64,000 nt of DNA from Nitrospirota bacterium (GCA_049325335.1 JBMOMC010000006.1:126666-190665); one strand, 5' to 3'. Positions 1 to 64,000 are shown, counted from the first letter of the stretch. Numbers and translations are program-made. The notes: generated by a model not told the origin, from the letters alone.

Positions 1-852
1 CTGGCGCGGGCGCTGATCCCGTACCACCTGGTGGATGGGCTGGCCTTCTGGGACCGCCGGGAGATCAAGGACCTGCTGGCCTACCTGCGGTGGATCCACA
101 ACCCGCACGATCTCGTGAGTTTCCTGCGGATCGCAAACGTGCCGCCACGGGGCATCGGCAAGAAGGTACTCGCGCAGATCGAGGAGCGTCTGCAGTCCGA
201 CCCGGCGCGATTGCTCCCGGAGGTCCTGCAAGCCGTGAGTCAGTCCTCGCGGCCGCTGCGTGCCTTGCGGTTCCAAGTCGATGCGCTCCGCGAGGAAGCC
301 CGCTCGGTCCCGGCGCTCATCGCCGCGGTCCTCACCCGATTGGGCTACGAAGCCCACCTGCTCAAGGCCTTTCCCGATGGCGCCCGGCGGCTCACGCACA
401 TCGAGCAACTGCAGACTATCGCGGCGCGCGACGGGCAGACCTCCGAGGACTCGCTGGGAGAGTTTCTCGCGCAAGCCGGCCTGGGACAGGGTGCGGATGG
501 GAGCCCGGTCGAGGGTGTGCGGCTGATGACAATCCACGCGGCCAAGGGCCTGGAGTTTCATACGGTCTTTCTCATCGGCCTGGAAGAGGGCATCCTCCCA
601 CATGCGCGCTGCCGCGAGACGATTGAAGAAGAGCGACGGTTGCTCTACGTGGCGATCACCCGCGCCAAGTCGCGGCTTGTGCTCTCGTGGTGCCGACGGC
701 GCCTGCTCCAAGGGCGGGACATCAGCCACCAGCCCTCGTCGTTTCTGGACGATATCCGTCCGGGATCGCGGCTCGGGTCGGTGGTCTGGGCAAAGCCGGG
801 TCCCCGACGTGACGGTCTCTTGGCTGGGAGGGCACGGCATGCAGATCGCTGA
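1..852 (+). CDS. UvrD/PcrA-like SF1A helicase, C-terminal part (5' end outside window)
   Basis: Frame is open from base 1. Motifs FWDRREIKDLLAYL, NVPPRGIG, LMTIHAAKGLEF and EEERRLLYVAITRAK. Confidence 0.93.
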   Translation: MARALIPYHLVDGLAFWDRREIKDLLAYLRWIHNPHDLVSFLRIANVPPRGIGKKVLAQIEERLQSDPARLLPEVLQAVSQSSRPLRALRFQVDALREEARSVPALIAAVLTRLGYEAHLLKAFPDGARRLTHIEQLQTIAARDGQTSEDSLGEFLAQAGLGQGADGSPVEGVRLMTIHAAKGLEFHTVFLIGLEEGILPHARCRETIEEERRLLYVAITRAKSRLVLSWCRRRLLQGRDISHQPSSFLDDIRPGSRLGSVVWAKPGPRRDGLLAGRARHADR

Positions 853-1648
853 GGGGATCAGGATGTCCCACAGCAAGGTCACGCGCTACGACTTCTGCCC
901 GCGCGCGTATCGCCATTACTACGTGGAGGGCTGGCGGCCGATCGCCAAACGGCCGTCGCTGCTTTTCGGGGATGCCATCGATCGGTCGCTGTCAGCCTTG
1001 TTCCAGCAGGACGCCGATCCGCAGATCGTGTTCGGCCAGGCCTGGGAGGCGCTCAAGGACATCCCGGTGGCATGGGGCAAGCGGCACACGTGGGCAGCGC
1101 TCGGCGACATCGGCCGCGCACTGCTCGCGCGCTTCGTGAAGGAAGAGCGACCACGATTCACGGATGTCCATGCCGAGAATGTACAGCGCCACGTCTCGGC
1201 CGAACTCGGCGGCGTGACCTTTGTCGGCTACCCCGATCTCTACGCCCGAGTGGATGGCTTGCGGACGCTGGTGGACTTCAAGACCGCGCAGGCGTCCTAC
1301 GACGCCGAGGAAGTCCGGCTCAACGAGCAACTGACCGCGTACTGGTGGCTCTTAGAAGCCAACGGCATCCCGGTGGATCGGGTAGCGTTCTGCGTGCTGC
1401 TGAAACTCAAGGAGCCCCGGATCGAGTGGCACTTCGCCACGCGCACGCCCGACGAAGTCGCCGAGTACCGGGAGAAGCTGGCACTGGTGGCGGCGGACAT
1501 TGTCCAGGGGCGGTTCCCGAAGAAGACCTCTTCGTGCAGCCAGTGGGGCGGGTGCGACTACCGGCCACTGTGCTTGGGCGACGAGACGGCGATCCGCGCG
1601 CAGCTTGTGTTAACGGAGGAGATCACGGACGAAGAGATCATCGTGTGA
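839..1648 (+). CDS. PD-(D/E)XK RecB/AddB/Cas4-like nuclease with probable 4Fe-4S cluster
   Basis: N-terminal Cys in SHSK..YDFCPRAY; catalytic motif GYPDL..LVDFKT; QLTAY; C-terminal CSQWGGCDYRPLC. ATG 839 follows GGGAGG. Confidence 0.88.
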   Translation: MQIAEGIRMSHSKVTRYDFCPRAYRHYYVEGWRPIAKRPSLLFGDAIDRSLSALFQQDADPQIVFGQAWEALKDIPVAWGKRHTWAALGDIGRALLARFVKEERPRFTDVHAENVQRHVSAELGGVTFVGYPDLYARVDGLRTLVDFKTAQASYDAEEVRLNEQLTAYWWLLEANGIPVDRVAFCVLLKLKEPRIEWHFATRTPDEVAEYREKLALVAADIVQGRFPKKTSSCSQWGGCDYRPLCLGDETAIRAQLVLTEEITDEEIIV

Positions 1649-1658
1649 GGAGGGCGAC

Positions 1659-2612
1659 ATGGCGACATCCCGGAATGGACAGGCCAAGACCGGCACCGCG
1701 TTGGCCGCGGTGGATCCGACTGAGCTGCTCAAGAAGGAGACGGAGATCACGGCGCGCGACTTCTACACGGTGTACGACCGCCGTCACGGGAAGCGCCTGA
1801 TTCCCAGCGCGCGCGTCTACAACAACTGGGCGAAGGAGGCCGGGATCAAGACGCACATCATTGAATCGGGTTGCGATGCTGAACGGGCCTGGGCGCACGT
1901 GAAGGGATGGATCGGTCCCGAGTCGAACCCGGTCCTGCAGCGCGAGGCCAAGGTGACGATCGTCTGGAAGGTCGAATGTGAGGACCTGATCTGGAACGCG
2001 GTCGCCCCCAAGACCGACCGCGACGGGCAGATCGTCAAAGCCGGCAAGCCTTACACCATCGGTCCGGACGGGTTCCCGGTGCTCACCGACCCGGCCGACC
2101 AGCTCGCGATCATCCAGCAACTTTCCCGGATCAAACGCTTCGGGGAGCGAACCGCGGTGACGAAGGCCGAAGCCATCGTGGAGAAGAAGCTCCTTGGCGT
2201 GGAGTACCGCGAGCCCGAGGAGATCACGCACGAACAGCGTGAAGCCCAGGCCGTGGCCGAGGCGAACAGCGAGGCGGTCACGGACAGTCAGACCGTGAAT
2301 GGAGACCCGACTGGACAGGCGAGCAGAGCGGCCACGGACCCTGCTGGTCGCCCCTTCACTCGCGGGTTGACCACGGTCGTCCGCGTCGGTGGGAAGCGCG
2401 TGCGGACCGCAGGCATCGAAGCCGCGCAACTCGAGACGATCTGGAACTGGGCCGAACGCGTGGGCAAGGACCGCGTGGCCGCGGTGCTCAAGACGTTCGG
2501 TGTGGTGAAGTCAGTTGAGCTTCGCAGAGACGAGGCGGATGAGGTGCTGAAGAGGCTCAAGGACATGAGCGTTCCGCCTGAGGGGTCTGCAGTGGACGCG
2601 AAGACGGCCTAA
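1659..2612 (+). CDS. Hypothetical protein, putative single-strand annealing recombinase (SSAP)
   Basis: Strong RBS (GAGGAGG), directly after the exonuclease. FGERTAVTKAE..KKLLG helix and a separate C-terminal helical domain resemble phage SSAPs (inference). Confidence 0.5.
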   Translation: MATSRNGQAKTGTALAAVDPTELLKKETEITARDFYTVYDRRHGKRLIPSARVYNNWAKEAGIKTHIIESGCDAERAWAHVKGWIGPESNPVLQREAKVTIVWKVECEDLIWNAVAPKTDRDGQIVKAGKPYTIGPDGFPVLTDPADQLAIIQQLSRIKRFGERTAVTKAEAIVEKKLLGVEYREPEEITHEQREAQAVAEANSEAVTDSQTVNGDPTGQASRAATDPAGRPFTRGLTTVVRVGGKRVRTAGIEAAQLETIWNWAERVGKDRVAAVLKTFGVVKSVELRRDEADEVLKRLKDMSVPPEGSAVDAKTA

Positions 2613-2633
2613 GCGAAAACCGATTGTCGACTG

Positions 2634-2670
2634 CCACGGGCCAGCGTTCAGTGCTGGCCCGTGGTGCTTT
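2634..2670 (+). terminator. Hairpin, possible intrinsic terminator
   Basis: 12-bp perfect stem CCACGGGCCAGC-N7-GCTGGCCCGTGG followed by TGCTTT. A second hairpin lies at 2677-2707. Confidence 0.5.
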
Positions 2671-2730
2671 CACTCAGGCGAGCCGGTGTCATTCGATGCG
2701 GCTTGCCCTCACGAAGAAGGAGGAATGGCA

Positions 2731-3900
2731 ATGGAAACGGTGTCGGAGTTTTCCGCGTGGACTGGACGTGGGCGGTTGGATCAGCTCGTGGGCGAGCTCG
2801 AACGGCAGAAGGAGGCGAGGATCGACTTTGTGACCGACACGCGTAGCGTGACGGTGTCCGCGAAAGACGGATCGCTCTACCTGGTGCCGGCCGAGCCGCG
2901 CGCGATGGAGTGGCTTCCCCAGCAGGGGCTGCTGATCAAGGACACGGCCCTGGAGCAGGTGGGCGCCAAGGCCATCCCTCCGGTGCCATGGCGATTCCTA
3001 AAGGAGCTGGCGAGGGAGCGGCCGGTGCGCGCGATGGAGCTACTCAACGGCTTGATGCAGGACTCGCCAGGACGGCGGTTTATCCGCTGTTTAGATGGCC
3101 ATGTCCGCGCGGTCCTGTCCGACCGATACCGCGTGCTGGATCACTACGATATCGCGTTCGCGGCCCTCGATGTGGTGCGAGCTGCCGGGGGCGAAGTGAT
3201 CGAGGCCAGCCTGTCCGACACCCGGATGAAGCTCAAGTTCACGACCCGCACGGTCTGGGACGCGATCGACGAGAGCCGTAAGGGTGATCCCGGTTCCTGG
3301 TACTCCGGCGGCCTCGGCAACCAGGAGCACTTGCGGCGCGTGTCGGCACGGGTGGGGGACGAGCTGCCGGGTGGACCGGGGACTGTGCATCCGCTGGTGA
3401 CCGTGTCCAACAGTGAAACCGGGCACGGCGGATTCGGCGTGCGGATCGGGCTCTTGCGCGCGATCTGTTTCAACCTCGCCACGGTGGAAGACGTAGTGGC
3501 CAAGGTGCATCTCGGCGACCGGCTGGCGGTCGGAATCTTCACCGAGGAGACGGTGAGCGAGGAATCGAAGCTCATTTATCTCAAGGCACGCGATGCCATC
3601 AGGGCGGCGTTTCATCCCGAGACCTTCGCCCGGATGGTCGCGATCGCGCGGCAGGCGCAGGAGGACGGGGTGACCTCGCCGCACTCGGCCGTGCAGAACG
3701 TGGCTAAGGCAGTAGGGCTCGCCGAGGAACGACGCACTGCGCTGCTGGGGTACTTTCTGCGCGAGTACGACGCCACGCGATACGGCATGGCGCAGGCGGT
3801 CGCACGGTTGGCGCAGGATGAATCCGATCCGGACCAGGCCGGCGCGCTGGAGGACCTAGCTGGCGCGATTCTCCGCAGCCGCGATCTGACGCTCGTATAG
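2731..3900 (+). CDS. DUF932-like phage/plasmid protein
   Basis: Motifs VRAVLSDRYRVLDH and SNSETGHGG..RAICFNL. AGGAGG RBS lies 7 nt before ATG 2731. Confidence 0.7.
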   Translation: METVSEFSAWTGRGRLDQLVGELERQKEARIDFVTDTRSVTVSAKDGSLYLVPAEPRAMEWLPQQGLLIKDTALEQVGAKAIPPVPWRFLKELARERPVRAMELLNGLMQDSPGRRFIRCLDGHVRAVLSDRYRVLDHYDIAFAALDVVRAAGGEVIEASLSDTRMKLKFTTRTVWDAIDESRKGDPGSWYSGGLGNQEHLRRVSARVGDELPGGPGTVHPLVTVSNSETGHGGFGVRIGLLRAICFNLATVEDVVAKVHLGDRLAVGIFTEETVSEESKLIYLKARDAIRAAFHPETFARMVAIARQAQEDGVTSPHSAVQNVAKAVGLAEERRTALLGYFLREYDATRYGMAQAVARLAQDESDPDQAGALEDLAGAILRSRDLTLV

Positions 3901-3918
3901 GTGGGCGACGGCGCAGCC

Positions 3919-4191
3919 ATGACACCAGAGGAAAAGGCGAGTGATGTGGATCTGTCGGAGCTAGGTGAAGAGGCGATGGATTCCCGCCAAGACATCGTTC
4001 GGACGCTGCGCCAGGCACTCGATGCCATCGATGGTGCCATAGAGAAGGCGCGCGCGGCGGCCGATCACGCCGACGACACATTCGGCAATCCGAATCCGGT
4101 CAGCGTCGCGCTCGAAGATCTGTTGGGCATGCTGTGCATCTGGTCCGCCGCGGCCTCGATGCTCCTTGATGACGTCGATGGTGACCGATAA
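3919..4191 (+). CDS. Small acidic hypothetical protein
   Basis: ORF fills the gap co-directionally; D/E-rich and helical. Confidence 0.55.
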   Translation: MTPEEKASDVDLSELGEEAMDSRQDIVRTLRQALDAIDGAIEKARAAADHADDTFGNPNPVSVALEDLLGMLCIWSAAASMLLDDVDGDR

Positions 4192-4312
4192 CGGCCCGCC
4201 TGTCGTCGCCAGATTCTCGAAGCCCTTGGCCGAAACGTAGGGATTTGCTGGGGAACCCCTTCGCTAGGATGGCGGTGATCAACCGAGGAAGTGTTCGAAT
4301 CGGGAGGCTGCC

Positions 4313-4537
4313 ATGACCGAGACCTCTGAGATTCCATGGCCTCTGCTCGAGCAGGTTGTGGGCGGAGCCTATCGAGAGTTCATGTTTATCGGGGAGGTGC
4401 AGGGCATTCTGCTCTTCAAGCACATTTGGACACGTCGATACCTCAATGTCGATCGGGTTGGCGATACGTATCGGTATGTGGACGGCGGATATGAACGAAT
4501 TCCGTGCGCTGAAGCGCTGCGCCATGCCTTGAGCTGA
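4313..4537 (+). CDS. Hypothetical protein (74 aa)
   Basis: GGGAGG RBS; globular-looking sequence FMFIG..FKHIWTRRYLNVD. Confidence 0.7.
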   Translation: MTETSEIPWPLLEQVVGGAYREFMFIGEVQGILLFKHIWTRRYLNVDRVGDTYRYVDGGYERIPCAEALRHALS

Positions 4538-4547
4538 CGAGGCGGCG

Positions 4548-5552
4548 ATGAAGTGGACCCTCGTTGACTTGGAGCGGTTCGCGGCGCTGTTTTGCGGGCG
4601 GTCCGACGCGTTCGGGGTGTTGCAGGCCGGGCGGATCTGTGCGGTTCGCCGCCCACTGTCGCTCATCCAATACCGGCTGCACCTGGAGGGGAAGCTACGT
4701 CTGGGCATTTATCCGCTCTTGCCGGATGGCCACACGCACTTTCTCGCGCTCGACTTCGATGGTCCGCAGGCCGAGTACGCGGCGGATAGGGCGTCAGTTG
4801 TCGCGGCGCAGCATGGCCTCACCCTATGCCGGGAGATCAGTAAGAGCCGCGGTGTGCATCTGTGGCTATTCTTCAATGAACCCGTCCTGGCACGGGATAC
4901 GAGGCTGATAGCGCTGATGCTGCTCCGCGAGGCTGGCGTGAAGGCCGAAATCTTTCCCAAGCAGGACGCGCTGCCGGCCGATGGGGTGGGGAACTTCATC
5001 TGGCTCCCGCTTTCTGGCGAGTCGGTTCCTCTGGGCAAGACGGTGTTCGTGGATCCGATTTCTCATCAGGCGTATGCCGATCAGTGGGACTTTCTTCACG
5101 GCATCCCCCAGGTTCATCCGCGCGAGATCGTGATCCTCGCCAGTCAGGCGCGGGCAGGTCAGGACCGACCGATCCCGGCCCGACCAGACGGGCCGGCTCG
5201 AATCCATCACGGCGAACTGCTACCGTGCGCGCGGATCATGCTCCAGGGCGTCACCCGCGGCTGCCGCGACGTGGTGGCGTTTCGACTGGCGATCCATCTG
5301 AAAGCCAGAGGGCTTTCTCAACAACGGGCTGAGCACATCTTGCGTCAGTGGGACGCCAAGAGCAATCAGCCGCCGTTGGGACTCTCGACGATCCGGGAGA
5401 AGGTGATATCCGTGTATCAGAGAAATTACACGAGCTACGGATGCGAGGACCCCTTGATCGCTCCGTTTTGTCGCGAGGGCTGCCCCATCCGTCGGTATCG
5501 TGCCGATGTCGGAGGGAAAAGGAGCGGCGATGAGCCTGGAAAGGATCGGTGA
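4548..5552 (+). CDS. Archaeo-eukaryotic primase (TOTE-type AEP) fused to a PriCT-like domain and Cys cluster
   Basis: GIYPLL..FLALDFD (DxD), SKSRGVHLWLFF (sxH), EIFPKQ..GNFIWLPL; PriCT-like GCRD..W..NQPPL; Cys residues in LPC..YGC..PFC..GC. Confidence 0.85.
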   Translation: MKWTLVDLERFAALFCGRSDAFGVLQAGRICAVRRPLSLIQYRLHLEGKLRLGIYPLLPDGHTHFLALDFDGPQAEYAADRASVVAAQHGLTLCREISKSRGVHLWLFFNEPVLARDTRLIALMLLREAGVKAEIFPKQDALPADGVGNFIWLPLSGESVPLGKTVFVDPISHQAYADQWDFLHGIPQVHPREIVILASQARAGQDRPIPARPDGPARIHHGELLPCARIMLQGVTRGCRDVVAFRLAIHLKARGLSQQRAEHILRQWDAKSNQPPLGLSTIREKVISVYQRNYTSYGCEDPLIAPFCREGCPIRRYRADVGGKRSGDEPGKDR

Positions 5553-5745
5553 GATTCTCGAACGTCTTCCTGGGCTCACCTGCCCGCACTGCGGGGCGGG
5601 GCGTGATGCTCACAGCGTCGGATTGTCGTGGGATTCACGCGAACAGGACTGGCGGTGCCTGATCTGCGGATATAGAGCATACGAGCAAGCGACTGAACCT
5701 GCGGGAATTAAGGCGAGAGAACCAACCGGCGACGTTCGTCGCTGA
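5530..5745 (+). CDS. Small Zn-ribbon protein
   Basis: CPHC and CLIC pairs; GGAG RBS before ATG 5530. Confidence 0.6.
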   Translation: MSLERIGEILERLPGLTCPHCGAGRDAHSVGLSWDSREQDWRCLICGYRAYEQATEPAGIKAREPTGDVRR

Positions 5746-5782
5746 CTCCGGTCTTTCGGTGCACGGCTGAGGAGGACGATAT

Positions 5783-6184
5783 ATGAATACTTCAGATCCG
5801 GTCGGATCCAATGGGAATGGTTGTGATGGACTAGGCGGGACGCCGATCGTCCTCATCCCTTTTGGATCTGAGTTTCTGGCGATGACTCCGGACAATTTGG
5901 CGAAAGCCCTCTCGGTTGGCCGCTTGGTCACCGGCCACACGCCAACACATCCGGGGACCGCTGGCCCGTCTCAAGAGACGCTCGTGGATGCGGATGGAAT
6001 GAGCCGATTGACCGGCGTGCCTTCGAGTTGGTTTCTGGAACAGGCACGCCAAGATAAAATCCCCCATCTCCGAGTCGGGAAGTACGTGCGGTTTCGCCCT
6101 GCCGATGTGCTGCCAGCGCTTGAATCGGGGCGGGAGCATAGATCCACCCGCGTGGCCGTTCTCCAGAAGATCCCCGCTGGATGA
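5783..6184 (+). CDS. Excisionase-like HTH DNA-binding protein
   Basis: HTH_17/Xis-type motif LVDADGMSRLTGVPSSWF..IPHLRVGKYVRF; GAGGAGG RBS; lies upstream of the integrase. Confidence 0.8.
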   Translation: MNTSDPVGSNGNGCDGLGGTPIVLIPFGSEFLAMTPDNLAKALSVGRLVTGHTPTHPGTAGPSQETLVDADGMSRLTGVPSSWFLEQARQDKIPHLRVGKYVRFRPADVLPALESGREHRSTRVAVLQKIPAG

Positions 6185-6284
6185 TCCCATCACTGGCTCT
6201 CTTCGTTAGGCGGCGAGCGCGCTTCTTCTTGACTTCGTTGCTGAGATTTCACCACATTAGCTCCGGTTCACTATAGAGGGATCT

Positions 6285-7622
6285 ATGGCCTGTGTGCGAA
6301 AGCGGCGAGGACGGTGGGTGATCGATTATCGAGACCATCTCGGTCGCCGCGTGTGGGAATCCGTCGCCGGTACGCGGAAAGACGCCGACGACTTGCTCTC
6401 CCAACGTCTTCGTGAGGTGGGGCGGGGAGAATATCAGCCCCGGCGAGAGGAGCGGACGTTCGAGGAACTGGTCGAGGCCTATACGAACGCCCATATCAAA
6501 ATGAACATCCGTAAAACCACTCGCAAAGATTACGAGGGACGAATCGCCCTCCACTTGAAGCCATATTTTCAAGGCTGGAAGATTCGGGCGATCTCGCCCG
6601 AGATCGTCGAGCGGTTCCGGGCACATCTGGTAGAGAACGGGGTCGGTCGTCGGACGGTCAACAAGTGTTTGATCATCCTGGGGGCGATGTTTCGCTACGC
6701 GATTCGACACCGTTGGGCCACGTTCAACCCGGCAGCCGAGGTCAAGAAACTCAAAGAGGGGTTGGAACATAGCGATCGACCGATCGACAACCATATCCTC
6801 CTGCCTCATGAGGTCCAGAAACTTCTGTCGAGCTTCAGCCCACAAGAGGAGCGGTGGCGCATTCTCGTAAAGACCGCAGTGTTGACCGGACTCCGACAGG
6901 GAGAGTTGCTGGGGCTGCAGTGGGGAGACATCGACTGGAACGCCCGGCAGGTTTTTGTCCGACGGAGTTTCACGGCCGGCCAGTTCTATGAGCCGAAAAC
7001 GAAGAGCTCTCGGCGGCGCGTCGATGTGCCGAGCGATCTGCTTGCCGACCTAAAATCCTGGCGCCTGCAATGCCCGAAGGGTGAATTGGACTTGGTCTTT
7101 CCCAGCGGCGCCGGGAATCCGGAAAACCACGGCAATGTGCTGCGGCGAGGATTCTATCCCGCGTTGCGGCGAGCCGGGCTGCGGTCCATTCGTTTCCACG
7201 ATCTGCGCCACACGTACGCGAGTTTGCTGATCGCGAACAATGAGCACCCGAAGTACATCCAGACGCAGTTGGGCCATTCGTCGATCAAAGTGACGATGGA
7301 TACCTACGGCCATCTCATGAAGGCGACGAACAATCAGGCGGCGGAGAAACTGGCGGCGCTGGTACTCGGTCCGAAAACGAATTTGAAAAAAAGTGGTAGC
7401 AAAACGGTAGCAACGGAAGGATTGGCGCAGGCGAGTAGTCTCACTAACCCCTTGATATTAAATGGTGCCGAGGGGGAGAATCGAACTCCCGACACAAGGC
7501 TTTTCAGGCCTCTGCTCTACCGACTGAGCTACCTCGGCGCCATGCGGCGATCAGGTGGGAAAAATCAAAGACCGAACCATAGCAAACGCATCAACGCGAA
7601 GTCAACGCACGGCACTATTTGA
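6285..7622 (+). CDS. int: Tyrosine recombinase (phage-type integrase)
   Basis: Catalytic residues in TGLRQGE, PKT, FHDLRHT, LGHS and DTYGH. N-terminal arm-binding and SAM-like regions. The ORF reads through the tRNA. Confidence 0.95.
   Translation: MACVRKRRGRWVIDYRDHLGRRVWESVAGTRKDADDLLSQRLREVGRGEYQPRREERTFEELVEAYTNAHIKMNIRKTTRKDYEGRIALHLKPYFQGWKIRAISPEIVERFRAHLVENGVGRRTVNKCLIILGAMFRYAIRHRWATFNPAAEVKKLKEGLEHSDRPIDNHILLPHEVQKLLSSFSPQEERWRILVKTAVLTGLRQGELLGLQWGDIDWNARQVFVRRSFTAGQFYEPKTKSSRRRVDVPSDLLADLKSWRLQCPKGELDLVFPSGAGNPENHGNVLRRGFYPALRRAGLRSIRFHDLRHTYASLLIANNEHPKYIQTQLGHSSIKVTMDTYGHLMKATNNQAAEKLAALVLGPKTNLKKSGSKTVATEGLAQASSLTNPLILNGAEGENRTPDTRLFRPLLYRLSYLGAMRRSGGKNQRPNHSKRINAKSTHGTI
7395..7413. 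promoter_or_regulatory. Putative integrase arm-type binding sites
   Basis: Direct repeat GGTAGCAA at 7395-7402 and 7406-7413, about 50 bp from the tRNA 3' end. Confidence 0.6.
7445..7457 (-). promoter_or_regulatory. Putative IHF-binding site in att region
   Basis: Minus-strand TATCAAGGGGTTA matches WATCAANNNNTTR exactly and lies 5 bp from the tRNA 3' end. Confidence 0.65.
7463..7538 (-). tRNA. tRNA-Phe (GAA), CCA encoded; integration site
   Basis: Full cloverleaf GCCGAGGTAGCTCAGTCGGTAGAGCAGAGGCCTGAAAAGCCTTGTGTCGGGAGTTCGATTCTCCCCCTCGGCACCA. Confidence 0.98.
7576..7605 (-). promoter_or_regulatory. Sigma70-type promoter for tRNA-Phe
   Basis: TTGACT-N18-TATGGT with extended TG. Confidence 0.55.
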
Positions 7623-9528
7623 TCTTCATCCCGGGCTGCACGGGTTCGACGTAGGCGAGCAACGCCGTCACCTCTTTATCGCCCGCGGCCAGGATCATGC
7701 CTTGGGATTCGATGCCCATGAGTTTGGCGGGTTTGAGGTTGGCCACTACCGCGACCAAACGGCCGATCAATGCGTCGGGCTCGTACTTGGTGCCGATGCC
7801 CGCGACGATCTGTCGCGTCTCGGTTCCCAGATCCACTTGGAGCTTGAGGAGTTTCGAGGATTTGGGCACGCGTTCGGCCGCGAGGATTTTACCCACGCGC
7901 AATTCGACCTTGGCGAACTCGTCGATGCTGATCTGAACGGGCTGCGGCGCGGGAGTCGGCGCGGCAGCCTGAACCGGTTGGTCGGCCGCCGGCGCGGCAA
8001 CAGGTGGTGTTTCGGACACGGAGGTTCTCCTGGGAAATAACGCTGGTGGTTTCAAGATCTGCTGGCCTTTGGCGAGATAGCCCCATGCGACGGGCCCGCA
8101 ATCCTGGGTCTTCGACAACCCCAGGCTGTCCGCAATAGCGAGCGCCGTGGCGGGCATGAACGGGGAGATCAATCGGGCCACGTGGCGGAGGGTTTCCGCC
8201 AGCGCGTACAACACGTCGTCGAGCCGGACGCGCTGGGCCGGATCTTTCGCCAGGCTCCATGGGGCGGATGACTCGATGTAGCGGTTGGCGCGATCGATGA
8301 CCAGCCAGATTTCCTGCAACGCGCGATGGAATTGGAACGCAGCCAGCGAGGCGTCCACCTCGCGGTGGGCCGCGGCCGTCAGTTCCTCGAACCCGTCGTC
8401 CGGGCCTTGCGCGGGCAGGCGCCCCCCGGCGTAGCGCTCGATCATGGTGAGGGTGCGGCTCACCAGATTGCCGAGGTCGTTGGCCAGATCGCTGTTGTAA
8501 CGGCTCACGAGCGCGTCGCGCGAAAAATCGCCGTCCTGTCCGAACGGGACTTCGCGCAGCACGAAATACCGGAACGGGTCCACGCCGAACTCGCCCGCCA
8601 CCGTGCCGGGGTCCACCACGTTGCCGCGGCTTTTGGACATTTTCTCGCCGTCCACCGTCCACCACCCGTGCGCGAAAATCGTCCGGGGCAGCGGAAGGTC
8701 GAGCGCCATGAGCAGGGTGGACCAGTAGACCGCATGCGTCGTCAAAATGTCCTTGCCGACCAAGTGCACGGTCGCAGGCCACCACCGGTCGAATCGCGCG
8801 GTGTCGGTCGCGTAGCCGGGGATCGAAATGTAGTTGACCAACGCGTCCACCCACACGTAGGTGACGAACGCGTCGTCGAAGGGAAACGGTACGCCCCACG
8901 GCAGCCGCGCTTTGGGGCGCGAGATGCACAGGTCGTTGAGTGGTTGCGCCAGGAATCCCAACACTTCGTTGCGGCGGCTTTCCGGGCGGATGAAATCCCG
9001 GTGGGTCTCGACGTGCTGAAGCAGGCGCCGCTGATAGTGGCTCATTCGGAAAAAGTAGTTGGTTTCGGCGAGCCGCTCCACTGGACGCCGGCATTCGGGA
9101 CATAAGCCGTCCACCACTTCGTCGTCGGCCCAGAAGCGCTCATCGGGGAGGCAGTACCATCCTTGATAGGTCTGCTGATACAACTCGCCGCGGTCGCGAA
9201 GCCGCGTGAGCACGTCTTGCACCACCGTGGTGTGGCGCGCCTGCGTGGTGCGCACAAAGTCGTCGTGGGAGATATCGAGCCGCTTCCAGAGCTCCTGGAA
9301 CCGCACGACCAATTCGTCCACGTGCTGCTGCGGAGGCACGCCGCGTCTGGTCGCGGCCTGGTGGACTTTTTGTCCGTGCTCGTCGGTGCCGGTGAGAAAG
9401 AACACGTCGTCCCCGCGTAAGCGGTGGTGTCGCGCTAAGACGTCGGCGGCGATGGTGGTGTAGGCGTGCCCGATGTGGGGAACGTCGTTCACATAATAGA
9501 TCGGGGTGGTGATGTAGTAGGCCGTCAC
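7615..9528 (-). CDS. metG: Methionine--tRNA ligase with C-terminal tRNA-binding domain
   Basis: YYITTPIYYVN, HIGH and KMSKS motifs; C-terminal Trbp111 domain; GTG start at 9528. Confidence 0.97.
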   Translation of the reverse strand: MTAYYITTPIYYVNDVPHIGHAYTTIAADVLARHHRLRGDDVFFLTGTDEHGQKVHQAATRRGVPPQQHVDELVVRFQELWKRLDISHDDFVRTTQARHTTVVQDVLTRLRDRGELYQQTYQGWYCLPDERFWADDEVVDGLCPECRRPVERLAETNYFFRMSHYQRRLLQHVETHRDFIRPESRRNEVLGFLAQPLNDLCISRPKARLPWGVPFPFDDAFVTYVWVDALVNYISIPGYATDTARFDRWWPATVHLVGKDILTTHAVYWSTLLMALDLPLPRTIFAHGWWTVDGEKMSKSRGNVVDPGTVAGEFGVDPFRYFVLREVPFGQDGDFSRDALVSRYNSDLANDLGNLVSRTLTMIERYAGGRLPAQGPDDGFEELTAAAHREVDASLAAFQFHRALQEIWLVIDRANRYIESSAPWSLAKDPAQRVRLDDVLYALAETLRHVARLISPFMPATALAIADSLGLSKTQDCGPVAWGYLAKGQQILKPPALFPRRTSVSETPPVAAPAADQPVQAAAPTPAPQPVQISIDEFAKVELRVGKILAAERVPKSSKLLKLQVDLGTETRQIVAGIGTKYEPDALIGRLVAVVANLKPAKLMGIESQGMILAAGDKEVTALLAYVEPVQPGMKIK

Positions 9529-9552
9529 GCCAGCTCGTTCAAAAGGCCAACT

Positions 9553-9631
9553 GCGGGCGTATGCCATACGCCCCTACAACGGCAAAGGCATCCGATCGGA
9601 TGTGTGTAGGGGCGCACGGCCGTGCGCCCGC
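9553..9631. repeat. REP doublet (REPIN-like), GTAG family
   Basis: GTAGGGGCGTATGGCATACGCCC (minus, 9555-9577) and GTAGGGGCGCACGGCCGTGCGCCC (plus, 9606-9629) flank an inner palindrome CATCCGATCGGATG. Confidence 0.8.
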
Positions 9632-9660
9632 GGTGAACCGTCGTTGTGTTGCTCCCGGTT

Positions 9661-10347
9661 TCATGTCTGAAGTTGCACGAGCTTTGGCTGCTTCGGCTCC
9701 GGGCCGTAGTACTCGTAGGCCAAGCAGCATTTGAGACGGCCGCAGGAGCCGAGGAGTTGGGAATTGTTGACCGGGAGGTTTTGGGCCTTGACCATTTTGG
9801 TGGTCACGGGGTGGAACTTGGTCAGAAAGAGCGAGCAACACAGTTGCAGTCCGCAGGAGCCGACGCCGCCGAGCAGTCCGGCTTCGTCGCGCACGCCGAT
9901 CTGTTTCATTTCGATGCGCGCGCGGAACTTGCCCGCCAGGTCCTTGACCAGGGCGCGAAAATCCACGCGCTGTTCGGCGGAAAATGACACGATCACCTTG
10001 CTCCGATCGAACAGCACTTCCACGTCGGAGAGCCGCATGTCCAGACGGTGTCCGGCGATCCCTTCGCGGCAGGCGTCGCGGATCTGCTGCGCGCGGGTCC
10101 GGCATTCCTGGATCCGTTCCACGTCGCGGTCCGTGGCCTTGCGCACGATGGGCCGAAGGGCCGACCCCCCGTTGAATTGCGGGAGCAACGGCCGCGACGG
10201 CAAGAACACCCGCGCGGGTGTGAGCCGTTCGGTCTTAACCAGCACCCAGTCGCCGCGTTCCAGGTCGAAGTCGGTGGGGTTGTAATAGTAGGTTTTGCCC
10301 TGGTCCCAGATTTTGACCGCAACGGTTTTTTTTAATGGCGCGTTCAT
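9661..10347 (-). CDS. ricT: PSP1/RicT-family Fe-S regulatory protein
   Basis: VDFRALVKDLA..RIEMKQIGVRDEA, GSCGLQLCC and GSCGRLKCCLAYE; usual position between holB and metG. Confidence 0.9.
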   Translation of the reverse strand: MNAPLKKTVAVKIWDQGKTYYYNPTDFDLERGDWVLVKTERLTPARVFLPSRPLLPQFNGGSALRPIVRKATDRDVERIQECRTRAQQIRDACREGIAGHRLDMRLSDVEVLFDRSKVIVSFSAEQRVDFRALVKDLAGKFRARIEMKQIGVRDEAGLLGGVGSCGLQLCCSLFLTKFHPVTTKMVKAQNLPVNNSQLLGSCGRLKCCLAYEYYGPEPKQPKLVQLQT

Positions 10348-11384
10348 CGAGTCCGTTCCATCGCAGGCCCCGACGGCCCCACGCGAAGTGAGAGATTGAG
10401 CAGCGCGACCTCCGCGGCCAACTGCGGATTCAGGTTGCGGGTGGTCGCCAACCAGAGCGCGTGCAGGCCGGACGCGGCCTCCAACACCTCGTCCACGGTT
10501 AAACGGTTTGCCCACCACGCGAGGTCCTCCCGGCGGTGGGCGTTGAGGACGCGCGCGGGGTCGCCGGCGGCCTGCCACGCGAGCACGTCGCGCAGCCAGA
10601 GCGTCAGCCACGCGAGCAATGCACGGAGGGCGTCTTGATCCTTGCCCACGCGTTCCGCCACGTCCAACACGCGCGGCGGCGCCGCGATCACGGCGGGATC
10701 GCCCAGGTCGTCGAACGCCACGGCTGCGTCGGTGTCGTGGCCGGCCGCGCGCACCGCGGGGCCGACACGACCTTGCGCGACGGCCAGGATGCGTCGGGCG
10801 TCATCGGGCGTTGCGCCGAGCGCGCCGGTTAAATGGCCCAGCACCGCCTCGGGCGGAGGGGCCGCGCAGCGGATCACTTGGCAACGCGAAAGGATCGTGG
10901 GCAGCAGCCGATCTCGTTGGGCCGTTACCAGCAGAAATATCGCGTGGCCCGGGGGTTCCTCCAGAATCTTGAGCAGCCCATTGGACGATTCTGCGTTCAG
11001 CCGTGCGGCCTCGGGAACGAGCACGACGCGGCGCGCGGCGGTCAGCGGTCGGTACGGGAGTTCGGCTTGCAAGCGGCGGACTTGGTCGATCGTGACCACC
11101 GACGCGTCCTCGGGTTCCAGCGTGAAGAGATCAGGGTGCCCGGCCGCGTCGTGTTGGCGGCACGACCGGCACGCGCCGCACGGCTCCATGTCCGCGGTCC
11201 CGCCCACCGGCGCCTCGCACTGGATCAGGCGCGCCCAGATCACTGCGAGCGTGCGCTTGCCGATATCAGACTCGCCCACGAACAGGTACGCGGAGCCGAG
11301 CCGGTTCGCGGCGACCGCGGAACGCAACCGCGCGATGACCGGGCCGTGGCCGATCAGTTCGGCAAATCGGGTGGGCGCGTTCAT
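10344..11384 (-). CDS. holB: DNA polymerase III delta' subunit
   Basis: AYLFVG..IGK, PCGACRSC, HPD, NGLLKILEEPP and LPTILSRC. Confidence 0.93.
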   Translation of the reverse strand: MNAPTRFAELIGHGPVIARLRSAVAANRLGSAYLFVGESDIGKRTLAVIWARLIQCEAPVGGTADMEPCGACRSCRQHDAAGHPDLFTLEPEDASVVTIDQVRRLQAELPYRPLTAARRVVLVPEAARLNAESSNGLLKILEEPPGHAIFLLVTAQRDRLLPTILSRCQVIRCAAPPPEAVLGHLTGALGATPDDARRILAVAQGRVGPAVRAAGHDTDAAVAFDDLGDPAVIAAPPRVLDVAERVGKDQDALRALLAWLTLWLRDVLAWQAAGDPARVLNAHRREDLAWWANRLTVDEVLEAASGLHALWLATTRNLNPQLAAEVALLNLSLRVGPSGPAMERTR

Positions 11385-12055
11385 GAGCAGCCTCCGGCCG
11401 TTGCGGCGATACAGAGCGGTTCAGCCGCGGTCCAGATGGCCCGACGGACCTCGTCGAGCGACCGGCGCGCGTCCACGATCGCGAATCGGTCCGGCGCGGC
11501 TGCGGCGAGGGTGAGGTACCCCTCGCGCACGCGGCGGTGGAACGCCACGGTTTCGCCGTCGAGGCGATTCGGGTCCCGCCGTTCCCGCACGCGCAACAAC
11601 CCATCCTCTACGGGGATGTCCAACAGGATCACGAGGTCGGGTTCGATGCCGCCCGCGGCGAATCGGGTCAGGGCGGCGACCGCATCGAGGGGCAGGCCGC
11701 GTCCGTAGGCCTGGTAGGCCAAGGTGGCCTCCGTGAATCGGTCGCACAAGACCAACGCGCCGCGTTCCAGCGCGGGCCGGATCACGCGGTCCACGTGTTC
11801 GGCGCGGCTCGCCAGATACAACAAGAGCTCGGCGCGGGCCGACATCCCGGCAAAGGCGTGATCGAGCACCACGCCCCGGATCACCTCGCTCAGCGGAGTC
11901 CCGCCGGGTTCGCGCGTGGTGATCGTGGCAATGCCGCGATCCGTCAACGCGGCGGCGAGCGCGGCGAGTTGCGTGGACTTGCCGCTGCCGTCCACGCCTT
12001 CAAACGTGATGAAGCGGCCGGGGCGCGACTTCGCGGCTCGTGACGGGCCGGTCAT
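11381..12055 (-). CDS. tmk: Thymidylate kinase
   Basis: FITFEGVDGSGKST, TREPGGT, LCDRF and AYQ. Confidence 0.96.
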   Translation of the reverse strand: MTGPSRAAKSRPGRFITFEGVDGSGKSTQLAALAAALTDRGIATITTREPGGTPLSEVIRGVVLDHAFAGMSARAELLLYLASRAEHVDRVIRPALERGALVLCDRFTEATLAYQAYGRGLPLDAVAALTRFAAGGIEPDLVILLDIPVEDGLLRVRERRDPNRLDGETVAFHRRVREGYLTLAAAAPDRFAIVDARRSLDEVRRAIWTAAEPLCIAATAGGCS

Positions 12056-13863
12056 GCCGCGGACAACGCGATCTGCGTGACGCCGGTGGCGGCCGCCACC
12101 GGCGTGTTGGTCAGGAGAACAATTTGACGATCTCCCGCGGCGGCGGCCAACACGGCGACCAACGCCGCGCGTCCCTCCGGATCAAGGCCGGACAGCGGGT
12201 CATCCAGAATCAACGGCAGGCCCAGCCCCGCGCGCCGTGCGGTCCACGCGCCCAGGACCACGGCCAGTCGGACGGCGAGCACTTCGCCGGAGCTGAGCGC
12301 GTCGAGGGGCGTCTGGTCGGACGATCCGCGTCGCATGACGCAGACCGTCCCGTCCCGTTCGCACACGGCGGTGATGCGCCCGTCGGATAAGGCGGCCACG
12401 TACCGATCGATCTCGGCCGCGTGTTCGCGCAACGGCGCGAATCCGCCGCCGTCGCTCGGCGCCGGTTGTGCGGACGGCGGGATGAGCGCGGGGGCGGCAT
12501 CCAGTTCCCGCGTGATGAGCCGGATGGCGTCGCGGAGGCTTTCGACGTCCGCGTCCTCGCCGTCGCCGCGAATCAACGTGTCGGCGGCGGTCTTGGCGGT
12601 CCGCCACTCGGTCTCCAGGTCCGCGCGGGACTTGCCGCCCAAGACCGCGGCTTCTTCTCGGTCGAACGCCTGCACCCCGGCCGCCCATTCCTTGGCCGCG
12701 CGGCGATGGGCCTTGAACGTCTCGGCGTCGGCGGATTTGGTCTGCGCGATGAGGGCCATCAACGCGGCGTAGGGTTTCTTGAGGCGGTCGTCGAGTTTAG
12801 CGGTCTTCTTGCGGACATCGGCCAACGCGGACTCCGCCGCGCGCCTGGCGGCCTGACGCCGGAAATCCATGACCAACGAGGCGACCAAGAGGCCTAACCC
12901 CGCGACCAAGCCGACCAAGTAGACGGCGCGGTACCACCCCGACAGCGGCACGAACAACGCGATGACAAACGAGAGCCCGGTGACGCCCGCGCCGGCCTGG
13001 AACATCGGCGCTTTCAGGAAGGGCGTGCCTCCGGACTCCTCGACGCGGGCGACCAGTTCGGAAGCCTGTTCGGCCAACGCGGTCCGTTCCTGCTCGACCG
13101 CGGGAACGGCTTTCAGGTAGGCCTCGATCAACGCATCGAGGTTCTCCGGACCTTGGAGAAACGGCTGCATCTCGTCCGCGCGCGCGGCCGCGTCTTTCCG
13201 GCGCGCATCGAGCGCGTCCAGCGCGGCGAGCTTCTTGCGTAATTCGGTCTCGCGCGCCGTGGCCGCGGCCCGTTTGTCGGCGGATTCAGCGGCTTGTTCC
13301 GCGCGCGACAAGCGGCCGTGCAGCTCCGCCAGCCGCGAGACCTTGGCCGCGCGTTCCTCCGGAGAGAGGGCCGCGGCAACCGGCTGCAGCGGCGACGCGT
13401 CATCGCCGCGCCACGAGGGGGCCTCGGCGGCCGCGCTCATGGGAAGTGGGGATCGGGGCGACCAGACCGATGCGGAATGCGCTTGGGCCAAGGTCAGCCC
13501 GCCGCACTCGGCGTTCCACGGAGCGTCGGAGGCGTCCGCCTCGACCGGCGCGAACGCGCGCGACCCGAAATCCCATTTGAGCGTCTGCGTCATGCCTTTG
13601 CCGAAATCTCGAATCACGCGATAAATTTCTCCGCTCCGCGCTTTCACGGTGACCGCGGCCTGCGAGGCCTCTCCGGCGGGGCCGGGCGGCAACGTGAGCG
13701 TGTCCGGCGGCGCCCCGAACAGCAGTACCTCGAGACAGTCGACCAACGTGGTTTTGCCCGCTCCCGTCCGTCCTGAGATGACGTTCAGCCCGGGTTTTAA
13801 GGGCAATTTGGTCACCTGGCGGAAGGAGCGAACCCCCAGGCAGGCGAGCTCGATGATGATCAT
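12052..13863 (-). CDS. SMC/Rad50-like (YhaN-type) ABC ATPase with coiled coil and two central TM helices
   Basis: Walker A GRTGAGKT, signature LSSGE and Walker B LILDD; hydrophobic hairpin in the middle of the protein. Confidence 0.8.
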   Translation of the reverse strand: MIIIELACLGVRSFRQVTKLPLKPGLNVISGRTGAGKTTLVDCLEVLLFGAPPDTLTLPPGPAGEASQAAVTVKARSGEIYRVIRDFGKGMTQTLKWDFGSRAFAPVEADASDAPWNAECGGLTLAQAHSASVWSPRSPLPMSAAAEAPSWRGDDASPLQPVAAALSPEERAAKVSRLAELHGRLSRAEQAAESADKRAAATARETELRKKLAALDALDARRKDAAARADEMQPFLQGPENLDALIEAYLKAVPAVEQERTALAEQASELVARVEESGGTPFLKAPMFQAGAGVTGLSFVIALFVPLSGWYRAVYLVGLVAGLGLLVASLVMDFRRQAARRAAESALADVRKKTAKLDDRLKKPYAALMALIAQTKSADAETFKAHRRAAKEWAAGVQAFDREEAAVLGGKSRADLETEWRTAKTAADTLIRGDGEDADVESLRDAIRLITRELDAAPALIPPSAQPAPSDGGGFAPLREHAAEIDRYVAALSDGRITAVCERDGTVCVMRRGSSDQTPLDALSSGEVLAVRLAVVLGAWTARRAGLGLPLILDDPLSGLDPEGRAALVAVLAAAAGDRQIVLLTNTPVAAATGVTQIALSAA

Positions 13864-14016
13864 TCGGTCGGGTCGGCGTGGGTCCGCACGCGCGGCATCC
13901 TACGTCACTCGGCGGAAAATTGCAAACCGCGGGCGCGGCGGATAAGTTCTTGCATCACGTTGAAAAACTTAGTAGAGTGGTCGCGCGTTTCGCGCGGCCG
14001 TTCGTTCGATCGACGC

Positions 14017-14682
14017 GTGTGCTCGACGGTCGAACGCGGCGTCGGCGGAGGGATCGGCATCCAGAATCGACTGAAACGATATTTTGTCACGGGCCTGCTG
14101 GTCGTCACTCCGCTCTGGGGGACGTACCTGATCCTGAAAGCCTTGTTCCTCTCCCTGGAAGGCGTGTTGGGAAATCTCCTCGCGTCGCACACGCAGTTCT
14201 ACATCCCGGGGCTGGGAATCGTGGTGCTCGCCGTGATGTTGTTGGTGGTGGGGATGTTGGCCACCAACATCTTCGGTCGCAAACTCGTGCAGGCGTGGGA
14301 AAATCTGCTCAAGCGCGTGCCGGTGGTCAAAACGATCTACCAGGTCCTCAAGGCCGTGATGGACACGTTTTCGATCCATAACCGGGAGCAATTCAGCCGG
14401 GTGGTTCTCGTGGAGTTTCCGCGTAAAGGCCAATACTCGATCGCGTTCGTGACCGGGATCACCCGGGGTGAGATCCAGCGGATCACACCCGAACGTTTGG
14501 TCAACGTGTACGTGCCCACCACGCCGAATCCGACGTCGGGATACTTCCTGTTTGTCCCGGAACCCGAGATCATTCCGCTCTCCATGAGCGTGGAGGACGG
14601 GATGAAGATGATCATCTCCGGCGGGATGTACACGCCGGCGAGCGGCGATGAGCCGGCGCCGTCCGGAGCGCCCGCGCGATGA
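14017..14682 (+). CDS. DUF502 membrane protein (start uncertain)
   Basis: LKRYFVTGLLVV, VVLVEFPR and VYVPTTPNPTSGY. Confidence 0.88.
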   Translation: MCSTVERGVGGGIGIQNRLKRYFVTGLLVVTPLWGTYLILKALFLSLEGVLGNLLASHTQFYIPGLGIVVLAVMLLVVGMLATNIFGRKLVQAWENLLKRVPVVKTIYQVLKAVMDTFSIHNREQFSRVVLVEFPRKGQYSIAFVTGITRGEIQRITPERLVNVYVPTTPNPTSGYFLFVPEPEIIPLSMSVEDGMKMIISGGMYTPASGDEPAPSGAPAR

Positions 14683-16142
14683 CGACACGGCGCGCGGATC
14701 TGGCCGTGATCGTCATGGCAGCGGGACACGGCAAACGCATGAAGTCCGCGTTGCCCAAGGTGTTGCACCCGGTGGGCGGGCGGCCCATGGTGGAGTATCC
14801 GCTGCGTGCGGCCGAGGCGCTGGGCGCTGCGCGCGTGGCGGTCGTGGTGGGCCACGGGGGCGACGCGGTGGCGGAATTCATCGGCAACCGCGCGTTGATC
14901 GCGCGCCAGGACCCGCCGCGCGGCACCGGCGACGCGGTGCGGTGCGCGTTGGCGCGGATGCCCGAGTTCGCGGGGACCGTGGTGGTGCTCAGCGGGGACA
15001 CGCCGCTGGTGCGGCCGGAGACTGTGCAACGGCTGTTGACCCGGCACCGCGACGCGGGCGCGGCCGTAACGCTGGCGACCATGCGGCTCGATAACCCCGC
15101 GGGGTACGGCCGCGTGTTGATGGGCGCGGAGGGCCGCGTGGCCGGCGTGGTCGAGGAGCGCGACGCGACGCACGATCAACGGGCCATTCGCGACGTCAAC
15201 GCCGGGTTGTACGCGCTGGAGGCCGAGTTTTTGCGCGGCGCGCTGGATGCGCTCAAACCGGACAACGCGCAGGGCGAGTATTATCTCCCGGACGTGATTG
15301 CTCCGGCGGTCGAGCGTGGCTTGGCCGTGCGCGGGGAGCCGGTCGATCCCGAAGAGGTGTCGGGCGTGAATACCCGATCGGAATTGGCGGGCGTGGAATC
15401 CGTGATGCGCGAGCGCATCCGGCAACGCTGGATGGCCGAGGGGGTGACCTTGCTCGATCCCGCGCGGATTTGGATCGACGACGCGGTTGTGATCGGATCG
15501 GACACCGTGATCGCGCCAGGGGCCTGGATCGAAGGCGACACCGTGGTGGGATCGGGCTGCCGCATCGGTCCGTCGAGCCACATCACGCACAGTCGGCTCG
15601 GGAACGGCGTCACGGTCAAGGACGGCTGTGTGATCGACGAGGCGGTGATCGAAGACCACGCTACGATCGGCCCGTTCGCGCACTTGCGGCCCGGCACGGT
15701 CCTGCGGCGCGACGCGCGCGTGGGCAACTTCGTGGAACTGAAGATGGCGGACCTGGGCCCCGGCTCCAAGGCGAACCATTTGAGTTATTTGGGGGACGCG
15801 GTGATCGGCGCGGGGGTGAATATCGGCGCCGGCACCATCACGTGCAACTACGACGGGGTGAAGAAGTCGCGCACCGTGATCGAAAACAACGTGTTTATCG
15901 GCAGCGACAGCCAACTGGTGGCGCCGGTCACGGTGGGCAAGGGCGCGATCGTGGCGGCCGGCACCACGGTGACCCAGGACGTGCCGCCGGACGCCTTGGT
16001 CATCGGCCGCGTGCGGCAGCTCGTCAAAAAAGGATGGGCCTCGGCCCTGCGGGCGACGACGCCCGCGCGGACGACAAAAACGAAGCCATCCGGTTCGAGC
16101 AAACCGAAGGCGCGGGCTCGAAGGACCAGCAAGAAACGGTAA
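14679..16142 (+). CDS. glmU: Bifunctional GlcNAc-1-P uridyltransferase/acetyltransferase
   Basis: MAAGHGKRMKSALPKVLH, hexapeptide repeats and NYDG. Confidence 0.97.
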   Translation: MTTRRADLAVIVMAAGHGKRMKSALPKVLHPVGGRPMVEYPLRAAEALGAARVAVVVGHGGDAVAEFIGNRALIARQDPPRGTGDAVRCALARMPEFAGTVVVLSGDTPLVRPETVQRLLTRHRDAGAAVTLATMRLDNPAGYGRVLMGAEGRVAGVVEERDATHDQRAIRDVNAGLYALEAEFLRGALDALKPDNAQGEYYLPDVIAPAVERGLAVRGEPVDPEEVSGVNTRSELAGVESVMRERIRQRWMAEGVTLLDPARIWIDDAVVIGSDTVIAPGAWIEGDTVVGSGCRIGPSSHITHSRLGNGVTVKDGCVIDEAVIEDHATIGPFAHLRPGTVLRRDARVGNFVELKMADLGPGSKANHLSYLGDAVIGAGVNIGAGTITCNYDGVKKSRTVIENNVFIGSDSQLVAPVTVGKGAIVAAGTTVTQDVPPDALVIGRVRQLVKKGWASALRATTPARTTKTKPSGSSKPKARARRTSKKR

Positions 16143-16163
16143 TCCCGGAAAGGCGGACACGGT

Positions 16164-17996
16164 ATGTGCGGTGTGATCGGGTACGTGGGCAAACAACCGG
16201 CGGTGCCCATTTTGATCGACGGACTCAAACGACTGGAATATCGCGGGTACGATTCCGCGGGCGTGGCGTTTCTCGAACACGGCGCGCTCCAGGTGCGGCG
16301 CGCGGTGGGCAAACTCGCGAGCCTGGAGTCGGTGATCGCAGGGGAACGGTACGGTGCCACCATCGGGATCGGCCACACGCGATGGGCCACGCACGGCCGG
16401 CCGTCGGAGGAAAACGCGCACCCGCACCGCGCGGGCCGGGTGGTGGTCATCCACAACGGAATCATCGAGAACTACTTGCCGCTCAAGCGCGAACTCGCGG
16501 CCGCGGGCCGGACGTTCCGGTCCGAGACCGACACGGAGATCATCGCGCACCTGATCGACAGCGAAATGGCCAAGGGCCTCTCGTTGGAACCCGCGTTTCG
16601 CGCCGCGCTCACCCGATTGAAGGGCGCGTATGCGGTGGTGGCGATGGCGGAACACGAGCCGAACGTGCTGGTGGCGGCGCGGCACGGGTGCCCGCTGATC
16701 GTTGGGGTGGGCGACGGCGAGCAGTTCGTGGCGTCCGACGTGCCCGCGATCCTGTCGCACACGCGGTCCGTGGTGTTTTTGGACGACGGCGACGTGGTGG
16801 TTGCGTCCGCCGGTCGCGTGGCGATCAGCGACGTGCAGGGCCGGCCGCGCGAGCGGCAGCCGGTGCAGATTTCTTGGAGCCCGGCCATGGCGGAGAAGGG
16901 CGGGTACAAGCATTTTATGCTCAAAGAAATCCACGAGCAACCGCAGGCGCTCATCAACACGATCCAGGGACGGCTCTCGCTCGAAACCGGGGAGGTCAAC
17001 CTGGAGGAGTTGGGCGTGCCGGCCGACGCGTTGCGCGCCGCGACCAAGGTGACAATTGCGGCCTGCGGCACGTCGTGGCACGCGGGGCTGGTCGGCAAGT
17101 TCCTGATCGAGGAACTCGCGCGGGTGCCGGTTGAAGTGGATATCGCGTCCGAATACCGCTACCGCGGACCGATCGTCTCGCCCACCGACGTGGTGGTCGG
17201 GATTTCGCAATCCGGCGAAACCGCGGACACCTTGGGCGCCTTGCGCGAAGCCAAGGCGCGGGGCGCCCGCACATTGGCCCTCTGCAACGTGGTGGGCAGC
17301 ACCATCGCGCGCGAGGCCGACGGGGTGTTGTACACGCACGCCGGGCCGGAGATCGGGGTGGCGTCCACCAAGGCGTTCGTATGCCAATTGGCGGGCATGA
17401 TTTTGTTGGCATTGGCGTTCGGGCAAGCCAAGGGGCGGCTCGATGTTGCGACCCGCAAGCGGTTGGCCGACGCGTTGTTCGAATTGCCGGGTCGGGTCGA
17501 GGGGTGGTTGCACCATTCGGCCAAAACCGTGGCGGACGTGGCGCGCCGGTTCTCGGGACGCAGCGATTTTCTGTATTTGGGGCGAGGGATTCAGTACCCC
17601 ATCGCGCTGGAGGGCGCGCTCAAACTCAAGGAAATCTCGTACATCCACGCGGAGGGGTATCCCGCGGGGGAAATGAAACACGGGCCGATCGCGCTCATCG
17701 ACGAGAAGTTGCCCGTCGTGATGCTCGCGATGCGCGACGCAGCCTACGATAAGAGCGTGAACGGGCTGATGGAGGTCAAGGCGCGCGAAGGCCAGGTCAT
17801 CGCGATCCTGACCGAGGGTGACGAGGATACCGCGGCCAAGGCCGATGCCGCGATCAGCGTGCCCGCGCTCGACCCCTTGGTGATGCCGATCATGGCGGTG
17901 GTGCCGCTGCAGTTGCTCGCGTACCACATCGCGGTGCTGCGCGGCAGCGACGTGGACCAACCCAGAAACTTGGCCAAGAGCGTGACCGTCGAATAA
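16164..17996 (+). CDS. glmS: Glutamine--fructose-6-P aminotransferase
   Basis: MCG N-terminus, GHTRWATHG and PRNLAKSVTVE. Confidence 0.98.
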   Translation: MCGVIGYVGKQPAVPILIDGLKRLEYRGYDSAGVAFLEHGALQVRRAVGKLASLESVIAGERYGATIGIGHTRWATHGRPSEENAHPHRAGRVVVIHNGIIENYLPLKRELAAAGRTFRSETDTEIIAHLIDSEMAKGLSLEPAFRAALTRLKGAYAVVAMAEHEPNVLVAARHGCPLIVGVGDGEQFVASDVPAILSHTRSVVFLDDGDVVVASAGRVAISDVQGRPRERQPVQISWSPAMAEKGGYKHFMLKEIHEQPQALINTIQGRLSLETGEVNLEELGVPADALRAATKVTIAACGTSWHAGLVGKFLIEELARVPVEVDIASEYRYRGPIVSPTDVVVGISQSGETADTLGALREAKARGARTLALCNVVGSTIAREADGVLYTHAGPEIGVASTKAFVCQLAGMILLALAFGQAKGRLDVATRKRLADALFELPGRVEGWLHHSAKTVADVARRFSGRSDFLYLGRGIQYPIALEGALKLKEISYIHAEGYPAGEMKHGPIALIDEKLPVVMLAMRDAAYDKSVNGLMEVKAREGQVIAILTEGDEDTAAKADAAISVPALDPLVMPIMAVVPLQLLAYHIAVLRGSDVDQPRNLAKSVTVE

Positions 17997-17998
17997 TC

Positions 17999-18021
17999 GT
18001 AGGGGCGCACGGCGTGCGCCC
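17999..18021 (+). repeat. REP palindrome, GTAG family
   Basis: GTAGGGGCGCACGGCGTGCGCCC between glmS and pcrA. Confidence 0.8.
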
Positions 18022-18036
18022 TTGCCCGAGGACCGA

Positions 18037-20331
18037 ATGAACGATCTGTTATCGGATTTAAATCCCGCCCAACGCGAGGCGGTGCTCCGCACCGAAGGGC
18101 CCTTGTTGATCCTGGCCGGCGCGGGGAGCGGCAAGACGCGCGTGATCACCTACCGCATTGCGCACCTCATCGAGACCCACCGGGTACACCCCGCGCAGAT
18201 CCTGGCCGTCACGTTCACCAACAAGGCCGCTGGCGAGATGAAGGATCGCGTGCAGAGGCTGCTCGGTCCGGCGGGTCGCGGGGTGTGGGTGAGCACGTTT
18301 CACTCGGCCTGCGTGCGGATTCTGCGGACGCACGCCGAGCGCTTGAGTTATCCGCGCGAATTCGTGATCTATGATTCCGGCGACCAGGCCGCCTTGGTCC
18401 GGGAGTGTATGCGGGGTTTGGGCGTCAACGAGGACGTATACAAACCGCAGGCCGTGGCGCGGCGTATCTCCGACCTCAAGAACGCACTGACCACGCCCGA
18501 GGCGTTTCGGGGCACGGCGCAGACGTTCGGGATGGATGACGCGGTGGCGCGGACGTACCTGTTGTACCAGGATCGTCTGGCCCAGGCCGCCGCATGGGAC
18601 TTCGACGATCTGTTGATGCAAACCGTGCGATTGTTCGAGCGCGCGCCCGACGTGTTGGCCGCGTACCACCGGCAGTTTCGGTATCTGTTGATCGACGAAT
18701 ACCAGGACACCAATCACGCGCAGTACCGGCTGGTGCGGCTGCTGGCGGGCGAGCGCGCCAATCTCTGCGTGGTCGGGGACGACGATCAGAGTATCTACGC
18801 GTTCCGCGGCGCGGACGTGCGCAACATTTTGGAGTTCGAAAAGGATTTCCCGAACGCCGCGACCGTCAAGCTGGAGCAAAATTACCGCTCCACCCAGGCG
18901 ATCCTCGACGCGGCGTCCGCCGTGGTGGAGCGCAACCCCTCGCGCAAGCCCAAACGCTTGTGGACCGATCGGCTGGGCGGGGAGAAGATTACGGTCGCAC
19001 GGTTGGCCGACGACGAGACCGAGGCGGACTATCTGTGCCGCACGCTGCGCGAGCACGTCCGCGCGGGCAAGGTGTATCGCGATTTCGCGGTGCTGTACCG
19101 CACCAACGCCCAGTCGCGCGCGCTGGAAGAACGCTTGCGCAATGAGGCGATCCCGTACGTGATCGTCGGGGGGCTGCGGTTTTACGAGCGCAAGGAGATC
19201 AAGGACGTGGTGGCGTATTTGCGCGCGATCGTGAACCCCTCGGACGCGATGAGCCTTAAGCGCATCATCAATGTGCCGACCCGCGGGATCGGGGCCACGG
19301 CGCTGGAACGCATCGACGCGCACGCGACGCAAACCGGATCGCCGTGGGCCGAGGCGTTGCGCGCGCTGGCCGCGGATTCGGAACGGTTGGTGGCGAACTC
19401 CCGGCGGTCGATCGAGCGTTTCTTGACGTTGATGGACGGGTTGCGCGAGACCGCGAAGACCGCGACATTGCCCACGCTGCTCACCGCGGTGTTGGAGCGC
19501 ACCCGCTACATCGAGTCGCTGCGCGAGGAGTTCGGCGCGGAGGCGGAATCGCGGATCGAAAACATCCAGGAGTTATTTTCCGCGGTCGAGGAATTCGAGG
19601 AACAGTACGCGGGCCAGAATGTGCCGGAGACGATCGCGCCCGGCGAAGACTCGGCGCCCCAATTATCTCCGCTGGCCGCGTTTCTCGACCGCGTGGCGTT
19701 GGTGGCGGATACCGACGCGCTGACGTCGTCCGACGGCGCGGTGCCGTTGATGACTCTCCACTCGGCCAAGGGCTTGGAATTCCCCGTGGTCTTTCTGGTC
19801 GGGGTGGAAGAAGGCATTTTCCCGCACTCGCGATCGCTCAACGACCCGGACGCGATGGAGGAGGAGCGTCGGCTTTGTTACGTGGGCATCACGCGCGCCA
19901 AAGAGCGGCTGTACGTCACCTACACCGGGTTGCGGCGGCTGTACGGCTCGGTGCAATTCAACGCGCCGTCGCGGTTCATCGAAGAGATCCCCGAGGAGCT
20001 CAAACACGAGATCGGCGTGCAGGAGCGCGTGGAGACCGGCGTGGCGCGGGGATGGGACTCGCCAGGGCCGCGCCGGATGGGCATGGGAACGTCGCCGGCC
20101 GCCCGCGGACCCGGGCGAACACCCGCGTTCAACCCGTATAATCAAGAACCGCCCGAATCGCCGGAGGGCTCTTTGTTCGCGGTCGGCATGCGGGTGCGCC
20201 ACCCGGTGTGGGGCGCGGGCACGATCCAGGCCTCGGAAGGCATCGGCGAGGACGCCAAGGTGGTGGTGGCGTTTCGCGCCGCGGGCACCAAGAAATTGGC
20301 GGTCAAATTCGCGAGATTGGAGCCGGCGTAA
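18037..20331 (+). CDS. pcrA: ATP-dependent DNA helicase PcrA/UvrD
   Basis: AGAGSGKT, DEYQDTN and all SF1A motifs; C-terminal Tudor-like domain. Confidence 0.95.
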   Translation: MNDLLSDLNPAQREAVLRTEGPLLILAGAGSGKTRVITYRIAHLIETHRVHPAQILAVTFTNKAAGEMKDRVQRLLGPAGRGVWVSTFHSACVRILRTHAERLSYPREFVIYDSGDQAALVRECMRGLGVNEDVYKPQAVARRISDLKNALTTPEAFRGTAQTFGMDDAVARTYLLYQDRLAQAAAWDFDDLLMQTVRLFERAPDVLAAYHRQFRYLLIDEYQDTNHAQYRLVRLLAGERANLCVVGDDDQSIYAFRGADVRNILEFEKDFPNAATVKLEQNYRSTQAILDAASAVVERNPSRKPKRLWTDRLGGEKITVARLADDETEADYLCRTLREHVRAGKVYRDFAVLYRTNAQSRALEERLRNEAIPYVIVGGLRFYERKEIKDVVAYLRAIVNPSDAMSLKRIINVPTRGIGATALERIDAHATQTGSPWAEALRALAADSERLVANSRRSIERFLTLMDGLRETAKTATLPTLLTAVLERTRYIESLREEFGAEAESRIENIQELFSAVEEFEEQYAGQNVPETIAPGEDSAPQLSPLAAFLDRVALVADTDALTSSDGAVPLMTLHSAKGLEFPVVFLVGVEEGIFPHSRSLNDPDAMEEERRLCYVGITRAKERLYVTYTGLRRLYGSVQFNAPSRFIEEIPEELKHEIGVQERVETGVARGWDSPGPRRMGMGTSPAARGPGRTPAFNPYNQEPPESPEGSLFAVGMRVRHPVWGAGTIQASEGIGEDAKVVVAFRAAGTKKLAVKFARLEPA

Positions 20332-20618
20332 TGGATATCACGCGTGAACAAGTCGAGTACGTGGCCAAGCTGGCGCGGTTGGCGATCAGCGAGGAAGAGA
20401 AGGTCGTATTCGGGAAGCAACTTTCGTCGATCTTAACGTACGTCGAAACACTCAATCGGGTGGATACGAGCGACGTGGAGCCGACCTCGCACGTGATTCC
20501 GATGCAGAACGTGCTGCGGGAAGACGCGGCCAAACCGTCGTTGCCGCATGACGCGGCATTGGCGAATGCGCCGGATTCCGACTCGGGTTGTTTTCGAGTC
20601 CCCAAGATTATTGATTGA
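20331..20618 (+). CDS. gatC: Asp/Glu-tRNA amidotransferase subunit C
   Basis: MDITREQVEYVAKLARL and FRVPKII. Confidence 0.95.
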   Translation: MDITREQVEYVAKLARLAISEEEKVVFGKQLSSILTYVETLNRVDTSDVEPTSHVIPMQNVLREDAAKPSLPHDAALANAPDSDSGCFRVPKIID

Positions 20619-20636
20619 TGTCGGGAGAGTGAACGT

Positions 20637-20987
20637 ATGCTGCGGTTGATGCTGCGGTCGAAAATTCATCGCGCCACGGTGACGGGCGCGGACTTGGATT
20701 ATGAAGGCAGTCTGGCGTTGGATCAGAATCTGATCGACGCGGCGGGTATGTTGCCGTACGAGCAGATCATGGTGTCCAACCTCCAGAACGGCGAGCGGTT
20801 CGAGACCTACATTATCCCCGGTCCCCGCGGGTCCGGTATGGTGTGTTTGAACGGACCGACTGCGCGCAAAGCGATGGTCGGCGATCAGATCATCATTTTC
20901 TGTTATGAGTATTACTCGCAGGACGAGCTGGCGAACTACAAGCCGACGATCGTGAAAGTGGACGAGAAGAACCGCATTAAAGGCTAA
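20637..20987 (+). CDS. panD: Aspartate 1-decarboxylase
   Basis: SKIHRATVT..YEGS (G-S self-cleavage site) and NGERFETY. Confidence 0.96.
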   Translation: MLRLMLRSKIHRATVTGADLDYEGSLALDQNLIDAAGMLPYEQIMVSNLQNGERFETYIIPGPRGSGMVCLNGPTARKAMVGDQIIIFCYEYYSQDELANYKPTIVKVDEKNRIKG

Positions 20988-20995
20988 GACGAGTG

Positions 20996-21073
20996 GGCGA
21001 GCCGGGGAACCGGGGAGAGGGAGATAAGGACAAGAACTTTCGCCGGTTCTCCGGCTCCCCGGCTCGCCGGTTC
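20996..21073. repeat. Octamer-periodic (CCGG) inverted-repeat hairpin
   Basis: GGCGAGCC|GGGGAACC|GGGGAGAG ... TCGCCGGT|TCTCCGGC|TCCCCGGC|TCGCCGGT; stem of about 21 bp. Confidence 0.7.
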
Positions 21074-21081
21074 AAAGTCAG

Positions 21082-22587
21082 ATGCTGATAGACGCGCTCA
21101 AGCGGCCCGAACTGGCCTTTATTCAGGAAATCGCTGTGCGATTTCCCCAGGCCCAGGTGTACCTTGTGGGCGGAGCCGTGCGCGACGCCATGTTGGGGCG
21201 CGAGACCAAGGATTTGGACTTTGTGGTGCGCGGGGTGCCGGGCGAGACGTTGGAGCGGGCATTGGCCAAGCTCGGGTCTGTCAATTACGTGGGCAAGACG
21301 TTCGGGGTGTATAAGTTCGTGCCCCGCGGCGGGGATCCGCAGGAGCCGTTCGACGTGGCGTTGCCGCGCACCGAGCATTCGGATGCGTTGTCCGGCGCGT
21401 ACCGCGAGTTTTCGGTCCAGTCCGATCCCGGGTTGCCGGTGGAGGACGATCTGGGGCGCCGCGACTATACCGTGAACGCGATGGCGCTCAACGTGCTCAC
21501 TGAGGAACTGGTGGACCCGTTCAACGGCAAAGGCGATCTGTGCGCCAGACGATTGCGCGCGGTGGGCGAGCCGGATCGTCGCTTTGCGGAAGATTACTCG
21601 CGGATGCTGCGCGGCCTGCGGTTGGCCTGCCAACTCGGGTTCGACTGGGACGCGGACACGTGGGCGTCGATCGTGCGGTTGATGCCGCGGATCAACGCCA
21701 CGCGAGGGAAGGATTTCATCGTGCCGCGGGAAACCGTGGGCCGGGAACTGGTGCGCGCGTTCGTGGCCGACCCGGTGAAGGCGTTGGATCTGTGGGACGC
21801 GAGCGGCGCGATCAGCGAAATCATGCCGGAATTGCTGCCCATGAAGGGGTGTCCGCAGCCGCCGAATTATCATGCGGAAGGCGACGTGTGGACGCACACG
21901 CGGCTGGCGTTGGAACGCGCGACCTCGCCGGAGTTCACAGCGGAGTGGCCGGACCGTCGGTTGGACGCGGAGGTGGTTTTCGCGGTGTTGCTCCACGACG
22001 TGGCCAAACCCGTGACCATCACCACGCCGGAGAAGGACGGCACCGACCGGATCCGGTTCAACAACCACGACAACGTGGGCGCGAGAATGGCGCGCGCGAT
22101 CTGCGAACGATTGAAGTTGTCCCAGTTCCCGCGTGAGTCGCCGTGGCACATCGACTCGGAACGGTTGGGCTGGTTGGTGGCGCACCATCTGTTGCTCGTG
22201 CACGGCCCGGTCGCGGACATGAAGAACTCCACGATCGAGAAGTATTTTTTCGCGGACCCCCAGGCGGGCGAGCAGTTGCTGATGGTGATGTGGGCGGACG
22301 GGTCCGCCACGGTTCCGCCGTCGGGGACTCCGGATTTGACCAACTACCGCGCCATGCGCGGTCGGATCGCGAAGCTGGCGGAACTCGGCCGCGCGCGCAA
22401 AGGGTTGCCCCCGCCATTGGTGGACGGCCGGCGTATCATGGCGGAGTTCGGCGTGCCCGCGGGACCGGTCGTCGGCAAGTATTTGGCTCTGGTCAGGGAG
22501 GCACAGTTGGCCGGGCAGGTGGCGACCGCGGACGATGCGGTGGCGTGGCTCAAGCGGCAGATCGGAACGGCGGTGTCGGATGGCTGA
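21082..22587 (+). CDS. cca: Class II tRNA nucleotidyltransferase (CCA-adding/poly(A) polymerase family) with HD domain
   Basis: [34 protein letters not shown] and LLHDVAK. Confidence 0.85.
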
Positions 22588-24052
22588 GCAGGCATTACAC
22601 GGATTGACCATTCACGGGGCGTGTGAGCTGTTGGCGGAGCGCCGGATCAGCAGCCGTGAGTTGCTGGAGAGCGTGGAGGCGCGCATCGCCACGGTGGAAC
22701 CCGAGGTGCACGCGTATCTTGCGCTCACGCGCGATGCGGCCCGCGCGCAGGCTGACGAGGCGGATAGATGCCTTCGCGTCGGTGAACGCGTGACCCCGTT
22801 GACCGGGATTCCCATCGCGCTCAAGGACAACATGTGTGTCGCGGGCGTTAAGACCACGTGCGCGTCCAAGATTCTCGAAGGGTTCGTCCCGCCGTACGAC
22901 GCCACGGTCGTCGCGCGGTTGCGGGCCGCGGGCGCGGTGTTCACGGGCAAGACCAACATGGACGAATTCGCGATGGGCTCGTCCACCGAGAACTCCGCCT
23001 TCGGCAACACGAGGAACCCGTGGGGTCGGGACCGAATTCCCGGCGGGTCGAGCGGCGGATCAGCCGCGGCCGTGGCCGCGGACGAGTGCCTGGGGTCGCT
23101 GGGGTCGGACACGGGAGGATCGATTCGCCAGCCCGCAGCTTGTTGCGGCGTGGTGGGGCTCAAACCCACGTACGGCCGGGTCTCGCGGTACGGGTTGGTG
23201 GCGTTCGCGTCGTCCTTGGATCAGATCGGGCCGTTCGCCAAGGACGTGGAAGACTGCGCGCTGTTGCTCAACGCGATCGCGGGCCACGACCCGAATGATT
23301 CCACCTCCGCCGACGTGCCCCGCCCGGACTACACCGCGGAGCTCACGACCGGCGTGCGGGGCCTGCGTGTCGGGGTACCCAAGGAGTACTTTATCGCCGG
23401 GATGGATCGCGACGTGGAGGCCGCGGTCAAAACCGCGATCCGAACGCTGGAACGAGAAGGCGCGCGGGTCGAAGACGTGTCGCTCCCGAACACGGAGTAC
23501 GCGGTGGCGGTGTATTACCTCCTGGCCACGGCCGAGGCAAGTTCCAACTTGGCGCGCTACGACGGCGTCAGATTCGGCTATCGCGCCAAGGCGCCCGCGA
23601 ACTTGATGGACCTGTATGCTCGAAGCCGCGCCGAAGGATTCGGCCCCGAGGTCAAGCGCCGGATCATGCTCGGCACGTACGCGCTCTCGTCCGGGTACTA
23701 CGACGCGTACTACGTCAAGGCCCAGCGCGTGCGCACGTTGATCAAACGGGACTTTGACCGCGCGTTCGAGCGCGTGGACGTGATCGCCACGCCCACCGCG
23801 CCTACGCCCGCGTTCCGGTTCGGCGAGAAGACGCAGGACCCGCTGCAAATGTACCTCTCGGACATTTTCACGATCTCGGTCAACTTGGCTGGCGTGCCGG
23901 CCCTATCCATGCCGTGCGGGTTCTCGGGCGAGGGCCTGCCCATCGGGCTGCAACTGATTGGCAAACCGTTCGCGGAATCCACGATTCTTCGTGCGGCCGC
24001 GGCGTACGAGCGGGTGACGGAGTGGAAGACAAAAAAACCGGTGATTGGATGA
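22580..24052 (+). CDS. gatA: Asp/Glu-tRNA amidotransferase subunit A
   Basis: [20 protein letters not shown] and [11 protein letters not shown]. Confidence 0.97.
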
Positions 24053-24059
24053 TTCAGCC

Positions 24060-27295
<3,236 letters not shown>

Positions 27296-27299
<4 letters not shown>

Positions 27300-28228
27300 A
27301 CGAGTCATCGACGGACACCGCGGCTCGCGCAACCACGCGGTCCGCCTTTCGCAGCGGGATGATCGCGCTGGTGGGGCGGCCCAACGTGGGCAAGTCCACG
27401 TTGATCAACCGGCTTGTGGGCGAAAAGGTGGCGATCGTCTCGCCCGTGCCGCAGACCACGCGGACCCGCGTGCTCGGCATTCTGCGACGTCCCGAGGCGG
27501 AGTTGATCTTCGTGGACACGCCGGGCGTGCACAAACCGCGGCATTTGCTCAACGAGTCCATGGTCCGCGCGGCGCGCGCCGCGCTCGACGAAGCCGACGT
27601 GGTGTGCCTGGTCATCGACGCCACGGCGGGCTGGCGTCCTGGGGATCGCGCGGTGTTGAACCTCGTTACGACCAGGCGGGGGCCGGTGGTGCTGGTGATC
27701 AATAAGGTGGACCGGGTCAAGAAGCCCGCGCTCCTGCCGCTGATCGACGCGTGCCGCAAGGCGTACGCGTTCGTGGAGATCGTGCCGATCTCGGCGCAAA
27801 AGGACGAGGATTTCGACCCGTTGCTCCGCGCCCTGGCCGCGCTGGTTCCGGCCGGCGAGGCGAATTATCCTGCCGATGAATACACGGATCAGACCGCGCG
27901 GGCGATGGCCGCGGAACTGATCCGGGAAGCCATCCTACTGCGCACGCGCGAGGAGGTGCCGCACGCGGTGGCCGTGCGCATCGAGGAGTTCTCCGAAGAT
28001 CCCGCCACCGGGTTGGTGAGCATCCGCGCGCAGGTGCTGGTGGAAAAGGAGTCGCAGAAAGCCATTCTCATCGGCGCGGGCGGGTCCATGATGAAACAGG
28101 TGGGCGAGCAGGCGCGCCTGGAGATCGAACGCCTGCTGGGGACGAAAGTATATTTGTCGCTGTGGGTGACGGTGGAGCCGTCCTGGCGACAGGACGCGCG
28201 GCAACTGGGCGAATTGGGGTACGCGTGA
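27296..28228 (+). CDS. era: GTPase Era
   Basis: GRPNVGKST, QTTR, DTPG, NKVD and KH domain. Confidence 0.96.
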
Positions 28229-28464
28229 GAACCCGTTCAGGAAAGGGCCATCTGCTGCGTTGGCGCTGCGCTTGCTTCGCCAAGCGAGCGGAACTGGCCA
28301 TTGCCAGCGCCGTAAATCGGCGCAGTGCGCTTTCCGCTCCTCACGTACGCAGCCAGTACGCTCCGGTGCGGTCACAGGCGGCTTCGCACGCCGTGCAAAT
28401 ATTATACGGGCCGACGCTGTCGGCCCTGTTCCGCCTTGCATCTGTCCCTTTCCTGAATGGGTTC
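28229..28464 (+). repeat. Structured repeat copy A (long variant)
   Basis: Terminal IR GAACCCGTTCAGGAAAGGG / CCCTTTCCTGAATGGGTTC. Core blocks CCATCTGCTGCGTT, CTCACGTACG..CAGTACGCTCCG and GCCTTGCATCTG. Confidence 0.85.
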
Positions 28465-28490
28465 AACTGGCGGGTTACTCGGACACGCTC

Positions 28491-29852
28491 ATGACCGACG
28501 CGACGTTCGACATGATCGTGGAGACGTTCCGGAAGTTCCTGCGCCGGGGCGCGATCACGCATTTGTCCAACATGGCCGGCAAGATGCGGCCCGCGGACCT
28601 GGCCCAGGTGATCCGTCATCTCGGCACGGTCCAGGAGCGGCGCACGGTGTTCGAACTCCTGCGCGACATGAAGGCCCGGGCCGCAGTGGTCAGCGAGAGC
28701 GAACCCGAAGTGATCGGCGAATTGCTACTCGACATGCCGCCCCACGATGTAGTGGTGGTCTTGCGCGAACTGGCCTCCGACGACGTGGCCGACATTCTGG
28801 GCAATATGCCCGAGGAAAAGGCGCAGGAAATCCTGCACCTGATGAAGGCCGATGAGTCGAGCGAGGTCAAGGACCTCTTGCAATACCCGGAGGAGACCGC
28901 GGGCGGCATCATGACCACCGACTTCGTGTCGTTGTACGAGGACACGACGGTCAAGGACGCGATCGCGCACCTGCAAGAGACCTCGGCCAAACAAATGGTG
29001 TTCTACCTGTACGTGACCGACCGCGGGGGCCGGCTGGTGGGCGTGGTGTCGTTGCGGCAACTGCTCGTGGTGTCGCCGCTGACACCGCTCAAAAAAATCA
29101 TGACCACGGACGTGATCAGCGTAGCGACCGACGTGGATCAGGAGGAGGTCTCCAAACTGGTCGCCAAGTACAACATCCTGGCGATTCCGGTGGTGGATAA
29201 GGATCACGTCTTGGTGGGGATCATCACCGTGGACGACGTGGTGGACGTGATCCGCGAAGAAGCGACCGAAGATATCTTGAAGCTGGCCGGGGCGAGCGAT
29301 GCCGACATGCTGCAACTCTCCAGTATCCGTGCCGCGCGGATGCGCATGCCGTGGTTGTTGACCAGTTTGGTAGGCGGCATAATCACCGGCGTGTTTCTCT
29401 GGATCTTTCGCCCCGCGATCCAACACGTGATCGCGCTGGCCAGTTTCATCCCGGTCATCACCGCGATGGGCGGCAACGTGGGACTCCAGACCTCCACGTT
29501 GGTGGTGCGTGGATTGGCCACGGGGCGCATCGAGTCCGCGGAGATTCGCGCCGTGTTCCTCAAAGAGTTGACCGTGGGGCTCATGATGGGGGCCTTGTGC
29601 GGAGTGATCGTGGGCGTGGTGGCTCAACTGTGGCACGGACCGACTATGCTGGGAATCGTGGTGGGCGTGTCCATGTTCTCAGCCATTACGGTCGCCGCGC
29701 TCATGGGGACCCTAATGCCCATCTTCCTGCGGCGGGCCGGATTCGATCCTGCGATTTCCTCGGGCCCGTTCGTCACCGCGGCCAACGACATCACGGGGCT
29801 GGTTATGTACTTGGGGTTGGCGACGTTGTTGTTGGAACACCTTCTGACCTAG
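28491..29852 (+). CDS. mgtE: Magnesium transporter MgtE
   Basis: TAGGIMT, CBS pair, GGNVGLQ, DPAISSGPFVT and NDITG. Confidence 0.96.
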   Translation: MTDATFDMIVETFRKFLRRGAITHLSNMAGKMRPADLAQVIRHLGTVQERRTVFELLRDMKARAAVVSESEPEVIGELLLDMPPHDVVVVLRELASDDVADILGNMPEEKAQEILHLMKADESSEVKDLLQYPEETAGGIMTTDFVSLYEDTTVKDAIAHLQETSAKQMVFYLYVTDRGGRLVGVVSLRQLLVVSPLTPLKKIMTTDVISVATDVDQEEVSKLVAKYNILAIPVVDKDHVLVGIITVDDVVDVIREEATEDILKLAGASDADMLQLSSIRAARMRMPWLLTSLVGGIITGVFLWIFRPAIQHVIALASFIPVITAMGGNVGLQTSTLVVRGLATGRIESAEIRAVFLKELTVGLMMGALCGVIVGVVAQLWHGPTMLGIVVGVSMFSAITVAALMGTLMPIFLRRAGFDPAISSGPFVTAANDITGLVMYLGLATLLLEHLLT

Positions 29853-29978
29853 GAGCCTGTCCATGAAAGGCCATCTGCGGCGTTGTCGGTCGACCTTGCG
29901 TGCTCACGTACGACCCAGTACGCTCCGCGCGCAAGGTTCGCCCTCCGCCTTGCGTCTGGCCTTCCCTGAACAGGCTCC
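29852..29978 (+). repeat. Structured repeat copy B
   Basis: Terminal IR GGAGCCTGTCCATGAAAGGCCA / TGGCCTTCCCTGAACAGGCTCC; same three core blocks. Confidence 0.85.
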
Positions 29979-30012
29979 AACTGGGCTCATTCGGATAGAC
30001 TCCTGACCCGGC

Positions 30013-30828
30013 ATGTGGCTCGACAGTCAGGCCATCGTGTTGGCGGGCCAGAAACTCGGCGAATCCGACACCGTGGTGACGCTGCTGACCTTGGAGCGCG
30101 GGTTGCTCAAGGGCGTGGCCAAGGGCGCGCGGCGGATGAAGAGCCGGTTTGGCGGCGCGATTCAGCCGTTCACCTACGGACAGGCCGTGCTGTTCGAGCG
30201 CCGTGCCACGGGGCTGCGCTCGCTCAACCATTTTGATCCGATCCATTCGTTCCAGCGCCTGCGTGAGGAGTTCGACCGGTTGAGCGACGCGGCGGTCCTG
30301 GCCAACGCGGCGCGACGCCTGCTTCCGGAAGACCAACCAGCCCCCGACGCGTTCGCGGTGCTGCTCAAGGCGCTCCGATCGCTGGAAGCCGGGCGCGACC
30401 GGGACGGGGGCGTGTTGTGTTGGGCGTTGTTGTCGTTGCTGCAAGCCGCCGGGTACCAACCGAGGGTGGATCGCTGTTTGGCTGGACGCCACGGCCCACG
30501 GTCCGCAACGGTCTCCGGCCGGTGGCTGTTCGTGCCCCATGTGGGCGGCGCGGTGTGCCCGTCCTGCGGGCTGGATGCGGTGTCAGGCCCGACCGGCCCG
30601 GCCACCGCGTTTGCCATGACGCCGGGCGCGCACGCGCTCTTGCGCCAGGCCCTTCGGATGCCGCCCGCGCTGCGGGCCAGGCTATCGGCCGGGCACGCCG
30701 TTGTTCGGGAGGTCAGGGTCCTGCTCGAAGCCTGTATTGCCGAACGCGGACGACGCCTGGTGAAACGCCCGGTGCCGGATCGTTCGGCGGTTCCGCCGGT
30801 GAATGTCCGGAAGCCCCGCCACGTCTAA
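30013..30828 (+). CDS. recO: DNA repair protein RecO
   Basis: AIVL..LGESD, VAKGARRMKSRFGG and Zn-binding remnants (RC..CPSC). Confidence 0.9.
   Translation: MWLDSQAIVLAGQKLGESDTVVTLLTLERGLLKGVAKGARRMKSRFGGAIQPFTYGQAVLFERRATGLRSLNHFDPIHSFQRLREEFDRLSDAAVLANAARRLLPEDQPAPDAFAVLLKALRSLEAGRDRDGGVLCWALLSLLQAAGYQPRVDRCLAGRHGPRSATVSGRWLFVPHVGGAVCPSCGLDAVSGPTGPATAFAMTPGAHALLRQALRMPPALRARLSAGHAVVREVRVLLEACIAERGRRLVKRPVPDRSAVPPVNVRKPRHV
30800..30828 (+). promoter_or_regulatory. Putative ECF-sigma autoregulatory promoter
   Basis: TGAATGT-N16-GTCTAA; same TGAAT-N17-CGTCT motif as at 32509. Confidence 0.6.
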
Positions 30829-30853
30829 TGTCGCGACGGAGATGAGGACGGTG

Positions 30854-31459
30854 ATGAACGCGGCCTCGTCGAGCCCGCCGGTGGTCGATGACGACGGTCA
30901 GTGGGTCGCCAAGGCGCAACGCGGGGACGAGCACGCGTTCGGGGAGCTGGTAATCCGGTATCGGACCCGCATGTACCAGGTGGCCTACGGCATGGTCAAT
31001 CACCACGAGACCGCGATGGATCTCGCGCAGGAGGGGTTTCTGCGCGCGTACCAGCATCTGGCCGCGTTCCGTGGCGAGGCCAAGTTCTCGACGTGGCTGC
31101 GGCGGATCGTCACCAACGTGTGTTTGGATTACGTGCGGCGGGCCGAACACCGCACCGCGACCGCGTCGTACGACGAAACACGGGCCGAAGACGACGATCC
31201 CGACGGGGTGAGTTTGGCTGGCGCGTTGGATCCGCCGGACGCGAGGGTCACGCGCCGCGAACTCGGGCTCGCGATTCTGGAGGCGATGCGGGCGTTGACG
31301 CCGGAGCAGCGGGCCGCGATTGTGTTGCGCGAAGTGGAGGAGATGTCGTACGAGGAGATCGCCAAGACCATGGACTGCGCCGTGGGCACCGTGATGTCGC
31401 GACTACACTATGCTCGCAAGCGGCTGCAGTCCCTGTTGCGGGAACACCATGAGCGGTGA
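30854..31459 (+). CDS. ECF RNA polymerase sigma factor (RpoE-like)
   Basis: GDEHAFGELV, DLAQEGF, FSTWLRRI and SYEEIA..GTVMSRLHYAR. Confidence 0.93.
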   Translation: MNAASSSPPVVDDDGQWVAKAQRGDEHAFGELVIRYRTRMYQVAYGMVNHHETAMDLAQEGFLRAYQHLAAFRGEAKFSTWLRRIVTNVCLDYVRRAEHRTATASYDETRAEDDDPDGVSLAGALDPPDARVTRRELGLAILEAMRALTPEQRAAIVLREVEEMSYEEIAKTMDCAVGTVMSRLHYARKRLQSLLREHHER

Positions 31460-31982
31460 CCACACGATGAGCGGTTCGGGCGAGTGCGACGCGATTGCCC
31501 CGTTGTTGAGCGCGTGGGTTGACGGCGAGGTATTCGGCCGCGAACGGGCGCTGGTTGAGCGCCACGTGGCGGGTTGCGCGCGTTGCCGAACCGTGGCGGG
31601 CGACTACCGCGTGATCGGCGCGACATTGTCCGTCGCGACCCATCGCGCCGCGGCGCGCGACCTGTCCGCGATCGCGTGGCCCCCGATTCCGGCGAGCGCG
31701 CCGATTCGCGTCGAGCCCGCCTTGACACCCCGGCGGCGCCTCCTCTATGATGTCGCGCGCTGGTTCAATCCCTGGCCGGTCTTTGCGGGCGCGGCCGCGA
31801 TGGTGGCGTTGATCGTGGGCATCGGCCTGTGGCGGCCCTCGCTTCCCGAGGCGTTGGTGGAAATCGAGCGCCTCGACGCGGCAGGGCCGGTGATGGTGCT
31901 GACCGGCGGCGACGGCCGCACCACGATCATTTGGTTAGTTGATCCCGAAGAAACCCCGCAGCCAGAGGCAGCCCCGATATGA
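31449..31982 (+). CDS. Zinc-binding (ZAS) transmembrane anti-sigma factor
   Basis: C..LLSAWVDGE..HVAGCARC (HxxxCxxC) and one TM helix. Confidence 0.85.
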   Translation: MSGDHTMSGSGECDAIAPLLSAWVDGEVFGRERALVERHVAGCARCRTVAGDYRVIGATLSVATHRAAARDLSAIAWPPIPASAPIRVEPALTPRRRLLYDVARWFNPWPVFAGAAAMVALIVGIGLWRPSLPEALVEIERLDAAGPVMVLTGGDGRTTIIWLVDPEETPQPEAAPI

Positions 31983-32428
31983 CACGTACGATACTCGTCG
32001 CCATATGGATCGTCGTCGCCGGCTCGCTGAGCCTTGCCGTCAGCGGCTGGGCCGCGGATCAGCCAGTGAAATTGACGGTGCAGGTCGTTCAGGCGTCGAA
32101 TCAAGGCGCAACCGTTGATCCCGCGTTGGCCAAGATCCGCGCGCAGTTGTCTTCGTTGAAATTCAGCAGTTACCGGCTCCTTGAAACCCACCCCTTGTCC
32201 ACCACGGTCGGCGCCAAACACGCGGTGGCGCTGCCGGGCGGACGCACCATGGATCTTTATCCATACGGCGTTTCCGGCGGGAGTTTGGAAGTGCTCGTCA
32301 CCATTACGGACGGCGCCAAACGCATCCTCGACACCACGGTCAGGCTCCCCAACAACGGCACCATCGTGGTGGGCGGACCGTCGCATGGCGACGGCGTGTT
32401 GATCGTCGCGCTCTCCGGCTCGTTCTAG
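31979..32428 (+). CDS. Secreted hypothetical protein, coupled to the anti-sigma
   Basis: Signal peptide; ATGA overlap with the anti-sigma; beta-rich. Confidence 0.75.
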   Translation: MTRTILVAIWIVVAGSLSLAVSGWAADQPVKLTVQVVQASNQGATVDPALAKIRAQLSSLKFSSYRLLETHPLSTTVGAKHAVALPGGRTMDLYPYGVSGGSLEVLVTITDGAKRILDTTVRLPNNGTIVVGGPSHGDGVLIVALSGSF

Positions 32429-32508
32429 CTCCAGCCGTACGCCACTCCCCGTGCGGGCGCTCGCGGCGTCTTGCAACCCGCCTCACCAGCTACCCCCCAG
32501 TCCGGCAT

Positions 32509-32537
32509 TGAATAATCGATCGGCCACCGTCGTCTGA
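32509..32537 (+). promoter_or_regulatory. Putative ECF-sigma promoter
   Basis: TGAATAA-N16-GTCTGA, 35 nt upstream of ATG 32573. Confidence 0.6.
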
Positions 32538-32572
32538 TTGGCCGTAGACCGACACGCGTAAGGAGGGGTGCC

Positions 32573-33340
32573 ATGGTACGAACACTGCTGTGGGGAATGA
32601 TCGTCGGCGTCGCGATCTGGGGTGCGGGACTGAACACGGTATTCGCGCACGATGAGGCGTGGGAGGACCGCTGGGATGAGGCGTCGGATGTGGAGGCCGC
32701 TCCGGACTTGGATCGGTTGTCGGCGTACGGGGAGTGGGTGTGGGAGCCCGCGCACGGCCGCGTATGGCGGCCGTATGTGGAGGCGGATTGGCGGCCGTAT
32801 TGGCGCGGCCACTGGAGCCGGCGCAACGAGTGGGTCTGGGTCTCGGCCGATCCCTGGGGCAATGCGCCGTTTCATTACGGGGAGTGGGCGTGGTCCCTTC
32901 GGTTCGGGTGGGTGTGGATTCCCGGCACGGTGTGGTCGCCCGCGCGGGTCACGTGGATCGTGGACGGACCGGTCATCGCCTGGGCGCCGGCCGGCCTGCA
33001 CATCACGATAGGATCCGATCCCAGATTTTGGGTGTATGCGGACATCGACCACTTCAACCGGCACATCGTGCGTCCGCATCGTCTGCCCCCGGCGTACCGG
33101 CACGTGCACCGCGGCGCGGTGATCCGGGACGTTGACCGCGTGGTAGCGCCGCATCGCCCGCCGAAACGCACGTTCCGGAACGAACGTTCGCGGGAGCGCA
33201 CGCACATGGTCAGCGACGAACGCCGCGTCAGTCCTCCGCGAGACCACCGTCCGAACCGCCGGTTCACCGTCGAGTCGCCCCGCGAACCAAACCGGGGCGC
33301 GGGCGTAGGACGAGGATTCGACCGGCGCGACGCCCGGTAA
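32573..33340 (+). CDS. Secreted Trp-rich repeat protein (DUF6600/YXWGXW-like)
   Basis: Signal peptide; YGEW, WRPY..G.W, PFHYG.W and WSPA.V.W; AGGAGG RBS. Confidence 0.8.
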   Translation: MVRTLLWGMIVGVAIWGAGLNTVFAHDEAWEDRWDEASDVEAAPDLDRLSAYGEWVWEPAHGRVWRPYVEADWRPYWRGHWSRRNEWVWVSADPWGNAPFHYGEWAWSLRFGWVWIPGTVWSPARVTWIVDGPVIAWAPAGLHITIGSDPRFWVYADIDHFNRHIVRPHRLPPAYRHVHRGAVIRDVDRVVAPHRPPKRTFRNERSRERTHMVSDERRVSPPRDHRPNRRFTVESPREPNRGAGVGRGFDRRDAR

Positions 33341-33517
33341 ATGAATCTGCATCTCACCCGAACGTGCTTGTTATGAGTTCCCCGCCTTGAGTCGGTACTC
33401 GTCGAATGCACGATCCGTGAGTTCCAGGTTCCAGATCGTGCGGGCTCAGGGTGCGGCGTCAACCTGGGATAGATGGGCAAGGGTGTTGCGCGATGAGTTG
33501 TCAGCGGAGCGGTGCGT

Positions 33518-35623
33518 TTATTCGGTTGCGGCGATCTCGCGGGCGCGTTGCTGGACCCAGGAGCGGGCTGCGGCCTGGGCCGGCGTGGCCAAGTCGAGGA
33601 ACCGTCGGTAGTGGTTCAGCGCCTCGGCTCGCCGGCCGACCGCGTCGAGCAGGCGGGCGACTTGGTAATGGCCTTCCGGGACGTTCGGGGCCAGGCGGAG
33701 CGCGGCCTCGAAGAGCGTGATCGCGGCGGCCTGCTCCCCGCGATCAAGGGAGAGCTTCGCGAGCGCGATGTGGGCGTCCACGTGTTCGGGATTGTGTTGG
33801 ATCGTGGTCTGGTACGCGGCCATTGCCTCGTCGATTCGTCCGAGGCGTTGCAAGGTTTGTCCCATCCCGTAGGTGGCTTGTGGTAAACGCGGATCGAGCG
33901 CGATCGCCCGCTGGAACTCCGCGATCGCGTCGTGATCCCGGCCTTGCTGTTGATGCACCGCGCCCAGATTGTTGTGCGACTCGGCGTCATCGGGATCGAG
34001 GCGGATGGCATCCTGGTATTCACGTCGGGCCTCGTCCAGGCGCCCCAGTCGCTGGTAGGTGAGGCCGAGGTGATAGGCGTCCTGCGCGTCCGTGGGTTTG
34101 AGCGCGCGAGCACGCTGGAACGCGGCGAGCGCTCCGTGCAGGTCTCCTCGGGCGAGCATCGCGCTGCCGAGGTTGCCTTGGGCGTCGTGGAAATCGGGAT
34201 TGGCGTCGGTCGCCGCCTTCCACGCCGCATACGCGTGGTCGGCGTCTCCGCGATCGTTATAGGCCACGCCGAGGCGGGTGAGTGCGCGCGGATTCCTGGG
34301 CGCCTTGGCCACGGTGTCCGACCAGAGGGAGAACTCCGTGGCCCACACGCGGTTGCGCTCGATCGTCCAACCGGTCCAGAGCAGGGTGAGGAGGGCGCCG
34401 ACGAGGACCGGGAGATACCGCTCGGGCCCGTGACGTCTCCAAAGACGAGCTCCCGCGAGCGCAAGCAGCAATGCGAGGCCCATCGACGGCAGGTAGAGCC
34501 GGTGTTCAAAAACCAAATCGAGCGGGATGAGACTCGACTCGATGGCAAGGTTGAGGAAGAACCATAACACGCCGAACGCCGGGAGGGGGAACCGGCGAAT
34601 GCGGGAGACCGCCCAGCCGATCCCCCCAAGGATTCCCAGCCAGGCCGCCAACGTGGCGGGCGGGTCGAGCCAGTCCCTGGAAATGGAGAACAGATAATCG
34701 AAATTCAGTCGCGAGGGGTGTGGCCACACGAGGAGGGTCAGATAATGGGCGATCACCCTCCCCTCGGTCAGGAGATGTTCGCGAAATGTGAACAATTGGA
34801 TGTTGGACCGGTGCGCGGTGAGCTGCGTCCAGAACGACCCCGTGACGTCGCCCCGCGCGGCCAAGACAGCCACCGCCGCGACGGGGACGGACAGCACCGC
34901 GAGCCACCGCAGCATGGCCAGCCCGGTGCGACGATCCGGCGGACCGAAGAAGCAGATTTCGGCGAGTACCACCGCGACCGGCAACGTCGCGGCGATCTCC
35001 TTGCTTCCCAGCGCCAGTGCGCCCGCTACGAGGCCCGCGATCCACCAGCGCGCGCGGCTCCATCCGGCGGTGAGACGTCCTTTGAGATACGCGGTCAACG
35101 CGAGCACGTAAAAGAGCGCGGCCAGGCTCGTCATCCGTTGGACAACGTAGGCGACCGCCTGGGTCTGGACGGGGTGGACGGCCCAGAGCAACGCGGCGCC
35201 CAGGGCGACGGGCCCCCGAAGGCCGCCCGCGGCGTCTCGCGTGCGGGAGAGCCCGAGCGCGACGAACACGAACGCGTACAATGCCAGTCCTGCGGCCGCG
35301 TGGATTGCCACGTTCACGAGATGGTATCCGATGACGCGGGATTCGCCCCAGTAATAGTTGAGCGCGAAAGTCAGGCTCGCCACGGGCCGGCGGTGCCACA
35401 GGGTTTGGCCCACGGCGGACGGGCTCAGGTCACGAAGCTGCAGCGCCGGGTCGTCCCTGAACGTCAGGTCGTCGAGGTGGAACTCTCCGTGCAGGCTGTT
35501 TGTATATGCGATGATCACGAATGCCGTGATCGCCAGGGCAGACGCCAGGTGCCACCGACGCGATGTTACCGCGAATGCGTTCGGTGTGTGCGGGGGAACC
35601 GGGCGGGGACGCGGACGAACCAT
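33518..35623 (-). CDS. TMTC-like GT-C glycosyltransferase with C-terminal TPR repeats
   Basis: FHLDD, YHLVNVAIH, HPVQTQAV..QR, SKE, EHRLYLPS and RNRVW; multiple TPRs. Confidence 0.85.
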   Translation of the reverse strand: MVRPRPRPVPPHTPNAFAVTSRRWHLASALAITAFVIIAYTNSLHGEFHLDDLTFRDDPALQLRDLSPSAVGQTLWHRRPVASLTFALNYYWGESRVIGYHLVNVAIHAAAGLALYAFVFVALGLSRTRDAAGGLRGPVALGAALLWAVHPVQTQAVAYVVQRMTSLAALFYVLALTAYLKGRLTAGWSRARWWIAGLVAGALALGSKEIAATLPVAVVLAEICFFGPPDRRTGLAMLRWLAVLSVPVAAVAVLAARGDVTGSFWTQLTAHRSNIQLFTFREHLLTEGRVIAHYLTLLVWPHPSRLNFDYLFSISRDWLDPPATLAAWLGILGGIGWAVSRIRRFPLPAFGVLWFFLNLAIESSLIPLDLVFEHRLYLPSMGLALLLALAGARLWRRHGPERYLPVLVGALLTLLWTGWTIERNRVWATEFSLWSDTVAKAPRNPRALTRLGVAYNDRGDADHAYAAWKAATDANPDFHDAQGNLGSAMLARGDLHGALAAFQRARALKPTDAQDAYHLGLTYQRLGRLDEARREYQDAIRLDPDDAESHNNLGAVHQQQGRDHDAIAEFQRAIALDPRLPQATYGMGQTLQRLGRIDEAMAAYQTTIQHNPEHVDAHIALAKLSLDRGEQAAAITLFEAALRLAPNVPEGHYQVARLLDAVGRRAEALNHYRRFLDLATPAQAAARSWVQQRAREIAATE

Positions 35624-35777
35624 CCGGGAACCAGTGTAACAGAGTCGGGATCCGACCACAAAAGCGCCGCGAGGGGAGGCGCGCGCATTGCATGATCTCC
35701 TGGTGGGCTATCCCGATTTCATGTGCTACACTGTTCGGCGTTCGAGTCCGTCATGCGAACTTAGAAGGAGAGTCGAC

Positions 35778-36101
35778 ATGGACAGTCCGGATCGCCGCCG
35801 CGGGGGACGGGTTCCCCACCTCGTGGAAATTCGGTATGCCAGCGACAGCCCGGTTTTGACCGCGCGCGTCACGGACGTGAGCGAGACCGGACTCTTCGTG
35901 GACGCGCGCAGCCCGTTGCCGGACGGCGCGCGCGTGACCTTCAGCTTCTTTCTGGGCAACTCGCCGTGGGATCAACCGGTTACGGGCGAAGGCAAGGTGG
36001 TGTGGCGTCAGGAAGGGGTGGGGATGGGCATCGAGTTTATTGCCGTCACGGACGAGGATCGCATGAAACTGAAACTCTTCCTGGGACGACAGGCGGCATA
36101 G
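35778..36101 (+). CDS. Single-domain PilZ c-di-GMP receptor
   Basis: RRRGGR (RxxxR), DVSETG (DxSxxG), VVW and GMGIEF. Confidence 0.88.
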   Translation: MDSPDRRRGGRVPHLVEIRYASDSPVLTARVTDVSETGLFVDARSPLPDGARVTFSFFLGNSPWDQPVTGEGKVVWRQEGVGMGIEFIAVTDEDRMKLKLFLGRQAA

Positions 36102-36110
36102 AAACGCTGC

Positions 36111-36195
36111 GCCGGTAGACCGGTTTTCCGGTTCGCCGGTGAAAGAGTTACCCCCATTCCGTGGAGTGGATTAACCGGCCAACCGGCTAACCGGT
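36111..36195. repeat. Octamer-periodic (CCGG) repeats between convergent genes
   Basis: GCCGGTAG|ACCGGTTT|TCCGGTTC|GCCGGTGA ... TAACCGGC|CAACCGGC|TAACCGGT. Confidence 0.6.
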
Positions 36196-37196
36196 AGTCG
36201 TCCCATCAGCCTGGCGAGCGCGGGCGAGCCGAATAAGCGAAATCCCCTGATCGCTTCGGGCGGATGTCCGGCCACGCACACGATCGGCACCTGGCCGACC
36301 ACGCCCATGATCAACGGCTTGCCGGACCGCATGGGCACCCCGTTGACCAACACGCCGGGAGCGCCCAACGCCGCAACCAGATCGCGGACGAATTCGCGGC
36401 CGTCCACCGCGGTACCGCCCGCGATGACGATCATTCCGCAGTGGGGCAACGCGGCGGTCACCGCGCGCTGGAACGTGTCGAAGTCGTCGCGGATCACGCC
36501 GTAGGCTCTGGGCACGCCACCTTCTCGCCGGATCAACGCGGAGAGCGCGGGGGTGTTGCAGTCCCAAATGGCGCCGGGGGTGAGGCGCGCGGTGTGGGGG
36601 ATGACCTCGTTGCCCGATCCGAAAATCCCGACGATCGGTCGCGCCGAGACCGCGACGGTGTCGATGCCCTGCGCCGCAATCAAAGAGATTTCGTCGGGGC
36701 CGATCAAGGTGCCTTTGGCCACAACCACGGTTCCTCGCGTGAGGTCGCATCCTTGAGCCTCGATGTTGGCGGCGGCCTGAACCGGCGACGAACAGGTTAC
36801 GCGTTGCCCGGCGCGTTTGGCGTCCCACGCCCTGATCACACCGCAGGCGCCGGCCGGCACCGCGCTGCCGGTGAACACTTCCCACGTGGCGTTGGGCGCG
36901 ATCTGTTTGGGCGCGGGATCTCCCGGGCGGATTGTTCCGGCGATGGTCAATGTAACGGGATTGGGATTGGACGCCGCGGTGGTGTCGTCCGCGTTGACGA
37001 GAAAACCTTCCACGATCGCGCGCGCGAACGGCGGGGAGTCCAACGTGGCGGAAATCGACTCCGCCGACACGCGATCGAGTGCCTCATCCAGCGTCACCCG
37101 CTCGACGGCGTTCGATCCCTCAGGGAATGCGTTCAGAAAACGCGCGAGCGCTTCTTGGACAGGATCCGGGCCCGAGGGATGTTGTGGTGACGACAC
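36171..37196 (-). CDS. moeA: MoeA-like molybdopterin biosynthesis protein, divergent and lacking domain IV
   Basis: DSPPF, FTGSAVPAGA, GSGNEV and GKP; only 341 aa. Confidence 0.75.
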   Translation of the reverse strand: MSSPQHPSGPDPVQEALARFLNAFPEGSNAVERVTLDEALDRVSAESISATLDSPPFARAIVEGFLVNADDTTAASNPNPVTLTIAGTIRPGDPAPKQIAPNATWEVFTGSAVPAGACGVIRAWDAKRAGQRVTCSSPVQAAANIEAQGCDLTRGTVVVAKGTLIGPDEISLIAAQGIDTVAVSARPIVGIFGSGNEVIPHTARLTPGAIWDCNTPALSALIRREGGVPRAYGVIRDDFDTFQRAVTAALPHCGMIVIAGGTAVDGREFVRDLVAALGAPGVLVNGVPMRSGKPLIMGVVGQVPIVCVAGHPPEAIRGFRLFGSPALARLMGRLPVSRLAG

Positions 37197-37199
37197 GAG

Positions 37200-38588
37200 C
37201 TAGGCGGGTGTGAACTCGCGGCCGGTGATGGCCGCCCGCCGTCGGCGAATCGCGGCCAGGATTTCGTTGTTCGTGGCGTACTTGAATTCCTCGACGCCGG
37301 CCTTCGCGGCTTCTTCGCGCTCGAGTTCGGTGAGGAGGTGGATGTCTTCTTTGGTGACCAGGTTCGGTTGACGCGATTCGAGGAGGGTTTTGAACCGTCC
37401 GCAGAAATCATCCAACTTGGCTGCGGGTTTGGCGCGGCGCCCGGCCAAATAGCGTTGCACGACTTCGGCGCACCATTCGCCGTCGCGTTTGGCAATACCG
37501 ACCAGGCCTTCGCTGGCTTTGCGCGCCCAGCCCGCCACGAACACGCCGTCCAGGGATTTGCCGGAGGCCTCGTCATACACCTGGAACCACGCGTCGTCTG
37601 GTTCGTTGCCGGACGGGGTCGGGTTGGTGATGAACATGCCGTTCTTGTAGGGGAGGCCCACGGTCTGGTCCACGCAGTCGCCGACCGCGAAGATGACGCT
37701 ATCGCAGGGAATCTCGTCCGCGGTCCCGGTGCCTTTCGCGGCCGTGTCGTCGCCCTTTTTTTCGAGTTTGGTATTTTCGACTTCGAGCGCGCGCACGCGA
37801 TTTTGCGCGTCTACCATGACCCGGCGCGGCGAGGAGAGAAAGCGGAACTTCATCATGGTCCCGCTGACCGGCGGGTCGGGCTTTTTGAACTCGCCGACCA
37901 TGTCGGACAGGATCTGGTCCGGGTTCTGGCCCACGGCTTCCAAGCGCTCGCGGATCCGCGAGAACTCACGCGACAAGGCGTCCTTGTCGATGTTCGCGCA
38001 GACCGCGTGGGTTTCCTTGGGGCTGTATTTGCGCTCGGCCGGACCGCGCCGCACGATGGCCGTGACCTCGCGCACCTTTTTATGCCGAATCAGCCAGTGG
38101 GCGATGTCGATCATCACGTCGCCGATACCGATCACGCACACGCGCTGGCCCACGTCGAACGGTTTCTCGGAGTAGCCGGGAAGTTGGTTGTAGTGGTAGA
38201 CCACGTCTTTGGCGTGAAACACGCCGGTGGCGCCGTCGCCGTCCACCCCGATGGTCTTAGTGCCTTGCGCGCCGGTGGAAAACACCACCGCGTCCGCGCC
38301 CGTGGTGCGAAGTTCCTCGACGGTCAGGTCACGGCCCTGCCCCACGGTGGCGTTCCCAAAATACAGCACGTTTGGGTTGCCAAGGATCTCTCGGTAGGTT
38401 TTTTGGAGGCCGGTGCGGAGGCGGTGTTTGCTCGGGAAAATCCCGTATTCAGCCAATCCGCCGACTTTGCAGTCGCGGTTCAGAATAATGACGCGATGGC
38501 CGTTCTTCGCAAATTGCGCGGCCGCGGACATACCGGCCGGCCCGGCACCGACCACGACAATTCCATGCCCTTCTTGTGGGTGACTCAT
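37200..38588 (-). CDS. FAD/NAD(P)-dependent oxidoreductase (adrenodoxin-reductase/ferredoxin-NADP reductase-like)
   Basis: VVGAGPAG, GGLAEYGI, IGIGDV, RRGP and AGWA. Confidence 0.85.
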   Translation of the reverse strand: MSHPQEGHGIVVVGAGPAGMSAAAQFAKNGHRVIILNRDCKVGGLAEYGIFPSKHRLRTGLQKTYREILGNPNVLYFGNATVGQGRDLTVEELRTTGADAVVFSTGAQGTKTIGVDGDGATGVFHAKDVVYHYNQLPGYSEKPFDVGQRVCVIGIGDVMIDIAHWLIRHKKVREVTAIVRRGPAERKYSPKETHAVCANIDKDALSREFSRIRERLEAVGQNPDQILSDMVGEFKKPDPPVSGTMMKFRFLSSPRRVMVDAQNRVRALEVENTKLEKKGDDTAAKGTGTADEIPCDSVIFAVGDCVDQTVGLPYKNGMFITNPTPSGNEPDDAWFQVYDEASGKSLDGVFVAGWARKASEGLVGIAKRDGEWCAEVVQRYLAGRRAKPAAKLDDFCGRFKTLLESRQPNLVTKEDIHLLTELEREEAAKAGVEEFKYATNNEILAAIRRRRAAITGREFTPA

Positions 38589-38725
38589 ACATGAACTCCG
38601 CTGTAGTCTGGATGTGAACGACAGAGTGCCCATCGTAGCCGAGGGTTTGGGGGGAAGTCAACGGGAAAAGCCCTGCTACTAGGCTTAAAGTCCCGGTGAA
38701 ATCAGGGAAATCTAGGCCGTTCGAC

Positions 38726-38882
38726 CTAGCCCGCTGCTGAAAAAGTCGACCGGTTGGCAGGCTGCTCAAAAGGTTCCGGCTGCAAGGCCGCAGGGAGGAG
38801 GAAACCGGAGCGTACTGTGTCGTACGTGAGGATTTCCGACGACCGAGAACGCCGCAGACGGACTTTTTCAGCAGCCTGCTAG
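38726..38882 (-). repeat. Structured repeat copy C, flanked by CTAG
   Basis: Minus strand CAGGCTGCTGAAAAAGT-core-CTTTTGAGCAGCCTG plus an extra outer IR. CTAG at 38726 and 38879. Confidence 0.88.
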
Positions 38883-40009
38883 TGGCCGGTGTACCGGCTC
38901 ACGCCGCCGTAGGTCCCGAACCACTTCGCGCCGGCAGCGTCGATGGCCACGGCGTAGACCGCGTCGTGGAACAGCCCGTCGAAGGTGGTGAATTTAGTGA
39001 ATCGACACACCGGCTTGCGGCCCGATCCGACCGCCGTACATGCGGCAGGGTCCATCCGGCTGACGCCGGCGTCCGTGCCGATCCATAACACGCCCTTGCG
39101 GTCGAATGCCAGCGCGCCGACCACGTTGCCCGCCAGCCCGTCCTGGGTCGTGTAGGTGACCCAGTGTTTGCCGTCAAAGCGCGTTAGCCCGCCGCCCCAG
39201 GTGCCGAACCATTTATTTTGAGCGTGGTCGATGACCGTTGCCAACACATAGTTGGGGTTGTAGTCGGATACCACGGCCTTCTCGGATTGTTCGTGGTGGG
39301 GGCTCGGGGCCGTGGGTGCAGGGTTATCCGACGCGCGCGGTAGGTCCGCGCCCAACCCGTCCTGATGCGTCCAACTCGTCCAGCGGCGGCCGTCGAACAT
39401 GGTCACGCCGCCTTCGGTGCCGAACCAGAACCGCTTGTCGCGATCCATGGCCATGGAATATACCCACTTGTCGATCAAGCCGTCGCCCGTGCTGTAGGTG
39501 GTGAACGTGTTGCCATTGAACCGGCTCGCGCCCTTCCACGTGGCCGCCCACAGGGTGCCGTCGGGCGTGAACATGGACTGGTATACCCACAAATCGCCGA
39601 TGCCTTCGCCGCGTTGGTAGCGTTGATAGGGCGCGCGGTAGTCGCCGGTCGTCCCTGCGCCGTACGGGGTGTAGGTCGTCCATTTCGTCTTGCCGTCGAA
39701 CCGCGTCAGGCCGCCGCCGTAGGTGCCGATCCAGACCGCGTTGTCGGGTGCGATCGTGATCCCCAGCACCACGTTGCTGAGCAGGCCGTCCTTGGTGGAG
39801 TAGACGCGGTTTTTTTCAGTCGGGATGTGGAACTTCATCACCCCGTTGGTGGTGCCGATCCAGATCGCATCGCCCTGGACCGCCAGCGCGCGGACCAACG
39901 CGCCCACGCGCCAACTGGTCCACTGGGTATCGGGTTGGGCGTGGGCGGGGAGGGCGGAGGTGAGGCTCGCGGCCAATGCCACGCGTACGATCGCTAGGCT
40001 TCGCCCCAC
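38879..40009 (-). CDS. Secreted beta-propeller protein (two-component regulator propeller repeats)
   Basis: Signal peptide; repeated W-x-G-T-x-G-G and Y-S/T-T-x-D-G-L motifs. Confidence 0.85.
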   Translation of the reverse strand: MGRSLAIVRVALAASLTSALPAHAQPDTQWTSWRVGALVRALAVQGDAIWIGTTNGVMKFHIPTEKNRVYSTKDGLLSNVVLGITIAPDNAVWIGTYGGGLTRFDGKTKWTTYTPYGAGTTGDYRAPYQRYQRGEGIGDLWVYQSMFTPDGTLWAATWKGASRFNGNTFTTYSTGDGLIDKWVYSMAMDRDKRFWFGTEGGVTMFDGRRWTSWTHQDGLGADLPRASDNPAPTAPSPHHEQSEKAVVSDYNPNYVLATVIDHAQNKWFGTWGGGLTRFDGKHWVTYTTQDGLAGNVVGALAFDRKGVLWIGTDAGVSRMDPAACTAVGSGRKPVCRFTKFTTFDGLFHDAVYAVAIDAAGAKWFGTYGGVSRYTGH

Positions 40010-40848
40010 TTCAATTTTTCTCGCAGGATTGCGTAGAAGTTTTTTTCCGGCGCGCGGATCAACGTGATCTTATGTTCCGCGGCTTTGACCTCGATCACGT
40101 CATCGGGCCGTAGCGTGAACCCGACCTGTCCGTCGAACGTGACCATGGCGCCGTCTTCGCGGCTCTTCATGGTCACGCTGATCGTGGCCGTGCCAGCCAT
40201 CACGATCGGTCGGTGCGTGAGCGTGTGCGGACAGATCGGGGTGAACACCAAGGCCTGCACGCTGGGGCTCACGATCGGCCCACCCGAAGACATGGAATAC
40301 GCGGTGGAACCGGTCGGGGTCGCGAGGATGAGGCCGTCGCCGCGCAGCGAGGTCACGAACTGGCCGTTGATCGACACTTCCAAACGAATCATGCGGGCCA
40401 ACACGCCCTTACTGATTACCGTGTCGTTCAGACAGTACGACGACACCACGCGCTCGCCCTGCCGATACACCTCGGCGCGGATCAGGAGTCGGGTATCCGG
40501 CGTGTACTCGGATTTGAAAATCTTTTCAAGCGTGGGGAAGAGTTCGTTGAGCGTGACCTCGGTCAGAAAGCCCAGGCCGCCGAGATTGACGCCCAGGATC
40601 GGCACGTCGCGTTTCTCCAGCAGGCGGGCCACGCTCAGCAAGGTTCCGTCGCCGCCAAGCACGATCATCAAATCCACCAACGGCGGAATTTGCGGCTTCG
40701 GCAGGCCGCCCTTGGCGCCGACGAGCGCCGCGGTGTCCACGTCGAGGCACACCGCTTTGCCGCGTTCGGCGAGCCACGTCATGAGCTGCTCCACCACGGG
40801 TTTGGCGGCCTGGTGGTGAGGTTTGGTAACGATCCCGACCGTATTCAC
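39994..40848 (-). CDS. nadK: NAD+ kinase
   Basis: LGGDGT, GVNLGGLGFL and TPTGSTAYSMS.GG. Confidence 0.96.
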   Translation of the reverse strand: MNTVGIVTKPHHQAAKPVVEQLMTWLAERGKAVCLDVDTAALVGAKGGLPKPQIPPLVDLMIVLGGDGTLLSVARLLEKRDVPILGVNLGGLGFLTEVTLNELFPTLEKIFKSEYTPDTRLLIRAEVYRQGERVVSSYCLNDTVISKGVLARMIRLEVSINGQFVTSLRGDGLILATPTGSTAYSMSSGGPIVSPSVQALVFTPICPHTLTHRPIVMAGTATISVTMKSREDGAMVTFDGQVGFTLRPDDVIEVKAAEHKITLIRAPEKNFYAILREKLKWGEA

Positions 40849-40874
40849 GCGTTTCCAGGACCCAACGTGCGCCC

Positions 40875-40903
40875 ATTGTAATGAGGGCGCTGGGGCGTGT
40901 CAA
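40875..40903 (-). promoter_or_regulatory. Sigma70 promoter of nadK
   Basis: TTGACA-N17-TACAAT. Confidence 0.75.
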
Positions 40904-41003
40904 TTTGCAAGCGGATACCAGGTGCGCGATGCAGCAACGCCACCCGCCCGGCCGCACAACGTGGCCGAACTGGTGGCGTTGACATAGTCAGTGCAGCCGG
41001 ACC

Positions 41004-41951
41004 TTAGCCGGGGCCGGTGCACGGCTCCGCGCTGAAACCTTCGCTTGGGAAGACTACAGTCTGGGTGTCGCCTCCATCCGGAGTGACATGAAGGGTTCCG
41101 CTGACGGGTGTTCCGTCGCCGCCATCGTTCCGGAACGTGAGCGGAAACCCCAGCGGCGTGTGGAGGGTTATCCCCACCGGCCCGTCAGTACAGGGCGCTT
41201 TAAAGGTCAGGTGACTAACATCGTTGATGGTAACCGTGGTGTTCTCACCTTGGTCGGCGACGTCGATATTGAGGGACGTGCTACCTAAATCAATCGTCAC
41301 GAGGTCGTTGCTTAGTTCTCCTTGGGCGTGAATCCGAACATCCACCAGTGAGCAGGTCCCGCCGTCTTGGGGACGATCAAGCCCTCCATTGTATGCCGGC
41401 TGCGTTAAATCCAGACTAAAACCCGTCAGCCTGGTGGCGAAATCGCCCACGCTAACCGTGGTGGTATTGCTAAACGCGGCGACCATCCTCCGAGGAACCT
41501 GGTGGGTCGGGCTACTTTCGTCAAGGTCCTCGAAGCACGTTTTCACGCCTTCCGGAAACGTCAGGGTTGCGCTGCCGTTCACGCTGTATGGACCGTTTGC
41601 GCAGTTGACAAATTGCGCGGAAACCGTACCCGGCGCTTGTCCGGACAAATTCACGTTTCCGCCGGTGTTGTCACATGTGATGGATGTCCGCTCCGGGAAT
41701 TCCCCCACACCGAGAAAGAGACTCCCTCCGGGTTTCAACGGAGTTGATGGCGACGGCACAATGGCCTCGTTCACCACGAACAGGCCCGCGGCCACACCCG
41801 CTGTCGCGGCTGTCGCGGCGGATACACCCATGCCGCTGGGCACGGGATCTCCGAACACCTCTCCCTCGATCTTGTCCTTCGCGGCTTGGCACGCCCCAAA
41901 TACCAGTGCGCCCACACCAAGTGCGAGCACAAAGCCGCGTCTCCACAACAT
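41004..41951 (-). CDS. Hypothetical lipoprotein
   Basis: AGGAGG RBS; lipobox LVFGAC; G/T-rich beta sequence with Cys residues. Confidence 0.75.
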   Translation of the reverse strand: MLWRRGFVLALGVGALVFGACQAAKDKIEGEVFGDPVPSGMGVSAATAATAGVAAGLFVVNEAIVPSPSTPLKPGGSLFLGVGEFPERTSITCDNTGGNVNLSGQAPGTVSAQFVNCANGPYSVNGSATLTFPEGVKTCFEDLDESSPTHQVPRRMVAAFSNTTTVSVGDFATRLTGFSLDLTQPAYNGGLDRPQDGGTCSLVDVRIHAQGELSNDLVTIDLGSTSLNIDVADQGENTTVTINDVSHLTFKAPCTDGPVGITLHTPLGFPLTFRNDGGDGTPVSGTLHVTPDGGDTQTVVFPSEGFSAEPCTGPG

Positions 41952-42331
41952 AGGTCACCTCCTGGAGAATGTGTACGCCGTGAGCGCGCTCACAGCGCGA
42001 GTGCAATGTAAGGGTCGTGGCGTCAACCGTCGATTGGTCGTTGTCCCACGCATACAGGGGAGTCGCGAGCAAGCGTGGGGCACTTCAGGTAAATGGGATG
42101 TCATTCTGACGCAGTTGGCCGGTTTGCGTCAAGCCAATTGTTGCGTGTCACGTCGGCCGAATCGGAGTAACGGATTGCGGGAAGACACGTAACCCCGGTC
42201 TACTTCAATTGAGTGATCGTCTTTGGGTACAATGGGGACCGGTTCACACGTTTGGGGAATACCGCTGCCGAGCCTTGACCGGCATAATGCATCTCACGGG
42301 ACCCGCGTCCAGTTTCGGAAGAAGAATTAGG

Positions 42332-42931
42332 ATGGTCACGAACCGAACCAAGGCGGTTGCGCGGACCGGCGACGCGCTGATCGTGGTGGACGTACAGAAC
42401 GATTTTTTGCCGGGCGGCGCGCTCGCGGTGCCGAAGGGTGACGCGGTGGCGCCCGCCCTGAACCGGTACCTCGCGGCATGGCGCGCTCGCGGGGCGCCGG
42501 TGTTTGCCACCCGCGATTGGCACCCCGCCGACCACTGCTCGTTTCAGGAGCGCGGGGGGCCGTGGCCCGTACACTGCGTGGCCGGGACACGGGGCGCGGA
42601 GTTCGCGCCGGGCCTCGACTTGTCCAACGACGCGGTCGTGGCGTCGAAGGGCGACTCGCGGGATCGCGACGCGTATTCGGGATTCGACGGCACGGATTTG
42701 CACGAGCGGCTGCAGCGCGCCGGAATCCGGCGCGTGTTCGTGGGCGGGTTGGCCACGGACTACTGCGTGCTCGCCACGGTGAACGACGCGGTCCGGTTGG
42801 GGTATGCGGTGTACGTGTTGGTCGACGCGATTGCGGCCGTGAACGCGAATCCCGGCGACGGACAACGGGCTGAAGCGGAGATGGCGCGGGCGGGCGCGGC
42901 GACCGTCCGGTACGAGCAACTCGCGTCATGA
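42332..42931 (+). CDS. pncA: Nicotinamidase
   Basis: VDVQNDF, TRDWH, WPVHCV, YSGF and ATDYCV. Confidence 0.93.
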   Translation: MVTNRTKAVARTGDALIVVDVQNDFLPGGALAVPKGDAVAPALNRYLAAWRARGAPVFATRDWHPADHCSFQERGGPWPVHCVAGTRGAEFAPGLDLSNDAVVASKGDSRDRDAYSGFDGTDLHERLQRAGIRRVFVGGLATDYCVLATVNDAVRLGYAVYVLVDAIAAVNANPGDGQRAEAEMARAGAATVRYEQLAS

Positions 42932-44286
42932 CTCCGAGGCCCAGCGTCCTCCTCACCGATCTGTACCAGTTGTCCATGCTCGACGTGTATCGGCGTTGCG
43001 GCATGGCACAGACCGCGGTGTTCGAATTTTTCGTGCGCAAGCTCCCGTCCTGCCGGAGATTCCTGGTGGCCGCGGGGCTTGAACAACTGATCGAGTATCT
43101 GGAGTCGTTGCGCTTTACGCCCGAGGATGTGGAGTGGGTCCGCGCGAGCGGGCGGTTTGATCCCGGGTTCGCGGACTATCTCCGGGACGTTCGTTTTACC
43201 GGGGACGTGCACGCGATGCCCGAGGGCACGGTGTGTTTTCCCGACGAACCGCTGGTGCGCGTGACTGCGCCCATGCCGCAGGCCCAGTTGGTGGAGACGC
43301 GGTTGATCAATCTGATTCAATTCCAGACGTTGCTCGCGTCTAAAGCCGCGCGGTTCGCGCTGGTCGCGCCGGACGCGTTCTTGGTGGATTTCGGGTTGCG
43401 CCGCGCGCACGGCGCCGAGGCCGGGTTGCTGGGCGCGCGCGCGGTGTTCCTGGCGGGATTCTCCGGCACCGCCACGGTATCGGCCGACGCCGCGTTTGGC
43501 GTGCCCGTGTATGGCACCATGGCGCACTCCTTCATTCAGGCGCACGACGACGAGGCCCAGGCGTTCGCGAACTTTTCGCGGTATCAGTCCCGCAACGTGG
43601 TGTTGTTGCTGGACACGTACGATACCGAGGCCGCGGCACGCAAGGTCGTCGCGCTCGCGCCCACGCTCACGCGCGAAGGCATCACGATCAAGGGCGTCCG
43701 GTTGGACAGCGGCGATCTGGGCGATCATGCGCGTAAGGTCCGCGCGATTCTGGACGCGGGCGGGTTGACGAACGCGACCATCTTCGCGAGCGGCAATCTC
43801 GACGAATACGCGGTGCGGGACCTGGTGACGAGCGGCGCGCCAATCAACGGGTTCGGCGTGGGTTCGCGGCTGATGACGTCATCGGACGCGCCGTACCTGG
43901 ATTGCGCGTACAAACTGCAGGAATACGCGCGGCGCGCGCGGCGCAAACGGTCCGAGGGCAAGGCCACGTGGCCCGGTCGTAAACAGGTCTACCGCCGGTA
44001 CGACCTGGACGGGCGGATGATCGAAGATCTGGTGACGCTGGACGGCGATCTGCAGGACGGCGAGCCGTTGCTCGCGCCCGTGATGCGCGGCGGCAAACGC
44101 CTGTCGCCGCCGCGTCCGCTCAGCGAGATCCGCGACTACACCCGCGAGCAGTTGGCGACATTGCCGGATGCGTTGCGGACCTTGGACGGTGACGCGAGTT
44201 ACCCGGTGCGCGTCGCGCCCGCAGTCCTCGCACTAGCCGACGCAGTTGACCGGGTCGAAGGTGTGTCCCCTCCTGCCCGCCGTTGA
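42928..44286 (+). CDS. pncB: Nicotinate phosphoribosyltransferase
   Basis: LLTDLYQLSM, DFGLRRAH, GTMAHS and VRLDSGD. Confidence 0.95.
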   Translation: MTPRPSVLLTDLYQLSMLDVYRRCGMAQTAVFEFFVRKLPSCRRFLVAAGLEQLIEYLESLRFTPEDVEWVRASGRFDPGFADYLRDVRFTGDVHAMPEGTVCFPDEPLVRVTAPMPQAQLVETRLINLIQFQTLLASKAARFALVAPDAFLVDFGLRRAHGAEAGLLGARAVFLAGFSGTATVSADAAFGVPVYGTMAHSFIQAHDDEAQAFANFSRYQSRNVVLLLDTYDTEAAARKVVALAPTLTREGITIKGVRLDSGDLGDHARKVRAILDAGGLTNATIFASGNLDEYAVRDLVTSGAPINGFGVGSRLMTSSDAPYLDCAYKLQEYARRARRKRSEGKATWPGRKQVYRRYDLDGRMIEDLVTLDGDLQDGEPLLAPVMRGGKRLSPPRPLSEIRDYTREQLATLPDALRTLDGDASYPVRVAPAVLALADAVDRVEGVSPPARR

Positions 44287-44352
44287 CGGAGGAAGGGATA
44301 GGGATGTGGTGATCGGGCGGGGGCGCCATTCATCAACACAGGGGAGGGGACG

Positions 44353-44781
44353 ATGCGGAAGATCGGGAATTTCGCAGGGGTGGTCATGTTTGCAGTGGCG
44401 GCCGGCGTGGCGCTCATGGGGGCGCGAAGTCCCGCGGCCGGCGACGAGCCCCATCAGACCGTGGACGTGACTATCCGCGACTCCACGTTTAAGGTCGAAA
44501 CGCGGGTGCTGCGTCTGCAGGCGCCGATTCGGATCGTGTTGCGCAACACGGACGCCATCGAACACGGCTTTACCTCCCCGGGACTGGCCGACGTGGACGC
44601 GCGCGTTGAGGCCCACGGAGTCGTGACCTACGGGCGCGGCATCAAAGGCCTGTATGTGGGGCCCGGCGAGGAGGCCTCGATCATCTTCGAACCCAACCAT
44701 GCGGGCGCGCTCAAATTCAGTTGCGACCTGCATCCGCAAATGAAGGGCGAGTTGGCGGTGTTGACCATCAACGCGGCGTAG
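44353..44781 (+). CDS. Secreted cupredoxin-domain protein
   Basis: Signal peptide; type-1 Cu ligands in EHGF and FSCDLHPQM. Confidence 0.85.
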   Translation: MRKIGNFAGVVMFAVAAGVALMGARSPAAGDEPHQTVDVTIRDSTFKVETRVLRLQAPIRIVLRNTDAIEHGFTSPGLADVDARVEAHGVVTYGRGIKGLYVGPGEEASIIFEPNHAGALKFSCDLHPQMKGELAVLTINAA

Positions 44782-44855
44782 CGAGTCGCGCGAAGCGCGG
44801 CAGCGGTTGTTCCGGCCGTTGGTTGACGCGGGTGAACCCCGTAGGGCGTCGGCGA

Positions 44856-45305
44856 TTAGGGTGTTTCGTGAGTTGCGGCCGGTGCGGGGCGCTCCACGCC
44901 CGCGCCGTAGCGGTACACGAGATCGCCGCCGAAGTAGCCGGTCAATGCGATCAGTACTACGCCGATGACTCCGATCGCGAGGAACACGGAGTTCGGGATT
45001 GAGCGTTTTCGCTGCAACCACCGGATGACGATGAGCAGGGCGAACACGGCCAGTGCGGCGAAGGCCAGCGACTCGTGCGTTTCAATCGCGCCTTCCGGTA
45101 CGCCTCCCTCCTCCGCGGCTTCTTCCGCTAGGATTCCGGTGGCCGCGGCGACCAGCCCTCCCATGAAGCCGAAGCCCAACAACCAGGTCGCGGCCTCACG
45201 GAGTGCGTCGCGTTTCAAGACCAGTTCGAGCGCTCCAAGTACGATCGCGGTGATCAACAATGCGATCGGAAAATGTACGATGATCGGGTGCAAGGGGTGC
45301 GTCAT
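44856..45305 (-). CDS. DUF2231 membrane protein
   Basis: HPIIVHFPIAL, AAATG, H and TGYFGGDLVY..G.GV. Confidence 0.85.
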   Translation of the reverse strand: MTHPLHPIIVHFPIALLITAIVLGALELVLKRDALREAATWLLGFGFMGGLVAAATGILAEEAAEEGGVPEGAIETHESLAFAALAVFALLIVIRWLQRKRSIPNSVFLAIGVIGVVLIALTGYFGGDLVYRYGAGVERPAPAATHETP

Positions 45306-45318
45306 AAGCCGTCCTGTC

Positions 45319-46779
45319 TCAGTCTGAAAATCCGTATTCGCGCCACCGCCGCGTGACGCGTTCGATGATATCGGGATCCATGATAATCGGTTTGCCCCAT
45401 TCGCGCGAAGTCTCTGGCGGAATCTTGGTGGTGGCGTCGATGCCCATTTTGGATCCGAGCTCCGGGAGCGGGGACGCGAAGTCCAGGTAGTCGATCGGGG
45501 TGTGGTCGATGATCGTGACGTCGCGCCGGGGGTCTACGTTAGTGGACAGGGCCCAGATCACGTCTTCCCACTTGCGCACGTCGATAGTGGGATCCACCAC
45601 GATCACGAATTTCACATAGAGAAACTGCTTCAAGAAACCCCACAGTCCCATCATCACGCGTTTGGCGTGGCCGGGAAATTCCTTCTTCATGGCGATCACC
45701 GCGACGCGATAGGAGAGCGCCTCCATCGGCAGGTGAAAGTCCACGATCTCCGAGAACGTGGTCTTAATCATGGGCAGGAAGATACGGTTGAGCGCGAGCG
45801 CCACCACCGCGTCCTCGCGCGGCGGGCGGCCCGTGACCGTGGACATGTAGATGGGATTGCGGCGGTGCGTGATCGCCGTGATTCGCAACACGGGAAACGA
45901 CTCGATCGGGTTGTAGTACCCGGTGTGATCCCCGTGCGGCCCCTCGTCGCACATCTCGCCCGGCAAGACCTCGCCCTCGATGACGATCTCGGCCGAGGCC
46001 GGCACTTCGAGGTCGATGGTTTTGCAGCGGACCAATTCGATGTTCTTGCGCCGCAGCAGACCCGCGAAGTGGTACTCGCCGATCTGTTCGGGCACGGGCG
46101 TGACCGCCGCGATGGTCGTGCCCGGGTCGCATCCGAGCACGGCCGCCACCGGCATGGGTTTGCCCTCGGCCATCCACTCGCGGTAGTGGTGCGCGCCGCC
46201 GTGGTGCTTGAGCCACCGCATCGCGGCGCGGTCTTTGCCGAGCACCTGCATGCGGTAGATACCCGCGTTGTATTTCCCGCCGTGCGGCGACTTGGTCACC
46301 ACCAACGGCCAGTTGATCTGCGGGCCGCCGTCGTCGGGCCAGCAAAACATAATTGGCAAGAGTCCCAGATCCACCTGCTCACCGGTGAGCACCACCTCCT
46401 GGCACGCGGCCCGGCTCACGGTTTTTGGCGCCAGGTGCAGAATGCGGCCGTAGAACGGAAGGTGTTTGATCGCGTCCACGAACCCCTTGGGCGGCTCGGG
46501 GTGTTGAAGGAACGCGAGAAACTTGCCGATTTCCTCGAGTCCGGCTTCGTCCGTCTCCAAACCCATGGCCACGCGTTTGACCGTGCCGAACAGGTTGGCC
46601 AGCAGCGGAATCGACGAGCCTTTCACGCGTTCGAATAACACGGCGGGTCCGCCGGTCGCGAGCAGGCGGTTCAGAATTTCCGTGACCTCGAGGCGGGGAT
46701 CCACTTCGGCCTTGACGCGGATCAGTTCGCCGGACTTTTCCAGGGCCTCGATGAATTCGCGAAGATCGGTATAGGGCAT
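45319..46779 (-). CDS. ubiD: UbiD-family prFMN-dependent decarboxylase
   Basis: YTDLREFI, NAGIYRMQ, EGPHGDHTGYY and DYLDFASP..GSKMGIDAT. Confidence 0.95.
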   Translation of the reverse strand: MPYTDLREFIEALEKSGELIRVKAEVDPRLEVTEILNRLLATGGPAVLFERVKGSSIPLLANLFGTVKRVAMGLETDEAGLEEIGKFLAFLQHPEPPKGFVDAIKHLPFYGRILHLAPKTVSRAACQEVVLTGEQVDLGLLPIMFCWPDDGGPQINWPLVVTKSPHGGKYNAGIYRMQVLGKDRAAMRWLKHHGGAHHYREWMAEGKPMPVAAVLGCDPGTTIAAVTPVPEQIGEYHFAGLLRRKNIELVRCKTIDLEVPASAEIVIEGEVLPGEMCDEGPHGDHTGYYNPIESFPVLRITAITHRRNPIYMSTVTGRPPREDAVVALALNRIFLPMIKTTFSEIVDFHLPMEALSYRVAVIAMKKEFPGHAKRVMMGLWGFLKQFLYVKFVIVVDPTIDVRKWEDVIWALSTNVDPRRDVTIIDHTPIDYLDFASPLPELGSKMGIDATTKIPPETSREWGKPIIMDPDIIERVTRRWREYGFSD

Positions 46780-46786
46780 GGGTCGG

Positions 46787-47707
46787 TTACCGAATCGATT
46801 GATCGAGGATGATGCCGCCGAGGATCAGCAACCCGATCCACGCGTGCGATCGAAATAGCGCGAAGACGGCGGGACGGTCAGGTCCTTGTCGTAGTCGCCA
46901 CGTCTGGTAGCTGAACGTGGCGGCCACCACGGCGACGGTCGCGACATATACGGACCCAAGCGGCACGAGCGCGCCGAGCGTGCCGAGGCCGATGACGGCG
47001 AGGCCGAACAGCGCGCCGACCCCGACCCACGCGTATCGGCCGAACAGGATCGCGGAGGAGCGCACGCCGATCCGCGCATCGTCGTCGCGGTCCATCATCG
47101 CGTACATCGTGTCGTAACCCGCGGCCCAGCACACCGTGGCCAGGAAGATGGCGATCGCGGGCGCGGCGATTTCGTTTCGAACCGCGGCCCACGCGAGCAC
47201 GGCGCCCCACCCGAACGCGACGCCCATCACGGCCTGGGGCATGGCGATCACGCGCTTCATCAGCGGATACACCGCGGCGAGCGCGAACCCGACGACGCTG
47301 AGGCCAATGGCCAGCGGATTCAGCGTGAGCGCGAGCAGCAGCGCCGCCACGGACAAGACCGCGCCCACGGCCAGCGCTTCCCCGGGCGCGAGCCGTCCCG
47401 ATGCCAGCGGACGGTCCTTGGTGCGTTCCACGCGGCCGTCAAACTTCCGATCGGCCAGATCATTGAGCACGCAACCCGCGCTGCGCATTACGAACGCGCC
47501 GACCACGAACACGGCAAGCAGTTGCCACGACGGCGCGCCGTCCGACGCGATGAACAGGGACCACAGCGTCGGAGCCATGAGCAGGAGGGTGCCGTACTGT
47601 TTAGGAAAACGAATCAGATCCGAAACCGCGATCAGTTTGGCGCGGAGCGCGGTTTCAGGCCGCGCGTTCCGCTGGACCGCGTGTACACCGGCGGCGTTGG
47701 TCGCCAT
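46787..47707 (-). CDS. ubiA: 4-hydroxybenzoate polyprenyltransferase
   Basis: MRSAGCVLNDLADRKFD..RT..RPL, YPLMKR and YDTMYAMMDRDDD. Confidence 0.93.
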   Translation of the reverse strand: MATNAAGVHAVQRNARPETALRAKLIAVSDLIRFPKQYGTLLLMAPTLWSLFIASDGAPSWQLLAVFVVGAFVMRSAGCVLNDLADRKFDGRVERTKDRPLASGRLAPGEALAVGAVLSVAALLLALTLNPLAIGLSVVGFALAAVYPLMKRVIAMPQAVMGVAFGWGAVLAWAAVRNEIAAPAIAIFLATVCWAAGYDTMYAMMDRDDDARIGVRSSAILFGRYAWVGVGALFGLAVIGLGTLGALVPLGSVYVATVAVVAATFSYQTWRLRQGPDRPAVFALFRSHAWIGLLILGGIILDQSIR

Positions 47708-47708
47708 C

Positions 47709-48269
47709 TCAATCCGCCAATCGAGGGGACAGGACCTCCACGATGGAGGCCGTGAGCGTGCGTTCGACCGCGAGCCGGTAGGTCCGGCACCAGAGCGCGG
47801 CGGAGGGACCCACGCCGAACGCGGCCGCCAACTCCGGGTCGTGCACGCGGCCGATGCGGAGCCCGTCGCGCAGGACCGCGCGGTCGGCGGTGTCGAACAA
47901 TCGGCCGAGCGGTTCAACGCCGCGACGGACTTCGATCGCCACCGAGGGGTTCAGCGATTCCATCGGCAAGACCGAGACCGCGTAGAGCAGGCGCTCCCCC
48001 GCGTGCGTCAACCACGCGTGACGCGAGACCGCGGTCTGTCGCGCCGACACGCCCAACCGGCGCGCGGTGTCGGCGTCGATCGGCTCCTCGCCTTGTCGAA
48101 CCAATTCGAGGTCGACCCGCCCCCCGCGCACGGCTTCAAGCGCGGTGGTCATGGACCCGTCGCACGTCAGCAACAGGCGGAGGACGGAAGAGACTTCAAC
48201 GGGATCGACTTCGGAGAGGAATTCCTCGTATGTTTTCCAAGCGATCGATGTCGCAGCTAAGACGATCAC
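47709..48269 (-). CDS. ubiC: Chorismate pyruvate-lyase family protein (UbiC/DUF98-like)
   Basis: LLLTCDGSMTTAL, LLYAVS, PLGRLF, WCR.YRL and IVEVL; sits upstream of ubiA. Confidence 0.75.
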   Translation of the reverse strand: MIVLAATSIAWKTYEEFLSEVDPVEVSSVLRLLLTCDGSMTTALEAVRGGRVDLELVRQGEEPIDADTARRLGVSARQTAVSRHAWLTHAGERLLYAVSVLPMESLNPSVAIEVRRGVEPLGRLFDTADRAVLRDGLRIGRVHDPELAAAFGVGPSAALWCRTYRLAVERTLTASIVEVLSPRLAD

Positions 48270-48276
48270 GCGCGGG

Positions 48277-48306
48277 ATCATACGTGAGCATTTTGAGGCG
48301 TGTCAA
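48277..48306 (-). promoter_or_regulatory. Sigma70 promoter of ubiC-ubiA-ubiD
   Basis: TTGACA-N18-TATGAT. Confidence 0.7.
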
Positions 48307-48393
48307 GACGACAACATCCGGTGCTGAACCGGAACATCGCCGCTTGCGGGTCTCGCAAGATTCTGCTACACCGAGAAGGCCAAGGAGAGCGTC

Positions 48394-49884
48394 ATGAGCG
48401 AACGGATCGCCAATTTGATCAACGGTCGATGGCAACCCGCGGCGTTGGGGCGGACGCTGGAGAGTCGCAACCCGGCGGACGCGGACGAGGTCGTCGCGAT
48501 CGCGCCGACGTCGGATGCGCGGGACGTGGACGAGGCCGTGGCCGCGGCGCGGGCCGCGTTTCCCGCGTGGCGTGCGGTGCCCGCGCCCAAGCGCGGCGAG
48601 GCGTTGTTCCGCGCGGCCGAACGGCTGGCGCGGGAGAAGGAGGCTCTGGCTCGGATCGTGACGCGCGAGATGGGCAAGGTGATCGCGGAAGCGCGGGGGG
48701 ACGTGCAGGAGGCCGTGGACATGGCTTACTACATGGCGGGCGAGGGGCGGCGTCTGTCCGGCGAAACCGTGCCGTCCGAACTGCCGAATAAGGACGCCAA
48801 GTCCGTGCGGGTACCGCTCGGGGTGTGCGGGTTGATCACACCCTGGAACTTTCCGGTGGCGATCCCGTCGTGGAAAATTCTGCCCGCGCTGGTGGCGGGC
48901 AATACCGTCGTCCTGAAGCCCTCGGAGCTCACGCCGTTGTGCGCGACGCGGTTCGTGCAAATTCTTCAGGACGCAGGGCTGCCGCCGGGCGTGTTGAATC
49001 TGGTCCACGGCGACGGCGAGTCCGCGGGTGAGGCCGTGGCGGGACACCGGGACGTGAGCGTGGTCTCGTTCACCGGGTCGTCGGTCGTGGGCGAGCGGAT
49101 CGAGGCCTTGTGCGGGCGGCTGCACCGGCCAGTGTGCACCGAGACCGGGGGCAAGAATCCGTTGATCGTGATGGATGACGCGGATTTGGATCTGGCCGTG
49201 GAGGGCGCGCTCTGGGGCGGGTTCGGCACCAGTGGTCAGCGCTGCACCGCGGCCAGCCGCGTGATCGTCCACGAGTCGGTGTACGACGCGTTCGTGGCGC
49301 GCTTCGTCAACGCCGCGAAGACCTTGCGCCTCGGGTCCGGGCTCGACCCCGCGACCCACGTGGGGCCCGTGATCAGCGCCGAGCAAAAACGGACGGTGCT
49401 GGAGTACATTGAGATCGGGAAAAAGGAGGGGGCCACGCTCCTGTGCGGCGGCCACGCGCCGACCGACGGACCGCTCGCCAAGGGTCACTTCATCGTGCCC
49501 ACCATCTTCGGCGACGTCACGCCCGGGATGCGGATCGCGCAGGAGGAGATTTTCGGTCCGGTGGTGTCGGTGCTCAAGGCCCGCGATCTGAGCCAGGCCG
49601 TCGAGATCGCCAACAATGTCGCGTACGGCCTCTCCGCCGCGATCTACAGCCGCGACGTCAATAAGACGGCCGTGGCTGAACGCGATCTAGACACGGGCAT
49701 CGTGTACGTGAACGCCTCGACCATCGGCGCGGAGATCCAGCTTCCGTTCGGTGGCACCAAACGCACGGGTCTGGGGCCGCGCGAAGCCGGGGGCCGCGGG
49801 GGCGCGCTGGAGTTGTACACGAAGTGGAAAGTGATCTACCGGGACTATTCGGGCAAGCTGCAGAAGGCGCAGATCGACGCGTGA
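48394..49884 (+). CDS. Aldehyde dehydrogenase family protein
   Basis: ITPWNFP, FTGS, ETGGKNP, GQRCTA and EEIFGPV. Confidence 0.95.
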
Positions 49885-50034
49885 CAGGCTGCTGAAAAAG
49901 TCCATCTGCGGCGTTCTCGGTCGTTGGAAATCCTCGCGTACGACTCAGTATGCTCCGGTTTCCTCCTCCCTGCGGCCTTGCATCTGGAACTTTTTGAGCA
50001 GTCTGCTGGCATCACTGTGTTTTTCAACGTCCTG
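49885..50034 (+). repeat. Structured repeat copy D
   Basis: CAGGCTGCTGAAAAAGT-core-CTTTTTGAGCAGTCTG plus outer IR GTTTTTCAACGTCCTG; near-identical to copy C. Confidence 0.88.
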
Positions 50035-50052
50035 CTGAATCGGGCCACGGGA

Positions 50053-50232
50053 CTACAGGCGGAATCGCAGGAAACGACGGAGGAGTTGGATCACGAACGC
50101 CAAGATCGCCCACTCTCGCGCGGTGGGGAGTCGGGTGAGGCGCACGCGCAGGTTGGTGCGGCGGGCCCACCACCAGAATGCCAAACCGGCGATCAACAGC
50201 AGTACGGCGGGATGCAGGAGCAGTCGGTACAT
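50053..50232 (-). CDS. Small membrane protein (59 aa), absent from the ORF track
   Basis: MYRLLLHPAVLLLIAGLAFWWWARRTNLRVRLTRLPTAREWAILAFVIQLLRRFLRFRL*; co-directional downstream of pyrE. Confidence 0.6.
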   Translation of the reverse strand: MYRLLLHPAVLLLIAGLAFWWWARRTNLRVRLTRLPTAREWAILAFVIQLLRRFLRFRL

Positions 50233-50271
50233 GCGGTGTCCGCTCGTCCGGCGCGAGGCCGCGCGTGACGA

Positions 50272-50838
50272 CTACGCCTTAAGCAAATCCTCGACCGTGA
50301 ACAGCGATTCCACGCGATAGCCCGCGGCGATTAATCGTTCCCGGCCGCCTTCCTTGCGGTCCACCAGCGCCAGCACTTTCACAATGACGCAACCCGCTTC
50401 CTTGAGGATGGCGATGGTGCGCTCGGTGGATGACCCGCTGGTGAGCACATCGTCCACCACGACGATCTTCGAGCCGCGCGGCACGTGGCCTTCGATAAAC
50501 GCGGTGGTGCCGTGGGCCTTGGGTTCCTTGCGTACCACGAACGCGGCGATCGGCCGGTCGTATTGGTAGCCGACCACCGCGGTCGCGACTGCGATGGGGT
50601 CCGCGCCCAGCGTCATGCCGCCGATCGCGTCGACCTCGTCCTCCGTGATGGCGTCGAGCACCAGACGCGCGATCAGGAACGCGCCCTCGGGATCGAGCGT
50701 GACTTTTTTGCAGTCGATGTAGTAGCGGCTCTTGCGACCGGAGGACAGGGTGAAGGTGGGCTCGCTGTTATAAAGAAACGAGTCGCGCAGCTTCTTGAGC
50801 AGTTGGTGGCGAATCCCGAGACGCTCGTGTCGTTCCAT
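50272..50838 (-). CDS. pyrE: Orotate phosphoribosyltransferase
   Basis: FTLSSGRKSRYYID, VRKEPKAHG and VVDDVLTSG. Confidence 0.95.
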   Translation of the reverse strand: MERHERLGIRHQLLKKLRDSFLYNSEPTFTLSSGRKSRYYIDCKKVTLDPEGAFLIARLVLDAITEDEVDAIGGMTLGADPIAVATAVVGYQYDRPIAAFVVRKEPKAHGTTAFIEGHVPRGSKIVVVDDVLTSGSSTERTIAILKEAGCVIVKVLALVDRKEGGRERLIAAGYRVESLFTVEDLLKA

Positions 50839-50842
50839 GTCG

Positions 50843-51394
50843 TCAGCTTCCCAGTTGGCCCAATGCGCGCGGGTCGATGCCCTGCGCGCGCAGCAAGAGG
50901 AGAAATACCGTGGCTTGAATGAGCCAGCCCAGCACGCACACGCCCACCGCGCGCGCGGTGCTCTTGTAGTCCAATGCCTGGCGGACCGCTACCACCATCG
51001 CGGCGAGCATCCAGACCGACGCGGCCACGAACACGCCTTCGGTGAGCCCAGGGATCACGCCGAAGGCGCGGACCACGCCGGGCGACCCGGCAAACCCGAT
51101 CGTGCGCAACATCTCTCCCAGATCGGCCTTGGTGTCCGGTTCCGGAAACAATTTGGCGCCGATCAAGTACGTCAACCCGGCCCACACCAACCAGCCGGAA
51201 ATCGCGCTACCCGTGCCGATCAGCAACGAGACCGGCCCAGTTTTGAGCAACCCGCCCACGCCGGCCGCGAGGCCGGAGATCAGCACCACGGCCATGGCCT
51301 GAGCCATGGCCGTGCGGTCGGCTTCGACCTCTTCATAGAGCGCGGCGTCGAGACGCGCCGCACGCAGCATGCGAGTGATCAGGATTTGTGCCAT
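50843..51394 (-). CDS. YIP1-like membrane protein
   Basis: YEEVEAD..QAMAVV, LRTIGFA.SPG and AVRQALDY. Confidence 0.8.
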   Translation of the reverse strand: MAQILITRMLRAARLDAALYEEVEADRTAMAQAMAVVLISGLAAGVGGLLKTGPVSLLIGTGSAISGWLVWAGLTYLIGAKLFPEPDTKADLGEMLRTIGFAGSPGVVRAFGVIPGLTEGVFVAASVWMLAAMVVAVRQALDYKSTARAVGVCVLGWLIQATVFLLLLRAQGIDPRALGQLGS

Positions 51395-51565
51395 GTGGGT
51401 AGAGGTAACCGGGTCATCTTAGCAAAGGGGTCGGCGGAGTACAACAACGGCAAGTGTCGCTGAAGGGCGATGCGTTCCAGAAGAACCGTACCCGATGTCG
51501 TGTCGCCGGCGTTGACACCGTGAATCGCTCCCCGCTATCGTGCTGCAGTGTCTGATCGGAGTCGT

Positions 51566-52306
51566 ATGATGAAACCGCCTAGGGCCTGGATGGCCTGGAG
51601 CAGCGGGAAAGACAGCGCGTGGGCGCTGCACGTGGCCCGACAGCAGGGCCAGGTTGACGTCGTCGGTCTGTTGACCACAGTCACCGACACGTATGGCCGG
51701 ATTTCCATGCACGGCGTGCGCGAGGAGCTCCTGCATGCCCAGGCCGCGGCGGTCGGCCTCCCGCTCCATGTAGTCCGTATTCCGGCGCCATGCCCGAACG
51801 ACGTGTACGAGACGCGGATGCGGGAGGCCCTGGACCTCGGGCAACGTGACGGCGTGACGCACGTCGTGTTCGGCGATCTGTTCCTGGCGGATCTCCGTGT
51901 CTACCGAGAGCGCCAGCTTGGGCGCGTCGGGATGACCGGCGTGTTTCCGTTGTGGCGGCGCGACACCGCGAAGCTTGCGCGGGAGATGATCTCAAGCGGG
52001 CTCCGGGCTCATGTCGTATGCATTGACCCACGGCGAGTGCCCGTCGCGCTCGCCGGACGCGCGTTCGACGAATCACTGCTTCAAGACCTCTCGGCGGACA
52101 TCGATCCCTGCGGCGAAAACGGCGAGTTCCACACGTTTGCATGGAACGGCCCGATGTTCGCCCGTCCGGTGGCCGTGACTGTGGGCGAAACCGTGGAGCG
52201 GGACGGATTCGTCTTTACGGATCTGGTGGGCGAATTGGGGAGGGTTCCGCGTGAGTCAATACCGAGAGGCTTAAGGCGAACGCACATGATGGGGCATGCG
52301 GATTGA
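51566..52306 (+). CDS. PP-loop ATP pyrophosphatase (diphthine-ammonia ligase/Dph6-like)
   Basis: WSSGKDS, MHGV, FGDLFL and DPCGENGEFHTF; promoter TTGACA-N18-TATCGT at 51512-51541. Confidence 0.85.
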   Translation: MMKPPRAWMAWSSGKDSAWALHVARQQGQVDVVGLLTTVTDTYGRISMHGVREELLHAQAAAVGLPLHVVRIPAPCPNDVYETRMREALDLGQRDGVTHVVFGDLFLADLRVYRERQLGRVGMTGVFPLWRRDTAKLAREMISSGLRAHVVCIDPRRVPVALAGRAFDESLLQDLSADIDPCGENGEFHTFAWNGPMFARPVAVTVGETVERDGFVFTDLVGELGRVPRESIPRGLRRTHMMGHAD

Positions 52307-52375
52307 CTTGGTATCGTGTCCGGTCGGCGTTCCTCCGGAATTGCGCTGCCGCGAGTCCGGTCAGAGATTGTTCTG

Positions 52376-52825
52376 TTAGCCTTCTGGCAGCGAGTTTCGG
52401 AACGCGACAAGCAGTTCGCCGGGCGTGACGATCTGAAAGCGGACGGCTTGGCGCACTTTCGGCTGGTGGAAGTGTTTCGTATTCCACGAGACGAGATAAT
52501 CGGCCTCTGCCGCGATCGCGGCTGCCAGGATTGGCGCATCATTGGAGTGGATCAAGCCGGCGACTCGAGAGATTTCCTCTCGGGTCGGATCGTCCAGAAG
52601 TGTGGGAGCAATCGACTGAATCAAGCGACGATAGTCGGCCGCCAGGCCGGGTAGCTTTTCAGACAGATTGCGATCAGCTTCGGTCAGGACTTGTTTCGAG
52701 ACCAACGTTTCGATCACTCCGGCTTCGCACAGGCGAAGGACTTCCCTCGCCGCACCCGTCTGCGAGATGAGGCCTGCGATCAATGCGCTGGTATCGAGGA
52801 ATACCCGCCATCGTCTAGCCGCCAT
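52376..52825 (-). CDS. PIN-domain toxin (VapC-like)
   Basis: VFLDTSAL, E, DAPILAAA and LVSWNTKHF. Confidence 0.88.
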   Translation of the reverse strand: MAARRWRVFLDTSALIAGLISQTGAAREVLRLCEAGVIETLVSKQVLTEADRNLSEKLPGLAADYRRLIQSIAPTLLDDPTREEISRVAGLIHSNDAPILAAAIAAEADYLVSWNTKHFHQPKVRQAVRFQIVTPGELLVAFRNSLPEG

Positions 52826-53078
52826 ACCGTTCTCGGTTGTACCGGCGCCGCTGTTTCTCTAAATCGCGCAACAGATCTTCCAGCGTCAACCCCGCCTTTT
52901 TGAGTTCTCTCTCCGCTTTTTTGGCTACAGTGTCGCCGATCAACTTTTTCGGCGTCAACACGAGCGCCTCTCCCGCCTTGACGACGCTGAGCGTCGTCTC
53001 CTCGTCCAGTCGCAGTTCCTTCCGCAGGGCTGCCGGAATCGTCAGTTGCCCCCGGCCCCAGACCTTGACAACGGCCAT
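52815..53078 (-). CDS. AbrB/MazE/SpoVT-family antitoxin
   Basis: VKVWGRGQLTIPAALRKEL; overlaps the PIN gene. Confidence 0.88.
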   Translation of the reverse strand: MAVVKVWGRGQLTIPAALRKELRLDEETTLSVVKAGEALVLTPKKLIGDTVAKKAERELKKAGLTLEDLLRDLEKQRRRYNRERYGG

Positions 53079-53091
53079 GGTCGATCCTCCA

Positions 53092-53150
53092 ATTCAGCTT
53101 ATCTGATGAATGCTGATAATCAGTTTAGTTCTAAACCGTGGCTAAATCAA
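53092..53150 (-). promoter_or_regulatory. TA operon promoter and operator
   Basis: TTGATT-N17-TAAACT followed by palindromes CTGATTATCAG and TCAGATAAGCTGA; GGAGG RBS. Confidence 0.65.
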
Positions 53151-53222
53151 CTACGAGCAAGGCTTTGTCCGTGCGCGTGGCGTTGATGACCGGAAACGAC
53201 GATCGTCGTCACCAAGGGGGGA

Positions 53223-56174
53223 TCAATCTGTGGGCGCGAAGCCGTGCCGGGTGGTGTTTTCCGAATAACTCTTCGGGATCAAGAATTGGGGCAGGTAGTC
53301 GGGGCCGCCCGCTTTGGATCCGACGCCGGAGAGCCGGTACCCGCCGAAGGGTTGGCGGCCCACGATGGCGCCCGTGATCGGCCGATTGATGTACAGGTTG
53401 CCCACCTCAAATGCGTTGGCGGTGCGGCGAATGTTGGCGGGGCTGCGTGAGTAGAGGCCGCCGGTCAACGCGAACTCCACGTCGTTGGCCATTGACAGGG
53501 CGTGGTCGAAATCACGCGCGATCAGGACCGACAACACGGGGCCGAAGATTTCTTCTTGCGCCAGTGGGTGGCTTGGCGGCACGGGGCCAAACAAGGCGGG
53601 CGCGACGTAATAGCCGGGCAAGGGCGGCGGGGGCGCGACGCGCAAGGCCAAGCCGTCGGCTGCGCCGCGGTCGATGATCGCCTGGATGCGGTCGCGGGCC
53701 GCGGCATCGATGACCGGACCGACTCGGTTCGCGGGGTCCTCGGGCGAGCCAAGGGGCAGGTCGCTGACGGCGTGTATGAGACGCGCGATCAGCGCGTCGG
53801 CCACTGGTTGCTCGATGATGACGCGCGAACAGGCCGAGCACTTTTGGCCTTGGTAGCCGAACGCGGACGTGAGGATGCCCGCGAGGGCTTCGTCGGGGTC
53901 GGCGGTGCGGTCCACGATCACCGCATTTTTGCCGCCCATCTCCGCGATGACGCGTTTGACCCGGCGTTGCCCTGTCGGGGTGTGGGCCGCGCGTTCATTG
54001 ATGCGCAGGCCGACCTCTTTTGAGCCGGTGAAGGTGATGAAATCCACGAGCGGATGATCGACCAGGTAGTCGCCGATCTCGCTCCCGGGTCCGGGCAGAA
54101 ACTGCAACACCCCCGGAGGAAGGCCGGCCGCGGTGAACGCATCGACTAAGCGCGCGCCGAGCACGGGTGATAACCCCGAAGGTTTAAAGATCACGCTGTT
54201 GCCCGCGACCAATGCGGCCGCGATCATTCCCGCGGGGATGGCCACCGGGAAGTTCCACGGCGCGACCACGAGCCCCACGCCGCGGGGGATATACCAATAG
54301 CGGTTGTCTTCGCCGGGGATCTCGCCCATCCGTCGGGACCGCGCGAGGCGCAGCATCTCGCCCGCGTAGTAGTCGAGAAAGTCGATGGCCTCGCACACGT
54401 CCGCGTCGGCCTCGCGCCAGGTTTTCCCGACTTCCAAGACTTCCAATGCGGTCAGGTCGAGCCTGGCCGCGCGTAACCGACCGGCGGTGTCGCGCAGCAC
54501 GCGCGCGCGTTCCGCAACCGGCACGCGCTGCCACGTCGTCAAGGCGTCGGCCGCGCCGGTCACCGCCGCATCGGCCTGTTCGCGCGAGGCCTGCGCGACG
54601 CGGCCGATGATCTCGGACGGCGCCGCGGGATTGACCGACAATGCGGTGCGGCCGGTCTCCACGCGGCGGCCGTCGATGATCAGCGGATACGCGCGCCCGA
54701 TGGTCGTGCGCGCGCGGGCGATCGCGGTTTGCATGGCCTCGCGAACGTGGTGCCGAGCGAAATCCAACGGCGGCTCGTTCATGAATGCATCGTCATCCCG
54801 TAGGGGGGCACGGCCGTGCGCCCCTACGGGTGCGGGGGGGATGACGGGCGGCACCAGCAACGCATCCGCGTCCTGGCGGTCCTGGAATCTGCGGCGCAAA
54901 AACGATTCGTTCGCGCTGTTTTCCAGCAAGCGGCGCACCAAATACGCCATGCCAGGGACCAGTTCGCCCACCGGCGCGTAGATGCGTACGCCGTACCCCA
55001 TCTCGGTCAAGGCCTGCGCGATGGGATCGCCCATGCCGTAGAGCAACTGCAGCTCGTAGGCCGAGCGGGGGAGGCGGAGACGTTCCGCGTACGCAATGGC
55101 GGCCGCGAGACTCCGCGCGTTGTGCGACCCGATCGCGGGCCGGACCCGCGGCGCGTGGTCCAAGAGCAGACGGGTGAGCCGTTCGAACTGCGCGTCGGTT
55201 TCGCGTTTGTCGGTCAAGACCGGGATCGGCCACCCCTTTTGGCGCGCGGTGATGAGTTCCGCGTCCCAATACGCGCCCTTGACCAACCGGATCGTCAGCG
55301 GTCGTGGTCGCCGCGACGCCCAGTCGAGTACGGCGCGAAGATCCGTTTCCGCGTCGCGCAGATACGCTTGGATCACGAGTCCGGCGTGCCCGTCCGCGCC
55401 GTCGCCCTCCGCGAAGATCCGCCGCGCGAGCGCCAACAAGAGATCTTTCAAGGCATAGTGTTCCATATCAAGGTGCGCGTGCGCGCCGCATGCGCGCGCG
55501 GTTTGGAGGATGGGGGTGAGACGAGCGCTCACGCGCGCCAGGCTGCCCTCGAAATCCGCGGGGTCGAGGCGGGCGTCGAGCGAGGAGGTCTTGATCGACA
55601 CATCGGCGGCCGGAATGTCGGCCAAGGGGTGGCGCCCTGCGGGAGCGCCAGCGGCGCGGGCCGCGTCCGCGATCGCGGTGATCAACCGTTGATAGCGGTG
55701 TTGGTAGGCATCCACCTCCGCGTCGCTGAGCGCGGCTTCGCCCAGCAGGGCCGCGGTGGCGCCCTGACCGCGGCTCCACAACGCGGCCATCGCGGGCCCG
55801 GCGTGATCGGCGCTCTCCGACGCGATGAACATTTTGGCCATGGCCGTGACCTGGTCCTGGAGCGCGCGGCCCGCGAGTCGCCCGGTCACCGAGCCTGATT
55901 CCAGGTGTTTGAGACCCCACGAAAACGCCGCGGGGAGCGCGAGGCCCTCCATGTACTGGGCAAACAGGGCGGCCGCGTCGCCCGGATCCGACACGGTAGG
56001 GAGCACATCGACGAAGCGAAACAACGCGACCTTGAACGCCTCGTCGCGGATGGCCCGCTCCATGAGTTGTCCCGCCCACCGTGAGGGGTCAAAGACCCCG
56101 GCGCGACGAGTGCCCGCGCGCTCCAGGATGTCGCGGCCGATCCGCTGGATCTCCGGTTCGAGATCCGTATCCAT
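53223..56174 (-). CDS. putA: Bifunctional proline dehydrogenase/P5C dehydrogenase
   Basis: LFRFVDVLP, RLVKGAYWD, YLVRRLLEN, EMGGKN and GQKCSACSR; ATG at 56174. Confidence 0.93.
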   Translation of the reverse strand: MDTDLEPEIQRIGRDILERAGTRRAGVFDPSRWAGQLMERAIRDEAFKVALFRFVDVLPTVSDPGDAAALFAQYMEGLALPAAFSWGLKHLESGSVTGRLAGRALQDQVTAMAKMFIASESADHAGPAMAALWSRGQGATAALLGEAALSDAEVDAYQHRYQRLITAIADAARAAGAPAGRHPLADIPAADVSIKTSSLDARLDPADFEGSLARVSARLTPILQTARACGAHAHLDMEHYALKDLLLALARRIFAEGDGADGHAGLVIQAYLRDAETDLRAVLDWASRRPRPLTIRLVKGAYWDAELITARQKGWPIPVLTDKRETDAQFERLTRLLLDHAPRVRPAIGSHNARSLAAAIAYAERLRLPRSAYELQLLYGMGDPIAQALTEMGYGVRIYAPVGELVPGMAYLVRRLLENSANESFLRRRFQDRQDADALLVPPVIPPAPVGAHGRAPLRDDDAFMNEPPLDFARHHVREAMQTAIARARTTIGRAYPLIIDGRRVETGRTALSVNPAAPSEIIGRVAQASREQADAAVTGAADALTTWQRVPVAERARVLRDTAGRLRAARLDLTALEVLEVGKTWREADADVCEAIDFLDYYAGEMLRLARSRRMGEIPGEDNRYWYIPRGVGLVVAPWNFPVAIPAGMIAAALVAGNSVIFKPSGLSPVLGARLVDAFTAAGLPPGVLQFLPGPGSEIGDYLVDHPLVDFITFTGSKEVGLRINERAAHTPTGQRRVKRVIAEMGGKNAVIVDRTADPDEALAGILTSAFGYQGQKCSACSRVIIEQPVADALIARLIHAVSDLPLGSPEDPANRVGPVIDAAARDRIQAIIDRGAADGLALRVAPPPPLPGYYVAPALFGPVPPSHPLAQEEIFGPVLSVLIARDFDHALSMANDVEFALTGGLYSRSPANIRRTANAFEVGNLYINRPITGAIVGRQPFGGYRLSGVGSKAGGPDYLPQFLIPKSYSENTTRHGFAPTD
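54797..54830. repeat. REP palindrome inside the putA coding sequence
   Basis: CCCGTAGGGGGGCACGGCCGTGCGCCCCTACGGG; same family as 9606, 17999 and 25523. Confidence 0.8.
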
Positions 56175-56190
56175 CAGGACGTCACCGGGC

Positions 56191-56778
56191 CTACGCGTAA
56201 AAGGCGTGGTACCACGTCGCGGCCAGGAGCGTCTTGCTGTCCACGATCTCGCCGCGCCGGACGCGATCGAGCAGTTCGTCGAACGGCATGGTGACGACTT
56301 CCAAGAATTCGGTCCCGTCCGGCTTGGCGTGGGGCGCGGGTCGCAGGTCTCGGCCGAGAAAGACTTCGATGCGGCCGGTGGAGAACCCGACCGAGTGGTA
56401 GTACCCGAACAGCGGCTCCAGTCGGGCCGGAGACAACCCGATTTCTTCGCCGCACTCGCGGCGCGCGGTCTGCTCGGGGTCCTCGCCGGGCTCGAGAATG
56501 CCGGCCGGAATTTCCAGGATCGTGCGTTCCAACGCGGTGCGGTATTGCCGGACCAGGTAGACGACGCCCTGGTCCGTGATGGGCAACACGCCGACCGCAT
56601 TCGGCGGCGCCACGATCTCGCGGCGTCCTTCCCGGCCGTCCGGGAGGCGAACGGTGCGTTCCTCCACGCGAAGATACCGGCCCTCGTACACCGGGCGGGC
56701 GGCGAGCAGGGTTTCCCGAAGCTCGCCGCCCGCCAGGGGGCGCGCGTTCGGCGTATCGCGCGGTGGGATGTCGTCCAT
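56191..56778 (-). CDS. NUDIX hydrolase (ADP-ribose pyrophosphatase-like)
   Basis: LVRQYR and Nudix box EIPAG..EDPEQTARRECGEEIG. Confidence 0.9.
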   Translation of the reverse strand: MDDIPPRDTPNARPLAGGELRETLLAARPVYEGRYLRVEERTVRLPDGREGRREIVAPPNAVGVLPITDQGVVYLVRQYRTALERTILEIPAGILEPGEDPEQTARRECGEEIGLSPARLEPLFGYYHSVGFSTGRIEVFLGRDLRPAPHAKPDGTEFLEVVTMPFDELLDRVRRGEIVDSKTLLAATWYHAFYA

Positions 56779-56877
56779 GACGCGGCTGATCGTACCACAG
56801 GCCCGCGTCGCGCGGCCAATCGACAACCCGACTCCGCTCCCGTATAATGCCGATCTCGCTGGGGGAGTCGAAGCACT

Positions 56878-57438
56878 GTGGCCGATCAGAAGGAAAAGAA
56901 GTCGTGGGAACGACTGTTCGAAGGCGCGTTGTGGCGCAGTCGGTTCATCGTGTTGCTCGCGGTGGTGGCCAGCCTGGCGTCCGCGGTGATCCTGTTTTTG
57001 ATCGCCACGGCCGACGTGGCCAGTTTGGCGCTGAAGGCGATCGGCTACGCCACCAGCGGGCCGCACACGAGCGATCAATACGACGCGTTTCACAGCGCGG
57101 TGGTGGGACACGTGATCAGCGCGGTGGATGATTTTCTGCTCGCCACGGTACTACTCATTTTCTCGCTGGGCCTGTATGAACTGTTCATCAGCAAGATCGA
57201 CGTGGCGCAGGAAGACGCCCGGCACAGCTCGAAGATTCTGTTGATTCAGACGTTGGACGACCTCAAGGACCGTCTTGCCAAAGTGGTCCTGATGATCCTG
57301 ATCGTGACGTTTTTCAAGAACGTGATCCACACCAGCTTTGACGGGCCGCTGAGCATCCTATATTTGGGGGTAGGGATCTTGTTCGTGGCGCTGGCGTTGT
57401 ATTTCACGGCCCGGTCGGGCCACGGAGGCGACAAATGA
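56878..57438 (+). CDS. YqhA/UPF0114 membrane protein
   Basis: VDDFLLATVLLIFSLGLYELFISKID and LDDLK. Confidence 0.88.
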   Translation: MADQKEKKSWERLFEGALWRSRFIVLLAVVASLASAVILFLIATADVASLALKAIGYATSGPHTSDQYDAFHSAVVGHVISAVDDFLLATVLLIFSLGLYELFISKIDVAQEDARHSSKILLIQTLDDLKDRLAKVVLMILIVTFFKNVIHTSFDGPLSILYLGVGILFVALALYFTARSGHGGDK

Positions 57439-58358
57439 GTTGGGAGCGGCTGCCGGACCTGGCGATCGCGCGGTCGCATCCCGCGGTGACGGTCCACAAC
57501 GGCTTGGTGTACGCGATCGGCGGCGGAGGGCCTGGATTTGCTAGCCTGGACGCGGTTGAAGTGTTTGACCCGGCGACCGAGCGATGGCGCCCGGCTCGGC
57601 CGATGCCCACCAAACGCTCGGGCGCCATGGCGGTGTCGATCGACGGTCGCATCGCGGTAATCGGCGGCGGGTTCAAAAAACCCGACGGCAAGTTCCGGTT
57701 TTTGCGGATCGTGGAGCTGTACGATCCGGCGGCTGATCGGTGGTCGGAGGGGCCGGAGATGTTCGAACCGCACGATTACCCGGCGTGCGCCGTCTTGGAC
57801 GGGTGGATCTATATCGCGACCGGCCATCACCCCGGTGCAACCGAAGGCGGTCCCCAAACCGATCCGGGGTTCTCGTTCGCCGAACGATGGCGTCCCGGCG
57901 AGGCGTTGTGGGAGTCGCTACCTCCCGCGCCCACGGCGCGCTTTGCCGCCTCGGCGTTGGCGCTCGGCGGACGGGTGGCGGTTGCGGGAGGCGTGGCGTT
58001 TACACCGGACGGGTTTACCGAGTACGACTGCGTCGAAGTGTACGATCCGACACAGGCGACGTGGGAACGGGCGGCGTGGTCGCTGCCCTGGACCGCGGCC
58101 GCGCACAGCCTCACCATCGTCGGTCGACGCCTCGTACTGTGCGGCGGGTTCTCCGGGGACGCGGGGATCGGCGTGACCGCGGCGATGTGCGACCTGGACG
58201 CGGCGGACCGCCCGGGACCGTGGCGGCGTCTGCCGTCGTTGCCCGAACCCCGCGCGGCGATGGGCGCGGCCGTGCTCGATGGACGCCTCGTCCTCGTGGG
58301 CGGTTGGGCTGCGGATCGATCCGTCATGGCGAGCGTGCGCGCGTGGCGCGATGAGTGA
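57435..58358 (+). CDS. Kelch-repeat beta-propeller protein
   Basis: Repeated (Y/V)xxGG..VE.YDP...W...P.P.R units. Confidence 0.88.
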   Translation: MSWERLPDLAIARSHPAVTVHNGLVYAIGGGGPGFASLDAVEVFDPATERWRPARPMPTKRSGAMAVSIDGRIAVIGGGFKKPDGKFRFLRIVELYDPAADRWSEGPEMFEPHDYPACAVLDGWIYIATGHHPGATEGGPQTDPGFSFAERWRPGEALWESLPPAPTARFAASALALGGRVAVAGGVAFTPDGFTEYDCVEVYDPTQATWERAAWSLPWTAAAHSLTIVGRRLVLCGGFSGDAGIGVTAAMCDLDAADRPGPWRRLPSLPEPRAAMGAAVLDGRLVLVGGWAADRSVMASVRAWRDE

Positions 58359-58992
58359 GCCCACGGTTCCGGCTTGCGTGGTCGGGATCGTGGTGTTTCA
58401 CGGCGTGGAAGAACTCGATTTCTCCGCGCCGTACGCCGTGTTCTCCGCACTGCGTCGACTCCAGATCGTGTCCGGCGCGTCCGACCTTCCGGAAACCCAC
58501 GTGATCACGATTAGCCGAACCTCCGGGATTATCCACGGCGCCAACGGTCTGCGCTGGCTCCCTGATTACGATCTGTCCATGTGTCCTGAACTGTCCGTGT
58601 TGGTGGTGCCCGGGTCCGGGGAGATTGGTGATGCCACGGTTCCGGAGATGGAGGAGGGCGGGTTGTGGGACTTCGTGCACGAACAGGCCTCACACGCGCG
58701 GGCCGTGGCGGGGGTGGGAACCGGGACATTCGTGTTGGCCAAGGCCGGGGTGTTGTCCGGGAAACGGGTGGCCACGCGGGCGAAATTCCGGGACGGCCTC
58801 GCCCGGTTCGCGGGCGTGACGGTGGTGGACGCGCCGGTGGTTGAAGACGGCGCGGTGTGGACCGCGGCGGCTGGCGCGTGGGGCGTACCACTGGGACTCG
58901 GGCTCATTGCGCGACTGTACGGCCGGCCGGTCGCGCGCCGAACCGCGGCCGAACTGGACGCGGCGTGGGATGAGACGATGATCACGCCGTGA
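58351..58992 (+). CDS. DJ-1/PfpI-family protein lacking the catalytic Cys
   Basis: GVEELDF, LVVPG, AGVGTGTFVLAKAGVLSGKRVAT and VVEDG. Confidence 0.8.
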   Translation: MSEPTVPACVVGIVVFHGVEELDFSAPYAVFSALRRLQIVSGASDLPETHVITISRTSGIIHGANGLRWLPDYDLSMCPELSVLVVPGSGEIGDATVPEMEEGGLWDFVHEQASHARAVAGVGTGTFVLAKAGVLSGKRVATRAKFRDGLARFAGVTVVDAPVVEDGAVWTAAAGAWGVPLGLGLIARLYGRPVARRTAAELDAAWDETMITP

Positions 58993-59027
58993 CATCCGCC
59001 CGGCGAGCGCCTATAATAGCTGCGCCA

Positions 59028-60464
59028 ATGCCCGCCGTAAAACACGTCCATCTCATCGCGATTTGCGGAACCGGCATGGGGTCCCTGGCCGGCATGCTCA
59101 AGGCCTCCGGTTACCACGTGTCGGGGTCGGATCAGAACGTGTATCCGCCGATGAGCACGTGGCTCGCGGAGCAGGGCATCGTGCCGTATTCCGGTTTCGC
59201 GCCGGAGCACGTGGACGGCGCGGACCTGGTGATCGTGGGCAACGCGGTGTCCAAGAGCAACCCCGAGGCGGTCGCGACGCTCGAACGTGGCATCCCGTAC
59301 CGGTCGTTTCCGCAGGCGCTCGCGGAGTTCTTCATTCGAGACCGACACTCGCTGGTCGTGGCCGGCACGCACGGCAAAACCACGACCACCGCGTTGCTCG
59401 CGTGGGTGCTCACCTCCGCCGGGCGCGACCCGGGCGCCATGATCGGCGGATGGGCCAAGAACTTTGACGGCAATTTTCGGGTCGGCGGCGGTCAGTTCGT
59501 GGCGGTGGAAGGCGACGAATACGACACCGCGTTTTTCGACAAAGGCCCCAAGTTTCTTCACTACCGGCCGCGCACGGCCATCCTGACCAGCATCGAGTTC
59601 GATCACGCCGATATCTACCGCGACCTGGAACACGTGGTGTCCGCGTTCGAACGGTTCGTGGACCTGATTCCGCGCGACGGGTTGTTGGTCGCGGCGGCCG
59701 GCGACGAGACCGTGGCGCGGGTCGCGCGGCGGTCCGCGAGTCGGGTGGAAACCTACGGATTCGGCGCGGGGAGTGAGTGGTCGGCGGAGGGGCTTCGTGC
59801 GCAGGACGGCGGGGTGGCGTTCGAGGTTCGACGCGGGGGCGAGCGGTTCGGTCGGTTCACGCTCCCGCTGATCGGCCGGCACAACGCGCTCAACGCGCTG
59901 GCCGTGATCGCGGCGTCACACGGCGCGGGGCTGAGCGCGGAAGAGATCGCGGAAGGCTTCCGCACGTTTCGCGGCATTAAACGCCGGCAGGACGTGATCG
60001 GGGTGGCGAATGGCGTGGTGGTCATCGACGACTTCGCGCACCATCCCACCGCGATCCGGGAAACCCTGGCCGCGGTCAAGATGGGTTATCCGGCCCGGCA
60101 ACTGTGGGCCATATTCGAGCCGCGGTCGGCCACCAGCCGTCGTGCCGTGTTTCAGGCGCAGTTTGCCGACGCGTTTGATTTGGCGGATCGCGCGGTGATC
60201 GCGGAACCGTTCGCGTCCGACAAATTGCCGCCGGAGCAGCGTTTGGATGCGCGCCAGCTCGTGGATGACTTGGGGCGTCGCGGCGTCCACGCCGCCTGTC
60301 TGCGGACCGCGGACGACATTGTTCGCGCGGTGGGCCCTCAGCTTCAGCCCGGGGACGTGGTCTGCGTGATGTCCAGCGGCGGGTTCGACGGCATCCACGC
60401 CAAACTCCTCGCGGCCCTCCAGGCGGCCGAGGCACGATCACTCCCGACGCCCAAGTCGGCATGA
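59028..60464 (+). CDS. mpl: Murein peptide ligase Mpl
   Basis: HLIAICGTGMG, YPPMST, AGTHGKTTT, EGDEYDTAFFDK and DDFAHHPTAI; own promoter GTGACA-N17-TATAAT. Confidence 0.92.
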   Translation: MPAVKHVHLIAICGTGMGSLAGMLKASGYHVSGSDQNVYPPMSTWLAEQGIVPYSGFAPEHVDGADLVIVGNAVSKSNPEAVATLERGIPYRSFPQALAEFFIRDRHSLVVAGTHGKTTTTALLAWVLTSAGRDPGAMIGGWAKNFDGNFRVGGGQFVAVEGDEYDTAFFDKGPKFLHYRPRTAILTSIEFDHADIYRDLEHVVSAFERFVDLIPRDGLLVAAAGDETVARVARRSASRVETYGFGAGSEWSAEGLRAQDGGVAFEVRRGGERFGRFTLPLIGRHNALNALAVIAASHGAGLSAEEIAEGFRTFRGIKRRQDVIGVANGVVVIDDFAHHPTAIRETLAAVKMGYPARQLWAIFEPRSATSRRAVFQAQFADAFDLADRAVIAEPFASDKLPPEQRLDARQLVDDLGRRGVHAACLRTADDIVRAVGPQLQPGDVVCVMSSGGFDGIHAKLLAALQAAEARSLPTPKSA

Positions 60465-61381
60465 CCCCGTTGCGCAAGCCTCCTGCGTTGCGCAAGGGCG
60501 ATCTCATCGGCGTAGTAGCGCCGGCCGGCGTGGTGAAAAACGATGACCTCAATGCCGGCATCGCGCGACTGGAAGAATTGGGGTATCGGATTCTGCTCGG
60601 CCGATCCTTGCGCCGCGCGGCGCGGTATCTCGCGGGACGCGACGCGGAACGCGCCGCGGACCTGATGGAGATGTTCACGAACCCCGAGGTGCGGGCCGTG
60701 GTGGCGGCGCGCGGCGGGTACGGGTCCTCGCGCGTGATCCCGCTGCTCGATCCCGCGGTCATCGCGCGATCCCCTAAAATTTTCGTGGGCAGCAGCGACG
60801 TGACGGTCTTGCTGCATTTTCTCCGCGCGGCCTGCGGGGTCGTGACGTTTCACGGCCCCATGGTCAGCCCGAACTTCGGCAAATATTCTTCGCCGACCAC
60901 CAGCGAATCGTTCGTGCGGATGTTGGGTTCGACCACGCCACCGGGTCGGTTCGACGTGCGCGGGGTCGCTGCGCTCAAGGGCGGCAGCGCGGAAGGCGTG
61001 TTGACCGGCGGGTGCCTGTCGCTAGTGTGTCAGACCATCGGCACGCCGTACGAAATTCAGACCGACGGGGCAATCGTATTCCTCGAGGACATCAACGAGC
61101 CGCCGTATCGCATTGATCGAATGCTCACGTACCTCAAGCAACTCGGGAAGTTCGAACGGGCGCGCGCGGTGATTTTCGGCCTGATGCCGGACTGTCATCC
61201 TGCGCCGCACGAATCGTACACGCTCCACGACGTGATTCGCGACGTGTTCGGGGACCTACCCTGTCCGATCCTGGTGGATTTCCCATCTGGCCACGGCGGC
61301 ACGAACGTGACCTTGCCGTTCGGCGTGCGCGCGGCGGTGGATGGCGCGACACTGAGTATCCTTGAGGCCCCGGTCGGTTAG
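60461..61381 (+). CDS. ldcA: LD-carboxypeptidase (S66)
   Basis: ARGGYG, FVGSSD, LEDINE and SGHG (S-E-H triad). Confidence 0.92.
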   Translation: MTPLRKPPALRKGDLIGVVAPAGVVKNDDLNAGIARLEELGYRILLGRSLRRAARYLAGRDAERAADLMEMFTNPEVRAVVAARGGYGSSRVIPLLDPAVIARSPKIFVGSSDVTVLLHFLRAACGVVTFHGPMVSPNFGKYSSPTTSESFVRMLGSTTPPGRFDVRGVAALKGGSAEGVLTGGCLSLVCQTIGTPYEIQTDGAIVFLEDINEPPYRIDRMLTYLKQLGKFERARAVIFGLMPDCHPAPHESYTLHDVIRDVFGDLPCPILVDFPSGHGGTNVTLPFGVRAAVDGATLSILEAPVG

Positions 61382-61385
61382 ACGG

Positions 61386-62817
61386 CTAGTTTCTCGTCAC
61401 CTGGTAGATCGTCTCGGTGCTTTTCATCTCCTCACTGTTGACCGCGACGATGGGAAACGCGAACGAACATGGCGGTGCGGCGCAGTCGAGCATCACTCTC
61501 GTGCGCCATCCCGTATCGTAATTGCGCGGTACCACCTCAACGCCGCTGATCGTCACGCGTGCACCCGCGGGCTTGAGTCCCGTGATCAACACTGAGGCGT
61601 CGGTGGTGACCAACGGGGGAAACGGCGGGGCGTTCACGGCATGCGCGGCAACAGTCGCGACGCTTTGGGTGTTGCCCGCCGCAGTGACCTGATAGGTGTA
61701 GGTGGGGCAGGAATCGACGGGACCGGTGCACGGGGTCAGGACTGGGTGCTGGAACTCCACGCCGGTAACCCGTTCGGATCCTCCGAGGCCGTTTTGCGTA
61801 CTCCAGATCACGTCGTAATCCGTAACTCCGGCCACCGCATCCCATGTGATGGTGTTGACGTCTTGTCCGGCCGCAATGGCGACGTGGAGCGGGACCCCGG
61901 TGGTGGCGGTCTTGGGAACCGCATAGACCGTTGCCGAGGGCGGTCCCAGCCCGCCTGAGAACACCGGACGGACCCGGAACGCGTGCCGGCGGCCATTACT
62001 CAGCCCCCGGATGGTGATCGGAAGGGTTGGAATCGGTCCTGCCGTGATCACTTGTGACGGGACGACCGTGATGGCGACGCTGTTGGTTGCGGTCCACGCG
62101 AGGGTGACCTGTCTTTCCCGGGCGGTGAGCGTGAGGCCGGTCTGATGGCTCGGGACGGCACCGACCTCCACCGAGACGCCGGACTCCCCGAAGCCCGGAA
62201 TGACCGCGGTAACGACATAGTAATAGGATGTGGTTGCATCGAGGGCATCGTGCGTATACGTCGTGACGCTGCCATCAAGGTTTATCCGTGTCCCGTTGGA
62301 TGGCGTCACATTCGGCACGTACGACCAGTACAGTCGGTACTCGCTAGCGCCTGAAACGGGTTCCCAGGAGAGGGTGTTCGAGATCTCATTCGGCGCGACG
62401 GAGACGGCCGCGGGCGCACCGGTGTTAAGGGGCCGCGGCAACGCGGACACCGCGGCGGACCGGGAGTTTTCTGTGATCAGATAATGGTAACGCGCATCGG
62501 TCGCCAACGACGCGTGGGTGTAACTCCCGGCGCTGGGATCAACATCGGTCAGCTCCATGGCGTCGGCTTCCCACTCCGCGCGGTATGATTGCGCGCCGTT
62601 GACCAAGTTCCATGTAAGGTCCACGGAACCGTCACCCACCGTGACCTTCACGTTCCACGGGACTCCGACCAGCACGGGTGGCGCAACCGGGGTCACCGGC
62701 GTTGGGGGCGGGGGCGCGGGCGGCGGGGGGGGCGGAGGCGGCGGAACCGTCGGGACGTCAAGCGCGCTGCCGCAGCCCGTGAGGATCAGGGCCAGTAGCC
62801 CGACGGCGCGGAGGTGG
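61386..62817 (-). CDS. Lipoprotein with Pro-rich linker and fibronectin type III repeats (start uncertain)
   Basis: Lipobox LTGC, poly-Pro linker, and repeated L.W..V.GA..Y and YYYVV FN3 motifs. Confidence 0.75.
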
Positions 62818-64000
62818 TTAGTGAGCGCCCAGCCGTTCGGAAAGAAATCGCGAGAGGTCGGCCAACGGAACGTCCTGTTGGGCCTTGGTTGCCATGTCGC
62901 GGACCACGGCCTGGTCCTTGGCCAGTTCGTCGTCGCCGAGGAGCACCGTGTAGCGGGCGCCCAGCTTATCGGCTTTGCGCATCTGGCTTTTAAGACTGCC
63001 CCGGTCATAGTCGGTCTCGGCGCGGATTCCGGCATCGCGAAGCGCGGTGAGCAACCCCGCAAGCCGTCGGCCCGCCGCGTCGCCGAGGGCGGCAAGATAC
63101 ACCCCGAGCGGGGGAGCGAGCGCGCTCCCCCCAGGTAACAGGGCGACCACGCGTTCTATTCCCAAGGCAAACCCCACCGCCGGGGTCGGCGGGCCTCCCA
63201 GGGCTTCGACCAGGCCGTCGTAGCGTCCGCCGGCCGCAATGGTGTTCTGGGCGCCGAGCCCTTCGGCCGTGAACTCAAATGCGGTCTTAGTGTAATAGTC
63301 GAGGCCTCGCACCAGGCGTGGCTCGATCCGGTACGCCAATCTCACGTCGGTCAACGCGGCGGTTACCGCCTCGAAGTGGCCGACGCACTCGGGGCCGAGG
63401 TAGCCGGTGATGGTGGGCGCGTCGCGCGTCGCGGTTTTACACTCCTCGCGCTTGCAGTCCAAGATCCGTAATGGATTGGTCTCAAACCGCTTCCGACACA
63501 CCTCGCACAGGTCGGTCAACCGACCGGCCAGGAACGCCTTGAGGGCGTCGCGATACTGCGGTCGGCACAGTGGACACCCCAGGCTGTTGAGCAGGAGTGT
63601 CGTGGGCGCGATGCCCAACGCGCGGAACAGCCGATCCAACACAATGAGAAATTCGGCGTCGAGCAACGGGCTCTGGGATCCGATGGCTTCCGCGCCGATC
63701 TGATGGAACTGTCTGAACCGACCGGCCTGGGGCCGCTCGTGGCGAAACATGGGGCCGAGGTAATACACCTTGGTCAGCGGCGAGTCGCCCCACAAGTGAT
63801 GCTCGATATAGGCGCGGATGACCGACGCGGTGCCTTCCGGCCGCAACGTCAGGGATTTGCCATCGCGGTCGGGAAAGGTGTACATCTCCTTTTCCACGAT
63901 ATCGGTGGCCGCGCCCAGGCTCCGCGCGAATAGCTCCGAGGCTTCGAAGATCGGCAGTTTGATTTCGGCGTAGCCCGCGGTTTCCAGCAATCGTCGGGCC
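62818..64000 (-). CDS. hisS: Histidine--tRNA ligase (5' end outside window)
   Basis: KEMYTF, LRPEGTA, RHERPQAGRFRQFHQ, LVRGLDYY and GGRYD. Confidence 0.97.
   Translation of the reverse strand, partial: ARRLLETAGYAEIKLPIFEASELFARSLGAATDIVEKEMYTFPDRDGKSLTLRPEGTASVIRAYIEHHLWGDSPLTKVYYLGPMFRHERPQAGRFRQFHQIGAEAIGSQSPLLDAEFLIVLDRLFRALGIAPTTLLLNSLGCPLCRPQYRDALKAFLAGRLTDLCEVCRKRFETNPLRILDCKREECKTATRDAPTITGYLGPECVGHFEAVTAALTDVRLAYRIEPRLVRGLDYYTKTAFEFTAEGLGAQNTIAAGGRYDGLVEALGGPPTPAVGFALGIERVVALLPGGSALAPPLGVYLAALGDAAGRRLAGLLTALRDAGIRAETDYDRGSLKSQMRKADKLGARYTVLLGDDELAKDQAVVRDMATKAQQDVPLADLSRFLSERLGAH

Follow-up and report, generated by a model that had tools for sequence, protein, structure and literature searches.

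Four copies of a structured repeat lie in the window (the whole 64,000-nt stretch of Nitrospirota DNA analysed here), each beginning at the stop codon of an upstream gene. A sequence-only reading had placed these copies, always in the sense orientation, behind era, mgtE, a propeller gene and an aldehyde dehydrogenase gene. All four positions were confirmed, the orientation and the start at the stop codon hold throughout, and the upstream genes, when their families were checked, proved to encode an Era-type GTPase (copy A), MgtE (copy B), a Reg_prop propeller protein (copy C) and an aldehyde dehydrogenase (copy D). The three sequence blocks said to be common to the copies are present, with one to two changes per copy.

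On the forward strand, copy A follows the TGA stop codon of the Era-type GTPase gene (28226..28228), which is the left copy of its target duplication. The long hairpin (28229..28464) is larger owing to additional arms that flank the tip on either side, and its apical core (28340..28365) reads CTCACGTACG..AGTACGCTCCG, with a longer loop. The tail (28465..28491) opens with AACTGG, leads into a third inverted repeat, GGACACGCTCA, and is followed by the right copy of the target, a second TGA (28492..28494). At the empty sites described below, this triplet is the era stop codon and overlaps the mgtE start; in the occupied allele the last A of the tail completes the mgtE ATG, and after the insertion of copy A the start of the next gene is also present again. 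Copy B, on the same strand, has its left junction at the mgtE stop codon TAG (29850..29852). It comprises a 127-nt long hairpin (29852..29978; -71.2 kcal/mol, z -9.1), whose apical core (29903..29927) matches the motif exactly, and a tail (29979..30003) that carries the third inverted repeat GGATAGACTCC. In the alignment with G002, a related genome that has the empty allele, the TGA directly after the tail (30004-30006) falls on the stop region of that allele.

Copy C lies on the reverse strand, its left junction at the TAG stop codon of the propeller gene (38879..38881). Its long hairpin (38758..38879; z -3.0) has type II ends, CAGGCTGCTGAAAAAG, and an apical core (38806..38830) that again matches the motif exactly; the tail (38726..38757) holds the third inverted repeat CTTTTTCAGCAGCGGGC and then the right TAG (38728-38726), which is inside a host CTAG. 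Copy D, on the forward strand, has its left junction at the aldehyde dehydrogenase stop codon TGA (49882..49884). A folded long hairpin (49885..50005; z -4.0), with an apical core (49933..49957) that differs from the motif by two changes, is followed by a tail (50006..50038) made up of a small hairpin, a T-run, the third inverted repeat to 50035 and the right TGA target copy (50036-50038). Several details of the sequence-only reading need adjusting in this light. Copies A and B really reach 28491 and 30003, about 25-30 nt beyond the ends first drawn, and the AACTGG noted after both is indeed there, as the start of the element tail. The third outer inverted repeat assigned to C and D exists, but it is not confined to them, as the tails of A and B carry one too. 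The CTAG flanking copy C is present and is the duplicated TA/TAG target. The element unit is an imperfect hairpin of about 121-128 nt plus a tail of about 25-30 nt that ends in a second terminal repeat.

A profile built from copies B, C and D (E<=1e-3) yielded about 77 merged elements in the 3.25-Mb Nitrospirota genome, and the core was matched 45 times with at most one mismatch. The simple copies, 45 in number, are 120-128 nt long. Across copies we find the near-invariant internal loops, highly variable ends and co-varying stems that had been described from four (96% paired; 16 of 30 pairs compensatory). The conserved, non-complementary loops are a tandem U.C/C.U, a UU bulge and a 3x4 loop below the tip; the first six pairs below the core co-vary in register; and optional hairpin modules sit at fixed positions. 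In several copies, REP-type palindromes (GTAGGGGCG...CGCCCCTAC) take the place of the tip. In the sister genome G001, the copies orthologous to B and D have had their central module exchanged as a whole block. Copies at fixed sites later swap their central module with other copies and, as these two sites indicate, part of the "covariation" is wholesale exchange of central modules.

The sequence-only reading had proposed a comparison with empty sites in relatives, which we carried out. The site of copy A is empty in G002, G003, G004 and G006, all of which lack the tail (28465..28491) as well. For copy B, the empty genomes are G002-G005, and a copy of a different subfamily occupies the same stop codon in G006; for copy C, they are G002-G004, and the stop of that gene bears a type-I copy in G005. 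For copy D, synteny is lost after the aldehyde dehydrogenase gene in G002-G006, and a precise empty site was not obtained. A further site (C1:233298) is empty in G004 and G005, bears another subfamily in the same orientation in G003, and bears an opposite-orientation copy in G001 and G002. The empty orthologous sites show that the element is mobile, and in the related genomes the same stop codons have been targeted independently. Insertion appears to be into a T-R(-R) target, mostly TA(G), with two or three bases duplicated. Left junctions are mostly TA|G, and the same triplet stands on both sides in 7 of the 9 copies that have a clear third repeat; many copies have neither a TA after the hairpin nor a recognisable third repeat. 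Copies A and D have TG/TGA in place of TA, with TGA on both sides. A 3-nt duplication would agree with A, D and the TAA cases, a 2-nt one with copy B and with the symmetry of the ends.

Insertion falls very often on the stop codon of a gene, and a stop is present again afterwards. The bias towards sense orientation and stop codons was borne out genome-wide, with gene calls from a crude codon-usage ORF picker: of 67 copies, 35 have an upstream stop on the same strand no more than 5 nt from their 5' (hairpin-side) end, compared with 5 of 67 for the 3' end and a chance expectation of 2.8-4.7%. The junction stop is TAG in 23 of these 35 copies, and TAG makes up 22% of all called stops. The link is weak in Desulforudis (6/29 at the 5' end; 0 at the 3' end, which is defined in only 8/29). 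For 120 cross-phylum loci, tests based on the outermost pair and short-flank ORFs gave 44/49 on the left and 40/49 on the right, and were too noisy to be informative.

In sequence, the invariant tip equals the core of the E. coli ERIC/IRU repeat, and also that of a second E. coli repeat family. When the window's core was made degenerate at two positions, the resulting pattern (GGAGCKTACN{4,6}GTAMGTGA) matched E. coli K-12 18 times and the control 0 times; 11 of the matches have a CTTAC/GTAAG stem and 7 a CGTAC/GTACG stem, as in this Nitrospirota family. A long sense ORF stops 48-66 nt before the core in 7 of the 18, compared with 1 of 18 on the other side, and the stop-facing end, relative to the core, is the same in E. 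coli and Nitrospirota. ERIC repeats have been in use for typing since 1991; we know of no transposase for them, nor of any account of what moves them or of why their core is conserved. The reviews consulted describe ERIC as a 127-bp MITE that has TIRs and a TSD, with TA at either terminus; at the 3' ends of genes it is co-transcribed, and its RNase E effects depend on orientation (PMC2229807, PMC3184786, PMC10969869). In those reviews it is named for enterobacteria and vibrios alone.

The resemblance to ERIC/IRU/RU-1 of Enterobacteriaceae and Vibrionaceae extends to overall form. Both are single long imperfect hairpins of about 125-127 nt with the same apical module (GAG, a 5-bp stem CKTAC/GTAMG, a loop, and TGA on one strand), and both lie at gene 3' ends with the same end toward the stop. 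The TA that ERIC has at its termini is seen in the Nitrospirota family at most left junctions, and copies A and D have TGA. In an alignment, short blocks outside the core are alike on both arms. In contrast, the terminal repeats are unrelated, the host phylum differs, the outer stems are much more variable in the Nitrospirota family, and this family alone has the extra tail of about 25 nt with a third repeat and the optional inserted modules. Descent shared with ERIC beyond the core lacks statistical support, because nhmmer profiles fail to join the two families there: a profile of 40 copies matched 0 of 11 classical ERIC copies and only 5 of the 18 E. coli loci (E 0.02-0.14, over the core alone), and an ERIC profile gave no matches in the Nitrospirota genome at E<=0.01. 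We consider it probable that the Nitrospirota family is a non-autonomous ERIC-type MITE, a new relative of a known kind of element.

We then asked how widely the core occurs. It was found in only 5 of 301 Nitrospirota genomes; G002 (98% complete) has 99 core copies. In at least six phyla the core sits at the tip of hairpins that otherwise differ, and it also occurs in Rhizobiales, Clostridia, Desulforudis, Syntrophales, Myxococcota, Bdellovibrionota and Betaproteobacteria, a patchy spread that is typical of mobile DNA. Viral contigs gave 0 exact core matches; literature searches returned nothing but unrelated primers for the core strings, and nothing relevant for a MITE at stop codons in Nitrospira.

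The sequence-only reading had taken the repeat for a candidate novel RNA motif or a non-autonomous element. A structured RNA selected by the host, serving as a 3'-UTR processing, stabilising or protein-binding module whose conserved loops would bind a universal RNA-binding factor and whose spread is incidental, would account for the sense orientation at stop codons in both the Nitrospirota genome and E. coli, for the non-complementary loops conserved among co-varying helices, and for optional hairpin modules at fixed positions. We nevertheless regard it as very unlikely. Close relatives have empty orthologous sites, as expected of a mobile element, the tip matches the core of an already described MITE family, ERIC/IRU (an outcome that the sequence-only reading had itself named as counting against its proposal), and the phylum carries the core in so few genomes. 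Rfam gave nothing relevant for the window at the gathering threshold or for the copies at E<=10, and no match on the element at 15 loci from other phyla. None of copies A, B, C and D has a terminator-like site; some type-II tails elsewhere have a small stem and T5. Selection on the sense RNA was not upheld either: on the union of both strands' structures, G.U- and A.C-type oppositions are equal (118 vs 121), and folding is no worse for the antisense alignment. The lack of a strand-specific wobble signal, together with the blockwise swapping of central modules, leaves RNA-level selection unsupported. A count on the sense structure (115 G.U vs 21 A.C) was rejected as biased by the way that structure was derived. 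Single-sequence MFE comparisons of 45 copies favoured the antisense strand in 35 and the sense strand in 9, with 1 tie, an advantage due to conserved pyrimidine mismatches being read as tandem G.A on the other strand; the strand test was dropped as evidence for either strand. The presence of the core atop stems of unrelated sequence in many phyla could instead mean that the tip is a tiny independent mobile cassette that lands in the loops of hairpins with no relation to one another, among them other MITEs, spacers and terminators, in which case a shared core would be uninformative on the common descent of the large hairpins. A Bacillus rRNA spacer and the interior of a permuted tmRNA gene do have the core on a stem of just 5-6 bp, only 5 of 29 Desulforudis elements having the same ends carry it, and a REP palindrome can replace it. 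Against this, E. coli ERIC and the Nitrospirota family have similar blocks outside the core too, and the pairs just beneath it co-vary in register, so we hold the cassette to be the least likely of the readings.

A third alternative concerns the mobiliser, which the sequence-only reading had left unidentified; our transposase search likewise gave no identifiable candidate with matching ends. The Nitrospirota genome has one IS630-type gene, whose ends are missing from the 1050-nt contig that carries it, and the IS630 ends of relatives (TA|GTGTAGTG.., TA|GTGTGCTGTCCC) have only TAG....CTGTCC in common with the type-I end. DDE_3 is present in G000 and G003 and was not found in G002, G004 and G005 (G002-G005 being incomplete MAGs) or in the complete Desulforudis genome, G041, where a search over a few kb likewise gave no gene flanked by the ends. 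Small contigs ending in the element's repeats were not found, nor was a DUF4096 partner. Contigs C26, C36, C21 and C34, with DDE_Tnp_1 or DDE_Tnp_4, were considered as the autonomous partner and rejected, as they do not match the element. The element could also be a single-strand DNA hairpin moved by an HUH tyrosine transposase, a giant analogue of REP/REPIN, and its ends would then vary because the enzyme recognises the fold, internal loops and tip instead. The near-invariant loops and tip beside greatly varying ends, the missing end-matched DDE transposon, the REP-type palindromes at the tip and the Y1_Tnp genes in all 11 carrier genomes tested, one of them about 400 nt from a Desulforudis copy, are in keeping with this. 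We find it quite improbable all the same. The element has a copy of the target bases on either side, a duplication that to our knowledge HUH elements do not make; site C1:233298 shows both orientations; the seven close copy pairs examined all surround housekeeping genes and none is REPtron-like; and only a single copy lies beside the Desulforudis Y1_Tnp gene. Of the 81 genomes of the class, 59 have Y1_Tnp, and most of these lack the element, so the co-occurrence is uninformative.

REP/REPIN elements, which are mobilised by RAYT (TnpA_REP), share with the Nitrospirota family a structure conserved over end sequence and abundant, intergenic copies, and REP palindromes are nested in the tip of some copies. 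REPs carry a GTAG foot and, as far as we know, make no target duplication. In the part of the source used here, they are 20-40 nt long and flank their RAYT gene (PMC6006769). The Nitrospirota family, in contrast, is not of that length, does not flank a RAYT gene, lacks the foot and duplicates its target. Among IS630-linked MITEs, RUP of Streptococcus pneumoniae, described as a hairpin MITE of about 107 bp with TA insertion and proposed trans-mobilisation (PMC2229807), can also be compared: both are hairpin MITEs, and TA is the commonest target in the Nitrospirota family too. RUP ends match IS630-Spn1, whereas the Nitrospirota family has no resident IS whose ends match, and several genomes that carry the element yielded no IS630-type gene.

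Returning to the ERIC-type MITE, we propose that a transposase acting in trans would move the element. The simplest candidate would be a TA-duplicating DDE enzyme of the IS630/Tc1 type, which most carriers may now lack, or which may be unassembled there. What the mobiliser or a host factor recognises would be the conserved tip and the internal loops. An element placed after a stop codon and ahead of the next gene is presumably co-transcribed and would fold as part of the 3' UTR. The orientation bias would then mirror which strand's hairpin is tolerated or useful there, as has been reported for ERIC in Yersinia, with ribosome-dependent unmasking of an RNase E site. For annotators, the caution is that the family's abundant, strongly co-varying 3'-UTR hairpins are mobile DNA and not new riboregulators.

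The findings are, then, that one core tops otherwise different hairpins in many phyla, that its distribution is patchy and often high-copy, and that E. coli and a Nitrospirota genome have the same one-orientation preference for stop codons. They make of the old descriptive puzzle of ERIC a question for comparative genomics, namely which gene family tracks the core. A broader and rather unlikely extension would give the ERIC core the role of recognition module for a machinery, present in many phyla, by which hairpins are homed to stop codons and always set the same way round with respect to the translated strand, with ERIC, Nitrospirota, rhizobial, Brucella, clostridial and other hairpins forming one "stop-codon-homing" superfamily. 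If it were true, the superfamily's mobiliser could be found by phylogenetic profiling. Loci in Brucella, Ochrobactrum and Mesorhizobium, which may be the published palindromic intergenic repeats Bru-RS1/Bru-RS2 (Brucella) or RIME/Sm-repeats (rhizobia), have the identical core at the hairpin tip; their hairpins are about 125-150 nt long and start at stop codons.

The four repeats of the window, copies A to D, lie where the sequence-only reading had placed them, each in the sense orientation behind the stop codon of a gene whose family we checked. Copy A follows the TGA at 28226-28228 (+) of an Era-type GTPase gene, copy B the TAG at 29850-29852 (+) of an MgtE gene, copy C the TAG at 38881-38879 (-) of a gene for a Reg_prop propeller protein, and copy D the TGA at 49882-49884 (+) of an aldehyde dehydrogenase gene. 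Copy B folds as one long hairpin (-71.2 kcal/mol, z -9.1); copies C and D also form a single long hairpin, more weakly than B, and copy A carries extra arms. Terminator-like sites were found at none of the four. About 70 nt downstream of copy C is a promoter-like site at 38632-38661 (-), with TTGACT, an 18-nt spacer and TACGAT, the surroundings of which are kept in relatives having an empty copy-C site. The sole Rfam match within the window is a tRNA gene at 7466-7538 (-); Rfam gave no match to the element itself.

The host genome (3.25 Mb in 45 contigs, ~63% G+C), for which a motif scan gave Nitrospirota MAGs as relatives, contains 77 merged elements when searched with a profile built from copies B, C and D (E<=1e-3), and 62 near-full profile matches were inspected by eye. 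The unit opens with a left terminal repeat of type I (GGAGCCTGTCC...) or type II (CAGGCTGCTGAAAAAG), of which diverged variants are numerous. There follow a helix formed by the blocks CCATCTGCGGCGTTG and CCGCCTTGCATCTGG, whose pairing is interrupted by a tandem U.C/C.U mismatch and a UU bulge, an inner stem of variable sequence, a 3x4 internal loop (TCA/CTCC), a 5-bp CGTAC/GTACG stem with a variable loop, and the mirror arm. In many copies the unit ends in a tail of 25-30 nt that closes with a third copy of the terminal repeat. The AACTGG reported to come after copies A and B is indeed present, but it is the start of this tail and so lies inside the element; that the tail is part of the insert follows from the empty sites in relatives.

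Several modules vary this plan. About 20 copies, with both end types among them, carry a 46-nt insert (GACCCACC...GGAAGTCCCCGAAGGGGGC) exactly between CCTTGC and ATCTGG of the right arm, as at C1:504106 (-) and C2:219650 (+) (contig:position); it occurs in none of the four window copies and is also found in the Manganitrophus loci L011 and L068. The module is one of two things: a mini-element nested at a fixed target, or an optional domain that is ancestral. In several copies a REP-like palindrome (GTAGGGGCG...CGCCCCTAC) takes the place of the tip, and a REP-type palindrome (GTAGGGGCGTA...TACGCCCCTAC) replaces the apical core at C45:113571 (-), C2:8205 (+), C43:251125 (+), C11:127600 (+) and others in the host genome, where the latter palindrome also stands free after C43:101637. 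Host copies without the third repeat, for example C2:59457, C1:233298, C2:265693 and C2:408254, have a GC-rich hairpin of 6-9 bp and unique sequence that begins at the CC closing the long hairpin. At C2:59457 the empty allele of the sister genome G001 already has the 3' half of this small hairpin (GGCGGTTA), so the 5' half resembles flank sequence copied in inverted form.

Is the repeat mobile? A comparison with relatives, a check proposed along with the sequence-only reading, turned up empty sites for copies A, B and C and for the copy at C1:233298. Among the relatives placed (G005 left out), the copy-A site is empty in G002, G003, G004 and G006 (...GGGTACACGTGACCGACG...), and in this allele the start of mgtE overlaps the stop of era. 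The filled site of the window reads ...GCGTGA, the element, then TGACCGACG..., which means that the stop and a start codon were both preserved after insertion; in G001, at 87% identity, the site is filled. The copy-B site is empty in G002-G005, and at this stop G006 has a copy that belongs to a different subfamily. The copy-C site is empty in G002-G004, and G005 has a type-I copy at the stop codon of the same gene. The C1:233298 site is empty in G004 and G005, is occupied by another subfamily in the same orientation in G003, and holds copies in the opposite orientation in G001 and G002. Such differing copies at orthologous sites indicate that individual stop codons have been struck repeatedly and independently. 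Between genera, element copies are 90-98% identical and flanking genes 70-77%.

Copies also swap interiors, presumably by ectopic conversion. At the B and D sites (29852-30003 and 49885-50035) the G001 orthologues (L138 and L272) agree with the window in ends, tail and flanks, yet their central module is that of a different subfamily. As to the target, the left junction reads T-R-R followed by GAGCC or CAGGC, and an identical triplet lies beyond the right end in seven of nine copies with a clear third repeat. The flanking triplets are TGA/TGA for copy A, TAG/TAG for C, TGA/TGA for D and TAG/TGA for B; a 2-nt duplication (TA/TG) agrees with copy B and with the symmetry of the ends, a 3-nt duplication with A, D and the TAA cases.

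The bias toward stop codons holds genome-wide and is non-random in orientation, as the window had suggested. Against 2518 ORFs called crudely by ourselves from codon usage (83% of the genome), 35 of the 67 copies with defined ends have an upstream same-strand stop no more than 5 nt from the hairpin-side end, and in 5/67 the other end is that near the stop of a converging gene (strict contrast, p 1e-6). In about nine further copies a converging stop lies 16-37 nt past the hairpin, where the end of a decayed tail would be expected; with these added, the fairer contrast is about 35 vs 14 (p 0.004). If insertion into non-coding T-R or TA sites were random, 2.8-4.7% of copies would lie at stop codons (p about 1e-36). 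The 35 junction stops comprise 23 TAG, 9 TGA and 3 TAA; TAG makes up 22% of all called stops (546/2518).

The co-varying stems described for the window copies were borne out in 40 simple copies, for which RNAalifold gave one hairpin of 30 pairs, 16 with compensatory changes; 96.2% of cells pair, vs 81.6% in shuffles and 29-41% with slid partners, and the covariation score is 0.407 vs 0.152, although these numbers overstate the independent events because the copies are paralogous and their interiors block-swapped. In a cross-phylum set of 114 distinct sequences, anchored on the exact core and gapless, 55 have C:G and 50 have G:C as the first pair below the core (Watson-Crick in 108/114), the second position is a U.U or U.G opposition throughout, and pairs 3-6 are Watson-Crick in 70-90 of the 114, with three pair types at each. 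The strand tests, by folds and wobble counts, single out neither sense nor antisense: single-sequence folds favour antisense in 35/45 copies, the alignment fold gives antisense -31.7 vs sense -24.6 kcal/mol, and the union of both strands' structures has 118 G.U-type vs 121 A.C-type oppositions. The proposal had been a novel RNA motif or a non-autonomous element. The empty sites uphold the element, and we reject the reading as a new riboregulator: the repeat is an ERIC-type hairpin, mobile but non-autonomous.

The other strand of the core resembles the central repeat of ERIC. With two positions degenerate, the window-core pattern has 18 matches in E. coli K-12 and 0 in the control. Eleven have the CTTAC/GTAAG stem of classical ERIC, and seven the CGTAC/GTACG stem of the window family; of these, two belong to ERIC-like copies and five to a second repeat family (AGGCTATTTTATTTG...; exact core, NC_000913.3 near 192695, 1007742, 2543705, 2689583 and 2746364). 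This second family, which may be the 103-bp RU-3 of Delihas, has the core flanks GCTCGAAATCC and GGTTTCTCCGCGC, both of which also occur in a betaproteobacterial MAG (L045). ERIC and the window family are of the same length and have short blocks in the arms in common. A long sense ORF ends 48-66 nt before the core in 7/18 K-12 copies, vs 1/18 on the other side, so it is the same end of the element that faces the stop codon in both phyla; stop-codon-adjacent ERICs reportedly favour one orientation (De Gregorio et al. 2005). A profile search of the window family against E. coli reached 5/18 loci at E 0.02-0.14, in the core region only, and none of the 11 classical ERIC copies; the reverse search, with an ERIC profile in the host genome, gave no match at E<=0.01. 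A profile link confined to the core counts against full ERIC membership. In reviews, ERIC is a MITE of 127 bp that has TIRs, duplicates its target and carries TA at each terminus; it is co-transcribed at the 3' ends of genes, acts in an orientation-dependent way via an RNase E site, and is recorded from Enterobacteriaceae and Vibrionaceae alone (PMC2229807, PMC3184786, PMC10969869). The texts searched gave no description of the ERIC link, of the core's cross-phylum spread or of an orientation rule common with E. coli; other papers or supplements may bear on these.

A search for a transposase or HUH gene bearing the element's ends identified no mobiliser in the host genome, its relatives or Desulforudis. 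The sole IS630-type gene of the host occupies a 1050-nt contig without IS ends, and the ends of that gene's relatives bear little likeness to those of the element; searches for DDE_3 came up empty in G002, G004, G005 and the complete Desulforudis genome (G041). Stand-alone transposase contigs of 1.0-1.4 kb each in the host (C35, C26, C36, C21 and C34; IS630-type DDE_3, DDE_Tnp_1, DDE_Tnp_4) are probably collapsed multi-copy IS with unassembled ends, and those other than the IS630-type contig gave no match to the element. Y1_Tnp genes occur in all carriers tested, yet also in 59/81 genomes of the class, and REPtron-like flanking of a gene by element copies was not seen. The Desulforudis genome has 29 end-bearing elements, 17 with a TA flank and only 5 with the core. 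At locus L200 (G041:C1:608285-611620), one of its seven Y1_Tnp matches lies ~400 nt from a core-bearing copy, divergently; the chance expectation is, on a rough estimate, ~0.07.

Among GTDB species representatives the exact core (21 specified bases) has at least 120 loci; it is absent from 2.9 million viral contigs. Among the loci listed, 49 are from outside Nitrospirota: Mesorhizobium, Brucella/Ochrobactrum and other Alphaproteobacteria, Betaproteobacteria, Clostridia, Desulforudis and other Bacillota, Bacillus, Syntrophales, Myxococcota and Bdellovibrionota. In these listed loci the core is always at the tip of a hairpin with other arms, and many of the hairpins begin at a stop codon. Within Nitrospirota the core (<=1 mismatch) is present in only 5 of 301 sampled genomes, with 45, 78, 99 and 56 copies in carriers of this genus and 1 elsewhere. 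In an alphaproteobacterial MAG (L012) the core occurs twice within a permuted alpha-tmRNA gene, whose RF01849 match is broken by ~200 nt, and in two Bacillus loci (L021 and L041) it sits with a mere short stem in the spacer directly upstream of 23S rRNA.
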